Shown here: positions 1 to 53,200 of the stretch, piece by piece
How positions within the stretch are numbered: position 1 is the stretch's first letter
How the letters are laid out: the number at the start of each line of letters is the position of its first letter
From: Verrucomicrobiia bacterium
GTDB lineage: Bacteria > Verrucomicrobiota > Verrucomicrobiia > Limisphaerales > UBA11358
Assembly (NCBI GenBank): GCA_036511615.1
Contig: DATCBW010000116.1
Span: 1-53,200 of the forward strand
Direction: 5' to 3'
DNA length: 53,200 nucleotides
Translations under genes and position numbers: made by a program
Notes under the pieces: model-generated
What the model was told of the DNA's origin: nothing
The model's input: the letters and a program-made list of their open reading frames with translations, nothing else
Database searches by the model: none

Positions 1-947
1 TCGCGGCCTGCGCCGGATTTGCCGCCGTGCCGTCGCGCGCCGCTGACACGCTCACGCTCGCGTGTATTCCGAAAAGCTCCGGCGGCGAGTATTGGGAAAC
101 CGTCGCGCGTGGCGCGCAGCAGGCCGCCAAAGACCTCGGCGTGACGCTCAAATGGGAAGGCACCGTCACCGAAACGGAAATCGCCGAGCAAAACAAAATC
201 ATCGAGAACATGGTCAACCTCGGCGTGCAGGGCATCGCGCTCGCGCCGCTGAACCAGAAGGCAACACGGCATGAAGTTGAATACGCCGTCAACGCCGGCA
301 TTCCCGTCGTCATTTTTGATTCGGCGGTGGATGGCAACGCACAATCCAGTTTCATCGCCACGGACAACCATCAAGGCGGCGTCATTGGCGGCAAGGAACT
401 CGTCCGGCTTATCGGCGATAAAAAAGGCGCGAAGGTGATGTGCATGAGGTTTGTGCAAGGCACCGGCAGCACCGAGGCGCGCTCGGAGGGATTCATTGAG
501 ACGGCCAAAGCCGCCGGTTACACGATCGCTGCCAATCCATATCCCGACACCGGCACGATTGAAGGTTGCAAAACCACCGCCGCAAACACGCTGGAAAAAT
601 TCGTGCAGGACGGCGTGCTCAACCTCGACGGGATTTTTGCCGCGAACCTGTATTCCACCATCGGCGTCGAATCCGCGCTGGAAGATTTGAAAAAAAGTGG
701 CGTGAAGGTGAACGTGAAATTCGTCGGCTTCGACACCTCCAAGGGGCTGATCGAAGATTTGCAGGCGGGAAAAATTGACGCGCTCGTGGCACAAAACCCG
801 GAGAAGGTAGGCTACCTCGCGATTCAAACACTTTACAAAGTCGTGAAGAAGGAAAAAGTCCCAGCCGTGATTGACACCGGCACGGTGCTCGTCACAAAGG
901 ATTCGCTGGCGAACGATCCCGCAGTGCGGAAGTTGGTGGGGTTGTGA
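1..947 (+). CDS. ABC transporter periplasmic sugar-binding protein (ribose/galactose-type periplasmic binding fold); 5' end outside window
   Basis: The frame is open from the window edge. The track ORF 27..947 starts at a GTG, and upstream codons read ..AACAGFAA, like the end of a signal peptide. The translation has the type-I sugar-binding-protein layout (IPKSSGGEYWETVARGAQQAAKDLGV.., ..DGIFAANL.., ..DALVAQNP..). An ABC ATPase and permease follow downstream. Confidence 0.8.
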   Translation, partial: AACAGFAAVPSRAADTLTLACIPKSSGGEYWETVARGAQQAAKDLGVTLKWEGTVTETEIAEQNKIIENMVNLGVQGIALAPLNQKATRHEVEYAVNAGIPVVIFDSAVDGNAQSSFIATDNHQGGVIGGKELVRLIGDKKGAKVMCMRFVQGTGSTEARSEGFIETAKAAGYTIAANPYPDTGTIEGCKTTAANTLEKFVQDGVLNLDGIFAANLYSTIGVESALEDLKKSGVKVNVKFVGFDTSKGLIEDLQAGKIDALVAQNPEKVGYLAIQTLYKVVKKEKVPAVIDTGTVLVTKDSLANDPAVRKLVGL

Positions 948-983
948 TGGCGTGCCGATTTCCTATTAGGCCACATCGCATAT

Positions 984-1319
984 ATGGACATACTGGTTTA
1001 CATCGGTTTTGCGTCGGCATTGGCCGTTACTCTTACGGTTCTATTTTGTCACCATCAAATTGCACGTCAAAAACCCATTTCATTTTGGACGGTTTGCTTA
1101 AGTGCTTTGAGTGCTACACTGATTGACTTCGTGTGCGTCTTCGGCTCGGACATATTTACGAGTCGTTTTTGGAATAACATTTGGGATAATACATCTTGGC
1201 CGCCGATAGTATTCTTTCTCTTTGCTTTTGGAATTCCACTATTGATTTGTCTTTCGTCATCCGCATTGATCGCTGTTTTTTATCACAGTCGAAGAAAAAA
1301 TGAGAAACCCGTGGCCTAA
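984..1319 (+). CDS. hypothetical small membrane protein (about 3 predicted TM segments), AT-rich orphan
   Basis: 111-aa ORF with three hydrophobic stretches (ILVYIGFASALAVTLTVLF, FWTVCLSALSATLIDFVCVF, PPIVFFLFAFGIPLLICLSSSALIAVF). It is visibly AT-richer than its neighbours. I recognise no family. Confidence 0.4.
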   Translation: MDILVYIGFASALAVTLTVLFCHHQIARQKPISFWTVCLSALSATLIDFVCVFGSDIFTSRFWNNIWDNTSWPPIVFFLFAFGIPLLICLSSSALIAVFYHSRRKNEKPVA

Positions 1320-1349
1320 CAGAGGAGTTTAGCAATCCGATAATTCGCC

Positions 1350-1460
1350 ATGCCCACTTCTCCCCGACTCGAAATGCGCGGCGTGCGCCGGAGCTTCGGC
1401 GCGACGAAGGCGTTGCGCGTCGTTGTCTTTCCAAAATTTTCCGCTAGGTTAATTGCATGA
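1350..1460 (+). pseudogene. duplicated 5' fragment (about 23 codons) of the downstream ABC ATPase gene, fused to 13 unrelated codons
   Basis: ATG at 1350 gives MPTSPRLEMRGVRRSFGATKALR, then VVVFPKFSARLIA and stop. The first part repeats the N-terminus of the 2125..3633 protein (..APTSPRLEMRGVRRSFGATKALRGVE..). Its stop TGA (1458-1460) overlaps the ATG (1457-1459) of the next gene. Confidence 0.75.
1368..1419. repeat. direct repeat copy 1 (52 bp, identical to 2155-2206)
   Basis: ctcgaaatgcgcggcgtgcgccggagcttcggcgcgacgaaggcgttgcgcg was read at both positions. Weaker similarity continues about 15-20 nt upstream of each copy. Confidence 0.9.
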
Positions 1461-1771
1461 TTGCAGAACCGCCCGCCACACACATCCGCCTGGACAAATC
1501 CGGGACGGCTTGGATTGATGACACGAATGTCAAAGTCGTTGAAGTCATTGAGGAGCATCTGGCGCATGGGGAAGGCCCGGATGAGCTTCATGTGCAGCAC
1601 CCGGATCTTTCGCTGGCCCAGATTCATTCCGCGTTTGCCTATTATTTCGATCATCGCGACGCGCTGGATGCGGAGATTGAACGCCGCTACCGCGCCGCGG
1701 AAGCATTGCGGGCCAAGGCAACCAACCAACCGACGCGAAAGAAACTCCTGGCGCGTTTGAACAAACGGTGA
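1457..1771 (+). CDS. DUF433-family protein (putative antitoxin)
   Basis: 104 aa. The pattern ..VKVVEVIEEHLAHGEGPDELHVQHPDLSLAQIHSAFAYYFDH.. matches the DUF433 signature as I remember it (..YP.L..e.I.aAl.YY). There is a 4-nt GTGA overlap with the following small gene. Confidence 0.65.
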   Translation: MIAEPPATHIRLDKSGTAWIDDTNVKVVEVIEEHLAHGEGPDELHVQHPDLSLAQIHSAFAYYFDHRDALDAEIERRYRAAEALRAKATNQPTRKKLLARLNKR

Positions 1772-2118
1772 GCCTGCCGCTATACATGGACGTGCATGTG
1801 CGCCGTTCCGTGGTTCTGGCGTTGCGATTGCGCGGCGTGGACGTGTTGACCGCGCAGAAAGACGGCACGGCACAATTTGAAGATGACGATTTGCTTGACC
1901 GGGCGATGCAGTGCGGCCGCGTTTTATTTTCGCAGGACCAGGATTTGCTGAACGAAGCATCGGCGCGGCAGCGCGGCGGAAAGGAATTCGCCGGCGTCAT
2001 TTACGCGCACCAGCAAAACGTCAACGTGCGCCAGACGATTGATGATTTGGAACTGATCGCCAAAATCTGCGGGCCGGAAGAACTGGCAAATCGCGTCATT
2101 TTTCTCCCGCTGAAATAA
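1768..2118 (+). CDS. DUF5615 / Mut7-C-like PIN-fold protein (putative toxin)
   Basis: 116 aa with a GTG start overlapping the upstream stop. The sequence LYMDVHVRRSVVLALRLRGVDVLTAQ...DDDLLDRAMQCGRVLFSQDQDL fits the DUF5615 layout that commonly pairs with DUF433. Confidence 0.6.
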   Translation: MSLPLYMDVHVRRSVVLALRLRGVDVLTAQKDGTAQFEDDDLLDRAMQCGRVLFSQDQDLLNEASARQRGGKEFAGVIYAHQQNVNVRQTIDDLELIAKICGPEELANRVIFLPLK

Positions 2119-2124
2119 TTTTTG

Positions 2125-3633
2125 ATGCAAACAACCGCCCCAACTTCCCCCCGGCTCGAAATGCGCGGCGTGCGCCGGAGCTTCGGCGCGACGAAGGCGT
2201 TGCGCGGCGTGGAGCTGTCCGTCGCGCCCGGCGAAGTCATGGCGCTCGTCGGCGAAAACGGCGCGGGCAAATCCACCTTGATGAAAATTTTGTCCGGCGC
2301 GATTCCGCCGGACGAAGGCAAAATGTTTCTCGACGGCGCGGCTTATGTTCCCGGCAATCCGCTCCACGCGCGCCAGTCCGGCGTGGCGATGATTTATCAG
2401 GAACTCGCGCTCGCGCCGCATCTCTCCGTGATGGAAAACATCCTGCTCGGCATCGAGCCAACGCGCGGGCCGCTTTTGAAACGGGCGGAAATGAGACGTC
2501 GCGCCGCCGCCGCACTTGCCGAAGTCGGCCTTGAAAATCTTTCCCTGGAAACGCAGGCGCGCCGAATTCCCATCGCGCAGCAGCAACTGGTGGAAATCGC
2601 CCGCGCGGTGGCGCTGAACTGCCGCGTGCTGGTGCTGGACGAGCCGACGAGTTCGCTGGCGGCCAGGGACGTTGAAAAACTGTTCGCGCTGATCCGCCGG
2701 CTCAAGGCCAAAAATATTTCCATCGTCTATATTTCCCATTTTCTCGAAGAAGTCCGCGTGATCTCGGATCGTTTCACGGTTCTGCGCGACGGCGAAACGG
2801 TCGGCACCGGCTTGACGGCGGACACGTCCAACGAAAAAATCATCGCGCTCATGGTTGGGCGCAACGTGAACGAGCTTTATCCGCGTTCCGCGCGCGCACC
2901 GGGCGAAGTGATTCTGGAGGTGAACCAATTGAGCGGCGTCATCAAGCCCAGGGCGGCGGCGTTGCAGTTGCGGCGCGGGGAAGTGCTGGGCATTTCCGGC
3001 ATTGTCGGGGCGGGACGAACGGAATTGTTGCGCGTCATTTTTGGGTTGAACCGCGTGGCGGGCGGCGAAATCCGCGTCAATGGTTTCACCGGAGCCGCCT
3101 CGCCGGCCAGACGCTGGGCGCAGCGCGTCGGCCTCGTGAGCGAAGACCGCAAGACCGAGGGTCTCGCGCTGGGCTTGAGCATTGCGGACAACCTGACCCT
3201 GTCTCGTTTGGGCGGACTGGGGCCGCTGGGACTCGTGCTGCCGTCGCGCCAGCGCGCCGCGTGCCGGCCATGGATCGAAAAAATTCCGATCAAATGCCAG
3301 GGACCGGAGCAGCGCATCAATGGCTTGAGCGGCGGCAACCAGCAGAAGGTGGCCATCGCCCGGCTGTTGTATGCTGACGTTGATGTGCTGCTGCTGGACG
3401 AGCCGACGCGCGGCATTGATGTCGGCTCGAAGGCGCAGATTTACCAGTTGATTGACGAACTGGCGGCGCGCGGCAAGGCCGTTCTGATGGTCAGCAGTTA
3501 CATTCCCGAACTGCTCGGCGTGTGCGACCGGATCGCCGTCATGTCGCGCGGCAAGCTCGGCGAGGCGCGCGCGCGGGCGAAATGGGATGAAAAGCAACTG
3601 CTCGCGGCGGCGATTGGGCAGGAAGAAAATTAA
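2125..3633 (+). CDS. sugar ABC transporter ATP-binding protein (duplicated ATPase, RbsA/MglA-like)
   Basis: Two Walker A motifs (GENGAGKST, GIVGAGRTE), two Walker B motifs (VLVLDEPTS, VLLLDEPTRGID) and the signature LSGGNQQKV. I prefer the ATG at 2125; the track start at 2122 is a TTG one codon upstream. Confidence 0.9.
   Translation: MQTTAPTSPRLEMRGVRRSFGATKALRGVELSVAPGEVMALVGENGAGKSTLMKILSGAIPPDEGKMFLDGAAYVPGNPLHARQSGVAMIYQELALAPHLSVMENILLGIEPTRGPLLKRAEMRRRAAAALAEVGLENLSLETQARRIPIAQQQLVEIARAVALNCRVLVLDEPTSSLAARDVEKLFALIRRLKAKNISIVYISHFLEEVRVISDRFTVLRDGETVGTGLTADTSNEKIIALMVGRNVNELYPRSARAPGEVILEVNQLSGVIKPRAAALQLRRGEVLGISGIVGAGRTELLRVIFGLNRVAGGEIRVNGFTGAASPARRWAQRVGLVSEDRKTEGLALGLSIADNLTLSRLGGLGPLGLVLPSRQRAACRPWIEKIPIKCQGPEQRINGLSGGNQQKVAIARLLYADVDVLLLDEPTRGIDVGSKAQIYQLIDELAARGKAVLMVSSYIPELLGVCDRIAVMSRGKLGEARARAKWDEKQLLAAAIGQEEN
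2155..2206. repeat. direct repeat copy 2 (inside the intact ATPase gene)
   Basis: Identical 52-mer to 1368-1419. Confidence 0.9.
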
Positions 3634-3640
3634 ATTTCAA

Positions 3641-4501
3641 ATGAGCGAGAAAATTGAAGGCGGAAAAAAACTGCCGTGGCTGAATCCCAAATGGGCGAAC
3701 CTGCTGGGACGGTTTCTGGCGCTGCTCATCGTGTTCGCGTTTTTCGCGCTGATGGTGCAGGATGGAAAATTCTACACGCTGCGCAACCTGGAAAACATCC
3801 TGCGGCAATGTTGCGTTTATGCGACGGCCGGCCTGGGCATGACGATGGTCATCGTCGGCGCGGGCATTGACCTTTCGGCCGGATCGCTCATCGCGCTGTC
3901 GGTCGTCGTGGTCGCGAGCGTTTTGGGAATCAATTTGACCGGAGCGGACGGGCAGCCGCATCCGTTCATGGAACTGCATCCCGCGCTGGCGCCGGTGGCG
4001 GCGGTGTTGGCGGGCACGCTGGCCGCAACGCTGGCAGGACTGTTCAATGGCCTCACCATCGTCGGCCTGCGGCTGATGCCGTTCATCGTCACGCTGGGAA
4101 CGATGGGCATGATCCGCGGCCTGGCGAAAGGCATCGCGCATGAACGCGACATTTATCCGCCGGACGAAACGTGGATCAATGCGATCATGGACCCGACGCT
4201 CTCCGGCGCGCACCGGCCGTGGTATGTGTTGCCGGTCGGTGTCTGGATTTTGTTCGGCTGCATTTTGGCGGCGTCGTTTGTGATGCGCTACACGCGGCTG
4301 GGCCGGCATATTTTTGCCGTGGGTTCCAACGAGGAAACGGCGCGGCTGTGCGGCGTGCCGGTGGGGCGGACGAAATTGTTCATCTACACGGCGAGCGGAT
4401 TTTTTTGCGGCATCGCGGGGCTGATGCAGTTTTCGTATATCGGCGGCATCATCATTGTCGCGGTGGCGATTGACCGCTGGCGTCACCGCAAGGCGGTTTG
4501 A
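3641..4501 (+). CDS. sugar ABC transporter permease (RbsC-like), apparently missing a conserved C-terminal segment
   Basis: The ATG at 3641 lies 8 nt after the ATPase stop. The track start at 3587 would overlap the ATPase. The protein is a multi-TM BPD type-2 permease (..TAGLGMTMVIVGAGIDLSAGS.., ..TRLGRHIFAVGSNEETARLCGV..). It is only 286 aa (see findings). Confidence 0.75.
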   Translation: MSEKIEGGKKLPWLNPKWANLLGRFLALLIVFAFFALMVQDGKFYTLRNLENILRQCCVYATAGLGMTMVIVGAGIDLSAGSLIALSVVVVASVLGINLTGADGQPHPFMELHPALAPVAAVLAGTLAATLAGLFNGLTIVGLRLMPFIVTLGTMGMIRGLAKGIAHERDIYPPDETWINAIMDPTLSGAHRPWYVLPVGVWILFGCILAASFVMRYTRLGRHIFAVGSNEETARLCGVPVGRTKLFIYTASGFFCGIAGLMQFSYIGGIIIVAVAIDRWRHRKAV

Positions 4502-4507
4502 GAAAAA

Positions 4508-5836
4508 TCAATGCTCCGGCACGAGCGCCTTCAAATCCTTCGGCAGCCACCAGCGCAGCAGCGGCCCGCACATCGCCGTCGTCGCCAGCGCCATGATGAC
4601 CAGCATCGTGAACAGTTCCGGCGTCAATAATTTCAGTTCCGGCCCGACGTTGATCGCGACCAGCCCCATCAGCGCGCGCGTGTTCATCAGCGCCGCGATG
4701 CTGGCCGCCTCGCGCACCGGCTGGCCGGTCAGCCGCGCGCCGAGAAAACAGCCGCCGAGTTTTCCGGCGACGGCGGCGGCCAGAATGAGCGCGCAGGCGA
4801 ACCACGCTTCCGGCGTCTGCAATCCGCCGATTTTCGTGTTCAAGCCCGTGTTCGTGAAAAAAACCGGCACGAACGCCACCAGCACCACGCCGGAAAAACG
4901 GTCGCGCCACGCCTTCACCAAACTCGGCTCCTGATGCAAGCAGGTTCCAAAAAGAAACGCGCCGAAGATGACAAAGATTCCGAGATAGTGCGTGATGAGT
5001 CCGCAACCGAACAGCCCGATGAGCAGCAGCGCGAGAAATGAATTCGGCATTCCTTTCTCATGCGCGTCGTGGACAATCTTGCGCCACAATTTCCGCAGCG
5101 CCGGGCCGATGATTCTTTGCAGCGCCAGATAAAATACCACGATGCCCGCGACCTGCAGCAGAAATCTCTTCCACTCGAAGCCCGTCGTCGTCAGCACCGT
5201 CGCCACGCCGAGCATCAACCAGCCGATCACGTCGTCAATCGCCGCCGCGCTGATGCACATCGCGCCGATGGCCGTGCGCTCCAGCTTCATCTCCAGCAAA
5301 ATCCGTCCCATAATCGGCAGCGCTGAAATGGAAAGCGCAATGCAGAAAAAAAGTTGAAAACCAAAGCGCGGAGTCTCCGGCGCAAATTTTTCATGCAGCC
5401 ACGGCCCGATGGCCAGCCCGCACAAGACCGGCGCGATGATTCCAAGCATTGAAACAGTCGTGACGGTCCGGGATTTCGCGCGCAGGTGGCTGTAGTCAAA
5501 TTCCATCCCGACCTGGAATAGCAAAAAAATCAAGCCGAGCTTGCCGAGCAGTTGCATGGATTGCTGCGTTTGCGCGGGGAACAGCACCGGCCAGTCATGC
5601 GGCCAGACCAGGCCAAGCGCCGACGGGCCAAGCAGAATTCCCGCCGCGATTTCCCCGACCGCCAGCGGCTGGTGAAAAAATCGCCTGCCCAGCCGCCCAA
5701 AAATGCAGGCGGCGGCAATGATGATCATCCATTGGATTAAAACGAGCGTGAGATGCCCTTCGATGGCTTCTGGATTCAGAATGAACGCCGGTAGATAGAA
5801 ATTTGCCCGCCGCAACGCAAGATTTATTCTTTTCAA
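4508..5836 (-). CDS. cation:proton antiporter (CPA2 / Kef-NhaP-type Na+/H+ exchanger family)
   Basis: 442 aa and polytopic. The N-terminal motif ..IFGRLGRRFFHQPLAVGEIAAGILLGPSALG.. is typical of Sodium/hydrogen exchanger family proteins. Confidence 0.8.
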   Translation of the reverse strand: MKRINLALRRANFYLPAFILNPEAIEGHLTLVLIQWMIIIAAACIFGRLGRRFFHQPLAVGEIAAGILLGPSALGLVWPHDWPVLFPAQTQQSMQLLGKLGLIFLLFQVGMEFDYSHLRAKSRTVTTVSMLGIIAPVLCGLAIGPWLHEKFAPETPRFGFQLFFCIALSISALPIMGRILLEMKLERTAIGAMCISAAAIDDVIGWLMLGVATVLTTTGFEWKRFLLQVAGIVVFYLALQRIIGPALRKLWRKIVHDAHEKGMPNSFLALLLIGLFGCGLITHYLGIFVIFGAFLFGTCLHQEPSLVKAWRDRFSGVVLVAFVPVFFTNTGLNTKIGGLQTPEAWFACALILAAAVAGKLGGCFLGARLTGQPVREAASIAALMNTRALMGLVAINVGPELKLLTPELFTMLVIMALATTAMCGPLLRWWLPKDLKALVPEH

Positions 5837-5849
5837 AATCGCGCGCGAG

Positions 5850-5879
5850 TTGACATCGCTCGCGCGGCTGCCCTACGCT
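5850..5879 (+). promoter_or_regulatory. possible sigma70-like promoter (TTGACA-N18-TACGCT) for the + strand lipid operon
   Basis: TTGACA lies at 5850-5855 and TACGCT at 5874-5879. The ATG at 5890 is only 10 nt after the -10 element, so the leader would be very short or absent. This is pattern match only, and promoter consensus in this phylum is uncertain. Confidence 0.25.
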
Positions 5880-5889
5880 GGCGCGTCGA

Positions 5890-7290
5890 ATGAACCTGAC
5901 AGAACTTTTAGACAGCTCCGCCCGCCGCTGGCCGCGAAAAACCGCGTTCGTCGAGGACACCGCCGAAATTTCCTACGCCGCGCTCGTGGAGAAAATGAAT
6001 TCGTTTGCGGAAAAATTAAAATCCCTCGATTTGCCGCCCGGTTCGCGCGTCGGCCTGTGTTTTACGAACTGCGTCAACTACGTCGCGCTCACTTACGCGT
6101 TCTGGAAAATCAACGCCATCGTCGTTCCCGTCCCCACCGAATGCCCGCCGGAAGAGCTGAATGAAATCGCCGCGACGATGGAACTCGCCGCCATCTTGAG
6201 CCAGAAACCGCTCGCGCAAAGCGAACCGCTCGCGCCGGAAATTTTTTTCACGCGCCTGAAACTTGCAGCGCCGCCGGACAATCACGGCCTCAACATCGCG
6301 TTCATCCGCTTCACGTCCGGCACCACTAACGCGCGCAAAGGCGTCGTCCTCTGCCACGAAACCATCCGTGACCGCGTCCTCACCGCGAACAAGGCTTTTC
6401 GCATCACGGAAAACGACACCGTCATCTGGTGCCTGCCGATGGCGCATCATTTTCTCATCACCATCGTTCTGTATTTGAACGTCGGCGCGACCGTGGTGCT
6501 GGCGCCGCACGTCACCGCCAAACCGTTTCTCGAAGCCGTCAATCACTGGCGCGGAACAATTCTCTACGCTGCGCCATTTCATTTCTCGCTGCTCGCGCGC
6601 GACCAATCCGGCGCGCAGATCCAAAACGTCCGCCTCGCCGTCTCGACAACGTGTTCGCTGCCGCAGGAAGTGGCGCAGGAATTTTTCAAACGCTTCGGCA
6701 AACCGCTCGTCCCCGCGCTCGGCATCATCGAACTCGGCCTCGTCGCGCTCAACACCGAAGACCCGTTGAACCGCTGGAATTCCGTCGGCAAAATCGCCAC
6801 GGATTTTCAAGTGAAAATCCTTTCGCCCGTCGAACACGGCGTCGGCGAAGTGGCCGTGGCCGGCCCCGGCATCTGCGACGCCTACGCCGCGCCGTGGCAG
6901 CCGCGCGAACAGATTTTGCGCGACGGCTGGTTCGTCACCGGCGACCTGGGCCGTTTCGACGCCGACGGATTTTTGTTTCTGCTGTCGCGCACCACCGCCG
7001 TCATCAATCTCGCCGGGCGGAAGGTCTTTCCCGAAGAAATCGAGGCCGTGCTGAACCGCCATCCGTCCATCCGCGAATCGCGCGTGTTTGGCCGCGTGCA
7101 TCCGCACCTGGGCGAAGTCGTCGAAGCGGAAATTGTTTTGTCTGCTGAAAACGCCAGCATCGAAAATCTTTCACACTTTTGCCGCGAACATCTGGCGTCC
7201 TATAAAATTCCCACGCGGTTTCACGTCGTTCGGGAATTGCCGCGCACGCCGGTAACTGGCAAAATCCGCCGCGTGGCCGCCACGGCCTGA
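5890..7290 (+). CDS. AMP-dependent acyl-CoA/acyl-ACP synthetase (ANL superfamily, fatty-acyl-AMP-ligase-like)
   Basis: The adenylation core motifs are present: FTSGTTNARKGV, WFVTGDLG, GRKVFPEEIE and a C-terminal ..TPVTGKIRR. An ACP gene follows 1 nt later. Confidence 0.85.
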   Translation: MNLTELLDSSARRWPRKTAFVEDTAEISYAALVEKMNSFAEKLKSLDLPPGSRVGLCFTNCVNYVALTYAFWKINAIVVPVPTECPPEELNEIAATMELAAILSQKPLAQSEPLAPEIFFTRLKLAAPPDNHGLNIAFIRFTSGTTNARKGVVLCHETIRDRVLTANKAFRITENDTVIWCLPMAHHFLITIVLYLNVGATVVLAPHVTAKPFLEAVNHWRGTILYAAPFHFSLLARDQSGAQIQNVRLAVSTTCSLPQEVAQEFFKRFGKPLVPALGIIELGLVALNTEDPLNRWNSVGKIATDFQVKILSPVEHGVGEVAVAGPGICDAYAAPWQPREQILRDGWFVTGDLGRFDADGFLFLLSRTTAVINLAGRKVFPEEIEAVLNRHPSIRESRVFGRVHPHLGEVVEAEIVLSAENASIENLSHFCREHLASYKIPTRFHVVRELPRTPVTGKIRRVAATA

Positions 7291-7291
7291 T

Positions 7292-7546
7292 ATGATTCAA
7301 CCATCAGAAATCGAAACCGAACTGCTCGCGTTCCTGCGCCGCGATATTTTTTCGCCCGACACGAACCTCACGCCAGAAACCGATCTCGTCGGCGCGGGCT
7401 TCGACTCCATGTCGCTCGTGAAGACGCTGCTGCACGTCGAGACGAAGTTCGGCAAATGGATTCCCGAAGGCGAAATCACCGGCGACGCGCTCGCGAACAC
7501 CCGCGCGCTCGCCGCGACCGTCGCCCGCGTCCTCAATGAAAAATAG
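7292..7546 (+). CDS. acyl carrier protein
   Basis: 84 aa with the phosphopantetheine attachment motif GFDSMSLV. Confidence 0.8.
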   Translation: MIQPSEIETELLAFLRRDIFSPDTNLTPETDLVGAGFDSMSLVKTLLHVETKFGKWIPEGEITGDALANTRALAATVARVLNEK

Positions 7547-8867
7547 CGCGCCGTTCAACGGTTCGGACCAGCTCATGCGCGGGTTCGATTACGAACTGCG
7601 CCGGCACGGTTTCGCGGGCAACCAGTGCCAGATCATCCTCGAACTCGCTGGCGAAATTTCGCCGCCGGTTCTACAGCGCCGCCTTGCTGCGATGCAAAAG
7701 GAATTTCCGATTCTTAACGCACGTATCGGAAAAATTTTCAGGCCAAAATGGAAAATTCCGGCGGACGCCGGAAAGGAAATTCCAGTCCGTGTTCACCGCG
7801 ACTCACCAAGCCTGCGCCAGGAACTTTTCAACGAACCGCTCTGCGTCAGACGCGGCGAGCTGGTGCGTTTCGATTTGATTGAGCTTCGTAGCGGCGACTC
7901 GGCAGAGCGCCGCACTTCATCAGATGACGGCTTTCCGTCGAAAACCGCTACGCCGGCAAAAGCGGATTTGATTTTCACCTGGACGCATCTGCTGATGGAC
8001 GCCACCTCCGCCGAACATTTTCTCACTGCCGTCAGCGATGACAAAATTGTTTTGCCCCAAGCCAATCCACAGCCGCCGGGCGCGCCGGTAAAATGGCCGG
8101 AACGTTTCGAGCTGATGAAAAAATCCGTCGAGCAGCTCGACAAATTTTGCGAGCAACAACCGCGCGCGTTGAAAACCCGGCACGCCGGCGCGCCGCGCGA
8201 ATTGCAGTATCGCGTCGAGCAATTTTCGGCCGAGGAAACCGCGCGCGTCCGCGCCAATGGCACGCGGCTCTGCGGCGCGCTCGGCGGCGCGCAGTTTCAC
8301 GCCATTGTCGCCGCGCTCGAATTGCATCGTCTGCACCAGAAACTCGGCACCATGACCAAAAGTTATATTTTGCCGATGCCCGTCGGACTGCGACCCAAAG
8401 GCCGCATTGAACCGCTGTTCAGCAACCAGGTGGACATGCTCATGATGCAGTTTTTGCCGGAGCATCTGGAGTCGGTGGAGAAGGCCGTGACCGCGCTCAA
8501 GGCGCAGACGGCGCAGGCGCTCCGCGAAAATTCCATCAGCTACGGCCGCAAGCTTTCGGAACTGTTCAGCTTCCTGCCGCTCCCGATTTACATGGCCGTG
8601 CTGAAACACGGATTGAAGGGCGAAATCTGCTCCATTTTTTTTGGCGACACCGCCAACGTGAATCCGAAGCTGGAAAATTTTCTCGGCGTAAAGGTGGAAA
8701 ATTTCACGCATCTCGCCGCCGTTACGCCGTCGCCCGGTCTCGGCGTGATCTTTTATTATTTCCGCGGCGGGTTGCGCCTGTCGGTCGTTCACGCCAAAAC
8801 TGTTTTGGGCGAAGGCGAAGCGGCTGAATTTGCAATCGCACTCCGCCAGCGGCTCCTGAACCCATGA
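7536..8867 (+). CDS. HxxxD acyltransferase-like protein (condensation / wax-synthase-like superfamily candidate), paralog 1
   Basis: 443 aa. It overlaps the ACP gene by 11 nt. The motif WTHLLMDATSAEHF has H at 7986-7988 and D at 7998-8000. It is a clear paralog of 11816..13084. The family assignment is by motif only. Confidence 0.5.
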   Translation: MKNSAPFNGSDQLMRGFDYELRRHGFAGNQCQIILELAGEISPPVLQRRLAAMQKEFPILNARIGKIFRPKWKIPADAGKEIPVRVHRDSPSLRQELFNEPLCVRRGELVRFDLIELRSGDSAERRTSSDDGFPSKTATPAKADLIFTWTHLLMDATSAEHFLTAVSDDKIVLPQANPQPPGAPVKWPERFELMKKSVEQLDKFCEQQPRALKTRHAGAPRELQYRVEQFSAEETARVRANGTRLCGALGGAQFHAIVAALELHRLHQKLGTMTKSYILPMPVGLRPKGRIEPLFSNQVDMLMMQFLPEHLESVEKAVTALKAQTAQALRENSISYGRKLSELFSFLPLPIYMAVLKHGLKGEICSIFFGDTANVNPKLENFLGVKVENFTHLAAVTPSPGLGVIFYYFRGGLRLSVVHAKTVLGEGEAAEFAIALRQRLLNP

Positions 8868-8893
8868 TGCAAGCGCGACTAAAAATTAAGACT

Positions 8894-9039
8894 GGGAGCG
8901 CACGCGTCCCGCGTGCTGTTTTCGGCGTCACGCCAAAAACTCGTTTCACTGACTTTCAAAAGTGAAAGGCGTTGAATCAAATATGTTGAACAAAAATCCG
9001 GCGCGACGCCGGATTGGGCACGCGGGACGCGTGCGCTCC
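8894..9039. repeat. about 145-bp palindromic intergenic element (inverted pair of GGAGCGC-hairpin units)
   Basis: 8895-8916 (ggagcgcacgcgtcccgcgtgc) is the perfect reverse complement of 9018-9039. Each arm is itself a 7-bp-stem hairpin (gcacgcg/cgcgtgc). Inner small hairpins are ggcg-tca-cgcc and ccggcg-cga-cgccgg. Confidence 0.85.
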
Positions 9040-9050
9040 AAGTTCTTGAG

Positions 9051-10124
9051 ATGAGCGAAAAATTTGACATCGCCGTCATCGGCAGCGGCGCGGCGGGCAT
9101 CGCCGCCGCAGTTTGCGCCGCACGCGCGGGCGGCAACGTGTTGCTGCTCGACAAAAATCCGTCGCCCGGCGGCACCGGCGGCTTCAGCGGCCTGACCACG
9201 CTTTGCGGGCTTTACGACGACGCGGGGGATTTTTTGAATGACGGTTTCGCCCGCGAATTTGCCACGGCGATTGCCGAAACCGCACCTTTGAAAACCGGAC
9301 GGCTTTGGGTGCTGCCGTATCGCCCGGAAAAATTCCGTGGTGTGGCCGAAGATCTTTTTGCCGCCAGCTCAAACCTGCAAACGCGTTGGAACACGCCGCT
9401 CGAAAATGTCGTTGTCGAAAATGGCCGGATCGTATCGCTGACCGGTTTTCAAGTCGGAGCAGTGATTGATTGCAGCGGCACGGCGGAAGTCGCGCGGGCC
9501 GTTGGCGCGGAATGTCTGGAAACGGATGAATCCACTCAAGCGCCGGCCGTGGTATTTGCGCTGCGCTGCGTGACGCGGGAGATCAATTCGCCCGCCGATG
9601 CCGCGCGCATTCTGCTGCCGGTCATCCGTGCGGGCTTTCCCGTGCTGAATTTCCATTTCAACCTCGAAGCCGGCGGCATCACCGCAAAATTTTCCGGCTC
9701 GCCGGAACAGGTGCCGGCGCTTATCGAATTTTTGCGCAAAAACGTGCGTGGCTTTGAAAATTGCGTGTCGCCGCAGAAGGAATTTTCCGTTTCGCGCCGC
9801 GCGGGCCGGATGATTGTCGGCGAATATGTTTTAACTGGCGCGGACGTTCTGGGCGCGAATAAATTTCCGGACGCCGTGGCGCGCTGCGCGTGGCCGATTG
9901 AACAATGGAGCGCGGACGGCAAAACGAAATTGCGCTGGCTGCCGCCGGGCGAACATTACGAAATTCCCGCGCGCTCGCTGCGGGCGGCGAAAATCAAAAA
10001 TCTTTTCATGGCCGGCAAGACCATCAGCGCCGACATGGACGCGATCGCCAGCGCACGGGTGATGGGTTGTTGTCTGGCGACGGGTGAAGCGGCGGCAAAA
10101 TTGGCTGCAACGTCTATGCGGTAG
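9051..10124 (+). CDS. FAD-dependent oxidoreductase (FAD_oxidored-like)
   Basis: It has an N-terminal dinucleotide-binding motif DIAVIGSGAAGIAAAVCAARAG..LLLDK and a C-terminal ..GKTISAD..ASARVMG.. typical of this flavoprotein group. Confidence 0.65.
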   Translation: MSEKFDIAVIGSGAAGIAAAVCAARAGGNVLLLDKNPSPGGTGGFSGLTTLCGLYDDAGDFLNDGFAREFATAIAETAPLKTGRLWVLPYRPEKFRGVAEDLFAASSNLQTRWNTPLENVVVENGRIVSLTGFQVGAVIDCSGTAEVARAVGAECLETDESTQAPAVVFALRCVTREINSPADAARILLPVIRAGFPVLNFHFNLEAGGITAKFSGSPEQVPALIEFLRKNVRGFENCVSPQKEFSVSRRAGRMIVGEYVLTGADVLGANKFPDAVARCAWPIEQWSADGKTKLRWLPPGEHYEIPARSLRAAKIKNLFMAGKTISADMDAIASARVMGCCLATGEAAAKLAATSMR

Positions 10125-10183
10125 GACAGCCGTCGCGGCTGTCTCATTCTGAAAGTCAGAGACAGGCGCGACGCCGGTCCTAC
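10125..10183. repeat. two GC-rich hairpin units directly after the oxidoreductase stop (REP-like; possible terminator)
   Basis: The first is gacagcc-gtcgc-ggctgtc (10125-10143). The second is gacaggcg-cga-cgccggtc (about 10161-10179). There is no T-tract, so intrinsic-terminator function is doubtful. Confidence 0.5.
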
Positions 10184-10205
10184 ACTTTTGAGGACGAGCA
10201 GGATT

Positions 10206-11456
10206 TTAGCGAATCATCATCGCCTCCGGATTTTCCTGTTTCGCGCTGTAATTGACCACCCAGCGCAACATGCCGAGGCTGAAGTTGGAGTTGGACGCCG
10301 CGCCGGTAAAAACTTTGGCGAAATGGTTTCGATACCAAGGCGACATGAGCCGCACCCAGGGATATTTCATTTCCATCCGTTCGCCGACGACGACGGAATT
10401 GAACAGCCGTCCGTCGTAGAAATACTCCGCGATCTCATGCCAGCATTGCAAGTGATGCGTGTTTTCCTGCTCGTAACGCTTGAACGCGCTTTCCGAGCCT
10501 TTGCCAATGGCTTCGGCCAGCAGCACCGCACCCTCCATCCCGGTGAGCAGGCCGCTGGAAAACACCGGGTCCACAAATCCCGCCGTGTCGCCGACCAGCG
10601 CCCAGTTGCCGCCGAACATCCGTTCCGACACGAGCTGGTAGTTCGTGTATTCCAGCACCGGCGTCAGGCGTTTCGCCTCGCCCGCGACTTTCATCAGGAC
10701 GGAATCCTGTTTCAGCAAATTATCGAAGCGTTCCTCCTTCGTCGCGCCGAATTTCGGCAAATGTTCCGAGCCGATGACCATGCCGACGGAAACGCGGCCC
10801 GGCAACGGAATCCGCCAGCTCCAGCCGTGATCGAGCCGCGTTGTGTGAACGTGGCCTTCGTAATCGAGCGCCGTGCGGTCAACGTGCGCAAACAGCGCCG
10901 CGTCCTTGCGCCCGCCTTCGCGCGCAGAAATGCCGAGCAATTTCGGCAACAGCCGCACGCGGCCCGTCGCGTCCACAATCAAATCCGGCTGGCCAGAGAA
11001 GAAATTTTCCGTGGCGGCGAGCGATGCCTCGCTCAACCTGACGTTCTCCGTGCCGGGAATTTTTTCCACGTTCGCCGGGGCTTCGATTATTTTCGCGCCC
11101 GCCTTGCGCGCTGCGGCCAGAATCGTGTCGTCGAACTTGTCGCGCGGCACGTTGTAGGCGTAGGTCGGCAGCGGTCCGCGGATGTTGGCGAACGGAAAGG
11201 AAAAATTTACCGACTCGCTCAAATTGATCGTCGCGCCGGGCTTGAGGAGACTATAGCCGCGCACTTCGTCCTCCACGCCGAGCTGCCGCAAAATTGGGAT
11301 GATGGCCGGCACGAGCGATTCGCCGACAATGATCGGCGCGCGCTTGGGCAGATGAAAAATGGCGGTGCGGATTTTTTGCCGCGCGAGCAGCGTCGCGAGG
11401 GTGCCCGCCGCCGGTCCGCCGCCGAGGATGGCCACGGTTCTGATTTTGCCGTTCAT
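10206..11456 (-). CDS. flavin-dependent halogenase (paralog 1)
   Basis: 416 aa. Motifs: GxGxxG (ILGGGPAAG), PKRAPIIVGESLVP (lysine plus GES motif, as in carrier-protein/phenol-type halogenases) and WxWxIP (WSWRIP, 10806-10823 on the minus strand). Confidence 0.7.
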   Translation of the reverse strand: MNGKIRTVAILGGGPAAGTLATLLARQKIRTAIFHLPKRAPIIVGESLVPAIIPILRQLGVEDEVRGYSLLKPGATINLSESVNFSFPFANIRGPLPTYAYNVPRDKFDDTILAAARKAGAKIIEAPANVEKIPGTENVRLSEASLAATENFFSGQPDLIVDATGRVRLLPKLLGISAREGGRKDAALFAHVDRTALDYEGHVHTTRLDHGWSWRIPLPGRVSVGMVIGSEHLPKFGATKEERFDNLLKQDSVLMKVAGEAKRLTPVLEYTNYQLVSERMFGGNWALVGDTAGFVDPVFSSGLLTGMEGAVLLAEAIGKGSESAFKRYEQENTHHLQCWHEIAEYFYDGRLFNSVVVGERMEMKYPWVRLMSPWYRNHFAKVFTGAASNSNFSLGMLRWVVNYSAKQENPEAMMIR

Positions 11457-11612
11457 GTTGCGGAGGGAGCTTAATGGCCGGCGGCGATGAAAACAATTTC
11501 GGAAATTGCCGGAGCGCGAGTTGTCCCAACTCGCAGCGCTTCCGACCGGGCTGGCCGCTGCGGATTGGGAACAATCCGCGTTCCGGCAAAAAAATCGTCG
11601 CTTCGAGGTGGT

Positions 11613-11711
11613 GTCCTAATTTGCGGGGCGCGGCATTTATGCCGCTTCAGCACCCGCATTGATTTGATTGTTGAAGCGGGCTGAAGCCCGCGCTCCGAGT
11701 TGAATTAGGTC
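11613..11711. repeat. palindromic intergenic element (inverted pair of CGGRGCGCGG-hairpin-GCTTCA units)
   Basis: The outer arms are gtcctaatt and aattaggtc. The inner units are cggggcgcgg-catttatg-ccgcttca and the reverse-oriented tgaagcgggctgaagcccgcgctccg. Confidence 0.6.
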
Positions 11712-11815
11712 AACTACCCGCTTCGAGACCGGATTGACAATGCTGGCGAGGCTACTAACCTGTTCGCAGCTTCTGACATGAACATCTGCACCTGCGGGTT
11801 CCACATTTCGGTTCG

Positions 11816-13084
11816 ATGAACGCTGACCGGCCACTCGACGGCTGCGATTACTTGATGCTCGCCTTCGACCACGAGTTGCGGCGTCATGGCTATGCGGGCA
11901 ACTCCTGCCAGATCATCCTCGAACTGGCTTCCGCGATTTCACCCGACGCACTGCGCCGACGGCTCGACGCGCTGGCCGGGCAATGTCCGGTTCTGGGCGC
12001 GCGCGCCACGGGCGTCATCCGGCCCCGATGGAAAATTCCCGCCAAAGCCACAGCCCCCAAAGTCCGTGTTCACCGTGAAGATGCGGAACTTTTAACCCGT
12101 CTGATCAACGAGCCGTTGGACGTGGAGCGCGGCGAACTGGCACGCTTCGACCTCATCGAAGTTGACGGCGGCCGGATGCGCGTCATTTTTACCTGGGCGC
12201 ACGCCTTGATGGACGCACACAGCGCGGAACATTTCATCGCCGTCGCTGGCCGCAACGAATTGCCGCTGCCGGCGGCGGACTTTATTCCATTGAAAAAACC
12301 GCAGATGCCCTTGAAGGCGCGGCTGAAGGGCACCTGGAAAAATCTCCGTGCCTATCATGAATTCCGCAACGTCGCGCCGCGTTCGCCTGGACGGCGTCAT
12401 CCCGTCGCGCCGAAACAACAACTGTTCCGCGTGGAAAAGTTTTCCGCCGCCGAATCCGCGCAGGTTCGCGCCCACGCCACGAAGCTGGCCGGCGTGTTCG
12501 GCGAGGCGCAATATCACGCCGCCGTCGCCCTCATCGAACTGCAAAAGTTCCAGCAGCAACTCGGCTGCCCCAGCCCCAGTTTCGTTTTGCCCGTGCCGGT
12601 CGGAATGCGGCCCAAGGGCAACGTCGAACCGCTTTTCAGCAACCAGGTCACGTCGCTGCTGCTCCAGCTTCTGCCCGGCCAGTTGGAATCCGTCGCCACC
12701 GCCGTTGCCACTCTCAAAAGCCAGACCGCGCACGCGATGCGTGAGGGCATCGTGGAAGGCTGCGCGTTCTTCACGGATTTTTTGCGGGTGGTGCCGCGCC
12801 CGGCCTACATGGCGTTCATGCGGCATGGCTTGAAAGGAGAAATTTGCTCGTTGTTCTACGGCAACACCGCCGCCGTCAGCCCGCTCGTCACCACTTTCCA
12901 CGGCGCGGCCATCGAGGATTTCACCCACAACGCCGCCGTGCCGGAACTTCCAGGACTAGGCGTCATCTTCTACCAGTTTCGCGGCGAACTGCGCGTCACC
13001 ATCGCGCATTTGGCCGAGACGCTGGATGAAAGCGAGGCCGCGCAGTTCGCCTCGGCCTTGCGCGCCCGGCTGCTTAACCCATGA
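11816..13084 (+). CDS. HxxxD acyltransferase-like protein, paralog 2
   Basis: 422 aa, alignable end to end with 7536..8867. Both start ..DxLMxxFDxELRRHGxAGNxCQIILEL.. and both end ..ALRxRLLNP. The motif WAHALMDAHSAEHF has H at 12200-12202. Confidence 0.5.
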   Translation: MNADRPLDGCDYLMLAFDHELRRHGYAGNSCQIILELASAISPDALRRRLDALAGQCPVLGARATGVIRPRWKIPAKATAPKVRVHREDAELLTRLINEPLDVERGELARFDLIEVDGGRMRVIFTWAHALMDAHSAEHFIAVAGRNELPLPAADFIPLKKPQMPLKARLKGTWKNLRAYHEFRNVAPRSPGRRHPVAPKQQLFRVEKFSAAESAQVRAHATKLAGVFGEAQYHAAVALIELQKFQQQLGCPSPSFVLPVPVGMRPKGNVEPLFSNQVTSLLLQLLPGQLESVATAVATLKSQTAHAMREGIVEGCAFFTDFLRVVPRPAYMAFMRHGLKGEICSLFYGNTAAVSPLVTTFHGAAIEDFTHNAAVPELPGLGVIFYQFRGELRVTIAHLAETLDESEAAQFASALRARLLNP

Positions 13085-13155
13085 CGCCCGCGCGGCCTGG
13101 CGGAAAGCAAAGCGGCTGGCCTTGCGGCTGCATGATGGTTAAACTGCCGGCGCAC

Positions 13156-14376
13156 ATGGCAAAGCACAGTTTTGAACAGGCCTGGCCTGCGGCGTTTCAT
13201 TACGCAAAAAAATACTCGCCGTTTTACCGCGAAACATTTCGCGGTCTCAAGGGCGTGCTGCGACTGGAAGACCTTCCGACGATTGACAAAAAAGTCTTGT
13301 CAGAGCGCAATCTGGATTTCCTCTGTGTGCCGCGCCGGCAAATCGCCGAAATCGTCACGACCAGCGGCACCACCGGCAAGCCGCTGCTGTGGATGCTGAC
13401 CGAGACCGACGTGAAACGGCTGGCGGTGAACGAAAAAATTTCCTTTGAGTGCGCCGGCCTCACGCCGCGCGACACGGTGCTCGTCGCCGTTTCGCTCGAC
13501 CGCTGCTTCATCGCCGGCCTCGCTTATTGGCAAGGTTTGCGCGAACTCGGCTGCGCCGTTGTGCGTGTCGGTGCGTCGTCTTCGATGCTCGTTTTGGAAA
13601 TGATCGAGCGCATTCAGCCAACGGCCATCGTCGCCGTGCCGTCGTTCCTGCGCGTCATCGCGGAGAAAGCACGCGAGACAAAATTCAATTTGAAAAATTG
13701 TTCCGTCACAAGGGCGGTCTGTATCGGCGAACCGATTCGCGACAGTTCATTTGCCTTGAACGCCTCCGGGCGCGTGATTGAAAAGGCGTGGGGCGCAAAA
13801 GTGTTTTCCACTTACGGCGTCACCGAGCTTGCCAATTCGCTTTGCGAGTGTGACGCAGGCAGGGGCGGGCATCTGCACGACGAACAACTGCACCTGGAAA
13901 TTCTCGACGATGCCGGAAACATTTTGCCCGACGGCGAAGTCGGCGAGGCGGTGGCGACGACGTTCGGTGTCGAGGCAATGCCGCTGATCCGCTACCGCAC
14001 CGGCGATTGCGCGGCGATCTTTTCAGCGAAATGCCGTTGCGGACGACGGACGCCGCGGCTCGGCCCGATTGTCGGGCGCAAAAACCAGAAGTTGAAACTC
14101 AAGGGCACGTCGCTGTTCCCTTCGACACTACAGGCGGTTTTGGAACAAGCCGCCGGCGTGGAAAATTTCGTCATCATCGCGCGGAAGGAAAATGAGCTTT
14201 CCGATTCGGTCGAGGTGTTGATTCGCGGCAGCGCGAAGGCGGCGGCGTTGCGCGAGGCGATTCAGGCGCGGGCAAAAATCGCGCCGCAGATCCGCCATGG
14301 GTCGTCGTCGGAAATTGAAAAGCTGCAACTGCCGCCGGACGCGCGGAAACGGCGGACGTTTGTGGATTTGAGATGA
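13156..14376 (+). CDS. PaaK / coenzyme F390 synthetase-like adenylate-forming ligase
   Basis: Motifs TTSGTTGKP, YGVTE and RYRTGD are typical of phenylacetate-CoA-ligase-like enzymes. The start is uncertain. I prefer MAKHSF.. at 13156, and 13081 and 13132 remain possible. Confidence 0.7.
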   Translation: MAKHSFEQAWPAAFHYAKKYSPFYRETFRGLKGVLRLEDLPTIDKKVLSERNLDFLCVPRRQIAEIVTTSGTTGKPLLWMLTETDVKRLAVNEKISFECAGLTPRDTVLVAVSLDRCFIAGLAYWQGLRELGCAVVRVGASSSMLVLEMIERIQPTAIVAVPSFLRVIAEKARETKFNLKNCSVTRAVCIGEPIRDSSFALNASGRVIEKAWGAKVFSTYGVTELANSLCECDAGRGGHLHDEQLHLEILDDAGNILPDGEVGEAVATTFGVEAMPLIRYRTGDCAAIFSAKCRCGRRTPRLGPIVGRKNQKLKLKGTSLFPSTLQAVLEQAAGVENFVIIARKENELSDSVEVLIRGSAKAAALREAIQARAKIAPQIRHGSSSEIEKLQLPPDARKRRTFVDLR

Positions 14377-14402
14377 GGACGTATGGCAAATCCATTTTTG
14401 AG

Positions 14403-14546
14403 GGGAGCGCAGCCGCCCCGGCTGCGGTTCGGTGCGCCCTCGCGCCGAACATGAACGTGGTTACACCAATCAAACAAAATTCATCGCCGTCGCACAATGC
14501 CGACGACGAGGGCGTCGCCGGCTGCGCCCGAGGCGGGCGCGCTCCC
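14403..14546. repeat. about 144-bp palindromic intergenic element, same terminal signature as 8894-9039
   Basis: The left end is gggagcgc plus the hairpin gcagcc-gcccc-ggctgc (14403-14425). The right end is the hairpin gcgcccg-agg-cgggcgc plus gctccc (14524-14546), which is an inverted GGGAGCGC terminus. Confidence 0.7.
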
Positions 14547-14563
14547 TATTTTCAATTCCACGA

Positions 14564-15682
14564 ATGAAATTTTGCATCCTCATTCCGTGCTACAACCATC
14601 CGACGACGGTGGCTGCCGTCGTGCGCGACGCGCAGAAATTCTGTCCGGTCATCGTGGTGGACGACGGCTCGACGCTGCCGCTGCCGGAATTGTCCGACTG
14701 CGAAATCATCCGGCTCGCGCAAAATACCGGCAAAGGCGCGGCCTTGCGCGCGGGCTTTCAACGCGCGCTGGAACTCGGTTGCACTCACGCCATCACGATG
14801 GACGCGGACGGCCAGCATTTCGCCGAGGATTTGCCGAAGTTTCTCGAAACGGCCAAAGTGCAGCCCGAAAGTTTGATCGTCGGCGTCCGCGATCTGGCGG
14901 CGGCGGGTTGTCCGGGGCATCGCCAGCGGTCCAATGCCGTCTCCGCCTTTTGGTTTCGCGTCGAGACTGGCGTGCCATTGCGCGATACGCAGTGCGGTTT
15001 CCGCTGTTATCCGCTCGCGCTGGCCAAAAATCTAAAAACGAAATCCGGCCGCTACGCTTTTGAACTGGAATTCATGGTGCGCGCGTCGTGGATTGGCACG
15101 CCCATCGTCGCCGTGCCGGTGAAATGCACTTATGCCGATGGCATTCGCAATTCACATTTCCGTCCGGTCGTGGACCTGGCCCACATCACCACGATGAACA
15201 TCGGGCTGGTGCTGCAATCGTGGTTTGTGCCGCGCTCGCTGCGCACGGAATGGTCGCTCGGCATCAAAACCACGCGGCGGCACACGCTTCACGAAGTTTT
15301 TTCTGAAAACGCGCACGAGCCGGGAAAGCTGGCGCTGGCCGTCGGGCTGGGATTGTTTTTCGGCATCGTGCCGATCTGGGGCATCCAGATGTTGACGGTC
15401 GCCGTGGTGGCGCACTGGCTGCGCTTGAACAAAGTCATCGCGCTCATCGTCAGCAACATTTCGCTGGGGCCGGGCGCGGTCGTCATCACCGTTGCGGCGG
15501 TCGTGCTTGGCCACTGGATGTTCACCGGCGAACGGCTGCCGATTCCGCCGCCGGTTGATTTTTCCAAGACCCGTGAATACCTCGTGCAATGGCTGGTCGG
15601 CAGCCTGGTGCTGGCCGTCATCGTGGCCATTCTCGGAACCATCACCGCCTATTTCGGTGCGCGACTGCTGAGGCGAAAATGA
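14564..15682 (+). CDS. family 2 glycosyltransferase fused to a DUF2062-like membrane domain
   Basis: I prefer the ATG at 14564 (MKFCILIPCYNH..). The GT2 features are VVDDGS and MDADGQH. The C-terminal about 130 aa is polytopic (..LAVGLGLFFGIVPIWGIQ..). The track start at 14432 would read through the repeat element. Confidence 0.75.
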   Translation: MKFCILIPCYNHPTTVAAVVRDAQKFCPVIVVDDGSTLPLPELSDCEIIRLAQNTGKGAALRAGFQRALELGCTHAITMDADGQHFAEDLPKFLETAKVQPESLIVGVRDLAAAGCPGHRQRSNAVSAFWFRVETGVPLRDTQCGFRCYPLALAKNLKTKSGRYAFELEFMVRASWIGTPIVAVPVKCTYADGIRNSHFRPVVDLAHITTMNIGLVLQSWFVPRSLRTEWSLGIKTTRRHTLHEVFSENAHEPGKLALAVGLGLFFGIVPIWGIQMLTVAVVAHWLRLNKVIALIVSNISLGPGAVVITVAAVVLGHWMFTGERLPIPPPVDFSKTREYLVQWLVGSLVLAVIVAILGTITAYFGARLLRRK

Positions 15683-18600
15683 AATCCGACCTTTACCCAC
15701 GGCTTTACTTGTGGCTGGCGGCGCGGCGACGCGCGGTGCTGATCACGGCGTTGATGCTGGCGCTCGGCAGTATCGCCATCTCGTCGCGCATCGGGCTGGA
15801 GGAGGACATTCTCGGCATTTTGCCGAAGAACGATCAGCTCGTTGACGATTACAAATACACGCTCAAAAAATTCGGCCAGATTGACCGTGTCTATATTGAC
15901 GTGGGCGTGACGAACGCGAGTTCTGAAAATCTTGGCCGCGCGGCGGACGAATTCTACGACGCGCTGGCAACCAACGAACTTTTCGCGCACATCACTTACC
16001 GCATTGAACTCGGCAACCAGGCGCAGACCGTCGGCCTGCTCACCGGTTCGCTGCCCAATTTGTTCACCGAGGACGACGCGAAAGAACTCGCGCCGAAACT
16101 GGAAACAAATTCCGTCCGTGAGTATTTGACGGCGATGCGGCGCAAGCTCGCCGGGCCGGAGGGAATGGTTTTGAAGGACGTGGTCGCCGCCGACCCCATC
16201 GGGATGAGCGGACTGGTGCTGCCGAAAGTCCTGCCGTTGCAGACCGGTTTTGGCGGCGCGCACATCGAGGACGGACGATTGACGAGCAGCAACGGCGTTC
16301 ATGTCCTGATGGTCGCCGAACCGAAATTTCATTCGGCGGACACCAAACACGATGCCGTCATTGTCGGCGAAATGCTCCGCGCGGCGGACGAAGTGGAAAC
16401 GAATTTCCCCGGCACGCACGTCGCCATCACCGGCGGACTCCGCATGGCGCTCGACAATTCGACGCTGATCTGGCACGACTCGATCCGCTGCTTCGTCATC
16501 GCCTTCACCGCGATGTTCATTCTCTGTTTCACCGCGTATCGCCGGCGCTGGCTGGCCGTGGTGACGTTTTTGCCGTCGCTGTTCGGCACGCTCGTCGCGG
16601 GCGCGGTCGTGGCGCTCGTGGACCAGCACGTTTCCGCGATCGCCATCGGCCTGGCGAGCATGGCGCTCGGCATCACGGTGGACTACGGCATCTACGTCGT
16701 CTATCACCTCGACAACGCCGCGACCGACCGGAACTCCGCCGGCAAAATCGTTGCGCGGCTCGTGCTGCCGACAATCATCGGCGCGATGACGATCATTGCC
16801 GCATTTGTCGTGCTGTCGTTTTCTCCGATGACCGGCTACCAGCAACTGGGCATTTTCGGCGCGTTCGGCGTGCTGATGTCGGCGGCGTTCGCGCTGCTCG
16901 TCTTGCCGCTGATTGTTCCGCTGCCCAAGTCCAAGGAAATCCAGCCGCTGCGCTTCACAAGCTGGATGGACAATTTTCATGCGTGGCAAATTAAAAAACG
17001 CCCGCTGCTGCTGCTCGGCGTGGCGGTGCTGACGGTCGTCGCCATTTTCGGCGTGAAAAAACTCCGCTTCGAAGGCGACATCGCCAAGCTCAACGGCATC
17101 ACGGAAGCCACGCGCGCCGACGACAAATTGATCAGCGACACTTGGGGCGACGCGCTCGGCATGACGGTCATCGTCGCGCGCGGAAAATCAGCGGACGACG
17201 CGCTGGCTGAAAACGACCGCGCCGCCGCGCTGCTCGCGCAACAGACCAACGTGGCCGGAATTTATTCGCTCTCCGCCATCTGCCCGGCGCGCAGCACGCA
17301 GGAAGAAAACATCCGGCGCTGGGAAAATTTCTGGACGCCGGAACGAAGGGACAAATTACGCGTGACGATAGAGCAGGTCGGCGGCGAACTTGGTTTTCGC
17401 ACAAACGCCTTCGCACCGTTTTGGGCAACCATCGAAAAAAACCCGGAACTGCTGACGCTCGACCGTTTTCGCGGCACGCCGCTCGAACAGGCGCTGAACG
17501 AACGCGTCGCTGTCGGCACGAACGACGTCGCCATCAGCACGCTCGTCAAACTGAAGGATCGTTCGCTGGCCGGGAAATTGCGTGACGCACTGCCGGGACT
17601 GATTGTGATTGACCAGAAAAATTTTGCCGAGCACATCGCCGCGCTGGCAAAAAACAACATGGGATTTTTTGCGCTGTGGACGGCCGTTGTCGTCGGCGTG
17701 ATCGCCTATTTCGCGCTGGCTTCAATTGAAGTCGTCATCGCCACGTTGCTGCCGATTGGTTTTGGGCTTTTGTGGACGCTTGGTTTGATGGGCTTGTTCG
17801 GTCTGCCAATCAACGTGATGAACTGCGTTTTTGTCATCTTTGTCATCGGCATGGGCGAGGATTACAGCGTGTTTCTGGCGACGAGCAAACTGGACGTGTG
17901 GCGCGGGCATCCGCCGCGCATCGCGCCGACGAGCGCGTCGGTTTTGATTTCGGCGGGGACGACGATTTTCGGTTTCGCCGTGCTGGCGTTCGCCAAACAT
18001 CCGGTTTTGTTTTCAATGGGCACGACGGTTTTGCTCGGCATGGTCAGTGCGTTCGCGGCAACGCTCGTCATCACGCCCGCGTGCATGGATTTCCTGCTGT
18101 GGCGCAAACCGCCGACCGGCGCGCCGCGCTGGTGGCATCTGCTGGGCAGCGTCTGGTGTGGACTTTATTTGCTGGTGAGCCAGTCTTTCGTGTTCGGGCC
18201 GCTGCGGCTGGCATTCAAAATCTTTGCTCCCGCCACCGCCGACCGCCGGCTGCGGCGGGCGTCACAACTGGCCATGAGCGGACTGGTCAAGACGTTTCCG
18301 CTGGGCAAAATCGAGTATCAAAATTTTTCGGCTGAAACGCTGGCGCGTCCGGCCATCATCATCAGCAATCACCAGTCCGCGCCGGACGTGCTGATCGCGT
18401 TCATCATTTCCAGCGAACTGGCCATGACGGTGAAACGCCGCGTCTATGATGCCCCCTTTCTCGGTGTCGCCTGCAAATGCCTCAAGCACGTCGTCGTGGA
18501 CGCCAACGAACCGGAAACCACGTTGCAGGAATGTCGCCAACGATTGGACGCGGGACTGTCGCTCCATTTCTTTGTGGAAGGCACGCGCTCGACTGACGGT

Positions 18601-19515
18601 TTCGTGCAACGCTTCCGCCGCGGCGCGTTCGAACTGGCGGTGGAATTGCAGCGCGACATTCTGCCGGTCGTCCTCTGCGACACCAACACCGCCATGCCGC
18701 GTGACGCCTGGTGGTTTGAGGCGGGCCACGCCACCGTCCGCGCGCTGCCGCGAATCACGCCGCAAAATTTCGATTATTCGCTCGGCGCCACCGCGCTGAT
18801 GCGCCACTGCGAAAAGATCGTCCGCGACTCGCACCAGCGGCAGCTCGACGAACTTAACACGCCGCGCACGTTGCGGCGCAAGGTGGAACGGCTTTACCGC
18901 TATCAAGGACCCTATGCCGAACAGCTTGCGCACTGGAAATTGAAGTTCGATCCGGTTTTCCATCCGCTCGACAAATTTGTGCCGCGCAGTGGATTCATCC
19001 TCGACCTCGGCTGCGGCTTTGGATTTGCCACGCACTGGCTCGCGCAAGGCACCGACCAGCGGACGTTTCTCGGCGTGGATTACGACGAAAATAAAATCCG
19101 CACCGCCCGGCAGACCGCGCAGGACCATCCACGCATCGAATTCCGATACGGCGACATTCTTGAAATGGAATATCCGCCGTGCGACGCAATTTTGCTCCTC
19201 GACGTGTTGCATTACTGGACGCCGGGAAAACAGCAGTTGATTCTGGACAAAGCGCGCCGCGCGTTGCGTCCCGGCGGAAAATTGATTTTGCGCGATGCCG
19301 CAAAAGCCGAAAGCGGCGCGCACCAGCACGTTCACCGCTGGGAAAAATTCGCGACGACGTTCGGCCTGAACCAGACGCGCGAAGGGCTGCATTTCCGGAC
19401 GCTGAACGAACTGGTCGACGCACTGAAACACGCCGGGTTCACGGACTGGCAGGTCATTCGCAATGCCGGACGCGGCTCCAACGTGATGTTGGTCGCCACG
19501 TTTGCGGCGGTTTGA
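15679..19515 (+). CDS. tri-domain fusion: MMPL/RND-like exporter, LPLAT (PlsC-type) acyltransferase and class I SAM methyltransferase
   Basis: The ATG at 15679 overlaps the upstream stop (ATGA), giving 1278 aa. Up to about 18120 there are two 5-6 TM bundles with large loops, exporter-like. It is followed by NHQSAPD (HX4D, 18367-18387) and FVEGTRS. The final part carries LDLGCGFG (from about 19000), ..LLLDVLHY.. and ..PGGKLILRD. Confidence 0.8.
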   Translation: MKSDLYPRLYLWLAARRRAVLITALMLALGSIAISSRIGLEEDILGILPKNDQLVDDYKYTLKKFGQIDRVYIDVGVTNASSENLGRAADEFYDALATNELFAHITYRIELGNQAQTVGLLTGSLPNLFTEDDAKELAPKLETNSVREYLTAMRRKLAGPEGMVLKDVVAADPIGMSGLVLPKVLPLQTGFGGAHIEDGRLTSSNGVHVLMVAEPKFHSADTKHDAVIVGEMLRAADEVETNFPGTHVAITGGLRMALDNSTLIWHDSIRCFVIAFTAMFILCFTAYRRRWLAVVTFLPSLFGTLVAGAVVALVDQHVSAIAIGLASMALGITVDYGIYVVYHLDNAATDRNSAGKIVARLVLPTIIGAMTIIAAFVVLSFSPMTGYQQLGIFGAFGVLMSAAFALLVLPLIVPLPKSKEIQPLRFTSWMDNFHAWQIKKRPLLLLGVAVLTVVAIFGVKKLRFEGDIAKLNGITEATRADDKLISDTWGDALGMTVIVARGKSADDALAENDRAAALLAQQTNVAGIYSLSAICPARSTQEENIRRWENFWTPERRDKLRVTIEQVGGELGFRTNAFAPFWATIEKNPELLTLDRFRGTPLEQALNERVAVGTNDVAISTLVKLKDRSLAGKLRDALPGLIVIDQKNFAEHIAALAKNNMGFFALWTAVVVGVIAYFALASIEVVIATLLPIGFGLLWTLGLMGLFGLPINVMNCVFVIFVIGMGEDYSVFLATSKLDVWRGHPPRIAPTSASVLISAGTTIFGFAVLAFAKHPVLFSMGTTVLLGMVSAFAATLVITPACMDFLLWRKPPTGAPRWWHLLGSVWCGLYLLVSQSFVFGPLRLAFKIFAPATADRRLRRASQLAMSGLVKTFPLGKIEYQNFSAETLARPAIIISNHQSAPDVLIAFIISSELAMTVKRRVYDAPFLGVACKCLKHVVVDANEPETTLQECRQRLDAGLSLHFFVEGTRSTDGFVQRFRRGAFELAVELQRDILPVVLCDTNTAMPRDAWWFEAGHATVRALPRITPQNFDYSLGATALMRHCEKIVRDSHQRQLDELNTPRTLRRKVERLYRYQGPYAEQLAHWKLKFDPVFHPLDKFVPRSGFILDLGCGFGFATHWLAQGTDQRTFLGVDYDENKIRTARQTAQDHPRIEFRYGDILEMEYPPCDAILLLDVLHYWTPGKQQLILDKARRALRPGGKLILRDAAKAESGAHQHVHRWEKFATTFGLNQTREGLHFRTLNELVDALKHAGFTDWQVIRNAGRGSNVMLVATFAAV

Positions 19516-19558
19516 AATTGTTTTCCAAAAATCCGCGCGCTAACTTCTCATCACAAAA

Positions 19559-20806
19559 ATGAAGGCTGGAAAAATTCAGACCGTCGCCATCCTCGGCGGC
19601 GGACCGGCGGCCAGCACGCTCGCGACCCTGTTGGCGCGGAAAAAAATCCGCGTCGCGCTTTATCATCTGCCCAAACGCGCGCCCATCATCGTTGGTGAGT
19701 CGCTCGTGCCCGCCGTCATTCCACTGTTGCAAATGCTCGGCGTCGAGGACGAAATCCGCGCTTACAGCATGTTCAAGCCCGGTGCGACTTTTAACATCTG
19801 CGAAGGGGAAAATTATTCATTTTTATTCAAAGAACTCATCGGCACGACCCGTTACGCCTACAATGTGCCGCGCGATAAATTTGACGACACGCTGCTGAAC
19901 ACCGCGCGCAAAGCCGGCGCGAAAATCATCGAGGCTGCCGCGAATGTCGAACGCATTCCCGGCACGGACACGGTGAAATTGAGCGACGAATCGCTCGCCG
20001 CCGCCGCCGATTTTTTCAATGGCCAGCCCGACTTGATCGTGGACGCGACGGGCCGCGTGCGGCTGCTGCCCAAACTTTTTGGCATTCCCGCACAGGAAGG
20101 CCGGCGCAAGGACACCGCGCTCTTTGCGCACGTTGACCACACCCAATTCGGCCATAAAGGCCATGTCCACAGCACGTTGCTTGACCACGGCTGGAGCTGG
20201 CGGATTCCACTGCCAGGAAAAGTTTCCGTCGGTGTCGTCATCGGCACGGAACATCTGGCGAAATTCGGTGCGACGAAAGAAGAACGCTTCGACAATTTGC
20301 TCAAGCAAGATTCCGTTATGGCCAAGATCGCTGGTGACGCGAAACGCCTGACGCCGGTGATGGAATACATGAATTACCAGCTCGTCTCGGAACGCATGGT
20401 CGGCGGCAACTGGGCGCTCGTCGGCGACTCGGCGGGTTTCATTGACCCGGTGCTTTCCAGCGGCCTGTTCATCGGCATGTTCGGCGCGACGCTGCTGGCG
20501 GAGGCGATTGAAAAAAACACGTCCGAGGCGTTCCGCGCCTACGAAACGGAGATCAAACACCACCTCACCTGCTGGCACGAGATCGTGGATTATTTTTACA
20601 ACGGACGGCTGTTCACGTTTTTCCGCGCCGGCGAGGCGTTGCGCGACAAATGGATCATGAAACTGACGCGCCCGCACATCGCCAAGCACCTGGGCCGCGT
20701 GTTCAGCGGCGCGGCCTCCACGTCGGCCTACAGTCTCGGCCTGCTGCGGTTTGGGATGAAATACTGCATGCGCGACGACGACCCGCGCGACATGGCCGTG
20801 CGGTGA
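19559..20806 (+). CDS. flavin-dependent halogenase (paralog 2)
   Basis: 415 aa. Motifs: ILGGGPAAS, PKRAPIIVGESLVP and WSWRIP (20192-20209). By hand alignment it shares about three quarters of its first 80 residues with the 10206..11456 product. Confidence 0.7.
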   Translation: MKAGKIQTVAILGGGPAASTLATLLARKKIRVALYHLPKRAPIIVGESLVPAVIPLLQMLGVEDEIRAYSMFKPGATFNICEGENYSFLFKELIGTTRYAYNVPRDKFDDTLLNTARKAGAKIIEAAANVERIPGTDTVKLSDESLAAAADFFNGQPDLIVDATGRVRLLPKLFGIPAQEGRRKDTALFAHVDHTQFGHKGHVHSTLLDHGWSWRIPLPGKVSVGVVIGTEHLAKFGATKEERFDNLLKQDSVMAKIAGDAKRLTPVMEYMNYQLVSERMVGGNWALVGDSAGFIDPVLSSGLFIGMFGATLLAEAIEKNTSEAFRAYETEIKHHLTCWHEIVDYFYNGRLFTFFRAGEALRDKWIMKLTRPHIAKHLGRVFSGAASTSAYSLGLLRFGMKYCMRDDDPRDMAVR

Positions 20807-20867
20807 AAATAGGATGGCGGCAGCAAACCGCCTGTGGGAAAATTTTCAGGCGGCATCATCAAATGAC

Positions 20868-20896
20868 TTCCATATTCATTGCAGCCACGGTATAAT
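20868..20896 (+). promoter_or_regulatory. possible promoter TTCCAT-N17-TATAAT upstream of the desaturase gene
   Basis: ttccat lies at 20868-20873 and tataat at 20891-20896, 21 nt before the ATG at 20918. This is pattern match only. Confidence 0.3.
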
Positions 20897-20917
20897 AATT
20901 TTGTCATTAAAATACGC

Positions 20918-21898
20918 ATGAAGAACCCCCACGCGCTCATTCTGGAAACCAAGCCGTTTGCCAGGGATTTTTACTGGAAAAGCTGGTGGGTGATTCTGTC
21001 CACCGCCTTTCTGCTGGCGGCCGCCACTGGCGGGACGCTGTTTCATTTCCCGCTGCCCGTCAGGCTGGCGTGCAGTTTGATGGCCGGGCTGTTGAGCCTC
21101 CGGCTGTTCGTGATTTACCATGATCAACAGCACCATGCCATTTTGCCCAGGTCCCGACTCGCCGAATTTCTAATGCGGATGTTTGGACTCTGGGCTTTGA
21201 GTCCCAGCAGCATCTGGCGCAGTTCCCACGACCATCATCACAAGCACAATTCCAAGCTGCGCGGCGCGCACATCGGCTCCTTTCCGATCATGACCAAGGA
21301 TCAATATTTGAACTGCTCCAAAGCGGACCGCCGTTATTACCTGTTCACGCGCCATCCGCTGACGATTCTGTTCGGCTATTTCTCCGTCTTCCTTTATGGC
21401 ATGGTCATCCGCCCGTTCGTCAATTCCCCAAGGGAGCACTTTGATTGCCTGCTCGCGTTCACCCTGCACATCGTGACGGCACTGGCCCTGTATTTTTTCT
21501 TTGGGTGGCTGGCGGTGGTGCTGGCGCTGCTGGCGCCGGTTTTCATCGGTTCCGCCATCGGCAGTTATCTTTTTTACGCCCAGCACAATTTTCCCGGCGT
21601 CAGCTTCAAGGACAAGGCCGGCTGGACCTACGAAAAAGCCGCGATGGAATCATCCAGCTACATCAAGACCGGCCCGATCATGGCCTGGTTCTCCGCCAAC
21701 ATCGGCTACCATCACATCCATCATTTGAACGCCCGCGTTCCGTTCTACCGGCTGCCGGAAGTCTTCCGGGCCATTCCGGAATTGCAAAAGCCCAAAATCA
21801 CCTCGCTGCATCCGAGGGACATCTTCCGCTGCCTGCGCCTCAAAGTCTGGGACGTGGAATCGCAACGCATGATCGGCCTCCGCAACCTCAAGCCCTGA
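20918..21898 (+). CDS. membrane fatty-acid desaturase family protein
   Basis: It has three histidine boxes (HDQQHH, HDHHHKH, HHIHH) separated by TM segments. I prefer the start at 20918, because the 20879 start would include the TATAAT box. Confidence 0.8.
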   Translation: MKNPHALILETKPFARDFYWKSWWVILSTAFLLAAATGGTLFHFPLPVRLACSLMAGLLSLRLFVIYHDQQHHAILPRSRLAEFLMRMFGLWALSPSSIWRSSHDHHHKHNSKLRGAHIGSFPIMTKDQYLNCSKADRRYYLFTRHPLTILFGYFSVFLYGMVIRPFVNSPREHFDCLLAFTLHIVTALALYFFFGWLAVVLALLAPVFIGSAIGSYLFYAQHNFPGVSFKDKAGWTYEKAAMESSSYIKTGPIMAWFSANIGYHHIHHLNARVPFYRLPEVFRAIPELQKPKITSLHPRDIFRCLRLKVWDVESQRMIGLRNLKP

Positions 21899-21915
21899 AC
21901 CGCGGATCGCAAAAA

Positions 21916-22617
21916 TCACCCGCGCTGCGGCACGGGATTCAACTGCGCGGCCGGTTGCCTGGTGCCAGCCTCTAAAATTTTCTGGCGCACAAATCCGGTG
22001 AATTCATCGCGCGCCAGGTGCAGATAATTTTCCGGCGGAATCGGGTCGCCAAAATGAACCTCGATTTTCCGCAGCCCGCCCACTGGATGAAACCGCCCCG
22101 CTTTCGTGGAAACCAACTGCATATTTTCGATGAAGACCGGCACGATGGGCGCGTGTGATTCCTGCGCGACGTAAAAAATTCCCGGCTGACATTCCGCCAC
22201 GTCCATGCCGTTGCCGCGCGTGCCTTCGGGAAAAACGATGAGATGAAATTTGTTGATCTGGCGCGCGTAGGCCTGCAGTTCGCGGATGCGGCCCGGATTC
22301 AACCGGCCGCGTTCCAGCAGAAACCCGATCGGCCCGCTCAACGCGCGTTTGATCCACGACGTGCGCCAGATATTTTTGTCGCCCAGCACAAGAATCGGAT
22401 AACACCCCGCGCGCCAGCACAGGCCGCCGATCAAAATCGTGTCGAGCAGGCTGACATGGTTGCAGGCGAATAAATACCGCTGGCGCGGATCCAGCTTGTC
22501 CGTGCCGTGCGTCCGGCGCAGATACGTGGCGGCAAAACCCGCGTAGGCCGACAGGCCCATCAAAGCCTGCGTCAGCTTCAACTTCCGCGAAACCTGGTTT
22601 CCTTCCGGTTGTTCCAT
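21916..22617 (-). CDS. 1-acyl-sn-glycerol-3-phosphate acyltransferase-like (PlsC/LPLAT family)
   Basis: It has the HX4D motif CNHVSLLDT and the FPEGTRG motif. Confidence 0.8.
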   Translation of the reverse strand: MEQPEGNQVSRKLKLTQALMGLSAYAGFAATYLRRTHGTDKLDPRQRYLFACNHVSLLDTILIGGLCWRAGCYPILVLGDKNIWRTSWIKRALSGPIGFLLERGRLNPGRIRELQAYARQINKFHLIVFPEGTRGNGMDVAECQPGIFYVAQESHAPIVPVFIENMQLVSTKAGRFHPVGGLRKIEVHFGDPIPPENYLHLARDEFTGFVRQKILEAGTRQPAAQLNPVPQRG

Positions 22618-22637
22618 GATTCAAAATGGCCGCAATG

Positions 22638-24308
22638 CTAGTTCGCGCCCTTGGCCTGGCGCAACAAATCTTCCAGTTCCTGTTTTTCCTTCAAAAATGC
22701 CGGCTGTTCCGACAACGCCTTTTCAAAAGCCTTTGCCGCCTCTTCGCGTTTCCCCAACGCGAGCAACGCACGTCCCTGCAAAAATGAATTCTGATAAAAC
22801 CCCGGATTCAGCGCTTCTGCTTTCTTGGCAAAAACCAGCCCGGCCTGCGCGTCCTGGTTTTTCAACGCGCGCAGGCCATCGGCCAGGAATTGCTGCGCCT
22901 GCCGCGTGCGCTCATATTCGCCATCCGCGAGCACCGGATCAGCGGGTATGGTCAAGGCAGGCAGCTCCTGCGAGAAATCATTGACGTCGAACGCGACGAA
23001 TTTGCCGAGCTGGTTCGGCGGCGACGCAGCCCAGAAAATTCCCGCCGTCAAATCCATCACCACCGCGTGCGTGGCGATGAACGCGTCCAGCGAACCGCGA
23101 TGGCCGTCGCCCGCAAAAGCGCCGCCCGGCAGATCGCGGTCGCGCAAAATGGCCGCCGCGTTCGTGGCGTTGATGGTGCCGTCATCCTGCTTGAGCAGTT
23201 CGAGCATCCGTTCTTCCCGCGAGACGGACGTGGCCTCGGACATGTAATTCGTGTTGCGAACGTCGTCCTTGAGTCCCGGCGTCTCAAAATGGTTCGGGCA
23301 GACAATCGTGTCGCCTTCCGCCTCGCGCACATTGGTCGTCGTGGGCGTTTTTTCCACGACAACAAATTTCCCATCGGCGCGGCTGCCGATGAGCCAGATC
23401 GTGGAAACAAAAACTTTCGCGTCGCGCAGGATTTTCAGCGACTCGTCCAGGTTGTGCGCGTTCTGCAAAATCTCCCGCGCGACGATGGCCACCGGCGTCG
23501 CGATGTTGTTGGGCAGTTTGGACGGCGCGCCGTTGATGGTCACGGAAACGCCCGCGCGATTCATGCCCGAAACCACGCCGGCCATGCCCGCCCACGACAG
23601 CGAAATGAACGGAATCCCGCCGTCGGGTTCAAACATTTCCACGACGCGGTTGGTGCTGAAAACGTCGGCCGCTTCCCAGTCGAAATTCCGGCCGGTGATC
23701 AAGTGGCCGTTCCCCGTCGCGCCGCCCCACGCGCCGAACGCCGTGCAGCCCGCGCGGGCGTTGATGAACGGATTGTCAATCATCATGTAGGAAACGTCGT
23801 GCGCGGCGTGGTAGTTCAGCAGCCGGTTGTAAAAATTTCCCTCCTCGGGATGAATGTCCGGGCAGCCGAGCGTCGTCGCGTAAATTTCCAGCCGGTAGGC
23901 TTCGGGGATGTAGTCGCTCAAATGCCGGTTGCGCCACATGACGTAATTTTTCAATAGCTCCATCACCCAATGTTTCGGGACATAACCTTGGATCATCTTC
24001 ATGAACTCGTTTTCCAGCGTGTGCATTTTGTCCTGCATCAGCACGCCGTCCGCGTAACCGATTTCCAGCGGCGAACCTTTCAGATAAACAACGGTCAAAC
24101 CTTCGCGTTCACCCGTCCACGACTTGCCGAGCCACGTTTTTCCATCGCGCTTTTCCGGTTTCAATTTCAAAACCGACGTGTCCGCCGGCAGCGGCGGCGG
24201 TTTGGCGATGCTGTCATGCATCATCAAAACCGCCGCGAGCCAGCCCAGCAGCGCGAGCAAAATCGCGCCGAGCAGAATCCGCTTGAGCCATTTCTTGATT
24301 CGCTTCAC
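22638..24308 (-). CDS. peptidase C45 / acyl-CoA:6-aminopenicillanic-acid acyltransferase-like Ntn-hydrolase with N-terminal TM anchor and C-terminal TPR region
   Basis: A GTG at 24308 overlaps the upstream stop (GTGA). The TM segment is ILLGAILLALLGWLAAVLM. The candidate nucleophile context is ..NARAGCTAFGAWG.. The C-terminal helical repeats are ..ALKNQDAQAGLVFAKKAEALNPGFYQNSFLQGRALLALGKREEAAKAFEKAL.. Confidence 0.6.
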   Translation of the reverse strand: MKRIKKWLKRILLGAILLALLGWLAAVLMMHDSIAKPPPLPADTSVLKLKPEKRDGKTWLGKSWTGEREGLTVVYLKGSPLEIGYADGVLMQDKMHTLENEFMKMIQGYVPKHWVMELLKNYVMWRNRHLSDYIPEAYRLEIYATTLGCPDIHPEEGNFYNRLLNYHAAHDVSYMMIDNPFINARAGCTAFGAWGGATGNGHLITGRNFDWEAADVFSTNRVVEMFEPDGGIPFISLSWAGMAGVVSGMNRAGVSVTINGAPSKLPNNIATPVAIVAREILQNAHNLDESLKILRDAKVFVSTIWLIGSRADGKFVVVEKTPTTTNVREAEGDTIVCPNHFETPGLKDDVRNTNYMSEATSVSREERMLELLKQDDGTINATNAAAILRDRDLPGGAFAGDGHRGSLDAFIATHAVVMDLTAGIFWAASPPNQLGKFVAFDVNDFSQELPALTIPADPVLADGEYERTRQAQQFLADGLRALKNQDAQAGLVFAKKAEALNPGFYQNSFLQGRALLALGKREEAAKAFEKALSEQPAFLKEKQELEDLLRQAKGAN

Positions 24309-24670
24309 GACAGTTTCAACAAAGCTTCGCCCGCCGGTTGTCCGCCGCAAATGAAATTTGCCCGTGCGGAAACCACGCCATCGGCTTCGGCCAGTTTCAA
24401 ATTCAGTTTCAGGATTTCGCCGGGCAGAACTGGGCGTTGAAATTTCGCCTTGGCAATTTCCCGGACGGCCAGCGGACGGTTCTGCATCCATTCCGCCGCC
24501 ATGCGGGTAATTTCCAGTTGAAAGATGCCCGGCAGAATCGGGCGGTTCGGAAAATGGCCGGCAAACACCGGATCATCCGCGCTGAAATTGAATTCAAACC
24601 GGTTCGTTCCGTCGGGCTGCGGCGACGGCCCGGATTTTCGCGCGGCGGCAATGGAATCTCTCATCGTCAT
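24305..24670 (-). CDS. hotdog-fold 3-hydroxyacyl-ACP dehydratase (FabZ/ApeP-like)
   Basis: 121 aa with the motif FAGHFPNRPILPGIFQLE. Confidence 0.75.
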   Translation of the reverse strand: MTMRDSIAAARKSGPSPQPDGTNRFEFNFSADDPVFAGHFPNRPILPGIFQLEITRMAAEWMQNRPLAVREIAKAKFQRPVLPGEILKLNLKLAEADGVVSARANFICGGQPAGEALLKLS

Positions 24671-25179
24671 GATTTGGGCGCCTTGGTTTCGTCGAACAAA
24701 TCCGCCGGTTGCGCGCCAGGTTTGATTTCCAGAATCCGCAAATCCAGCTTGTAGCCGCCGCGATCAATCACAAAATGGTTCGGGTCCGGCATCGTGACCG
24801 GGCAGTCCAGCTTCGGCGTGCCGCCAAAAACGCACTCCACGTCGGCGGCCACGAGGCGGCGGATGTATCTCGCGGGAAACATCCGGCTGGATTGCATCAC
24901 AAAAACTTTCCCGTCCGGCTTAATCAGCAAATCAGCAATCACCTGGCCGAAATTTTCCGTGATGACAAGCCGTTTGCCGCCGGTTTCGCTCATGGCGAGA
25001 TAGCCGTTGAGCGCGAACTGCATTCCGCGTGCGCTGAACAGGGCGCGCTGCGTGATGAAGGCGTTCGCTGGGAAAAAACCTTTCGGAGGCGGTAAATATT
25101 GCGTTGGCGGCAGCGGCGGGCTGGCACAGCCAGCGAGCAAACAAATCACCAACGATAGGATAAAATAATTACGGCGCAT
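24667..25179 (-). CDS. lipoprotein, DUF3261-like
   Basis: It has a signal peptide with lipobox LLAGC. Its size and its position next to the LolA-like gene match the DUF3261 protein of APE-type clusters. The family call rests on context and recollection. Confidence 0.5.
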   Translation of the reverse strand: MRRNYFILSLVICLLAGCASPPLPPTQYLPPPKGFFPANAFITQRALFSARGMQFALNGYLAMSETGGKRLVITENFGQVIADLLIKPDGKVFVMQSSRMFPARYIRRLVAADVECVFGGTPKLDCPVTMPDPNHFVIDRGGYKLDLRILEIKPGAQPADLFDETKAPKS

Positions 25180-25861
25180 GATTCACGGCGGCCCGCACGG
25201 CGGCAATGGGCAGCGGTTTGGTTTGATCGAACGCGCCGGGCGGAAACGTCACGTTGCGCTTTTCGTTGTGAAAGATGATACGCGTCAGGTCGCCGTTCGG
25301 CTCATTCAGCACGACTTCGCGCGTCGCCGAAAAATCCGGTTCCAGGTGGATTTCAAACGACGACATCATTGAGCGCACGTTTTTGTCCTTCGGGGTCATC
25401 GTCACCACCGTTTCGCTGTTGGTCGCGAGCGACACGGAGAATTCGTTGGTCAGCGTGTCGAGCTGGCCCTGGTTCATCGCCGACATCTGCTGCATCACGC
25501 GCTGCAAAAGCTGGGGAAAACCGAGCTTCAACTTTTCCCACCTGCCGTCGTTGAACTCGAACTGCGCGACGGATTTCTGGTCGCCGAGCAAAATCGTCTG
25601 ATACGGCGCGGTCGTTTCCCAGCGGATTTTGTCGGGCCGTTCAATCAGCATCACGCCTTCGCTTTTCAGTGGCTCGGAAAATAATTTCAGCTCCCGCTCC
25701 TGCGTGAATTCCAGATACACGGTGCCGACCGAGGACATTTTATGCTGCAAAGCGTCCAGAATCGGGCGCGGATCGGCAACGGTTTGCAGCGTCGGTTCCG
25801 CCGAAACAGAAAATGCCGCGAACGCCGACGCGAGCAAAAAAATATGCGTGAGTTTCTTCAT
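25169..25861 (-). CDS. LolA-like outer-membrane lipoprotein carrier family protein
   Basis: It has a signal peptide (MKKLTHIFLLASAFAAFSVSA). Its about 200-aa mature part has the LolA-like pattern ..VYLEFTQEREL..SEGVMLIERPDKIRWE.. Confidence 0.6.
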   Translation of the reverse strand: MKKLTHIFLLASAFAAFSVSAEPTLQTVADPRPILDALQHKMSSVGTVYLEFTQERELKLFSEPLKSEGVMLIERPDKIRWETTAPYQTILLGDQKSVAQFEFNDGRWEKLKLGFPQLLQRVMQQMSAMNQGQLDTLTNEFSVSLATNSETVVTMTPKDKNVRSMMSSFEIHLEPDFSATREVVLNEPNGDLTRIIFHNEKRNVTFPPGAFDQTKPLPIAAVRAAVNHAP

Positions 25862-26610
25862 TTCAACAGTTCGTCCAGTCGCACAATTTCATAACCCAGC
25901 CCGCGCAGCGTGTCCAACAGCGATTTCACCGTCGCCAGCAGTTTTTCCGCCGGAATGTTTCCGTCATGCAGCAAAATAATCGCGCCCGGCTGGAGTCCGC
26001 GCGTGATTCGGGCGACAATTTTTTCCGGCCCGGCAATGACGGTATCCAGACTGCGAATCGTCCAGCCGATGACCTGCAAGTTCAGATTTCGCGCGGCGCG
26101 AAAGGTGCCCGGATTGGACAAGCCGACGGGCGGCCGGAAAAATTTTGGCGTGACGCCGGCAGCCTTTTCAATGACATCCTGCGTTTGCACCAATTCAGCT
26201 TGCAGCCGCGCGGCGGAATAGAAATTTGTAAAATTGCTGTGCGCGTAAGAATGATTTTCGAGCAGATGACCGTCGCGCACGATTTGCGCCGCGAGTTCGG
26301 GATTGGCCGTGACCTTTTTGCCGATGCAAAAAAATGTGGCGGATATTTTTTCTTTACGCAGAAGGTCGAGCAGTTGCAATGTCGAGCGCGGGTCGGGGCC
26401 GTCGTCGAATGTCAGCGCAACCTGCTTTTGGGAACTTGTGCCGCGACAGATAAAATTTCCAAACAGCCGCAGTTGCGGAACCGCCACGCCCAGGCCCATC
26501 ACGATCAACAGCGCCACTATCACCGCGTTTAGCAGGATGAAATTGTGCAGCGCGAGCGCCGCTGCTCCAAAAATCACCGCCAAAATTGCGACGACATGAA
26601 AACGGGTCAT
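25858..26610 (-). CDS. polysaccharide deacetylase (NodB homology domain) with N-terminal TM segments
   Basis: Motifs TFDDGPDP and ..NHSYAH.. are present. The ATG at 26610 overlaps the upstream stop (ATGA). The track start at 26673 would overlap the KS gene by 67 nt. Confidence 0.8.
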   Translation of the reverse strand: MTRFHVVAILAVIFGAAALALHNFILLNAVIVALLIVMGLGVAVPQLRLFGNFICRGTSSQKQVALTFDDGPDPRSTLQLLDLLRKEKISATFFCIGKKVTANPELAAQIVRDGHLLENHSYAHSNFTNFYSAARLQAELVQTQDVIEKAAGVTPKFFRPPVGLSNPGTFRAARNLNLQVIGWTIRSLDTVIAGPEKIVARITRGLQPGAIILLHDGNIPAEKLLATVKSLLDTLRGLGYEIVRLDELLK

Positions 26611-28796
26611 GGCTGGATGCAGCAAACGGCCTTCGCTCCGCGCTGGGACAGCGTGTATAACAGCATGCTGCATTTTTTTTCATGCGCCAGTTTCACCGCG
26701 AGGGAAAAGCCAAACGCCGACGCCGCGTGAAATTCGCCGCAGAGTTGCTTGTAAGTCTGGTGCTCCAGTTTTTTCCCGGCGCGCTCCCACAACGCCGCCG
26801 CGACCGCTTCATACATCGGCTCAAGTTGCCGGAAACCTTTCGCGCCGCTCATGAACACTTCAACTTTCGACAAGTCAACCGCCGATGCAATCCAGTCCGC
26901 TTCGCGCCCGGCGTCGAATGGTTTGCGCCAGCGTCCGAGTTTCACCGCCGTCACGCGCGCGAGCGGAGATGAAATTTTTTCCGCGTTTGTGATACTCGCC
27001 ACAACCGCGCCTTCGCCAGGCATGATCTTATCGTCCCATGCGCCCCAACGCTGGCCGATGCTCAACAGATATTTGTCCACCTCATCTGCGGCACCGACGA
27101 GCGCGCAGTCGGCTTCGCCGTTCGCCAACTGGGAGATGCCCTGCCACAGCGCGCACTCGAACGTGATTTCGCCGACGGTCGGCGCGGAATTCATCCCGCG
27201 CGCAGCCTGGTCAATCGCGACCTGCCCGGCTGGGGAATTGTGAACCGAATTCGGAAAGCGCGACGGCATCGGCTCGCGTTCGTCCTTGGCCACCAAATTT
27301 TCAATGAACGTGCCGGCGTCTTCAAGGCAGCCGAGTCCGGTGCCAATCGCAATGGCGACGCGCTGCGCCGGATCGGGTGCGTGGCTCTGGCGCGCGGTGA
27401 TGAGCGCCATCTGCTGCAAACGGCTCAAGCGGCGGCGCTGGTTGGGATTCAACGTCGTCGTGTCCAACGCGCCGCAACTGAACACGGGTCCCCGGCCGGG
27501 CGGCAACGGCGCGGTGATTTCCTTGATGACAACCGCGCCCGGCCCGATGACGCCGATGCCGCCGACGGCAATTTTTATTTTTTCCGGCACAACCGCCCGT
27601 GGCAAAGTTTCCGGCGTGGAAAAAATCAAAACGCCGTTGTTGCCGCCGAAGCCGAACGAATTGCTCATCACATGAGTCAGCGGCGCGTGACGCAGTTCCA
27701 CGACTGGTTCGAGGCCGATGGCCGGATCGCATTTGGTGAAGCCGGGATTCGGCGGCAGTTCCTGACGGCGCAGCGCCTCGATGCACACAACGGCCTCCAT
27801 CGCGCCGCTCGCGGCCAGCGCGTGGCCGAAAATCCGTTTCGTGCTGGAGAATGGCGGCACGCGGTTGTGAAAAACCGTCTTCAACGCGATGGTTTCCGCG
27901 ATGTCATTGTCGCGCGTGCCGGTGCCGTGGGCGTTGACGTAATCAATGGCGGACGGTTCGAGTCCCGCGCGACGCAATGCGGATTGCATCGCCATGGTCG
28001 CGCCCGCGCCCTGCGGATGCGGCGCGGTGGCGTGATACGCGTCGCAGCTCATGCCCCAGCCGCTCAACCGCGCGAGAATTTTAGCGCCGCGCCGCCGTGC
28101 ATTTTCTTCGGATTCCAAAACCAGAATCGCCGCGCCTTCGCCGAGGCTCATGCCGCCGCGCGTCGCATCGAACGGCCGGCAGCCCGCCGAATCCACGAGC
28201 AGCAGCGAATGAAAGCCGCCCCACGTCATCCGCGAAAGCGAGTCCGCGCCGCCCGCGAGCATCACGTCCGCCTCGCAGGACAAAATCATTTCCGCCGCCT
28301 GCGCAATGGCGAGCGCGCTGGACGAACACGCTGTCGCAATGGCCATGCCCGGTCCGTAAAGACCAAAGGAATCGGCAATGAAATCCACCGTGGTCGAACA
28401 TTCGTGAAAGCGCGTCGGCCGGGCGCGCATTTTTCCGCGCTTGATGAGCGTGGCGAGAAAAAGTTCGCTGTCATACGAACCGCCAACCGACGTGCCGAGC
28501 AGGATCCCGGCGCGGTCGCCGCTATTTTGAAAATTGATTTTGGCGTCGGCGATGGCCTCGCGCGCGGCGAGCCAGCCGAGTTTGTCGCTGCGGGAGCTGC
28601 GCGTCGGCACGCCAAGCGCAATCAGGTCGCGCTGGATTTCGCCAACGGGAATTTTTCCATAACGCGGCGATTGAAACAGCGTCAGCGGTTTCAGGCCGCT
28701 CGCGCCGGCGGCCAACATGCTCCACACTTCCTCCGTGCCGAAACCGGCGGCGGACACGATGCCCAAACCGGTGATGACTGGAGAGCGCGCGGCCAC
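26607..28796 (-). CDS. beta-ketoacyl-ACP synthase fused to a second KS-like (chain-length-factor-like) domain
   Basis: The N-terminal half has the Cys-His-His set (ATACSSS, NAHGTGT, GHALAASG). In the C-terminal about 300 aa, which is KS-fold-like (..GTGLGCLEDAGTF.., ..VGAADE..), I could not find the catalytic Cys. Confidence 0.8.
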   Translation of the reverse strand: MAARSPVITGLGIVSAAGFGTEEVWSMLAAGASGLKPLTLFQSPRYGKIPVGEIQRDLIALGVPTRSSRSDKLGWLAAREAIADAKINFQNSGDRAGILLGTSVGGSYDSELFLATLIKRGKMRARPTRFHECSTTVDFIADSFGLYGPGMAIATACSSSALAIAQAAEMILSCEADVMLAGGADSLSRMTWGGFHSLLLVDSAGCRPFDATRGGMSLGEGAAILVLESEENARRRGAKILARLSGWGMSCDAYHATAPHPQGAGATMAMQSALRRAGLEPSAIDYVNAHGTGTRDNDIAETIALKTVFHNRVPPFSSTKRIFGHALAASGAMEAVVCIEALRRQELPPNPGFTKCDPAIGLEPVVELRHAPLTHVMSNSFGFGGNNGVLIFSTPETLPRAVVPEKIKIAVGGIGVIGPGAVVIKEITAPLPPGRGPVFSCGALDTTTLNPNQRRRLSRLQQMALITARQSHAPDPAQRVAIAIGTGLGCLEDAGTFIENLVAKDEREPMPSRFPNSVHNSPAGQVAIDQAARGMNSAPTVGEITFECALWQGISQLANGEADCALVGAADEVDKYLLSIGQRWGAWDDKIMPGEGAVVASITNAEKISSPLARVTAVKLGRWRKPFDAGREADWIASAVDLSKVEVFMSGAKGFRQLEPMYEAVAAALWERAGKKLEHQTYKQLCGEFHAASAFGFSLAVKLAHEKKCSMLLYTLSQRGAKAVCCIQP

Positions 28797-28799
28797 GAT

Positions 28800-29057
28800 T
28801 TATTGCGGACGTTTGGCCGCGATGAAGTCGGCCAGGGTTCTGACGGAGCGGAATGCCGGGCGGCCTTCCTCAATGTCCTTGATCACGATGCCGTAGTCTT
28901 TTTCGAGCAGCACGACGAGTTCGAGCGCGTCAATGGAATCGAGTCCCAGCCCGGTGCCGAACAGCGGCGCGTCGTCGTCAATCTGCTCCGGCGTGATGTC
29001 CTGCAGCTTGAGCGACTCGATGATTTTTGATTTTAGTTCGTGTGTTGAGATTTGCAT
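28800..29057 (-). CDS. acyl carrier protein
   Basis: It has the motif LGLDSIDALELV. I prefer the ATG at 29057 (MQISTHEL..), since the track start at 29099 would overlap the upstream gene. Confidence 0.8.
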   Translation of the reverse strand: MQISTHELKSKIIESLKLQDITPEQIDDDAPLFGTGLGLDSIDALELVVLLEKDYGIVIKDIEEGRPAFRSVRTLADFIAAKRPQ

Positions 29058-29062
29058 GGTGA

Positions 29063-29647
29063 TCAACCCGCTGATTTTGTTTGGGAAATTAACGCACAAA
29101 GCGCTTTCATGTCACGGTCAAATTCCCGCCATTCGCGCAACCCGTCAGCGCGATTCAAAAAAATCGCGCACGCCGTCGCCGACTGCGGCGATGAAATTAT
29201 TTCCGCGCAACCAACGGTGACAGCCTCGCAATAAACGCAAACGCAGCCGTCCGCGTCGCCGCGCCGGATGAAATCGGCAGCCTCGGCCAGCAAATTTTTA
29301 TCGTCGCCGACGAAACATAAATCCGGGCCGGTGAGACGAAAGTGAATTGCAATCTCACCGATCGCCGCGCTTGGCAGCGTGTAGGCAAACAGCGTCGGAC
29401 TCGGTCCGCCGACGCCGTTGCGGCCATTCCAAAAATTCACGTCGGTCGAAAGTGAACCCGCGCTGGCCGTGAGACAAATGCCGATGCGGTCACGCGCGAA
29501 TTCGTCGAAATTGATTTTCAGCGATGCGACGGCGAGCAGTGCCAACTGGCTTTGCAAATCCAGACGGCCAAAACGCTGGCCAAGTCGCGCCGATGCCAAA
29601 TCAGCCTCGGTCACAATACTTGCGGCGGCGATGGAAATTTTATTCAT
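29063..29647 (-). CDS. short KS N-terminal-like protein (chain-length-factor / ApeC-like KS partner)
   Basis: 194 aa resembling only the N-terminal half of a ketosynthase, with no active-site Cys motif (..ICLTASAGSLSTD.., ..AYTLPSAAIGEIAIHFRLTGP..). It overlaps the upstream KS gene by 8 nt. Confidence 0.55.
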   Translation of the reverse strand: MNKISIAAASIVTEADLASARLGQRFGRLDLQSQLALLAVASLKINFDEFARDRIGICLTASAGSLSTDVNFWNGRNGVGGPSPTLFAYTLPSAAIGEIAIHFRLTGPDLCFVGDDKNLLAEAADFIRRGDADGCVCVYCEAVTVGCAEIISSPQSATACAIFLNRADGLREWREFDRDMKALCALISQTKSAG

Positions 29648-30791
29648 GGCTTAAAATCAGCGCGCCGTTCATGCCGCCGAAACCAGTGTTGAGTTTCAAA
29701 GCATTTTTCAACCGCGCGGCGGGACGCGGCTCGCGCACAAGACTTGCCGGCGTTTCATCCGCCGCGCTGGTCAATCGCGGCGTGCCGGGCAGAAAATTTT
29801 CCTGCATCGCCAAAACGCAGCAAATCGTTTCAATCACGCCCGCCGCGCCGAGTGTGTGCCCCAACATTCCTTTCGCGCCGCTGACCGGCGGACATGTTTC
29901 GCCGAAAATGGTTTTCAACGCGAGTGCTTCCATCGCGTCGTTGTAGCTCGTGCCGGTGCCGTGCGCGTGGACAAAATCAATTTCACCCGGTGACAATTTT
30001 GCCGAGTTCAGCGCGGCGCGGATCGCCTGCGCCAGACCGGAGCCGTCGCGCGACGGGCCGGTGAGATGATTCGCGTCGTTGCTGCCGCCGAAACCGAGAA
30101 TTTTAATTTTGCTTTCCGGCGCAAAATCCTGACGGGCCAAAACGATGGCCGCACCCGCCTCGCCGGGACTCAAGCCGCAGCGCGCCGCATCGAACGGACG
30201 GCAGCCGAGCGGGTCAAGCGCCTTCAATGCGGTGAAACCGGCGACGACAAAGTCGGACAAACAATCCAGACCGACGACGAGAACGGCGTCCGCTTCGCCG
30301 CGCTGAATCAATTTTGTTCCCTGCTGAATCGCAATCAAACCGGAGACGCACGCGACGGAAACGGTTTGCACCGGGCCGCGTGCGCCGTGCGCAGCGGCAA
30401 GGTCGTCGGCGAGAAGGTTTGCCTGCAAGTGACGCCGCGCGGTTTCGGAGCAGGGACGGTTTTTTGAAATTCGCTCGAGCGCCTCGATGTTGGCCTTGGT
30501 GGTTGAAAGGACCAGGCCAGTCCGTTCGGCGGGGATTTGTTCCAAAAAATTTTGCGCGGAATCGCGGGCTTGCTTGAGCGCCTCGGTGGCTAAAAACCAA
30601 GCCGGATTGTCGGCGTCAAAATTTCTGGGCGCGGCACCGGCGATGTTCGATTGGAAGCGTGACGAACTGAATTTTTCCAATGGTCGCAGGCCGCTCGAAT
30701 TTTTTTGCAGGGCATCGAGCAGCGGTTCAATGCCGCAGCCGACGGCGGAAATCGCGCCGCAGCCGGCGATGACGACTTCCGTTTCACGCAT
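29640..30791 (-). CDS. beta-ketoacyl-ACP synthase (FabB/FabF-like)
   Basis: The catalytic motifs are VACVSG (Cys), HAHGTGT and GHTLGAAG. Confidence 0.85.
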   Translation of the reverse strand: MRETEVVIAGCGAISAVGCGIEPLLDALQKNSSGLRPLEKFSSSRFQSNIAGAAPRNFDADNPAWFLATEALKQARDSAQNFLEQIPAERTGLVLSTTKANIEALERISKNRPCSETARRHLQANLLADDLAAAHGARGPVQTVSVACVSGLIAIQQGTKLIQRGEADAVLVVGLDCLSDFVVAGFTALKALDPLGCRPFDAARCGLSPGEAGAAIVLARQDFAPESKIKILGFGGSNDANHLTGPSRDGSGLAQAIRAALNSAKLSPGEIDFVHAHGTGTSYNDAMEALALKTIFGETCPPVSGAKGMLGHTLGAAGVIETICCVLAMQENFLPGTPRLTSAADETPASLVREPRPAARLKNALKLNTGFGGMNGALILSHE

Positions 30792-31206
30792 ACAACGACA
30801 GTTCTCCTGACGCGACGGCTTGTCCGTCGCAAGAAATGGTTGCGCTGACCATCAGCATCGGGCCGAGACGTCTCGTCTCGCGGATTTCGATTTGCAGATT
30901 CTTTCCGGCGGCCGGACGCGACCGGATTTTGAAATTAGACGCCGCCACCAACATTCCGTTCGCGCCCGCGCCGCCGGTTTTTCCCGCGCCGGATTTCGCG
31001 CGCTGGCCGAGCGCGGCAGCGACGGTCTGCGCGACACATTCGACAAGCGCCGATTCCAGAACTTTTCCGTCGCTCACGGCAAAATCATTTTCGCCGAAGC
31101 AGGCCGTCGCCGTCGCGGTTTTCTCGTCACAACGCATCAGCGCGTTGACGAAACGCATGGGCGCGCGGTGCGGAATCAAATTCTTAATGTCGGCAGGCGG
31201 GGTCAC
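30784..31206 (-). CDS. hotdog-fold dehydratase/thioesterase (ApeI-like)
   Basis: 140 aa with the N-terminal motif IPHRAPMRFV, typical of FabA/FabZ-like or thioesterase-like hotdog proteins in these clusters. Confidence 0.6.
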   Translation of the reverse strand: MTPPADIKNLIPHRAPMRFVNALMRCDEKTATATACFGENDFAVSDGKVLESALVECVAQTVAAALGQRAKSGAGKTGGAGANGMLVAASNFKIRSRPAAGKNLQIEIRETRRLGPMLMVSATISCDGQAVASGELSLYA

Positions 31207-32195
31207 AATTTGTTCGGCGACGGACGCGCGGCCAGCGGCGTGGTTGATTGAGTTTTGCGGACTTCGCGTTGTGCAGCCGTGCCGGCGTTTTCCCAGAACG
31301 GGAAAAAATTATACCACTGGAACGGGTCGCGCCGGAGGACGGATTCGAGATCGCCGGCGAAATGGGCGGCGCATTTTTTCAGATAGGCGTCGCGTTCGTG
31401 GTGCGCGGGCATCTGCGGATGCTGCGGCGGAAAACCGAAGAAGCGGTAGCATCCGCCCGGTTCGCGGTGGCTGAAGACGTGCATCAGCGCCGCGCCCGCG
31501 ATGGACGCCATCACATAGGCGCCGATGGGAAACGACGCCACGCCGCCACAGAAAGGAATTTTCGCCGACGGACTGCCATAGGCGCGGTCGCCGAGCATGG
31601 CGACGACTTCGCCCCGGCGCAACGCGGCGACGAGCGGAATGGCGTCGGTCGGCGAGCCGGTGAGCGGGAGCAGGCGGAAGTTTTGCTTGGAAGCGCGGTT
31701 GAGCACGTCGCGGATTTTGGGCCGCTCGCGGTCGAAGCCGGTGATGGTGATCGGCACGTCAATCCGGGTGAGCAACTGGCCGGCGGCCTCCCAGTTGCCG
31801 AGGTGCGCGGTGAGCAGCAGCACGCCGCGCTTTTCGGCAAGGGCCGCGCGCAGATTTTTTTCGCCGTCAAACTGAAAGGTGAAATTCCGCCGGTTGCCGG
31901 CGAGGATGACTGTGCGGTCAATGATGGCGCAGCCAAAGGAATAAAAATGCTTGAACACGAACCAGCGGCGTTTCCACCACGACAGCGGGCCAAAAACGCG
32001 GCGGTGAAAATCCATCGTGGCCGGCACGTCGGGCGAGGCGAAGGAAAAATAAACCGCCGGAAAAACCGCCAGCGCATAAGCCGCGCGCAATCCCAGCACG
32101 CGGATGGCCATGATGAAAAACCAGATGCCCCAGCGCCCGCCGCGTAATTGGCCGGTGCCGGACCAGTGTTTTGTCTCGGAGTCGTGCGTATTCAC
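31203..32195 (-). CDS. lysophospholipid / lipid A biosynthesis (LpxL-HtrB-type) acyltransferase family protein
   Basis: 330 aa with an N-terminal TM segment. The central ..LLLTAHLGNWE.. matches the HxGNWE-type motif of the Lip_A_acyltrans family. It is the first gene of the minus-strand operon. Confidence 0.65.
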   Translation of the reverse strand: MNTHDSETKHWSGTGQLRGGRWGIWFFIMAIRVLGLRAAYALAVFPAVYFSFASPDVPATMDFHRRVFGPLSWWKRRWFVFKHFYSFGCAIIDRTVILAGNRRNFTFQFDGEKNLRAALAEKRGVLLLTAHLGNWEAAGQLLTRIDVPITITGFDRERPKIRDVLNRASKQNFRLLPLTGSPTDAIPLVAALRRGEVVAMLGDRAYGSPSAKIPFCGGVASFPIGAYVMASIAGAALMHVFSHREPGGCYRFFGFPPQHPQMPAHHERDAYLKKCAAHFAGDLESVLRRDPFQWYNFFPFWENAGTAAQREVRKTQSTTPLAARPSPNKL

Positions 32196-32295
32196 TTCAG
32201 ATGTGATCCGATTGATAATTGTCTGTTCCTATTCAACATCATTTCCGGCAGGATTTCCAGAAGACAGATTGGCTGGCGAAAAAATTTATCATTCG

Positions 32296-33570
32296 TCAGT
32301 GCGGCGAGGGGGACACAGGTTGGCCGGCAGAAACCGCCGCCGCTGAATTGGTTTCCCGGGCGGAAGCCAGCCGCAGCAGCAGGTTTTGCCCCACCTTGTC
32401 TTTCCAGTTGAAATTGGAACTGAGCACGACCACGGCGATTTTTTTATCAGTGTCCATGCCGAGGTAGGCGCTGTAGCCGGAAAGAATGCCGTTCATGAAC
32501 GTGATACGCGTTCCCCAGTCCGGGTAACGGTCAATCATCCAGCCCAGCGTGATGTCCTCGTCGGGAGTGTGAATGGCGACGTGCTGCGTTTCGGCCCAGA
32601 CCGGATCGAACGAGCTGCCGGACATTCCCAGATTGGACTTGGCGAACGTCATCAGGTCGTGGACGGTGGAATACATTCCGCCGGACGCGCGCATGATGTC
32701 GCCCATGTCCCAGTCGGGCATCGGGCGGTTGCGCGGAAAAAAGCGCGGTTCATCGCCGGCGTGACCCTGTTCCAGCCGTTTGCGCTGCTCCGGCGTGAGG
32801 GTGAACACTGTGTCGCGCATATTCAGCGGGCCGCAAATTTTTTCCTGGATCAGGTCGGGCAGCGAACGCCCGGTTTTGACTTCAATCAAATTTGCCAGCA
32901 GGCCGTAACCGAGATTGGAATAGCAATAAACGCGTTCGGCCTTGGGCTGGAGCCGTTTGGTGCCGATGTATTTGTAAAGATAGTCCCGGGTGATGAAGTC
33001 GTAGGGATTGCGGCCCGCGAACACGAAATCCACGACGTGCTTCAATTGCCGGAGATTGTGCGGCTCGCGCGGCAGACCCGACATATGCGTGGCCAGTTCG
33101 CGCAACGTCACCGCGCCAACGTCAGGGCTGACCTTCACGCTCGGCGGCAAAATGCTCCGCACCATGTCGTCATAGTGCAACTGTCCTTCTTGAACGAGAA
33201 TGACCAGCAGGCTGGCGACAAAAACTTTCGTGACGGAACCGATCTGAAAAATGGTGTCCGGCCCCGGCGGCGTGGCCACGCTGTAACCGTAGCAATGCAC
33301 CGCGCCGTCCGGCGTCAGCACGCCGACCGCCAGATCGTGGTCCTCACGGGAGGCGATCAATGGTCGGGCCAAGCGGTCCACTTCATCCTTCATGTTCTCA
33401 CCGCTGCGCAACCGGGCGGCGGCGGCGGTGGGATCAAGCACCTGGCGCGAAGTGTAACCGTTGCAGCCGGTCTGCAACATGGCCGTTCCCAGCAGGCAGG
33501 CGGCGGCGAGCGGAAACGACAAATTCAAATTTTTCATCCGATCCTTGAAAAATGTGGTGGCCGTGATCAT
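32296..33570 (-). CDS. serine hydrolase, beta-lactamase (class C / PBP4*-like) family
   Basis: It has the SxxK motif FQIGSVTKVF and a YSN motif (CYSNLGYG). A secretion signal is likely, and an alternative start at 33537 gives MKNLNLSF...LQTGC. Confidence 0.8.
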   Translation of the reverse strand: MITATTFFKDRMKNLNLSFPLAAACLLGTAMLQTGCNGYTSRQVLDPTAAAARLRSGENMKDEVDRLARPLIASREDHDLAVGVLTPDGAVHCYGYSVATPPGPDTIFQIGSVTKVFVASLLVILVQEGQLHYDDMVRSILPPSVKVSPDVGAVTLRELATHMSGLPREPHNLRQLKHVVDFVFAGRNPYDFITRDYLYKYIGTKRLQPKAERVYCYSNLGYGLLANLIEVKTGRSLPDLIQEKICGPLNMRDTVFTLTPEQRKRLEQGHAGDEPRFFPRNRPMPDWDMGDIMRASGGMYSTVHDLMTFAKSNLGMSGSSFDPVWAETQHVAIHTPDEDITLGWMIDRYPDWGTRITFMNGILSGYSAYLGMDTDKKIAVVVLSSNFNWKDKVGQNLLLRLASARETNSAAAVSAGQPVSPSPH

Positions 33571-33780
33571 TCGGTGAAATCAAGCGCGGCTTTCACGACG
33601 GCCCCTGCCCGTCAACAAAATCGTCCTTTGCTCCATCACTTGCGAGAAAGCCGGAAGGCCATCCTAGAGAAAAAGGGAACCTTGTCAACGCGGCGCGAGT
33701 TGGAGTAGTGAGAAAGTTTGAAATCAGATCGGCTCCAGCGACTGGTCAGGCGTATAAGACATAAGTTTCAGTATCCACTA

Positions 33781-34248
33781 TCAAATAATTGGTGGCTGTT
33801 GTTGCTTCGCAATCCTAGATTTTACCAGCAACAAAAGAAAAACGCTGACAATCAAAAATACACAGACCAACAGCGCAACAGACGCTCCGGCTAATCTCTC
33901 GGAGTAATCTTGCAGGTCTGTTGAAAAATATGCCATCAATGTCTGATACCAGCCGAAAACGAGCAACCCGAACCAGAAGCCGAATAGACCTGTTATTTTG
34001 ACAAATCGGCGCGTTTTGCTCCAAATAAAAAGAATAAGAAAGGCAACCAGGGTGACAGCTACATAGAGGTCATTCGGACCTGGACCAGTAATTGGAGCTG
34101 GCTTTGGTAAAGGCAGCCCATCGGAATGCAGATCGCCTAGACGTAATGAGACAAGCAGATAAGCAACAAGCAGGCCAACGAAAAGCACACCCCACAGCTC
34201 TATGACCGCGTTTGTAATTCGTGATGGCATTGTGCGGATCGTTTCCAT
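33781..34248 (-). CDS. hypothetical membrane protein (4 TM), AT-rich orphan
   Basis: The ORF has four hydrophobic segments. The start was chosen at METIRT.. (34248), and the track start is 34305. I recognise no family. Confidence 0.4.
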   Translation of the reverse strand: METIRTMPSRITNAVIELWGVLFVGLLVAYLLVSLRLGDLHSDGLPLPKPAPITGPGPNDLYVAVTLVAFLILFIWSKTRRFVKITGLFGFWFGLLVFGWYQTLMAYFSTDLQDYSERLAGASVALLVCVFLIVSVFLLLLVKSRIAKQQQPPII

Positions 34249-34335
34249 ACGCCTAGACGTAGAAAATTGAGCCACGCCGCCGAATCTGTCAAACGCGAAA
34301 ATCAAGGCAACAAACCGTGTGAAAATTCAGCGAGG

Positions 34336-35106
34336 TCAATACTGAATCCAGTTGGTCATGCTGGCGTAGGCAAAGGTCATTTCACCGGCTTTGTATCCTT
34401 TATACCATTGGGAATGGCCGTCGGCGAACATGAGGTTCTGGCCCTTGCTGTGAATCTGCCAGTATTCCGTCATCGCCGGGGCCGCCGCGCCGCCGACGCA
34501 GTTCTGGGAATAATCGTCCTTGTCCGCGTCCAGCGGATCAAAGTGCAACCCCGCGCCGTTGTTTAGCGTGCCTGCCGTGTCGCCGCCCAGGACGAACGCC
34601 GAGGGAAACAAAATCGCCGAGCCTTTGACCGGCGCAAAACTGTGAACCGTCACATAGGCGGCATTGCAGCCGTTGAAATAATTGAACGGCCCGCGCAACG
34701 GGACCGGCAACTGCACATTGCCGGGACAATTGAACACGTTCGTGCTGCCAATGTAGGGAAAAATCTGCTCCGACCAACTGGGCTTGCCGGTGCCCGAATC
34801 AATGGCGCCCCAGTAAATATTCCCGCCAGACTCGGGATACAACTCGTGGTTGTCGTCCGCAAACATTCTCATGCCCAGCCCGATTTGATGCAGGTTGGAA
34901 TTGCAACTGGTCGTCCACGACTTCTGCTTGGCCGCGCTCAACGCCGGCAGCAGCAGCGCCGCCAGAATCGCGATGATGGCGATTACCACCAGCAGTTCAA
35001 TCAACGTGAAAGCGCGAATTTTCGCGGCGCGAAGCAGTTTCCCGCCGGAACCTTGGCTGCGGAACGAGGTTCGCACTTTTGGAGTGATTGGAAACAGGAT
35101 CGGCAT
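34336..35106 (-). CDS. prepilin-type N-terminal cleavage/methylation domain protein (DUF1559, H-X9-DG type)
   Basis: It has [30 protein letters not shown] and a C-terminal ..MFADGHSQW.. Confidence 0.8.
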
Positions 35107-35118
35107 GATTTTGGTTTA

Positions 35119-36054
35119 TCAAGGTGAGGGCGGCGTGGGCATGGTGCCGGTGCTGTCCGCAGAAGTTCGCGCCCGCATCCACAGCCAGTCCTGATAATCC
35201 AGCAGATCGGTAACAGCCCTGCCCGCCAGTTTTTCGGAGCGGCTCAACCACCGGTGCGTTTCCGAATGACCGTCGGCGAAGGAAAACCCGCAACCGCCAT
35301 TATGATATGTTCCGGGTGCGTCAATCCACCGGGGGTCTTGCATCCCGAAGGCAAACGCGGCGTCGTTCAGACCCTTGGCATCCTCATCCACCAGCACCCA
35401 CAGCATTGAAGGCCCCGGCGGGTGAATGTCGGAAGTCTTGCCGTAAGTGAACCAGGGCGCATTCCGGCGATTGGTTCGCTGGTTGTTCAACCAGGGGCCG
35501 TTCACCGACAGAGTTGGGCGACCGCTGTGAACATAGCCGGCGCCGGAGAATTCGCCGGCTTCAAATCCGGGATCAATCGTGCCCGCTGCCTGGTTCATGG
35601 AAAAGGTTCGGGCGGCGGGAACCATCTGGCCGAGCAGCGACGGCTGGATTCCCTGATACAAGCCGGTGCGCCGGTCGGCGGGGCACCGGAACAAATTCAC
35701 GTTGCCGCCGAGATAGCTTATCAGCAAGGACAGCGCCGGGTCTTTGATGACATCGGGATCGAATTCCTCCGCCTGGCCGATTCCCGCGCTGCCGGAACAC
35801 CAGTTAAAGCCCGGCTGCGTGTTGCCGTCATCGGGATTGGGCGGGAAAAAATCGTTGTTATCGCCCGTGTAAAGCAGCATCGCCGTCATCATTTGTTTTC
35901 CATTGTTCAAACACACCGCGCCTTGCGCCGTCTGCTTGGCCCGGGACAATACCGGCAGCAGCATCGCCGCCAGAATCGCCATGATGGCAATGACGACGAG
36001 CAGTTCAATCAACGTGAACGCCTGCGCCGTGAACCTTGGCACCGAAGGTTTCAT
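35119..36054 (-). CDS. prepilin-type N-terminal cleavage/methylation domain protein (DUF1559, H-X9-DG type)
   Basis: It has [30 protein letters not shown] and a C-terminal ..FSFADGHSETHRW.. Confidence 0.8.
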   Translation of the reverse strand: MKPSVPRFTAQAFTLIELLVVIAIMAILAAMLLPVLSRAKQTAQGAVCLNNGKQMMTAMLLYTGDNNDFFPPNPDDGNTQPGFNWCSGSAGIGQAEEFDPDVIKDPALSLLISYLGGNVNLFRCPADRRTGLYQGIQPSLLGQMVPAARTFSMNQAAGTIDPGFEAGEFSGAGYVHSGRPTLSVNGPWLNNQRTNRRNAPWFTYGKTSDIHPPGPSMLWVLVDEDAKGLNDAAFAFGMQDPRWIDAPGTYHNGGCGFSFADGHSETHRWLSRSEKLAGRAVTDLLDYQDWLWMRARTSADSTGTMPTPPSP

Positions 36055-36057
36055 AAG

Positions 36058-36795
36058 TCATTGTCCATTGGCGCTCCCCGGAAAACACCATAATTCGTTG
36101 GGGCCGGATTCATTCATTTTTTCCGTCCATTCCGCAAGCTGCATCACCCGGGCCGAACCGTCAAATGCGGCGAAAACCGCCACCTTGCCATGCCGGCCGC
36201 TGGTGTTTTCATCGGGACTGCTCGCGCCGTCATTGAACAGGCGTTGGTTGTCCTCCGCCGTGGCGTCGTTGCATTCCCAGAACGCCACGCCGGAAGGAGA
36301 CATTTGCGCCAGCTTCTCCGGCGGATTCTTCCCCCGACCGTAGCCGCAGACCGCGCCGTTCATCACATAGCTGGAAATCTGCTGGCCCCTCATTTTGAAA
36401 AAAGCGCTGTTGGTGTTGTCGCTCGGGCAGAAATACATTTTTTGATTCACCAGCACCGGCCAGAAACTGCCGGTTTGCACCTTGAATCGCTCCGTCCCGC
36501 TGGCGCTGGAATCCAGCGTATAAAGCCAGCCCTGCGGCGGATTGGCCTGTTGTTCGCCCGAAGCCCAGTTGGCCCAGGGCATGACGTCGTTGTTGTCTGA
36601 CGCCACCAGGATCGTGGCCACGCCGATCTGCTTGAGGTTGTTCAAATCCACCGCCCGATAGCTTCGTTGCTTGGCCTTGGACAACGCCGGCAGCAGCATC
36701 GCCGCCAAAATCGCGATGATGGCGATGACCACGAGCAGTTCGATCAAGGTGAAGGCGCGGCGGGAATCCATGCTTGGTAAGACAGCGCTCGACAT
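36058..36795 (-). CDS. prepilin-type N-terminal cleavage/methylation domain protein (pseudopilin-like)
   Basis: It has [30 protein letters not shown] and a degenerate C-terminal ..AAFDGSARV.. Confidence 0.75.
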
Positions 36796-36945
36796 GGATT
36801 CGTTTCAAGTTATTTGCGGCCTTGCCAGTATAATGTCCGCCGGACGGCCAAACCGGACAAGTTTTTTTTTGAATTATTTTGGCGAAAGCGGCACGCAGCC
36901 ATTTGGATTGCGGTGGCAGCTTGCCGGGCCGCAGTCAGCGAAGGC

Positions 36946-37090
36946 TGGAGCGCAGCGGCGACAACGCTTTTCGGGCAGAGGCAACCACGAAATACACGAA
37001 TCACACGAAAGGAAAAAAGCGGACACTGCGGCAGCTTTTTCGTGTGTTTGGTGTATTTCGTGGTTCAGACAAAAGCGGCGTGGCGCTCCC
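36946..37090. repeat. about 145-bp palindromic element with GGAGCGC-type ends and a long internal hairpin
   Basis: The termini are tggagcgcagcggcg (36946-36960) and cggcgtggcgctccc (37076-37090). The internal imperfect IR (26 of 28) pairs aaccacgaaatacacgaatcacacgaaa (36983-37010) with tttcgtgtgtttggtgtatttcgtggtt (37038-37065). Confidence 0.8.
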
Positions 37091-37181
37091 GTCTGCACGC
37101 TGCTTCGACGCGGCAAGCCGCTTCCCGTCGCAGGCCAAGACGCCGTTGAAACCATTTCACCGCTTTTTCGCGAAAAACATC

Positions 37182-38675
37182 TCACTGCGCGAAATCCGCC
37201 GGCGAAAACTTCTGGTTCAAGACGATGTGTTCATGGGTTTCGGTGGCGGTGCTATCTGTATATTCGATCTTCGGCATCCGGGCGACTATTTCAGGATTGC
37301 GTTTAGCTGCCTCGGCCATTACTGCCTTCATGGCTTCGGCACTCGTCACAATTCGGACTTGGTGGATGAGAAAGTCCTGCTTGCCAATCCACACAGTTTT
37401 CGTGCGGCCCTTCAATTCGCTGGTAAAGACGTAGCAATCAACCTCGCCCACTTTTGCGTCGGCCTTTTGTATTGCGCTGGCGGTCGAACCGCCAAGATCA
37501 TTGACTGAGTTCACGGAGAAAAAAGTTCCCGGAATCGTCACCGACGCGCGGCCAGAAATGCCGGCGGCAGTGGCAAAAGCGCTTTCTTTGCTGGCCTCTT
37601 TTCTCGCCTTGCCGAGCATCTCCAAGAAATCACCCTTGCCCGCCGACCAAATTATTTCCTTCTCGCCCGTGGACGTATAGCCGGCGGATGCACTGCTCTG
37701 CTGCCACTCGACCCGGTAAAAATCCGGGCGTCCCAGCTTGATGGAAAATGTGTGCGTGATGGTCGTGCCGTTTAGGACCGAGACGCATGTTCCATCGTCA
37801 CTGTAGCTGGTCAGCGCAGCATAAGCTGCCTGTGACTTTTGGAGGATTTCGTTGGGTGGCAGCTTGTCGCCGCCGGTTTGCGAAATCGCCACCGTGACCG
37901 CGCCGCCCGCGAGTAAAATTCCAGCGGTGATGCCGAGCGCGAGCTTGAGTTTTGCGTAGGTCATAATTTTGAGAGTTCCTTTAACAAGGGTGGTAACAGT
38001 TGCTGTGACGGCCGCCCCTTTTACAGCCGTCAAAGAAATGGTCGCCGCCAGACCCGCCGGCGCGGCCTGCACGGAATTCGCCGCCACGGCTCCGGCGACT
38101 AGCGCCGCCGGCAGCGTCACGCCACGCTTGCTGAAAATCTTCCGCAGTTTTTCCAGCGCGCGGCTCACGCGCTTGTGCGCGGCGGCCTCACTCGTTTTCA
38201 ACGTGGCTGCTACTTCGGCGGCGGTTTTGTTTTCAAAAAACCGCAGCACCACGGCGTTGCGGTCGGTCTCGCCCAGACGCCCCATCGCGTCGTCCAGCAG
38301 GGGCGTGATTTGTGCCCACGCCTCCGTTTCATCGCCGGACGGCAAGCCCGTTTCGTTCAAAGTGGATTGCATATAAGCCTCCTGTTCGCGTTGCTGGCGG
38401 CGGATTTCGCCCTTTACAAAATTGGCCGCCGTGAGCCGCGCCGTTTGATACAGCCAGCCGGACAGCACGACGTTCGGCGACAGCTTGCCCGCCTTGCGCG
38501 CCAGAATGATGAAGACCGCCTGTGTGATCTCCTGGGCGTGATGCGGATTGCCGGTGAACCGCAGCGCGGCTGAAAAAACCAGGTTCACATGACGCGCGAC
38601 GAGTCCGGCAAAAGCCGCTTCCGATTCGCTGCGGGCGAAATCCGCCAGCAATTCGTGGTCGTTCAGTTCAGGCAT
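37182..38675 (-). CDS. ECF-type sigma-70 family factor fused to a TM segment and an extracytoplasmic C-terminal domain (LolA/sorting-protein-like fold guess)
   Basis: Region 2 reads ..HVNLVFSAALRFTGNPHHAQEITQAVFIILARK.. Region 4 reads ..DRNAVVLRFFENKTAAEVAATLKTSEAAAHKRVSRALEKLR.. A hydrophobic linker/TM (..LALGITAGILLAGGAVTVAI..) is followed by about 240 aa. Confidence 0.75.
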   Translation of the reverse strand: MPELNDHELLADFARSESEAAFAGLVARHVNLVFSAALRFTGNPHHAQEITQAVFIILARKAGKLSPNVVLSGWLYQTARLTAANFVKGEIRRQQREQEAYMQSTLNETGLPSGDETEAWAQITPLLDDAMGRLGETDRNAVVLRFFENKTAAEVAATLKTSEAAAHKRVSRALEKLRKIFSKRGVTLPAALVAGAVAANSVQAAPAGLAATISLTAVKGAAVTATVTTLVKGTLKIMTYAKLKLALGITAGILLAGGAVTVAISQTGGDKLPPNEILQKSQAAYAALTSYSDDGTCVSVLNGTTITHTFSIKLGRPDFYRVEWQQSSASAGYTSTGEKEIIWSAGKGDFLEMLGKARKEASKESAFATAAGISGRASVTIPGTFFSVNSVNDLGGSTASAIQKADAKVGEVDCYVFTSELKGRTKTVWIGKQDFLIHQVRIVTSAEAMKAVMAEAAKRNPEIVARMPKIEYTDSTATETHEHIVLNQKFSPADFAQ

Positions 38676-38713
38676 CTACCCAATGATGTCCGCCAAACGT
38701 GAAACTGGACAAA

Positions 38714-40216
38714 CTATTTCGCCTTTTCAACGACGAGCATTTCGATGGGCGTGTTGGTGGGAACAATTTCAAGGCCGAGTTGGTCAAGGAGCGCGCGCTT
38801 CAAGGCGTCGTGTTCCGGGTCTTGATCACCCAGATCTTTCCACCGGAGATTAATTTGAAAATTTTGTTTCAGTCCCGTTTGATCAACAACTGGCATCCCG
38901 AAATAGCCTTCCAATGCCATTGTCAGGGTGAAATTCATCGAAGGATGTTGCGCGCTAATGGGTTCGTTATAGACATGAAAATCTCCATCACCGTCGCGTT
39001 CGGTGCCCCCCGCGATACGTCCGACGGGTGGCAGCAAGCCGGGAGCGTTTGGAATTTGAACTCTCAAGGCCAAAACATCAGCGTTCCGCATTTCCGTTCG
39101 CGCCACCAAGCCGAGTTTGTTTTTTAACCCGCGCTGCAAGGCCTCGTCGGAACCTTGCGGCAGATTGGCAATGAAATCATATCTTTTTTGCGCATCACCG
39201 GACGCAAAAAAAACTCTGGCAGGAGGGCAGTCATAGGCAAAAGACATGATAAGTTTAGCCGGCAATCCGATTCCCCACCTGCGCCCGCCGCTGTGCATCC
39301 AACCATCTTTACCATCCTGAAATTTCGTTGGCAGAACCGTGACTTGCGGCCTTACTTTAAGCAGCACATCGGGATTGGGATTTGGCACCCGCCATAAAGC
39401 CTCGTCATGGTTCTCTTCTCGGTGCGCGACAATTTCTTTGACGGTGATGGTGGTGGTGCCGGCGGTCAGAATTGCCACTACGCCGACAACAATTGCCGTT
39501 TTTGCTTTGGTCCATGCCATAATTTTCAATGCTCCTTTTACCAAAGCTAAAGTTGAACCGCCCGCCGCCGCGCCTTTGGTTATCGCAACGGCTGAAATTG
39601 TTTTCGCCAAACCCACCGGCGCGGCTTGAACCGAATTGGCCGAAACCGCCCCGGCAATCGCCGCCGCCGAAAATGTCACGCCGCGTTTCGCAAAAAATTT
39701 CCGCAGCTTTTCCAGAGCGCGGTTCACGCGCATTTTCGCCGCGTCCTCGCTCGCGCCCAATGCCGCGCCGACTTCGCCCAGACTTTTGTTCTCAAAAAAC
39801 CGCAGCACGATGGCATTGCGGTCGCGCTCGCCGAGCTTGTCCAGCGCGCCGTCCAGCAACGGCGCGATTTGTTGCCACGCTTCCGCGCCGGGTTCGTTCA
39901 AAGTGGATTGCATATACGCCTCCTGTTCGCGTTGTTGCCGACGGATTTCGCCGCGCAGAAAATTCGCCGCCGTCAGCCGCGTCGTTTGATACAGCCAGCC
40001 GGAAAGGATCGTTTTCGCGCCGAGCGATTTCGCCTTGCGCGCGAGAATGATGAAAACCGCCTGGCTGACTTCCTGCGCCGCGTGCGCGTTGCCGGTGCTG
40101 TGCAGTGCGACGGAATAAACGAGGTTGACGTGCCGCTCCACCAGCGCGGCGAAGGCGGATTCCGATTCCGTCGCGGCAAATTCGCGCAGCAAAGATAGGT
40201 CGTCCCGTTCGGTCAT
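38714..40216 (-). CDS. ECF-type sigma-70 family factor fused to a TM segment and a TIGR03435-like C-terminal domain
   Basis: The N-terminal about 250 aa is a close paralog of 37182..38675. The C-terminal part (..KNKLGLVARTEMRNADVLALRV.., ..LDQLGLEIVPTNTPIEMLVVEKA) resembles the soil-bacterial TIGR03435 family, from memory. Confidence 0.7.
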   Translation of the reverse strand: MTERDDLSLLREFAATESESAFAALVERHVNLVYSVALHSTGNAHAAQEVSQAVFIILARKAKSLGAKTILSGWLYQTTRLTAANFLRGEIRRQQREQEAYMQSTLNEPGAEAWQQIAPLLDGALDKLGERDRNAIVLRFFENKSLGEVGAALGASEDAAKMRVNRALEKLRKFFAKRGVTFSAAAIAGAVSANSVQAAPVGLAKTISAVAITKGAAAGGSTLALVKGALKIMAWTKAKTAIVVGVVAILTAGTTTITVKEIVAHREENHDEALWRVPNPNPDVLLKVRPQVTVLPTKFQDGKDGWMHSGGRRWGIGLPAKLIMSFAYDCPPARVFFASGDAQKRYDFIANLPQGSDEALQRGLKNKLGLVARTEMRNADVLALRVQIPNAPGLLPPVGRIAGGTERDGDGDFHVYNEPISAQHPSMNFTLTMALEGYFGMPVVDQTGLKQNFQINLRWKDLGDQDPEHDALKRALLDQLGLEIVPTNTPIEMLVVEKAK

Positions 40217-40300
40217 TCACCAAGTAATGTCCGCCTGACGGAAAAGGGAACAGAAAATTTGCAAAATAAACGAGGTTCTGACCCTTTGACCACGCTTCGT

Positions 40301-41143
40301 TCACGGCGGAAAACCAATCGCCAGCTTCACGGCGGAGTATTCAGGATGAATTTTTCCATCGCGCGTGCGGATGATCAAATCCGGCTCCACCCACGTCTGG
40401 CCGCAAAACCATTCCGGCAAATCCTCCGCGCGCATCAGGCCGAACAGCGCGACCAGCGGCGGATCTCCTTCGCGGAAAGTCACCGGACGTTTGCGGACAA
40501 TCACCAATTTGGATTTTTTTGCCGCATCTTCCACGCGCGCAAGTTGTGCGGCTTCGTGCGGAAACACGCACGCGAAAAATCCGCCGGGCGCGAGATGCTT
40601 CGCCGCCGTCGCGCAATAATCGGCAATCGTGCCGCGCAGTTCAAAACGGCAGGCGAGCTTTTGTGGATGCTCGCTCTTCACACCCGCTTCCGGCGGAAAA
40701 TATGGCGGACTGCCGGTGACGAGATCGAATTTCTCAATGTCGCGCAAAATTTCGGCGTCCCGAAAATCGCCTTCACGGATTTCGAAGCGGTCGGTCAGGC
40801 CGTTGTAATGCGTGGATTTTCGGGCGAGCGCAACGCTTTCAGCCTGTGCCTCGACGGTGACAAATTTCACACCGGGCAGCCGCCACGCGCAAATCATGCC
40901 GACGGTGCCGATGCCGCTGCCGAGGTCGAGCACGGTGCGCGCCGTCGGACACCAGCTCGTGCCATACCACGCGGTCAAAATGTCGTCGGTGGAAAAACGG
41001 TGGCCGTCGCGCAGTTGGAACAAACGGAAATGTCCGCTGATGGCGTCGAGTGTTTCGTGCGGTTCAACCACGACGCCGGAATTCAAACCCGGCGGAACAA
41101 TTCCCGGCTTGGCCCAGCCTTTGAAATGCGTTTCGCTTTTCAT
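40301..41143 (-). CDS. SAM-dependent methyltransferase, TrmN6/YfiC-like (N6-adenine-type SPPY motif)
   Basis: It has LDLGSGIGTVG (motif I) and TGSPPYF (motif IV), with ..GHRFSTDDILTA.. upstream as in tRNA1(Val) m6A37 methyltransferases. Confidence 0.6.
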   Translation of the reverse strand: MKSETHFKGWAKPGIVPPGLNSGVVVEPHETLDAISGHFRLFQLRDGHRFSTDDILTAWYGTSWCPTARTVLDLGSGIGTVGMICAWRLPGVKFVTVEAQAESVALARKSTHYNGLTDRFEIREGDFRDAEILRDIEKFDLVTGSPPYFPPEAGVKSEHPQKLACRFELRGTIADYCATAAKHLAPGGFFACVFPHEAAQLARVEDAAKKSKLVIVRKRPVTFREGDPPLVALFGLMRAEDLPEWFCGQTWVEPDLIIRTRDGKIHPEYSAVKLAIGFPP

Positions 41144-42447
41144 GGAGCAATGGGCGGCGAACTTTGCACCGGGATTTCGCCGCGCAACATTTTTCCCGCT
41201 GCATCGGCGAGACGCAGATACCAGTCGCTCGGCAATTTTACACCGTCGGCATCGAGCGGCGCGAAGGTTCCCTGCGCGGGCAGTTGCGCGGCTGTCGGCG
41301 CGAGCTTGAACATCGCCGTGCCCTCGTCCATTTCATCAAACATCGCGCCGTAAATCATCGTGCAGCCGGTGTTGACCGCGTTGAACGCCTGCCGCCAGTA
41401 AAATTTGCCGCCGCGCCGGGGAATTTGATTGAGCGGCCCGCTGTTCGAGTTGTGCCAGGAAAATCCGGGGAAAATCACGGGCATATATCCGCATCCCGCC
41501 GCCGCCGCCAAATCGGGCGCGATGACCTGGCGCGCAAATTGATCCGCGCCGGCATCGTCGGCGTAGCGTCCGACCGACCATGGACTGATGATGTCAAACG
41601 ACCGAAACACTGCGGCCCACGCGGAGTTTGTTTGCGCGTCGTTTTTGAGCGTGCGCCAATACGTCGGCACGCCGCCGACAACAGTGCAGCCGGCGGATTT
41701 GAAAAAAATTATTGCCGCCTGCGCCTGTTGCGGCGTGTCACGGCGGCCCGCAAAACCAAAACCCCAAAGCGCGACGACGGGTTTGCCGTTGTGCCGCAAA
41801 TAACGCGGGCTGGCCGTGACGTGCAGCGTGTTGACGAGAAAATTCCAGTCGTTCGTGAGCGCGCTGACGAGCGTGTTCGTCGGCTGGCCGGAAATGTCAT
41901 ACATGATGGCAAACACGCGCCCGTATTTTTCCGCACCAGCCTGCACGTTCGCCGTCACCTGGTTGCGCAGTGAAAAAAAATGCGGGTCGGCGAGTTCGGA
42001 AACGAAGCGCTGTAGAAAAACGCCGTCAAGCTGGTTTTCCTGCATCCATTGAAAATGCCGCAGCACGGTCTTTCGCGTGAACGCGGAGTAAAGTTTCGCC
42101 GGTGTGCCGTCCGGCAGCGTCATACGCGTGGCAAACAATTCGTCCGGGTCCAGCTCCGAAATGTCCGGCCAAAAATCCACCGTCGCGTTCGTGGCCACGG
42201 GATTGTTGCGGCGGAACCAATGAACCCAGCGGTCGGGCTGCGAGCCGTCGCCGGGACACGCAAACCAGCCTTGATAACCCATGAGCAGTTTCCGGTTCAT
42301 CGTGTTCGCGTCCACCACGCGCGGAGCCGTGGACTGCGCCCGGACATCGCCGCCAAGGCCGAGGCCGAGGACAATTGCCGCTGCAAACAATTGAAAACTG
42401 TTGCGCCAGCACCAAGCCCGGCTTGTGAAATGTGTTTCCGTTTTCAC
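41140..42447 (-). CDS. secreted hydrolase-like protein (possible glycoside hydrolase; family not recognised)
   Basis: A GTG start overlaps the upstream stop. The signal peptide is ..LFAAAIVLGLGLGGDVRAQS. The motif ..LLMGYQGWFACPGDGS..WVHWF.. reminds me of uncharacterised TIM-barrel glycosidase-like families. The functional call is weak. Confidence 0.35.
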   Translation of the reverse strand: MKTETHFTSRAWCWRNSFQLFAAAIVLGLGLGGDVRAQSTAPRVVDANTMNRKLLMGYQGWFACPGDGSQPDRWVHWFRRNNPVATNATVDFWPDISELDPDELFATRMTLPDGTPAKLYSAFTRKTVLRHFQWMQENQLDGVFLQRFVSELADPHFFSLRNQVTANVQAGAEKYGRVFAIMYDISGQPTNTLVSALTNDWNFLVNTLHVTASPRYLRHNGKPVVALWGFGFAGRRDTPQQAQAAIIFFKSAGCTVVGGVPTYWRTLKNDAQTNSAWAAVFRSFDIISPWSVGRYADDAGADQFARQVIAPDLAAAAGCGYMPVIFPGFSWHNSNSGPLNQIPRRGGKFYWRQAFNAVNTGCTMIYGAMFDEMDEGTAMFKLAPTAAQLPAQGTFAPLDADGVKLPSDWYLRLADAAGKMLRGEIPVQSSPPIAP

Positions 42448-43343
42448 GGCTGGATTTTTTCCGCCGGAATGTTCAGCGGTTCGATGTGAATCAGCACGTC
42501 GCGAACGGACGGAATTTCCGCGCGAACCTTGTTTTTCACCTCGTGGCCGATGCGATGCGAATTGTCCACGGTCATCTGCGGGTCAACTTCAATGTGCATG
42601 TCCACGAAAAATTGATAGCCCATCTTGCGCACGAAACATTTTTCCACGCTGCCCACGCCGGGAATTTTTTCCGCCACGGCGCGGATTTGCTCGATGAGTT
42701 CGTGGTCGGGCGAGCGGTCCATCAGTTCGTTGAACGCCGGGCGCAGCAACCGCCAGCCGTTCCACGCGATGACGCACGCCGCCGCGAGTGCCGCCCAGTT
42801 GTCCGCCGTTTCGTAACCCTGGCCGCCGATGAGGGCGATGCTGATGCCGATGAACGCCGCGGCCGAGGTGATGGCGTCGCTGCGATGATGCCACGCGTCC
42901 GTTTCCACGGCGGAGCTGGAAACCGTCTCCGATTCGCGCAGCACAAAGCGGAACAGCATTTCCTTCGTGGCAATGACGATCACCAAAATAATCAACGTCC
43001 ACGGCGACGGCGCGACGCGCGGCGTGACGATTCCCGTCAGCGAATGAAACGCAATCATTCCCGCCGCCAGCAGCAGCATCGCGGAAACGGTGGCGGCGGC
43101 GAGCGGTTCGGCCTTGCCGTGGCCGTAGGGATGATCCTCGTCGGGCGGCGTCTCCGCGACGACGAGGCCGCGCCAGACGATGATGGAACTGAAGATGTCC
43201 GCCAGCGATTCCACCGCGTCCGCGATGAGCGCCTGCGAATGGCCGAGAATGCCCGCGAGAAATTTAACGGCAGTCAGGATGACGTTCGCGGCGAGGCCGA
43301 GGAACGTGGCGCGGAGACTGCGTTGCAGGCGGCTGGACGGCAC
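42444..43343 (-). CDS. cation diffusion facilitator (CDF) family metal efflux transporter
   Basis: It has six TMs with ..ALIADAVESLADI.. and ..HHRSDAITSAAAFIG.., plus a C-terminal cytoplasmic domain ..VDMHIEVDPQMTV..H.I. Confidence 0.8.
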   Translation of the reverse strand: MPSSRLQRSLRATFLGLAANVILTAVKFLAGILGHSQALIADAVESLADIFSSIIVWRGLVVAETPPDEDHPYGHGKAEPLAAATVSAMLLLAAGMIAFHSLTGIVTPRVAPSPWTLIILVIVIATKEMLFRFVLRESETVSSSAVETDAWHHRSDAITSAAAFIGISIALIGGQGYETADNWAALAAACVIAWNGWRLLRPAFNELMDRSPDHELIEQIRAVAEKIPGVGSVEKCFVRKMGYQFFVDMHIEVDPQMTVDNSHRIGHEVKNKVRAEIPSVRDVLIHIEPLNIPAEKIQP

Positions 43344-43354
43344 GCGAAATTATT

Positions 43355-43382
43355 AACCATGAAACCCGCGAAACACACGAAA
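43355..43382. repeat. solo half-copy of the cacgaaa-type arm seen at 36983-37010
   Basis: aaccatgaaacccgcgaaacacacgaaa resembles aaccacgaaatacacgaatcacacgaaa. No inverted partner lies nearby. Confidence 0.5.
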
Positions 43383-43449
43383 CAAATCAACCCGCCCTGG
43401 CCGTGCGAAAAAATTTGCCCGCGCACTTTCGCGCCGCTAACGTCCAAGT

Positions 43450-44286
43450 GTGTCCGTCAAATTCACCATCCTCGGCAGCGGCTCGTCCGGCAATTGTGCC
43501 TATGTCGAGACTGAAAATTGCCGCATTCTGATTGACGCCGGATTTTCTCCGCGCCAGATTCGCACGCGCCTTGCTTCAATTGGCCGCACGCCGGAAAACC
43601 TGACCGCCATTCTGATCACCCACGAGCACGGCGATCACATCGCCGGACTGCTCGGCATCGCCGATAAATTTCAAATTCCTGTTTTCTGCAATCGCGACAC
43701 GCAGGACGCGACCATCTGGACTTTCAAAAACAAATGGAGTAAAAAAACCAATCTCGCGCTCGAAACCGCCGACACGTTCAAATCAAAAATCAACTGGCAG
43801 TTGTTCACCACCGGCGCGAGCTTTGAGATCGCCGACGTGCTCGTCGAAACCTTTTCCATTCCGCACGACGCCCAAGACCCCGTCGGATTTCTGTTGCGCA
43901 CCGCGCGCGGCAACATCGGCTTCGCCACCGACCTCGGCCACGTCACCAGGCTCGTGCTCGACCGCATCCGCGCCGCGAACGTCCTCGTCCTCGAATCCAA
44001 CCACGACGTGAAGATGCTGCAGGATTGTCCGCGCCGCGCGTGGCCGCTCAAGCAGCGCATCCTCGGCCGCCACGGCCATCTCTCGAACGTGGCCGCCGCC
44101 GAAGCCGCCGCGCAAATCATGTCCGCCGGACTGCGCCACCTTTACCTCGCCCACTTGAGCCGCGAATGCAACAAGCCCGAACTCGCGCAACACGTCATGG
44201 CCGAGCAACTCCATCACATCGGCGCGACGCACGTCCGGCTCCAGCTCGCCGCGCAGGATGTGCCTTGTGAAACTTTGGAACTTTAA
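43450..44286 (+). CDS. MBL-fold metallo-hydrolase (YycJ/PhnP-like)
   Basis: It has a GTG start, the HEHGDH motif, ..ILGSGSSGN.. and ..GHLSN.. Confidence 0.75.
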   Translation: MSVKFTILGSGSSGNCAYVETENCRILIDAGFSPRQIRTRLASIGRTPENLTAILITHEHGDHIAGLLGIADKFQIPVFCNRDTQDATIWTFKNKWSKKTNLALETADTFKSKINWQLFTTGASFEIADVLVETFSIPHDAQDPVGFLLRTARGNIGFATDLGHVTRLVLDRIRAANVLVLESNHDVKMLQDCPRRAWPLKQRILGRHGHLSNVAAAEAAAQIMSAGLRHLYLAHLSRECNKPELAQHVMAEQLHHIGATHVRLQLAAQDVPCETLEL

Positions 44287-44290
44287 GAAA

Positions 44291-45703
44291 ATGAAAACAA
44301 TTCTAACAATTTTGGTTTATGCGATTTGCTTATTTGAAAATTTTCAATCGGCCTTTGCTCAAGGCTTCAACGATTCAGCCTACGACTTAATTCAACAAGA
44401 TCGTTTTGGCACTCAATTTCAAAACGGTGACACTAACGCTCCCCTGCTCGCTATTGATTGGTTCAACGGCCCACGCATTGATTATTTTTGCCAAGTAAGC
44501 CGCTCTGGAAATGTTTCCAGCGCGCGAAATGTGATCAACTGGGCAATTCAAGGCGGGCATTGGGCACAACTTGATCGAACCAACCTTGACTTGTTAATTG
44601 CGACAATTAACGCCCTGCCGCCACCGCCCAAAGTTTCACCGCCACAAGAACGCTGGCTGGTGGTTCGTGGAATCCGCAAGAATCAATGGTTTAAGAACAT
44701 TTATGACCGGGCTGATTTTCCCAAAGAGGTGGAAACGCTGTTTCAGATTACTGGCGCGTATTTGGAGTGGTTCATGCCCCGCCCAGAAGGTCATCAGATT
44801 TCGACCAGCTTGGACGCCAGCGAATTTTATGTGGCCCGGAACGCTCCCAAAGTGGTTTTGTTCGCGTCAACAAACGTCATCGTATTTGATTTGGACATGA
44901 ACAAAATTCTGGAAACCATCCCTCGGAGCGAGGTCTATGTTTTCCCAATGCAGGAGTGGGGCATGCAATCACGCACCTTGTCGCCGGATGGAAACATTCT
45001 GGTTGATTCTATCTATCAAAACGGACAGGGGGTTTATGCCTTTGATTTGAAGGCCAGAAAAATCTTGTGGACGAAGGAAGGCTTTCAAATGAACCACATC
45101 GTTGTGGGAGGCGACAAAGGGCAATTCCTTTTCATCGCCAACCGTCATTCAATTGAGCGTTGGGATTTGGCCTCCGGAAAAAGCCACGCGGTTCTGGCAA
45201 CAAACCTGCCGATGATCAATTGGACAATTATTTCGCAAGACGGAAAGATTTTCGCCGCAGGCTACGGCTCTGCCGATTATGCTGCAACCAATTCTGCGAC
45301 TGTTTGGCGGGCCGATGAAGACAAGCCTGCCGCTCAACTTGATGATATCGGCCATTCCTCCGGGTCACTTTCACCTGACGGACGGATTTTGGCTCTGACA
45401 GCGGGCGGCGGAATTGCATTAAGAGACTGGCAAAAAGGATTGAGCGAAAAGATTCCCATTCATTTTCCGTATGGATTATTTGAAGTTAGGGGAGTTTCTT
45501 GGTCGCCCGATGGGAAATATGTAGCCTTGTCCCTCAATGGCTCGCAGCCACTGATGGGAATTTATGAGACAACCACATGGAAACCGATGGCTATCTTGCC
45601 GCCAGATCAATCAGAGTTTATCCAAAACGGCGATTTAATCCAGTTCCGCAGTGGTGAAATGTATAATTTAGATGCTTCTTCGTTAACAGGTTTGGGAAAG
45701 TAA
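44291..45703 (+). CDS. secreted beta-propeller repeat protein (WD40-like / PD40-like repeats), AT-rich
   Basis: I prefer the ATG at 44291 (MKTILTILVYAICLFENFQSAFA, a signal peptide). It has repeated ..LSPDG.ILV.., ..ISQDGKIFAAG.., ..LSPDGRILALT.., ..WSPDGKYVALS.. It is much AT-richer than its neighbours. Confidence 0.6.
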   Translation: MKTILTILVYAICLFENFQSAFAQGFNDSAYDLIQQDRFGTQFQNGDTNAPLLAIDWFNGPRIDYFCQVSRSGNVSSARNVINWAIQGGHWAQLDRTNLDLLIATINALPPPPKVSPPQERWLVVRGIRKNQWFKNIYDRADFPKEVETLFQITGAYLEWFMPRPEGHQISTSLDASEFYVARNAPKVVLFASTNVIVFDLDMNKILETIPRSEVYVFPMQEWGMQSRTLSPDGNILVDSIYQNGQGVYAFDLKARKILWTKEGFQMNHIVVGGDKGQFLFIANRHSIERWDLASGKSHAVLATNLPMINWTIISQDGKIFAAGYGSADYAATNSATVWRADEDKPAAQLDDIGHSSGSLSPDGRILALTAGGGIALRDWQKGLSEKIPIHFPYGLFEVRGVSWSPDGKYVALSLNGSQPLMGIYETTTWKPMAILPPDQSEFIQNGDLIQFRSGEMYNLDASSLTGLGK

Positions 45704-45769
45704 ATTGAATTTAATTCTCCGCACATAATTTTCTTAACCTTGCCCAAAAAAATCAAACGCGCCGCGTCC

Positions 45770-45917
45770 AGCGCTGTAGGCGCGACATCTTTGTAGCCCC
45801 CGCGCCACCCAAAACCAAAGCTCCGTAGGAGCGGCATCTTCCGCCGCCGATTTCGCTCCTACGGAGCTTGATCCGTTTTTAATTTCAACCCTGCAAATAT
45901 GTCGCGCCCACGGCGCT
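45770..45917. repeat. 148-bp nested palindromic element
   Basis: The outer arms are agcgctgtaggcgcgacat (45770-45788) and atgtcgcgcccacggcgct (45899-45917), matching at 17 of 19. The inner arms are aagctccgtaggagcg (45818-45833) and cgctcctacggagctt (45854-45869), a perfect 16 bp. Confidence 0.85.
45818..45880 (+). terminator. possible intrinsic (bidirectional) terminator formed by the inner hairpin
   Basis: It has a 16-bp perfect stem and a 20-nt loop, followed by gatccgttttt. On the other strand the stem is followed by ctttggtttt. Confidence 0.4.
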
Positions 45918-46001
45918 AAAAAATTAACGCCAAGCTGGCAGATCGAGGCGCAGCCTCTTCCAGCTTGACGTCGCCCAGTTCGAAATAAAGAATGCGGCTG
46001 C

Positions 46002-47048
46002 ATGACACCTGAACAGTGGGCAATTTTCAAAAAAGCCGCGCGGCTCGAAAAGCTGGACAAAATTCCAATGGCGATGATCGTGGACAGCCCATGGATTCCC
46101 GGTTATCTCGGCATCAAACACATGGATTATTTTCTCGACCCGGAATTGTGGTTCCAGTCGAACAAAAAGATTAACGAGGAATTTCCCGACATCATCATGG
46201 TGCCGTCCTGGTGGATGGAATACGGCATGGCGGCGGAACCGTCCGCGCTCGGCTCGAAAATAAAATTCTGGGCGGACAACACGCCGAGCGAATACCACAC
46301 ACTTTATCACATCGAGGACATCGAGAAATTTCCCGAATACGAAGTGGAGAACGACGCGTTCATGGCGATGACGCTGCACCGGATGCGGATGCACCGGCAG
46401 CGCATTGCGGACCTTGGCGAAGTGCAGCCGTTCGTCACGTCGCGCGGACCGATGTGCACGGCGGGTTTCGTGCGCGGCACCACGGACCTGATGATTGACC
46501 TCGTGGAAAACCCCGAATGGGCGCACAAGCTCCTCGACCTCACCACGCGCCTGACGATTGACTGGCTCAAGGCCCAGGTCAAGGCGCTGGGCAATCAGGC
46601 CGAGGGCATTTTCATCTTGGATGACATCGTGGGCTTTGTGAACGAGGATCATTACAAGGAATTTTGTCATCCGTATCTCAAGCGCATCTGCGACGCGTTC
46701 CCGACAGACTGGGTGAAGCTGTATCACAATGACGCGGAAGTGCAGGCGTGCCTCGACCATCTGCCCGACTGCGGTTTCAACGTGCTGAACTGGGGCAAGC
46801 AAACCGACATTGCCGAGGTGAAAGACCGCGTGGGCGACCGTATGTGCCTGATGGGAAATGTGAATCCGCTCGAAGTCGGTGTGCGCGGCACGGTGGAAGA
46901 AGTGCGCGCGGCGACGCTGGACGTTTTGGAAAAAGGCGGCGACCGCGGAATGATTTTGTCCGTCGGCGGCGGCACGAGTCCGGGCATGCCGAAGCAAAAC
47001 ATTCTGGCGATGCTGAAGGCGTTGGAGGAATTTAACGGGAAGAAGTGA
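46002..47048 (+). CDS. uroporphyrinogen decarboxylase (URO-D) family methyltransferase (MtaA/CmuA-like)
   Basis: 348 aa with the URO-D/MtaA-like layout (..FVTSRGPMCTAGFVRG.., ..ILDDIVGFV.., ..LYHNDAEV.., ..MGNVNP.., ..ILSVGGG..). Confidence 0.7.
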   Translation: MTPEQWAIFKKAARLEKLDKIPMAMIVDSPWIPGYLGIKHMDYFLDPELWFQSNKKINEEFPDIIMVPSWWMEYGMAAEPSALGSKIKFWADNTPSEYHTLYHIEDIEKFPEYEVENDAFMAMTLHRMRMHRQRIADLGEVQPFVTSRGPMCTAGFVRGTTDLMIDLVENPEWAHKLLDLTTRLTIDWLKAQVKALGNQAEGIFILDDIVGFVNEDHYKEFCHPYLKRICDAFPTDWVKLYHNDAEVQACLDHLPDCGFNVLNWGKQTDIAEVKDRVGDRMCLMGNVNPLEVGVRGTVEEVRAATLDVLEKGGDRGMILSVGGGTSPGMPKQNILAMLKALEEFNGKK

Positions 47049-47087
47049 ACAGTTGAAAACTGTGGTCAAACCTAATTCAGCACCAAC

Positions 47088-47546
47088 ATGAAAACGCAAC
47101 GTGTAACTGTGGTTGATGGCCCACTGCCAGCCGGAATTTGGGAGCGCAAGGATATAGAGCCAAGTCATGCCACAGCGCCAGAGCACATGGCAGTTCGCGA
47201 TGAGTTAATGCAGCGTGAACCACTGTTTCATCGAGCCGCCTTTGGAACTTCTCGGCGAGATTTTGAAAAGTTGACCGCACCTGAATTTTGGGAAGTTGGC
47301 GCGTCTGGCCGGCGATTCAGCCGTGAATTTGTTTTAAACACATTGGAAGAGCGATACGCAAACCAAAAAGAAGATGTCTGGGAAGTCGGAGATTTTCTCT
47401 GCCAAGAAATCGCCACCGACAATTATTTGGTGACTTACACGTTGATTCAAGGTGAGCGAGTAACGCGGAGGGCAACAATTTGGCGTCGCACCTCAAGCGG
47501 CTGGCAGATTGTTTATCATCAAGGGACTGTCGTTGCACAAAATTGA
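47088..47546 (+). CDS. SnoaL/DUF4440-like (NTF2-fold) small protein
   Basis: 152 aa. The end ..TRRATIWRRTSSGWQIVYHQGT.. is typical of the DUF4440 C-terminus. It is AT-richer than its neighbours. Confidence 0.5.
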   Translation: MKTQRVTVVDGPLPAGIWERKDIEPSHATAPEHMAVRDELMQREPLFHRAAFGTSRRDFEKLTAPEFWEVGASGRRFSREFVLNTLEERYANQKEDVWEVGDFLCQEIATDNYLVTYTLIQGERVTRRATIWRRTSSGWQIVYHQGTVVAQN

Positions 47547-47576
47547 CAAACGATAAAAATGAGAATGAATTGCAAT

Positions 47577-47645
47577 CAACATTCAATGCTTTGTTCGCCA
47601 CGCGTTCATTGGATGTTCAATGTTGAATGTTGGTTGTTGGATGTC
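47577..47645. repeat. short IR plus clustered TGRWTGT-type repeats upstream of the corrinoid protein gene
   Basis: caacattcaa (47577-47586) pairs with ttgaatgttg (47623-47632). The run ttggatgttcaatgttgaatgttggttgttggatgt covers 47609-47645. Confidence 0.6.
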
Positions 47646-47667
47646 TCCCAATTTTTAATTTTTTCCC

Positions 47668-48645
47668 ATGCCTGATTACGCGTTCATGAACCAGTGCCTT
47701 TACGAAGGCAAAGCCAAAGAAGTCGGCGAGATGACCCAAACCGCGCTGGACGAAGGCCGGCCAGTGCAGGAGATCTTGTCCGAGGGACTCATCGCGGGCA
47801 TGAGCGTCGTCGGCGAAGATTTCAAATACAACATCCTTTACGTTCCCGAAGTGCTCATCGCCGCGCGGGCAATGAAGGCGGGCATGGCGGTTTTGAAACC
47901 GCTGCTCGCCTCCAAGGATTCCGTGGTGCAACCCGCCGGGGTTCTGCTGATGGGCACGGTGCGCGGCGACTTGCACGACATCGGCAAAAATCTCGTCGGC
48001 ATGATGGCCGAAGGCGCGGGCTTTACGGTCATTGACATCGGCGTGGACCAGAGCATTGAAAAATTTCTTGCCGCCACCGAACTGCACAAGCCCGACATCA
48101 TCGGCATGAGCGCACTGCTTACGACCACGATGACCTATATGAAAACCGTCGTGGACGGCTACAAGGAACGCGGGATGCCGCAGAAATTCGCCATCGGCGG
48201 CGCGCCCATCAGCCAGTCGTTCGCGAACGAAATCGGCGCCGACGGTTACGGCGCGGACGCGTCGAGCGCGGTGGATTTGTTTCTTTATTTTGTCGGCAAA
48301 GGTCCGCCGCCCAAGGCCAAATCCAAAAAAGAGGCCATTGACGAAGTGAAGGCGCAACGCGAGGAATCCCGCGCACAGCGCGATCCAAACGCGAAGTCAA
48401 AATTTCAAATTCTCTACTGGCAGGACATCCCCTCCGAGATTAAAGCGTGGGACGATTTCGACGAGGTGAAATTGAGCCTGCCGGAGAAATTTACCGTGAA
48501 GATTGATGCCTCCGCGCAAAAGCAGGGGCTGATTTCGCAGGACGCCTATTCCGCGCACTTCCGCTGGGGCGACGCCGTGGAACGCGCCGGTTCGCCACGC
48601 GAGGTGGCCGAGGCCGTGAGCAAAGAGCTTGAAGCGGCAGGATGA
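47668..48645 (+). CDS. cobalamin (B12)-binding corrinoid protein with an extra C-terminal domain
   Basis: It has a B12-binding cap plus Rossmann domain with DxHxxG (GDLHDIGKN) and ..MSALLTTT.., ..IGGAP.. The final about 100 aa (..KFQILYWQDIPSEIKAWDDF..) resembles the virulence-factor-like domain seen in some methyltransferase systems, from memory. Confidence 0.75.
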   Translation: MPDYAFMNQCLYEGKAKEVGEMTQTALDEGRPVQEILSEGLIAGMSVVGEDFKYNILYVPEVLIAARAMKAGMAVLKPLLASKDSVVQPAGVLLMGTVRGDLHDIGKNLVGMMAEGAGFTVIDIGVDQSIEKFLAATELHKPDIIGMSALLTTTMTYMKTVVDGYKERGMPQKFAIGGAPISQSFANEIGADGYGADASSAVDLFLYFVGKGPPPKAKSKKEAIDEVKAQREESRAQRDPNAKSKFQILYWQDIPSEIKAWDDFDEVKLSLPEKFTVKIDASAQKQGLISQDAYSAHFRWGDAVERAGSPREVAEAVSKELEAAG

Positions 48646-48660
48646 AGGCCACCGATTTTG

Positions 48661-48751
48661 AACCGCTAATCCGCGCTAATTTTCTCTAATCGGAAAAGCA
48701 GTTGCCGATGCGAATGTTTTTATCAGCGAAGATTAGCGGAGATTAGCGGTT
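48661..48751. repeat. 91-bp palindromic element
   Basis: aaccgctaatccgcgctaat (48661-48680) pairs with attagcggagattagcggtt (48732-48751), matching at 18 of 20. Confidence 0.8.
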
Positions 48752-48777
48752 TAACTTTGAGGCTTGGAAAATTTTAC

Positions 48778-49611
48778 ATGAAACAATACGCCACCATCAC
48801 CGTGATTGGCCGCGACAAGACCGGCGTGATCGCCCGCGTCACCAATTTTCTTTTCGAGCAGCACGCGAACATCGAGGCGCTTGAAGAACAGGTCACGCGC
48901 GGGCAGTTCAGCATGACGTTGCAGGCGTCGTGGGCAAAAAAAAACTTTGATTCCGCGAAGGTTCGGGCCGGCCTGAAAAAGCTCGCGGGGCAGCTCGGCA
49001 TGGAGATCAAAGTCCGCTTCACCGAACCCGGCCGCCGCCAGCGTTTCGCGATTTTTGTGACCAAGGAACCGCGTTGTTTCGAGACCATCGCGCAGGCCGT
49101 CGCCAAAAGATCACTCGTAGCCGACCCCGCGCTCGTCATCGGCAACCACGCCGGCTTCGAGCCGCGCGCCAGAAAATTTCGACTGCCGTTTGTCTGCGTG
49201 CCGTGGGAAGACCGCGCCGGCGCCGAGCTGCGGGCGCTGGAACTTCTCGACGATCACCAGGTTGATTTCGTCGTGCTGGCGCGGTTCATGAAAATCCTTT
49301 CGCCGAACTTCGTGTGGCGCTACAAAAACAAGATCATCAACATCCATCCGTCGCTGCTGCCGAGTTTTCCCGGACCGCAGGCGTATGAGCATGGTGTGAA
49401 GATCGCCGGCTGCACCGCGCACTTCGTCAATATGCACCTCGACGACGGACCCATCATCGCGCAGGGCAGCTTCCACATCCGTCCGGGCATGACGCTCCCG
49501 GAAATCATCGCCACCGGACAAAAACTCGAGGCGCAAGTTTTGCTCAAGGCCGTGAAGCGCTATCTCTCCAAAAGACTCGATGTTTATTGGGGAACGGTGA
49601 ATGAGGTTTGA
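48778..49611 (+). CDS. purU: formyltetrahydrofolate deformylase
   Basis: It has an N-terminal ACT domain (ITVIGRDKTGVIARVTNFL) and a formyl-transferase domain (..NIHPSLLPSFPG.., ..GCTAHFV..DDGPII). I prefer the ATG at 48778. Confidence 0.8.
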   Translation: MKQYATITVIGRDKTGVIARVTNFLFEQHANIEALEEQVTRGQFSMTLQASWAKKNFDSAKVRAGLKKLAGQLGMEIKVRFTEPGRRQRFAIFVTKEPRCFETIAQAVAKRSLVADPALVIGNHAGFEPRARKFRLPFVCVPWEDRAGAELRALELLDDHQVDFVVLARFMKILSPNFVWRYKNKIINIHPSLLPSFPGPQAYEHGVKIAGCTAHFVNMHLDDGPIIAQGSFHIRPGMTLPEIIATGQKLEAQVLLKAVKRYLSKRLDVYWGTVNEV

Positions 49612-49616
49612 ATCGT

Positions 49617-49741
49617 CTTGGACTGCGGCGGGAAGTGAAGCGCCATGCCGCTTTCGTGCGGACTGATAATTTTTCGGATTGAGTTCAACCCCCTGCGCTC
49701 AAAAGCGGTGTCGCTGCTGCGCTCTGCCACCGCAGTCCAAG
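49617..49741. repeat. 125-bp palindromic element between convergent genes
   Basis: cttggactgcggcgg (49617-49631) pairs with ccaccgcagtccaag (49727-49741), matching at 14 of 15. It contains a unit (49699-49728, reverse orientation) resembling 36943-36975. Confidence 0.75.
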
Positions 49742-49746
49742 AATTT

Positions 49747-50655
49747 TCAACCCGCACGATTAAATTTTTCCACGACTTCGCGGATCGCCCGCGTGTGCTC
49801 CGGCGTGCTGCCGCAGCAGGAACCGATGATGTTCGCGCCGGATGAAATCGCATTCGGCACCCCCGCCGCCATCTCCGGCGGAAGCTGTTTGTAGACGGCC
49901 TTCAAGTTTTCCAACACGGGCAGGCCGGCGTTTGGCTGCACCATCACGGGCAGGTTGCAGCTTGCGCGGTATTGTTTGGCGACCATCGCCGCGCCGTTCA
50001 TGTCCATGCCCGTGCCGCAGTTCAGCGCGATGATGTGCGCGCCGCGTTCCTCGGCGAATTCCGCCGCGCGTTCCGGCGTCACGCCCATCATCGTTACATA
50101 AAAACTTTTGTCCTGCGAAAGATCGTAGGCGAGTGACGAGATAATGCACGGTGCGCCCGCCGACTTGGCCGCGTCAATCGCCACGCCGAGTTCTTCGAGC
50201 GATGTCTGCGTCTCAATGATGACCGCATCCACGCCGGCCTCGACGAGCGCGCGGGCTTGTTCCTCGTAGGCGGACTGTGCGGCGGAGGCGTGAAGATCGC
50301 CGTAGGGTTCGAGAATCGCGCCGAGTGGACCTAAATCTCCCAGCACAAAGCCTTCGCGTCCGTCGAAAGCCTCGCGCGCGATGCGTGCGCCGGCTTGGTT
50401 GATTTGATGCAAATCGTCAACGTGTCCGTGCCGTTTGAGCATCAGCCGGCTGCCGCCAAACGTGTTGGTGATCAGGCAATCCGCACCGGCTTGAACGTAG
50501 TTGCGCTGGATTTTCAGGACGCGTTCCGGGTGTGAGAGATTCCACGCCTCGCCGCAGTCGCCGTTGGCCAGTCCGGCGAGCATGAGCTGCGTGCCCATCG
50601 CGCCGTCACAGACGAGGCGGCGTTCGCGCAAAGTCTCCAGCAGGGATTTTTTCAT
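49747..50655 (-). CDS. homocysteine S-methyltransferase (Hcy-binding) domain protein, MetH N-terminal-module-like
   Basis: 302 aa. It reads ..LVCDGAMGTQL.., ..ITNTFG.. and has a C-terminal ..GSCCGSTPEH.. (zinc-binding Cys pair) typical of Pfam S-methyl_trans. Confidence 0.8.
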   Translation of the reverse strand: MKKSLLETLRERRLVCDGAMGTQLMLAGLANGDCGEAWNLSHPERVLKIQRNYVQAGADCLITNTFGGSRLMLKRHGHVDDLHQINQAGARIAREAFDGREGFVLGDLGPLGAILEPYGDLHASAAQSAYEEQARALVEAGVDAVIIETQTSLEELGVAIDAAKSAGAPCIISSLAYDLSQDKSFYVTMMGVTPERAAEFAEERGAHIIALNCGTGMDMNGAAMVAKQYRASCNLPVMVQPNAGLPVLENLKAVYKQLPPEMAAGVPNAISSGANIIGSCCGSTPEHTRAIREVVEKFNRAG

Positions 50656-50660
50656 AAAAG

Positions 50661-50987
50661 TCAGGCTGCTATCAAAATTTCCGTCTCCGTGATCTTCAAT
50701 TTCACGCCCGCAGCTTTCGCCGCCTCCTGAAGCGCCGCGTCCAGCATCACCACCGGGTCTTTGCCCACGGCAATCCGCCGCATCAAGCCCTCGCCTTTTT
50801 TGGTGCCGAAGGTGAGCGTGATTTTCAACCCCTTGCGCTTGCAGCCGACGCGCGTGCCATCGGGCAGCTTCGTGTTCATCGGCTTGAGAAAGGCGTCCAC
50901 ATAATGCGAGCCGATGCCGGATTTTTCCGCGAACGCGGGCGGCAGTTTTTCCCTCGCGTCGGGATTGATGTCACACAGCTTGGTCAT
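50661..50987 (-). CDS. hypothetical protein (108 aa)
   Basis: The ORF lies 5 nt upstream of the Hcy-domain gene on the same strand, with composition like its neighbours. I recognise no family. Confidence 0.45.
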   Translation of the reverse strand: MTKLCDINPDAREKLPPAFAEKSGIGSHYVDAFLKPMNTKLPDGTRVGCKRKGLKITLTFGTKKGEGLMRRIAVGKDPVVMLDAALQEAAKAAGVKLKITETEILIAA

Positions 50988-51063
50988 GTTGCGGTGGGCA
51001 ATTATTCATCAAACGGGTGAATCTGTCCACAACTGCGCAGGAAAACCGCCTGGAGAAATTCGC

Positions 51064-51822
51064 TTAACCTTGCTGGTGTATTTCCTCGAATTGCGCCGGC
51101 GCGCGCCGGTAAGCTGCACGGCGATACTGGCAGCCCGGCAACGAACAATTCTCGCAGGGAATCAATTTGGAAAAACGGCGGGACTTTTCCACGTCGCGTG
51201 TCAGGCCCATCACGGCGAGCAGGGATTTTTTAGGCCGCAACATGCCTGACTCAAGCACCTCGAGTTCGCCCGGAAAATTGCCGCTGAAATTTTCCCGGAA
51301 CAGGTTCCACAGCGGAATCTGCTCCGCGACGTTCCAGCCGGAATAACCGGGGCTGAAATGCGGCAGCGTGGCCATTTTGTTTTCGTCCGCCCAGCCGCAG
51401 ATGCGTCCGCTGGCCAGCGCAATCAAATGCTCGACAACCGCCGAGCCGAAACTTTCCAGAAAATAATACTCATCCGGCTTGCCTTCCTCCCAAAGCCGGC
51501 GCGCGTGTTCCTCGCACTCTTTTCCCGCGCTTACGGCCACGAGCACCGCGCGATGCGCCGCCGCTTCGGAGAAAATTTCCCGCAGCCGTCGCGAAGAAAA
51601 TTCCATTGCGCCAATCCGAATCTTTTGTTCCTGCAACTCCAGCCCGGCGATTTCCAACGCGCAAATCCACGGCCGGCCATTTGTAGAGAACCAGGCTCGC
51701 GCCGCATCGGCGAGTTCGCGCGCACGTCCGTCCAGCGCGTAATTTTTCGGATAGCCGAGCAACCGTCGGTATTCGGCTTCTTGAACCTCCAGCGCCGGAC
51801 GAGTTTCAATCCATTCAAACAT
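51064..51822 (-). CDS. methionine synthase activation-domain-like protein (Met_synt_B12-like) with C-terminal Cys cluster
   Basis: The motifs ..HFSPGYSGW.. and ..MLRPKKSLLAVMG.. resemble the MetH reactivation domain. The C-terminal part reads ..CENCSLPGCQYRR.. Confidence 0.6.
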   Translation of the reverse strand: MFEWIETRPALEVQEAEYRRLLGYPKNYALDGRARELADAARAWFSTNGRPWICALEIAGLELQEQKIRIGAMEFSSRRLREIFSEAAAHRAVLVAVSAGKECEEHARRLWEEGKPDEYYFLESFGSAVVEHLIALASGRICGWADENKMATLPHFSPGYSGWNVAEQIPLWNLFRENFSGNFPGELEVLESGMLRPKKSLLAVMGLTRDVEKSRRFSKLIPCENCSLPGCQYRRAAYRRAPAQFEEIHQQG

Positions 51823-51825
51823 GGG

Positions 51826-53200
51826 TCAGGCAAATTGGGGCGTGGGCGAAGTTTCCACCGGCTGAAACTGGCAGCCTTCGACGAAGAAATTGAAAAAGTT
51901 TTCGTGCGCTTCGAGCCGGCAGTGCGTCACGGTTTTGACGAGCTGTTCCAATTCCGCGCGTTTTGATCGCGACAGCAACGCGATGGTTGCGCCTTCAATC
52001 GCGGCGTTGCCGACCTGCACAATCTTCGACTCGTCAATGTTCGGGATCAGACCAATGCGTTTGGAGGATTCGACGTTCAAGTGCCGGCCAAAGCCGCCTG
52101 CAAGATAAAAAACATCCAGTTCGTCGAACGCAATTCCGTAGTCATGAAAAATGACGCGCAGGCCGGCGACGTTTGCACCCTTGGCCTGTGCCAGCTCGTT
52201 GATGTCGCCTTCCGTGAGATAAATGGCTGAATCGCTTGTCACGTCGAGAATAAATCTGTCTTCGCCGTTCTCGAAGCGGCCAAGGTGATTGATGCGGTTG
52301 GTTCGCAGCAATTCGCCCAGCAAATCCACGAGGCCGGAACCGCAAATGCCTTCCGCCGGAACGTCGCCGATGACTCCAACACTGACCGAACCGTCGCCGT
52401 TGATTTTTATTTTTTCAATCGCGCCCGGCAGTCCGGGCATTCCGCAGGAAATCGCGCCGCCTTCAAATGCCGGTCCGGCGGGACATGACGCGGCAAAGAT
52501 TTTATTCTTGTTGCCCAGAATCAATTCCGTGTTGGTGCCGATGTCCATGACGGCGACGGTGCGCGTTTCGTTGGCCAGATCAACCGCCAGCATGCACGCC
52601 GCCGCGTCCGCGCCGACATGGCCGCTGATGACCGGCAGGCCATACGCGCGTGCCTGCGGATGAATCGGCAGCGACAGTTTTTTTGCGGAGACGCTCAAGC
52701 TGGTGGTCGTGCGTTTGCCTTCGTCCATTTCCAATTCGGTGAGCGAGCGATACGGGCTTTGGCCGATTGAATAAACATCCAGCCGGAAGAAAATGTCGCG
52801 CATGGTTGAATTGCCGGCGACGACCAGCTCGTAAATCGTTTGCGGATCCACCGGAAATTCTTCAATCGTGTGCGTCAAATATCCAGCCAGCGTGCGCTGG
52901 AGCAATTTGCTTTTGTCGTGCGTGTCAAAATGAATCCGCGACATCACATCCGAACCGCCAAAACGTTGCGGATTTTCAAACGAAGCGTCAGCCACTATCT
53001 CCCCAGTCTCCAGATTCAGCAGCCGGATGACCACGGTGGTCGTTCCCAAATCCATCGCCAGTCCGTGAATCGGCGCGGTCGAGCGCGCGATTTCCCGGCC
53101 GTCCAGCAATATGCGGTCGCCGTCGCGCACGACAGCGGGATCGAGTTTCCATTTGCCATTTCCCGTCGGCAATTGAAACGCCTGCCGTTCAATCCGCATT
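51826..53200 (-). CDS. ASKHA-fold corrinoid reductive activase (RACo / DUF4445 family); N-terminus outside window
   Basis: The frame is open to the window edge. It shows ..LAMDLGTTTVV.., ..VMDIGTNTE.., ..PAGPAFEGG.., ..GICGSG.. The expected N-terminal ferredoxin domain would lie beyond 53200. Confidence 0.75.
   Translation of the reverse strand, partial: MRIERQAFQLPTGNGKWKLDPAVVRDGDRILLDGREIARSTAPIHGLAMDLGTTTVVIRLLNLETGEIVADASFENPQRFGGSDVMSRIHFDTHDKSKLLQRTLAGYLTHTIEEFPVDPQTIYELVVAGNSTMRDIFFRLDVYSIGQSPYRSLTELEMDEGKRTTTSLSVSAKKLSLPIHPQARAYGLPVISGHVGADAAACMLAVDLANETRTVAVMDIGTNTELILGNKNKIFAASCPAGPAFEGGAISCGMPGLPGAIEKIKINGDGSVSVGVIGDVPAEGICGSGLVDLLGELLRTNRINHLGRFENGEDRFILDVTSDSAIYLTEGDINELAQAKGANVAGLRVIFHDYGIAFDELDVFYLAGGFGRHLNVESSKRIGLIPNIDESKIVQVGNAAIEGATIALLSRSKRAELEQLVKTVTHCRLEAHENFFNFFVEGCQFQPVETSPTPQFA

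Follow-up and report, generated by a model that had tools for sequence, protein, structure and literature searches.

A Verrucomicrobiota gene cluster that is likely a version of the flexirubin, xanthomonadin and aryl-polyene lipid clusters

Clusters of the aryl-polyene (APE) type are the most widespread family of biosynthetic gene clusters in Gram-negative bacteria. In the APE lipid, a glycerol-phosphate-GalNAc anchor bears the aryl polyene, another conjugated acyl chain and a fatty acyl chain (bioRxiv 10.1101/2020.12.19.423268). Xanthomonadin clusters are reported to contain a halogenase (PMC3691225), the arcuflavin clusters of Azoarcus contain a halogenase together with a polysaccharide deacetylase (PMC3949708), and the flexirubin cluster of Chitinophaga has a polysaccharide deacetylase among flxP-flxU (PMC3992019). 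No product of any such Verrucomicrobium cluster has been reported in the literature. In this study, we analyzed a 53.2-kb stretch of DNA (the window) and found 23 intact, tightly packed genes (g01 to g23) at 5890-32195 by ORF listing and translation. The locus is likely the Verrucomicrobiota version of the flexirubin/xanthomonadin/APE type II PKS-lipid cluster, consisting of a 19-gene core and four accessory genes. It is related to the known pigment-lipid clusters but has its genes rearranged and includes two halogenases and a few enzymes specific to the lineage; the kind of pathway is already known. An earlier sequence-only reading proposed a single aryl-polyene/xanthomonadin/flexirubin-type cluster from a PVC bacterium, which is borne out by the gene families, the synteny and the Verrucomicrobiota relatives. 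We likewise found no closely related cluster whose product has been assigned, in line with its statement that no characterized cluster is known to have this content. Several components that it regarded as noncanonical are in fact canonical, as a halogenase, a NodB deacetylase, a FadD-type ligase and a PF12831 flavoprotein occur in flexirubin/xanthomonadin-type loci.

The genes form two blocks (g01-g11, plus strand except for g05; g12-g23, minus strand) that converge at 21898/21916. All of the start/stop overlaps listed previously are present (7536/7546, 15679/15682, 24305/24308, 24667/24670, 25169/25179, 25858/25861, 26607/26610, 29640/29647, 30784/30791 and 31203/31206), and there is a further one at 13081/13084. 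The blocks had been described as two convergent operons; the convergence stands, but the left half is not one operon because the minus strand carries one of its halogenase genes (10206-11456). The count is 23 genes and not the approximately 26 claimed, because two genes are multi-domain fusions. Pfam and NCBIfam profile searches confirmed nearly all of the per-gene domain calls. Scans of all 53.2 kb gave no tRNA and no Rfam match. The host of the cluster is an uncultured soil Verrucomicrobium.

A Bacteroidota locus, L115, identified as a flexirubin cluster by NCBIfam matches to FlxA (777 bits; cut-off 700) and FlxB (394 bits; cut-off 340), has the same gene order as the window, g23-g21-g20-g19-g18-g17-g16-g14-g08-g09, and also holds homologues of the FadD-type ligase, the PF12831 flavoprotein, the NodB deacetylase and a halogenase. 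Homologues of ApeE, ApeI, ApeP, ApeL, ApeD, ApeJ and ApeO from the aryl-polyene cluster of E. coli CFT073 are present in the window, with the difference that ApeJ is one protein in E. coli, whereas g08 and g23 together correspond to it here. We regard as mainly Verrucomicrobiota features the missing dialkylresorcinol genes, the stand-alone condensation-family proteins and the membrane-anchored C45/TPR protein.

The ketosynthase block of the core is collinear with L115. The LpxL-family acyltransferase g23 (31203-32195; Pfam Lip_A_acyltrans, E 2e-21), with which we collected 79 related loci, is 29% identical by BLASTP to residues 247-550 of ApeJ, its C-terminal half. The hotdog-fold dehydratase g22 (30784-31206; weak FabZ matches) is ApeP-like (hhalign 94%, versus <1% for ApeK), and g14 (24305-24670) is an ApeI-type dehydratase (PF22818 ApeI-like, 32.4 bits, cut-off 28.5; hhalign 98% versus ApeI). 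Two ketosynthases retain Cys-His-His. One, the ApeO-like g21 (29640-30791; Pfam), is 31% identical to ApeO by BLASTP, and its top NCBIfam match, PRK09185, reaches 259 bits, below the 407 cut-off. The other, g18 (26607-28796), is fused to a chain-length-factor-like domain (PF13723), contains the Pfam domains ketoacyl-synt, Ketoacyl-synt_C and Ketoacyl-synt_2, and is 34% identical to ApeO by BLASTP; in L115, it matches two separate ORFs, the ketosynthase (42%) and the chain-length factor (28%). Both score about equally against FabF and against ApeO. The short protein g20 (29063-29647), which resembles a ketosynthase N terminus (weak fabF and ketoacyl-synt matches), has no detectable similarity to ApeC (hhalign 2%), has homologues of 29-40% identity between the ketosynthase and the ACP in Bacteroidota loci, and is presumed to be the chain-length-factor partner of g21. 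The ApeE-type acyl carrier protein (ACP) g19 (28800-29099; NCBIfam PRK09184, 80.7 bits, cut-off 70) is 56% identical to E. coli ApeE by BLASTP, and its true start is probably 29057.

The GT2 glycosyltransferase-DUF2062 protein g08 (14432-15682, with a probable true start at about 14564; Pfam) is 38% identical by BLASTP to the N-terminal half of E. coli ApeJ and 35-38% identical to Bacteroidota homologues. The MMPL exporter, acyltransferase and methyltransferase previously assigned to the plus side are present as domains, yet they form one 1278-aa fusion, g09 (15679-19515; MMPL/RND exporter, PlsC-type acyltransferase and SAM methyltransferase; Pfam and NCBIfam), which matches ApeM and ApeD by BLASTP and has three-domain counterparts in Chitinophagaceae. 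The PlsC-type lysophospholipid acyltransferase g12 (21916-22617; Pfam Acyltransferase, E 1e-15) is ApeD-like (hhalign 93.5%). The LolA-like periplasmic carrier g16 (25169-25861; Pfam LolA, E 2e-17) aligns with ApeL (hhalign 96%) and matches NCBIfam LolA2_flexi at 96.9 bits, below the 125 cut-off. Beside it, in the place held by ApeN, lies the lipoprotein g15 (24667-25179; lipobox LLAGC), which is kept in every complete relative; it was called DUF3261-like, an assignment that falls away, as no Pfam or NCBIfam family matches it and similarity to E. coli ApeN is not detectable (hhalign 7% probability). The membrane-anchored NodB-family deacetylase g17 (25858-26610; Polysacc_deac_1, E 1e-34) has homologues (35-40%) at the same position in flexirubin-type loci of Bacteroidota, and its published counterparts are FlxP and ArcN (PMC3992019, PMC3949708).

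The plus-strand block encodes two ligases and a second ACP. Judged by hhalign (96% probability over 382 columns), the FadD-type adenylating ligase g01 (5890-7290, 466 aa; Pfam AMP-binding, E 1e-50, and AMP-binding_C) corresponds most closely to E. coli ApeH, and a 36% homologue is found in L115. The 84-aa ACP g02 (7292-7546; PP-binding, 24 bits, cut-off 20.8) is ApeF-like (hhalign 72%, versus 18% for ApeE). The FlxY/PaaK-type aryl-acid ligase g07 (13081-14376; NCBIfam FlxY, E 5e-125) matches FlxY, a characterized 4-coumarate-CoA ligase (PMC3992019), over its full length at 417.6 bits, below the 520 cut-off.

Overlapping g02 by 11 nt is g03 (7536-8867), a stand-alone condensation-superfamily protein by its T-H-x-x-x-D-A motif and predicted fold (AF2 model, pLDDT 81, pTM 0.85) that has no family match in Pfam or NCBIfam. 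Its 445 homologues are mostly from Verrucomicrobiota metagenome-assembled genomes (MAGs), and the source names given are all "hypothetical protein." The paralogue g06 (11816-13084; weak PapA5 match) is 49% identical to g03 and co-occurs with both halogenases in three loci (L009, L010 and L129). Counting against a transfer role, the nearest structure to the g03 model is a dehydratase and not an acyltransferase (Foldseek; bioRxiv 10.64898/2026.07.17.738954), with the best matches being the AzeD dehydratase (8s6l; TM 0.73), the dehydrating C domain of AmbE, TRI3 and NRPS C domains. In the route proposed below, both proteins stand at a step of transfer or modification.

A ketoreductase and an ammonia-lyase were reported as missing, and there is indeed no SDR and no MIO motif across the 53.2-kb window, nor are there chorismatase or dialkylresorcinol (DarA/DarB) genes in it. 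The starter and acceptor are therefore putative for this genome. The suggestion that the chemistry differs is less likely, as both genes occur near the cluster in relatives: in 30 of 60 relatives, the gene immediately upstream of the g23 homologue encodes an ApeQ/FlxB-like ketoreductase, and in 15 of 38, a tyrosine-ammonia-lyase-type gene (PF00221; E 1e-153 in L106) is found upstream at a distance of at most 10 kb, in each case with a WxWxIP halogenase alongside. More likely, this window lacks the two genes only in cis.

The arrangement is more than chance, as dozens of independent contigs share it. Synteny of the 19-gene core extends over dozens of MAGs from Verrucomicrobiota, most of which carry the labels Verrucomicrobiia, Limisphaerales, Pedosphaera or subdivision 3; the core is uninterrupted in L037 and almost uninterrupted in L002, L004 and L005. 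In support of a single cluster, the plus and minus blocks are usually co-located, and of 24 informative loci, at least 13 have g09 converging on g12; in a 92%-identical relative, the ketosynthase block does not adjoin the remaining cluster. The core includes the FAD-dependent oxidoreductase g04 (9051-10124; PF12831, E 2e-64), of which L115 has a 32% homologue. Inserted into it are the accessory genes g05, g06, g10 and g11. These four are under purifying selection; across the 13 genes that allowed a comparison with the nearest relative, accessory ones included, dN/dS is 0.11-0.35.

The accessory halogenases g05 (10206-11456; NCBIfam CmlS-type halogenase, E 5e-29) and g10 (19559-20806; Trp_halogenase, E 6e-27) are 69% identical and share the WxWxIP motif, which reads GWSWRIP in g05, and the Lys. 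An opposite-strand ORF of the same length over g05 (10188-11474, plus strand) has no Pfam or NCBIfam match. The best PDB matches of g10 are 8zop, ChlB4, PltA, Mpy16, CndH and CmlS, and both predicted enzymes resemble carrier-protein-dependent phenol/pyrrole halogenases. Homologues of g10 (44-50%) adjoin GT2 and MMPL genes in Chitinophagaceae. The membrane histidine-box fatty-acid desaturase g11 (20879-21898; FA_desaturase, E 4e-29; 166 bits against the DesA model, below the 500 cut-off) is found only in the window and the 92%-identical relative, with a dN/dS of 0.11.

Beyond the observed gene content, homologies and synteny, we propose a route whose step order, substrates and product we infer by analogy to flexirubin and to the APE lipid of E. 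coli/Xenorhabdus. The starter would be an aryl acid, with 4-coumarate or a hydroxybenzoate the most likely; it would be activated by g07, loaded on the ACP g19 and elongated with malonyl units by two ketosynthase/chain-length-factor pairs, g21 with g20 and the fused g18. An ApeQ/FlxB-type ketoreductase encoded elsewhere in the genome, together with the dehydratases g14 and g22, would generate the conjugated double bonds. Tailoring would involve addition of Cl or Br by g05 and g10 and ring methylation by the methyltransferase domain of g09. The anchor lipid may be built at the inner membrane by g08, g23, g12 and the middle domain of g09, with g17 exposing a sugar amine. The ligase g01 and its ACP g02 could supply a second acyl chain, either fatty or conjugated, for transfer or modification by g03 and g06, and g11 may modify an acyl chain. 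Export to the outer membrane would proceed via the MMPL domain of g09, g16 and g15. The product is most likely a halogenated, methylated aryl-polyene outer-membrane lipid, and an APE-lipid-type architecture would account for the two ketosynthase systems, two ACPs, GT2 and several acyltransferases.

The membrane-anchored C45 Ntn acyltransferase/hydrolase g13 (22638-24308), which has a C-terminal TPR region, might act on an acyl group by trimming or transferring it, and from its N-terminal hydrophobic helix our guess is that it acts in the periplasm. It has a Gly-Cys-Thr site and matches NCBIfam C45_proenzyme (196.6 bits; cut-off 85) and Pfam AAT and TPR. A g14 homologue flanks it in 46 of 49 loci, and its homologues number more than 3500, including one of 31% identity in a Bacteroidetes locus (L128).

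By synteny and by several curated profiles, the cluster at 5890-32195 can clearly be assigned to the flexirubin/aryl-polyene (APE) superfamily, and our main model, which we consider probable, is that its product is a halogenated aryl-polyene outer-membrane lipid. The ORF list and translations give 23 intact genes (g01 to g23) in this interval, and Pfam and NCBIfam scans bear out nearly all of the domain content named by the sequence-only reading. All ten start/stop overlaps from which that reading had argued for tight packing are present in the ORF list and translations, along with an extra one at 13081/13084, and the two blocks do converge at 21898/21916, with 17 nt separating the stop codons. 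The two-operon picture stands for the convergent blocks but not for the left block as a single unit, as g05 (10206-11456) is on the minus strand; a plus-strand ORF at 10188-11474 was rejected as a gene because it is without a family match, while the minus-strand ORF encodes the g05 halogenase. Similarly, the exporter, acyltransferase, and methyltransferase functions assigned to the left block are real but are not separate genes. They form one 1278-aa fusion, g09 (MMPL, PlsC, and SAM methyltransferase), whose N-terminal domain is identified as MMPL by Pfam/NCBIfam. In the right block, g18 is a ketosynthase (KS) fused to a chain-length factor (CLF)-like domain, and its C-terminal domain passes PF13723 (41.9 bits, cut-off 25). 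Nothing in the 53.2-kb window matched a tRNA or Rfam family, and promoter and terminator scans gave nothing exceeding background.

Grammbitter et al. (2020) worked with an ape core set of KS, CLF, ACP, dehydratase (DH), ketoreductase (KR), and transporter. We fetched the ape cluster of E. coli CFT073 and compared it directly with the window by BLASTP and hhalign. By BLASTP, the ACP g19 is 56% identical to ApeE, and it passes PRK09184 (80.7 bits, cut-off 70). ApeJ is split in the window, with g08 38% identical to its N-terminal half and g23 29% identical to its C-terminal half (BLASTP). Both KS proteins, g18 and g21, are 31-34% identical to ApeO (BLASTP) and have the Cys-His-His residues; PRK09185 is the best NCBIfam match of g21, yet the protein scores under its cut-off, and PDB sequence searches could not separate g18 and g21 from FabF or place them clearly nearer ApeO. 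By hhalign, g14 matches ApeI (98%; PF22818 is also passed), g22 matches ApeP (94%), the LolA-family protein g16 matches ApeL (96%), g12 matches ApeD (93.5%), and g01 matches ApeH (96%), while g02 is weakly ApeF-like (72%). Convincing hhalign matches were not obtained for g07 with ApeH (21%) or for g20 with ApeC (2%); g20 is a short KS-like protein in the position syntenic with the CLF, and its PDB sequence search gave FabF matches that were all weak. The lipoprotein g15, which the sequence-only reading had called DUF3261-like, does not support that label: it has no Pfam match at E 0.01 or better, and its hhalign score against E. coli ApeN is an unconvincing 7%, confined to the signal-peptide region. 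Taken as a whole, the window has homologues of ApeE, ApeF (weak), ApeO, ApeI, ApeP, ApeL, ApeD, and ApeM and shares with the ape cluster (E. coli CFT073 and Xenorhabdus doucetiae; PMC8253772, bioRxiv 10.1101/2020.12.19.423268) the common logic of a type II PKS combined with lipid-assembly enzymes and an outer-membrane export set. Unlike the ape cluster, it has no in-cis ApeQ and no ApeG, ApeK, or ApeR-type KS; both of its KS proteins are ApeO-like, each with a presumed CLF; its g07 ligase is of the FlxY/PaaK type rather than the ApeH type; and it has in addition halogenases, a NodB protein, a C45 protein, condensation-family (C-family) proteins, and a desaturase.

The flexirubin cluster is a better match to the window than the E. 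coli ape cluster. The g07 ligase matches NCBIfam FlxY over its full length (E 5e-125, 417.6 bits, short of the equivalog cut-off of 520) and is kept in every relative covering that part of the cluster, and g16 matches NCBIfam LolA2_flexi. Among the related loci fetched by homology (L numbers), the Bacteroidota (Cryomorphaceae) flexirubin locus L115, in which the NCBIfam cut-offs for FlxA and FlxB are passed, is collinear with the window over g23-g21-g20-g19-g18-g17-g16-g14-g08-g09, as are L114 and L125. L115 also holds g01-like and g04-like genes and one halogenase. In Chitinophagaceae, an MMPL-acyltransferase-methyltransferase fusion, a GT2-DUF2062 protein, and a g10-type halogenase (44-50% identical) occur together, and in the Bacteroidetes locus L128 a C45 homologue (31% identical) lies beside FlxY-like ligases. 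The flexirubin genes flxP-flxU encode a polysaccharide deacetylase, acyltransferase, LolA, glycosyltransferase (GT), and exporter (PMC3992019). The flexirubin clusters (Chitinophaga pinensis flxA-flxY and Flavobacterium johnsoniae; PMC3992019) and the window both have a ligase of FlxY or FlxY-like type, a halogenase, and homologues of the FadD-type ligase and PF12831 flavoprotein, and the flexirubin-like tyrosine ammonia-lyase (TAL)-type lyase and FlxB/ApeQ-type KR are found in Verrucomicrobiota relatives of the window. Nevertheless, protein identities to the flexirubin cluster are just 25-58%. The window differs from it in having neither TAL nor KR in cis, in the fusion of KS and CLF in g18, in the presence of g03/g06 with their own ACP, of C45/TPR in the core, and of a DesA-like desaturase, and in carrying two copies of one halogenase clade without the lyase-linked clade. 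No DarA-like or KAS III-like gene for dialkylresorcinol was found among the Pfam and NCBIfam profile matches for the window.

The xanthomonadin and arcuflavin clusters of Xanthomonas, Lysobacter, and Azoarcus (PMC3691225, PMC3949708) make halogenated (brominated), methylated aryl polyenes of the outer membrane. Xanthomonadin clusters include a halogenase (PMC3691225), and Azoarcus arcuflavin clusters include a halogenase, deacetylase, methyltransferase, and Na+/H+ antiporter (PMC3949708). These clusters and the window are alike in having a halogenase, methyltransferase, GT, acyltransferases, LolA, exporter, and polysaccharide deacetylase (ArcN). By the published description, the window is set apart from them by their XanB2-type chorismatase, which provides 3- or 4-hydroxybenzoate, and by their in-cis KR.

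The halogenases g05 and g10 have GGGPAA, GWSWRIP, and a Lys in (L/M)(L/F)KPGAT, corresponding to the GxGxxG, WxWxIP, and catalytic Lys features; the position of the catalytic Lys is our assignment by eye, which we take from CndH/PrnA alignments. Their best PDB relatives are halogenases, and a literature search for the best of these matches (PDB code 8ZOP) found no relevant paper. The lineage-specific part of the cluster comprises g03, g06, g13, and g11. The proteins g03 and g06 have no Pfam family, and sequence searches against PDB chains returned nothing useful for g03 or g13. The placement of g03 comes from fold search alone: its AlphaFold model (pLDDT 81) matches condensation-domain folds, with the stand-alone dehydratase AzeD as the best match (TM 0.73) and lower-ranked matches to a dehydrating C domain, TRI3, and NRPS C domains. 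A clade of stand-alone C proteins with a variable first His in HHxxxDG has AzeD as its founding member (bioRxiv 10.64898/2026.07.17.738954). Like AzeD, g03 and g06 are stand-alone proteins assigned to the condensation-domain fold, with the first His replaced; g03 reads T-H-x-x-x-D-A at this motif. They are set apart from AzeD by an identity of only 14% and by their context: they accompany a FadD-type ligase and ACP in a type II PKS/lipid cluster rather than belonging to an NRPS. In addition, g06 has a weak sequence match to PapA5, a likeness to the PapA5-type acyltransferases. Acyl transfer and dehydration are the candidate reactions for g03 and g06. The g03 family has 445 detectable members, mostly in Verrucomicrobiota MAGs, and wherever a source name is given it is "hypothetical protein." The g13 protein matches NCBIfam NF040521 (C45) with 196.6 bits (cut-off 85), has an N-terminal membrane helix and TPRs, and has thousands of close homologues; the Gly-Cys in its 'AGCTAF' sequence agrees with the predicted self-cleavage site of the C45 autoproteolytic Ntn acyltransferase/hydrolase family. 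Outside the window, the His-box desaturase g11 was seen in the nearest relative alone.

In the pathway that we propose, the FlxY-type ligase g07 would load an aryl acid onto the ApeE-type ACP, and the polyene would be built by the two KS/CLF pairs together with an in-trans KR and the ApeI/ApeP-type dehydratases, to be decorated by the two halogenases and the methyltransferase domain. The GT2 and the LpxL-like acyltransferase (together equivalent to ApeJ) may, with the help of NodB and the PlsC-type acyltransferases, assemble it on a glycolipid or phospholipid anchor, which we model on the glycerol-phosphate-GalNAc anchor found in the Xenorhabdus APE lipid (bioRxiv 10.1101/2020.12.19.423268). 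A second acyl chain would be supplied and attached or modified by g01, g02, g03, and g06. Export would involve the MMPL domain, LolA, and the lipoprotein, and C45 could possibly process the product. Our confidence in the individual steps is much lower than our confidence in the product class.

The two in-cis features that the window lacks are KR and TAL, and both are present in its relatives. The sequence-only reading had reported both as missing, and this holds for the entire 53.2 kb: Pfam/NCBIfam scans found no SDR, tblastn with E. coli ApeQ returned nothing, and there is neither an MIO motif nor a PF00221 gene that would indicate a FlxA-type TAL. That the chemistry therefore differs, as had been suggested, we reject as the main reading, because relatives have both genes. 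In L037, which has a complete core, tblastn found a KR 45% identical to ApeQ immediately upstream of the g23 homologue. A KR directly upstream of this homologue occurs in 30 of 60 Verrucomicrobiota loci with enough upstream sequence, and an MIO-motif aromatic ammonia-lyase lies within 10 kb upstream in 15 of 38 such loci; 8 of the 38 have neither, as in the window. The lyase of the related locus L106 is a full-length PF00221 protein (E 1e-153) with a His-Leu pair at the selectivity position, which we take to mean tyrosine specificity on the basis of the TAL/PAL literature. Every lyase is accompanied by a second-clade halogenase in which WxWxIP is also present. As the relatives show, KR and lyase are normally part of the pathway, and we therefore attribute their lack in the window to a rearrangement at this locus.

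The strongest competitor to an aryl polyene is a lipid with no aromatic ring, in which KS/CLF would extend a fatty-acyl starter from g01/g02 to a conjugated or polyunsaturated chain like the C26:5 of the APE lipid, which would then be halogenated, desaturated, and placed on an outer-membrane glycolipid. The 53-kb window has no chorismatase in addition to having no ammonia-lyase, and the 8 of 38 relatives without a nearby lyase and KR resemble it in this respect. Moreover, hhalign places g01 nearer to ApeH than g07, g02 is like ApeF, the suggested ACP of the non-aryl conjugated chain (bioRxiv 10.1101/2020.12.19.423268), and the cluster includes a membrane desaturase. We nonetheless consider such a lipid unlikely, given that g07 matches FlxY over its full length and is kept in every relative covering this region, that lyase genes adjoin the same cluster in 15 of the 38, that an electron-rich ring is required by the phenol/pyrrole class to which the halogenases belong, and that g09 has an O-methyltransferase-type domain (PF00891 match).

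It is less likely still that the cluster is an incomplete, non-producing remnant, with the KR, ammonia-lyase, and second-clade halogenase that flank g23 in relatives having been taken by rearrangement so that no polyene is made. The frequencies of the KR and the lyase module beside g23 in relatives (30/60 and 15/38), the occupation of the KR place in the window by a beta-lactamase-family gene, and the visibly modular, shuffled state of the cluster are in keeping with such a loss. Against it, all 23 ORFs are intact, and dN/dS values between the window and its nearest relative (92% identical C45) are 0.11-0.35 for all 13 comparable genes, accessory genes included, as expected of purifying selection. 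The layout with neither gene adjacent also recurs in 8 of 38 relatives, and ketoreduction can be left to the housekeeping FabG or to a KR gene outside the window, which is a single 53-kb contig of the genome.

The gene in the KR place (32296-33570, minus strand) shares its strand with g23 and is separated from it by 100 nt on the upstream side. Its product belongs to the class-C beta-lactamase/esterase family (PF00144) and shows SVTK and YSN motifs as well as a lipoprotein-type signal. Its homologues adjoin g23 in L050 (65% identical) and L058 (53% identical) and not elsewhere; kept in two relatives only, it was rejected as a core member. LovD-type polyketide acyltransferases have the beta-lactamase-family (PF00144) fold. 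In many relatives, among them L106 (1-9600), L060, L066, L072, and L107, the cluster continues past g23 as a divergent module. It combines two halogenases, one of g10 type and the other a second-clade WxWxIP enzyme, with a methyltransferase, an aromatic ammonia-lyase, an amine-oxidase/CrtI-like flavoprotein, a HEAT-repeat protein, and a 222-aa protein. None of these module genes is present in the window.

Searches with g09, g10, g13, and g23 yielded more than 100 related loci, which define a 19-gene core of g01-g04 and g07-g09 converging on g12-g23. The sources of the relatives include JGI samples 3300006638 and Ga0209483 and ENA ERZ27294416. The core is uninterrupted on the 117-kb contig of L037, and L002, L004, and L005 have nearly all of it, at 60-94% protein identity; all four are Verrucomicrobiota MAGs (labeled Verrucomicrobiia, Limisphaerales, Pedosphaera, or subdivision 3). 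The accessory genes g05, g06, g10, and g11 are missing from these four and recur in the closest relative of the window (L022-L024, L129, and L130), in which the left flank and the order of g01-g13 are as in the window and the KS block g14-g23 is not adjoining. L009 and L010 have the second C-family gene grouped with both halogenases between g08 and g09, and in L066, L072, L106, and L107, g10-type halogenases lie beyond the far side of g23. The comparison shows a modular cluster, often shuffled between genomes, whose KS block, KR/lyase module, and halogenase module change places independently of one another. The g14 homologue adjoins g13 in 46 of 49 loci, and of 24 informative loci, at least 13 show g09 converging on g12, with 3 more doing so via g11-g10; because of these adjacency counts, we consider that the left and right blocks belong together. 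That the left block (ligases, C-domain proteins, GT2, and exporter) and the right KS core are unrelated pathways adjacent by chance is very improbable and largely refuted by synteny counts and functional complementarity: although the blocks are necessarily separate transcripts and lie apart in L022-L024, L030, L031, L038, L057, L062, and L007, they adjoin in most informative loci across 57-92% protein identity, contrary to the failure of co-conservation that the sequence-only reading had envisaged, they hold complementary parts (ligase, GT2, and exporter on one side; KS, ACP, DH, LolA, and the ApeJ C-terminal half on the other), and the same functions form one cluster in E. coli and L115.

The full products of flexirubin/APE-type clusters are known from only a few Proteobacteria and Bacteroidota, and a large group of uncultured soil and freshwater Verrucomicrobiota holds a collinear yet distinct version. 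We found no close cluster with an assigned product, in agreement with the novelty claimed previously, and the searchable literature on flexirubin-type pigments or aryl polyenes in Verrucomicrobiota consists of genome-mining mentions, with no product. To our knowledge, almost no natural products are known from this phylum. The conserved enzymes without a characterized role in published clusters are the C45/TPR protein and the stand-alone C-family proteins, which have an ACP and a ligase of their own. Beyond the general aryl-polyene model, we tentatively suggest that Pedosphaera/Limisphaerales-related Verrucomicrobiota might make an undescribed class of outer-membrane aryl-polyene lipid without dialkylresorcinol, in which the FadD-type ligase, dedicated ACP, condensation-family enzymes, NodB, and C45 would build an N-/O-acylated aminosugar anchor and which in this lineage would also be dihalogenated and desaturated. 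If this were true, g03/g06 would represent a functionally new clade of C-domain enzymes, one that serves a type II PKS/lipid pathway. Characterization of the product would add a halogenated outer-membrane lipid to the phylum and give a function to at least 445 "hypothetical" condensation-fold proteins. The value therefore lies in natural-product discovery and in functions for the C-family and C45 proteins; it opens no new category of biology and would not surprise a specialist.

The flanks, a sugar ABC transporter and Na+/H+ exchanger on the left and the beta-lactamase-family lipoprotein and DUF1559 pilin-like genes on the right, are unrelated to the cluster. The Na+/H+ exchanger gene nevertheless recurs beside it (window 4508-5836, minus strand; L129 2542-3813; L038 4326-5525; L030 4902-5675; L061). 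Its position changes: the window and the 92% relative have it to the left of g01, whereas it follows g12 in L030 and L038 (30% identical) and g13 in L061 (75% identical). The Azoarcus arcuflavin cluster also has the Na+/H+ antiporter ArcG (PMC3949708), which hints at a functional link. L129 has a SocA_Panacea (antitoxin-type) gene at 9364-9909 within the divergent g05/g06 intergenic region, which in the window is an empty 359-nt gap (11457-11815). The Verrucomicrobiota-type cluster also appears in MAGs titled Bifidobacterium, Bifidobacteriaceae, Akkermansia, and Methylacidimicrobium (L001, L009, L056, L080, L090, L092, L099, L103, L110, L085, L094, and L098), which are probably mislabeled or mis-binned assemblies. 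On the right, three consecutive genes at 34336-36795 (minus strand) encode proteins whose N termini bear a prepilin methylation motif. Two of these proteins also have DUF1559 (SBP_bac_10), a family typical of Planctomycetes and Verrucomicrobia that fits the taxonomic placement of the window. At 37182-40216 (minus strand), two adjoining proteins of ~500 aa have an ECF sigma-70 region 2/4 N terminus and a long C-terminal extension, which in one is DUF3738, an unusual sigma-factor architecture. Finally, a URO-D-family methyltransferase-like gene near a B12-binding-domain protein gene at 46002-48645 (plus strand) is reminiscent of corrinoid-dependent methyltransferase systems and has no relation to the cluster.

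Follow-up and report, generated by a model that had tools for sequence, protein, structure and literature searches.

A verrucomicrobial FlxU-type protein joining an RND exporter, a PlsC-type acyltransferase and a class I methyltransferase in one polypeptide

The window analyzed here, a 53,200-nt stretch of DNA from a member of the Verrucomicrobiia, encodes a 1278-aa protein that is a verrucomicrobial ortholog of FlxU, in which an RND exporter, a PlsC-type acyltransferase (AT) and a SAM-dependent methyltransferase (MT) follow each other in one chain. An earlier note on the same DNA had contrasted the fusion with the separate proteins of APE-type clusters; the fusion is not peculiar to the window but is the FlxU architecture, which is known and widespread in Bacteroidota and Verrucomicrobiota and is not a new invention. 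Schöner et al. 2014 already described FlxU of flexirubin clusters as such a fusion (PMC3992019; supplement, Tables S4/S5), and the same work annotates Cpin_1873 (the FlxU of Chitinophaga pinensis) and Fjoh_1078 (Flavobacterium johnsoniae). Fjoh_1078, with a published coverage of 91%, may retain the MT domain (PMC3992019).

The fusion ORF and its three domains

The features assigned to the ORF, with the evidence used, are the following:

15679..19515 (+), stop codon included: whole 1278-aa ORF, FlxU-type RND-AT-MT fusion (ORF listing, domain scans, homolog alignment, contigs)
15679..18096 (+): RND/MMPL exporter module, aa 1-806 (Pfam MMPL, NCBIfam HpnN/HAE3, hydropathy, K/R distribution, AF2, Foldseek)
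16681..16686 (+): Asp335-Tyr336 in TM4, putative proton-relay pair (of 30 divergent fusion proteins, 25 have D and 27 have Y)
17860..17865 (+): Asp728-Tyr729 in TM10, putative proton-relay pair (D in 30/30, Y in 22/30 and F in 7/30 divergent fusion proteins)
18127..18294 (+): pair of long helices of amphipathic/hydrophobic character, at aa 817-849 and 854-872 (AF2 secondary structure, Foldseek against 5KYM, flanking K/R)
18295..18786 (+): PlsC/LPLAT-fold acyltransferase core, aa 873-1036 (PF01553, 5KYM, motif conservation, ApeD match)
18787..18978 (+): conserved helical connector and MT N-terminal cap, aa 1037-1100, RLYRYQG...WKLKxDP (alignment, AF2 secondary structure, AT-less variants)
18979..19512 (+): class I SAM-dependent methyltransferase, aa 1101-1278 (Pfam Methyltransf_25/11/12/31/2, Foldseek, motif conservation)

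The frame is open from 15589 to 19515 (+), and a start at the ATG at 15679, which shares the sequence ATGA with the stop codon of the preceding GT2/DUF2062 gene, gives 1278 aa and agrees with the N-terminus of all homologs (MKxDLY...). Logan contigs from four independent metagenome runs on different peat and soil samples cover 15500-19700 and contain 0 indels in the ORF, and a single contig from run X1 (16630-19700, 0 gaps) bridges both domain junctions. When contigs were compared with the fusion frame, 32 of the 40 strain variants listed fell at codon position 3. Junction indels were likewise absent when 117 full-length homologs with 62-82% identity were aligned, with even conservation through both junctions, and the catalytic motifs are conserved in all three domains. 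The fusion ORF is thus one translated unit under purifying selection, and the junctions are intact, as had been read from the letters. That a missed stop or frameshift in assembly or annotation had joined two or three genes has a practically negligible probability and is effectively refuted by the contigs and the variant positions, as well as by the occurrence of over 115 full-length homologs in assemblies made independently, the equal architecture in isolate genomes and the recurrence of the domain order in divergent relatives (see below).

Among the contigs of runs X3 and X4, one apparent joint (17166->18779) was seen; it consists of 21 nt of a 46x contig, a depth mismatched to the local 5-10x.

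Pfam and NCBIfam scans found all three of the domains originally proposed. In the exporter part, Pfam MMPL was matched in two stretches (E 2e-16), together with HpnN-like and HAE3 RND models of NCBIfam. Hydropathy analysis gave 12 TM helices. It also gave a large loop after each of TM1 (aa ~41-262) and TM7 (aa ~463-660), and these loops are predicted to be periplasmic domains in an N-in/C-in topology. TM12 ends at about aa 806 (nt ~18096), close to the boundary of about 18120 that the earlier note had drawn. The D-Y pairs of TM4 and TM10 presumably correspond to those in TM4 and TM10 of MmpL3. With 12 TM helices, two large loops and charged relay residues in TM4 and TM10, the exporter part belongs to the MMPL (PF03176) lipid exporters of the RND superfamily, and it shares 21.5% identity with ApeM (E 2e-13). 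The structure was modeled in two overlapping parts, AT-MT (pLDDT 85, pTM 0.83) and RND+AT (AF2, pLDDT 81), and the best Foldseek matches of the latter were HpnN, MmpL4/5 and MmpL3. The exporter part has the HpnN fold yet is not an HpnN ortholog, as the equivalog models TIGR03480 and NF052374 score 111 bits against a cut-off of 752 and 56 against 1100, respectively.

Following TM12, the helices at aa 817-849 and 854-872 are the counterpart of the two helices that anchor PlsC to the membrane at its N-terminus, and an apparent 13th hydrophobic segment (aa 821-839), with K/R on both flanks, falls inside this anchor. The core of the AT matches Pfam Acyltransferase (PF01553, aa 889-999, E 6.5e-19) and the AGP_acyltrn domain of NCBIfam. 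Its HX4D motif spans H898-D903 (nt 18370-18387), within NHQSAPD beginning with N897 at nt 18367, and FVEGTRS (FxEGTRS) occupies aa 965-971 (nt 18571-18591), both where they had been placed before. Three of the motif residues (H898, E967, R970) do not vary, and D903 is found in 29 of 30 sequences. The alpha/beta fold with its two-helix interfacial anchor, HX4D and (F/Y)xEGTR place the domain in the PlsC/LPLAT family. ApeD matches the fused AT (29% identity, E 3.5e-15) and no other protein of the window; the free-standing PlsC-type AT at 21916 was considered as the ApeD equivalent and rejected, having no ApeD match. We conclude that the fused AT is a complete, ApeD-like acyltransferase of the PlsC-fold lysophospholipid type with its HX4D/EGTR set intact. 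The database name 1-acyl-sn-glycerol-3-phosphate acyltransferase is not established for this domain by sequence comparison, where TIGR00530 scores 62 against 103 bits and PRK15018 28 against 501.

The inter-domain linkers measure 92-98 aa and 73-83 aa and are nearly constant despite divergence to ~23% identity, the second being the spacing from the end of the AT to the GxGxG motif in 30 sequences. The C-terminal domain is matched by Pfam Methyltransf_25/11/12/31 (aa 1107-1223) and Methyltransf_2 (aa 1085-1254). It has the Rossmann-like fold, the GxGxG motif I (in LDLGCGFG, nt 19000-19023, as first noted) and the acidic residue after beta-2 of class I methyltransferases; G1111, G1113, G1115 and D1134 are invariant, and a D1175-x-x-H1178-Y1179 motif is conserved. 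Its Foldseek matches are small-molecule methyltransferases (CysG, CmoA, PhzM, SgvM, DnrK, SibL and CalO1). ApeB orthology was rejected, as ApeB (352 aa) matches only with E 0.001 and 24% identity over 131 aa. By comparison, FlxJ, encoded by a separate gene in Chitinophaga, matches ApeB over its full length (44% identity, E 1e-117), and Chitinophaga carries both FlxJ and the fused MT domain. As judged from its sequence, the fused MT is a subfamily of its own, distinct from ApeB/FlxJ and with an intact SAM site. Since FlxJ is the genuine ApeB ortholog and coexists with the fused MT, the latter presumably has another job, at least in Chitinophaga.

Distribution of the architecture and the gene surroundings

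More than 115 close verrucomicrobial homologs show the identical RND-AT-MT architecture. A search of other genomes, which the earlier note had proposed, found at least 598 confirmed relatives; nearly all of the best 80 of these align across aa ~5-1272, cultured Chitinophaga and Mucilaginibacter included. In isolate genomes of these genera and others, the relatives are single ORFs with 25-28% identity across the same range. Among 166 divergent relatives examined, 112 showed the domain order RND-AT-MT. In a sister verrucomicrobial lineage, RND-MT proteins occur from which the AT domain is cleanly deleted and which retain the connector from about aa 1067 onward. The C. rupis ortholog is a 1282-aa ORF with three matching domains, located between an FlxT-like GT2 and FlxV/FlxW/FlxY and adjoining LolA2_flexi and LolB2_flexi; all of these pass their NCBIfam cut-offs.

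The genes around the fusion in the 53-kb window form a flx/ape-like cluster:

13081..14376 (+): FlxY-like aryl/acyl-CoA ligase (NCBIfam FlxY_rubin, E 5e-125; 418 bits where the cut-off is 520)
14564..15682 (+): FlxT/ApeJ-N-like GT2 + DUF2062 glycosyltransferase (profile matches, conserved adjacency; stop codon overlapping the fusion's start codon)
21916..32195 (-): remainder of the flx/ape-like cluster (profile and sequence matches, conserved neighbourhood), with the genes below
21916 (-): PlsC-type AT, free-standing
22638 (-): C45/FlxW-like protein
24305 (-): ApeI-like DH
24667 (-): FlxR-position protein (putative LolB2-like role, from position)
25169 (-): LolA2 (97 bits, below the NCBIfam cut-off of 125)
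25858 (-): polysaccharide deacetylase
26607 (-): KS-CLF fusion
28800 (-): ACP
29063 (-): CLF-like
29640 (-): KS
30784 (-): DH
31203 (-): LpxL-type AT

The likely start of the GT2/DUF2062 gene is M45 of the ORF listed at 14432..15682, and its adjacency to the fusion gene is kept in both Verrucomicrobiota and Bacteroidota. The window also contains a desaturase gene, two halogenase-like genes and two genes for HxxxD condensation-like proteins; the ORF at 10188..11474 (+) was discarded as a gene, being an antisense shadow of a minus-strand halogenase-like gene. A FlxU-type protein is one polypeptide of about 1270-1300 aa with the order RND exporter, PlsC-type AT and class I MT, encoded directly 3' of the GT2/DUF2062 gene (FlxT) and clustered with genes for LolA2, a deacetylase, C45, an FlxY-like ligase, KS, CLF, ACP and DH, and the window shows both this protein and this context.

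Among the scanned ORFs of the 53-kb window, genes for KR, TAL/XanB2, thioesterase and DarA/B were not found, which leaves the product of the cluster uncertain. Ammonia-lyase, SDR and KAS III gave no match among the scanned ORFs either, and a tblastn search of the window with ApeQ found none. Judged by FlxA, FlxB and darA/darB, the cluster within the window is not a flexirubin cluster in the sense of C. pinensis and F. johnsoniae. By analogy with darAB in C. pinensis, these genes could lie beyond the 53 kb.

Proposed role of the fusion and alternative explanations

The whole is probably best explained by an inner-membrane FlxU ortholog of flexirubin/aryl-polyene-class pigment-lipid clusters in which late tailoring is hard-wired to export. 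The AT and MT domains would lie on the cytoplasmic face, directly beneath the C-terminal half of the transporter; this placement agrees with the positive-inside pattern, in which the loops predicted to be cytoplasmic are rich in K/R, and with the PlsC-like two-helix anchor. The AT would move an ACP-bound polyene or other conjugated acyl chain, made by the KS/CLF/DH/ACP proteins of the cluster, to a membrane-embedded hydroxyl acceptor, which may be a lyso-glycerophospholipid-type anchor if the proposed function of ApeD is a guide. The MT would methylate some position on the same lipid or its aryl head. The finished amphiphile would then enter the RND module next to these domains and, with the proton-motive force as driving force, be passed to the periplasmic LolA2-like carrier and via the LolB2/FlxR-position protein to the outer membrane. 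Roles for ApeD, ApeM and ApeL have been proposed (bioRxiv 10.1101/2020.12.19.423268; PMC8253772).

The fusion, the fixed linker lengths and the cluster context suggest a coupling between RND export and the acylation of a lipid in the cytoplasmic leaflet, and the fusion may be seen as a covalent version of the coupled synthesis/export model for mycobacterial MmpL systems. The earlier note had regarded the fusion as Rosetta-stone evidence that all three activities act on the same molecule. This is reasonable for AT and exporter, which are conserved neighbours in Proteobacteria (PMC3949708); for all three together it is what we infer. Because the sister RND-MT proteins do without the AT, its coupling to the exporter is not obligatory. 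The existence of these variants also underlies a wider, speculative picture, which we consider rather improbable: a covalent assembly line for an outer-membrane lipid, where this RND clade depends on the MT and not on the AT as its obligatory partner, methylation of the lipid is the commitment or recognition step that licenses exporter loading, and the product in Verrucomicrobiota is a polyene lipid, halogenated, desaturated and not yet described, that differs from both flexirubin and the APE lipid of Xenorhabdus.

The fusion might alternatively consist of canonical ApeM, ApeD and ApeB, with the MT acting on the polyene chromophore at its aryl ring or phenol. The exporter is ApeM-like and the AT ApeD-like, and as the 53-kb window holds no ApeB/FlxJ homolog, the fused MT is the sole MT of the cluster. 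F. johnsoniae has Fjoh_1078, yet a FlxJ homolog is not listed for it (PMC3992019), and PhzM, DnrK, SibL and CalO1, which are among the Foldseek matches of the MT, are O-/C-methyltransferases of aromatic small molecules. We nevertheless consider this unlikely in view of the short ApeB match and of the ApeB-type FlxJ that coexists with the fused MT in Chitinophaga. The flexirubin of C. pinensis gains a single methionine-derived methyl group (PMC3992019), which FlxJ could supply; this would leave the fused MT without a known product.

It is doubtful, too, that the AT forms the final pigment ester, joining polyene-ACP and a phenolic or alkyl-resorcinol-type acceptor directly before export, instead of acylating a lysophospholipid. 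FlxU orthologs do typify flexirubin clusters, and flexirubin is an ester of a polyene acid with a dialkylresorcinol (PMC3992019); FlxW has been guessed to form this bond, and PlsC-fold enzymes acylate hydroxyls of membrane-embedded acceptors. However, ApeD, the best characterised relative, has been assigned sn-2 acylation of lyso-phosphatidylglycerol (bioRxiv 10.1101/2020.12.19.423268), darA/darB are absent from the window, and the cluster has GT2, deacetylase and LpxL-type AT genes as are usual for APE lipids with a glycolipid anchor, while the C45/FlxW-like and the two HxxxD proteins offer alternative esterifying enzymes. Lipid repair or remodelling unrelated to pigment, where the RND part flips or retrieves lysolipids, the AT re-acylates them as in LplT-Aas and the MT modifies housekeeping lipids, is suggested by a weak match of the AT to PRK08633 (acyl-[ACP]--phospholipid O-acyltransferase; the AT at 442-551 of a 1147-position profile), a family that is itself a transporter-acyltransferase-ligase fusion. 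This is very improbable, since Aas-type models all score far below their cut-offs and the fusion gene is embedded in, and co-conserved with, a polyene PKS/LolA2/GT2 cluster in two phyla.

With late tailoring wired to export as the preferred reading, the FlxU family provides a natural, conserved experiment in two phyla, where the exporter for a pigment lipid of the outer membrane, an RND protein, has become tied to an AT and an MT. The passage of hydrophobic polyketide lipids from synthesis at the cytoplasmic face to export, which is a question for mycobacterial MmpL systems too, can be approached through this family, and orthologs are available in the genetically manipulable Flavobacterium and Chitinophaga. 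In genome scanning, the RND-AT-MT architecture serves as a marker of flx/ape-class clusters and not as a novelty.

Comparison with known systems

The C. rupis FlxU ortholog and the window protein agree in domain order and length and differ in phylum, with low identity between them. Flx clusters and the window have in common the GT2/DUF2062 gene upstream, LolA2, deacetylase, C45, FlxY, KS/CLF and an LpxL-type AT. Compared with the flx cluster of C. pinensis, the window lacks FlxA (TAL), FlxB (KR), FlxJ (ApeB-type MT), thioesterase and DarA/B within 53 kb, and has in addition the desaturase, the two halogenase-like genes, the two HxxxD proteins and an extra PlsC-type AT. According to work cited in PMC3992019, a spontaneous pigment-less mutant of F. 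johnsoniae was complemented by a plasmid with Fjoh_1078-1089.

With the APE clusters of E. coli CFT073 and Xenorhabdus doucetiae, the window shares a common logic of type II PKS-like KS/CLF/DH/ACP, GT2, LolA-like carrier and exporter. In E. coli CFT073, ApeM, ApeD and ApeB are separate polypeptides of 772, 273 and 352 aa (PMC8253772 Table 1), as the earlier note had stated; its identification of the fused MT with the methyltransferase of such clusters did not hold, ApeB sharing nothing with the fused MT past the class I fold. Conversely, GT2 and LpxL-type AT are fused in E. coli ApeJ and encoded by separate genes in the window.

The AT resembles PlsC of Thermotoga maritima (PDB 5KYM), which Foldseek matched over the whole domain including the two-helix anchor (243 columns of the 241-residue target, TM-score 0.75) and which matches in sequence with E 1.7e-12; unlike the fused AT, PlsC is a free-standing monotopic enzyme. 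HpnN and MmpL3/4/5/7 share with the exporter part the 12-TM RND fold with two periplasmic domains, and have lipid substrates. MmpL7 binds the PDIM synthase PpsE, a precedent for coupled synthesis and export (PMC1238737), and the entry titles of some of the MmpL4/5 structures matched indicate AcpM bound at the cytoplasmic side. In the HpnN/MmpL systems enzymes or ACP join non-covalently, whereas in the window protein the enzymes are within the exporter chain. A precedent for the combination of a membrane transporter, a PlsC-family AT and a third enzymatic domain is found in the LplT-Aas type (NCBIfam PRK08633). Its transporter is of the MFS and not the RND type, its third domain is adenylating and not a methyltransferase, and it acts in lysophospholipid recycling.

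Reading frame and domain structure of the fusion protein

The fusion gene occupies a single unbroken frame (15589..19515, +) in the ORF listing of the window, and translation from its ATG at 15679, which shares nucleotides with the stop codon of the preceding gene, gives a protein of 1278 aa whose start agrees with the N-terminus of all homologs. Pfam searches identified MMPL in two stretches, Acyltransferase PF01553 at aa 889-999 (E 6.5e-19) and several class I methyltransferase models at aa 1085-1258; NCBIfam returned HpnN/HAE3-type RND models and an AGP_acyltrn domain, all far under the equivalog cut-offs. Hydropathy analysis predicts two large loops among 12 TM helices, and aa 821-839 form a further, 13th hydrophobic stretch. 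The earlier note, made from the sequence alone, had read an exporter, an acyltransferase (AT) and a methyltransferase (MT) in this one ORF. The domain scans and hydropathy bear this out, and the motif coordinates it gave were exact.

The ORF is real. Positions 15500-19700 are covered, with zero indels, by Logan contigs from four runs, which represent different samples of peat and soil; one of these contigs crosses both domain junctions, where the earlier note had likewise seen no frameshift. Strain variants fall at third codon positions of the fusion frame in 32 of the 40 cases listed. A homologous-protein search identified more than 115 full-length homologs that carry the fusion's set of Pfam domains (1264-1323 aa, 62-82% identity), and conservation in their alignment is even across both junctions. 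Those named by NCBI are MAG proteins from Verrucomicrobiae or Limisphaerales, called either '1-acyl-sn-glycerol-3-phosphate acyltransferase' or 'MMPL family transporter'. When read contigs were compared with the window, an apparent joint from 17166 to 18779, skipping 1612 bases, was seen in two Logan runs (X3 and X4). The joint is supported by just 21 bases, from a contig at 46x where local depth is 5-10x, and most likely reflects a word shared by chance with another genome.

An AlphaFold2 model of aa 806-1278 (57 sequences, pLDDT 85, pTM 0.83) begins with two long helices, followed by the alpha/beta core of the AT, a helical connector and a Rossmann-fold MT. In Foldseek searches, the AT part aligned to the entire PlsC of T. 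maritima (5KYM, TMt 0.75, 243 columns), including the two-helix interfacial anchor, and the MT part matched the small-molecule methyltransferases CysG, CmoA, MM_2633, PhzM, SgvM, SibL and DnrK. A second model, of aa 1-1060 (pLDDT 81, pTM 0.65), has a 12-TM RND fold; the nearest structures are those of HpnN, of MmpL4/5, several of which contain bound AcpM, and of MmpL3. PDB sequence searches agree with these fold matches (PlsC 1.7e-12, HpnN 1.1e-8).

In a set of 30 divergent fusion proteins (23-36% identity), H898, E967, R970, G1111, G1113, G1115, D1134 and D728 are invariant, and D903, D335/Y336 and the D1175/H1178/Y1179 motif nearly so; position 729 is Y in 22 and F in seven. TM12 and His898 are always 92-98 residues apart, and the AT and GxGxG 73-83. 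The conserved residues and near-constant spacings suggest that all three modules are catalytically competent and held in fixed geometry. The N-terminus and the predicted cytoplasmic loops are K/R-rich, K/R residues lie on both flanks of aa 821-839, and this segment is homologous to the monotopic two-helix motif of PlsC. From the even TM count, the K/R pattern, the PlsC-like segment and the cytoplasmic location of SAM and acyl-ACP, we infer that the AT and MT domains face the cytoplasm, as the earlier note expected.

Distribution of the architecture and prior description

The AT-MT part alone was used as a phmmer query against 1.84 billion cluster representatives, giving 318 matches at E<=1e-30. 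The best 150 of these and 16 members of their clusters were classified by domain HMMs: 112 of the 166 sequences were RND-AT-MT, 18 were RND-MT, and the remainder were mostly short AT-MT pieces, which may be fragments. Among GTDB species genomes, a pattern scan identified at least 598 confirmed relatives, of which the best 80 comprise Verrucomicrobiota (56-73% identity) and many Bacteroidota, including Chitinophaga (among them C. rupis DSM 21039 and C. costaii), Mucilaginibacter, Ferruginibacter, Terrimonas, Puia, Ohtaekwangia and Bacteroidales. The Bacteroidota proteins in this set share 25-28% identity with the fusion and align over residues ~5-1272, contig-truncated loci excepted. In C. rupis the three domains again make up one ORF, of 1282 aa, and its neighbours include LolA2_flexi, LolB2_flexi and FlxY above NCBIfam cut-offs. 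The RND-AT-MT architecture, which the earlier note had proposed to seek in other genomes, is common in two phyla.

The fusion is an already known feature, since the supplement of Schöner et al. 2014 (Tables S4, S5; PMC3992019) describes this architecture for FlxU, the fused protein of flexirubin clusters. Fjoh_1078 is listed there in Table S5 with a 'predicted exporter- and acyltransferase domain' (37% identity, 91% coverage), and according to work cited in that paper, complementation of a pigment-less F. johnsoniae mutant was obtained with a plasmid bearing Fjoh_1078-1089. The window protein adds a Verrucomicrobial representative to this FlxU-type family. Four Verrucomicrobiia proteins of 1024-1056 aa (P0144, P0172, P0199 and P0218), close relatives with 56% identity in the RND and MT parts, lack exactly the AT domain (window aa ~800-1066), the MT helical cap being joined almost directly to TM12. 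P0144 belongs to a closely related Verrucomicrobial lineage.

The surrounding gene cluster

The cluster extends from about 5890 to 32195 in the window.

Genes of the cluster (coordinates or position, strand, feature)
5890, +, FadD-like ligase
7536-8867, +, HxxxD condensation-like protein
9051, +, FAD oxidoreductase
10206-11456, -, second halogenase-like gene (Trp_halogenase-like flavoprotein), paralog of 19559-20806
11816-13084, +, HxxxD paralog
13081-14376, +, FlxY-like ligase
14432/14564-15682, +, GT2+DUF2062
15679, +, RND-AT-MT fusion
19559-20806, +, halogenase-like flavoprotein
20879, +, DesA-like desaturase
21916, -, PlsC-type AT
22638, -, C45/FlxW-like protein
24305, -, ApeI-like dehydratase
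24667, -, small protein in FlxR/LolB2 position
25169, -, LolA2
25858, -, polysaccharide deacetylase
26607-28796, -, KS-CLF fusion, 729 aa
28800, -, ACP
29063, -, CLF-like protein
29640, -, KS
30784, -, dehydratase
31203-32195, -, LpxL-type AT

An ORF at 10188-11474 (+) was rejected as a gene, being an arginine-rich antisense shadow of the minus-strand halogenase-like gene. In a synteny set of ten Verrucomicrobial and six Bacteroidota loci, the GT2-fusion gene pair is kept throughout. The KS and CLF halves form one ORF in the window and the Verrucomicrobial relatives and are encoded separately in Bacteroidota clusters (about 399 and about 354 aa). Between the fusion and the convergent AT gene, the halogenase-like and DesA-like fatty-acid desaturase genes (19559-21898, +) are probably a lineage-specific insertion that would alter the product, since most relatives have nothing at this position. 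The proteins at 7536-8867 and 11816-13084 are ~430-aa paralogs with a conserved HxxxD (WTHLLMDA and WAHALMDA), each adjoining an adenylating enzyme (5890 and 13081), and Verrucomicrobial relatives have a homolog of either the first or the second. Neither Pfam nor NCBIfam gave them a significant match (the best was Pfam Condensation, E 0.015), and they look like PapA5/WS-DGAT-type condensation-fold acyltransferases. In the whole window (1-53200), no KR, ammonia-lyase/XanB2, thioesterase, ApeB/FlxJ or DarA/DarB gene was found. Unless housekeeping FabG or genes elsewhere are used, the cluster genes seen here do not suffice for a polyene.

Both the FlxY-like ligase and the MT of the fusion (18979-19512) show weak NCBIfam matches to the DVU_1553 ligase and DVU_1556 methyltransferase families, respectively, named after neighbouring Desulfovibrio genes, which hints that this pairing may recur in another system. 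Outside the cluster, the intervals 34336-36795 and 37182-40216 (-) hold three tandem genes for proteins with type IV pilin-like N-terminal methylation motifs, with DUF1559 in two of the three, and then genes for two proteins of the sigma-70 family that have long extensions at the C-terminus (DUF3738 in one). Pilin-like genes of this sort are typical of the Planctomycetes-Verrucomicrobia group and fit the taxonomic assignment.

Comparison with aryl-polyene proteins and proposed enzyme-exporter coupling

The aryl-polyene (APE) cluster proteins of E. coli CFT073 were compared with the window proteins by BLASTP. ApeM matched the RND part of the fusion (21.5% identity, E 2e-13) and ApeD the fused AT domain only (29% identity, E 3.5e-15), with no match between ApeD and the free-standing AT at 21916; the fused AT is ApeD-like. 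ApeJ of E. coli (L088 21213-22889) is one GT2 and LpxL-type AT fusion, whereas the counterparts of its halves in the window are separate genes (14432-15682, +, and 31203-32195, -) 16 kb apart. Different neighbours are fused in different lineages of this cluster family.

The observation of the earlier note is confirmed and its interpretation is partly supported. Its likening of the fused MT to the APE methyltransferase did not hold: ApeB matched the fused MT marginally (E 0.001), and a separate gene in the FlxJ position of a Chitinophaga locus (L044:592-1659) aligns full-length with ApeB at 44% identity (E 1e-117). The fused MT therefore belongs to a subfamily distinct from the ApeB-type enzyme, with which it coexists in Chitinophaga; in the Verrucomicrobial cluster it is the sole MT.

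The role proposed for ApeD is to transfer a conjugated acyl chain from ACP to the sn-2 position of a lyso-phosphatidylglycerol (bioRxiv 10.1101/2020.12.19.423268). In the fusion, the AT would build a membrane-anchored pigment lipid in the inner leaflet, the MT would add a methyl group, and the RND module would then extract the product and pass it to the LolA2-like carrier and to the LolB2-position protein. Two caveats apply, namely the P0144 lineage without exactly the AT domain, and the single methionine-derived methyl group in the C. pinensis flexirubin (PMC3992019). The fusion is valuable mainly as a model in which enzyme-exporter coupling is tractable, and the coupling that we propose mirrors the idea of coupled synthesis and export for mycobacterial MmpL7-PpsE (PMC1238737).
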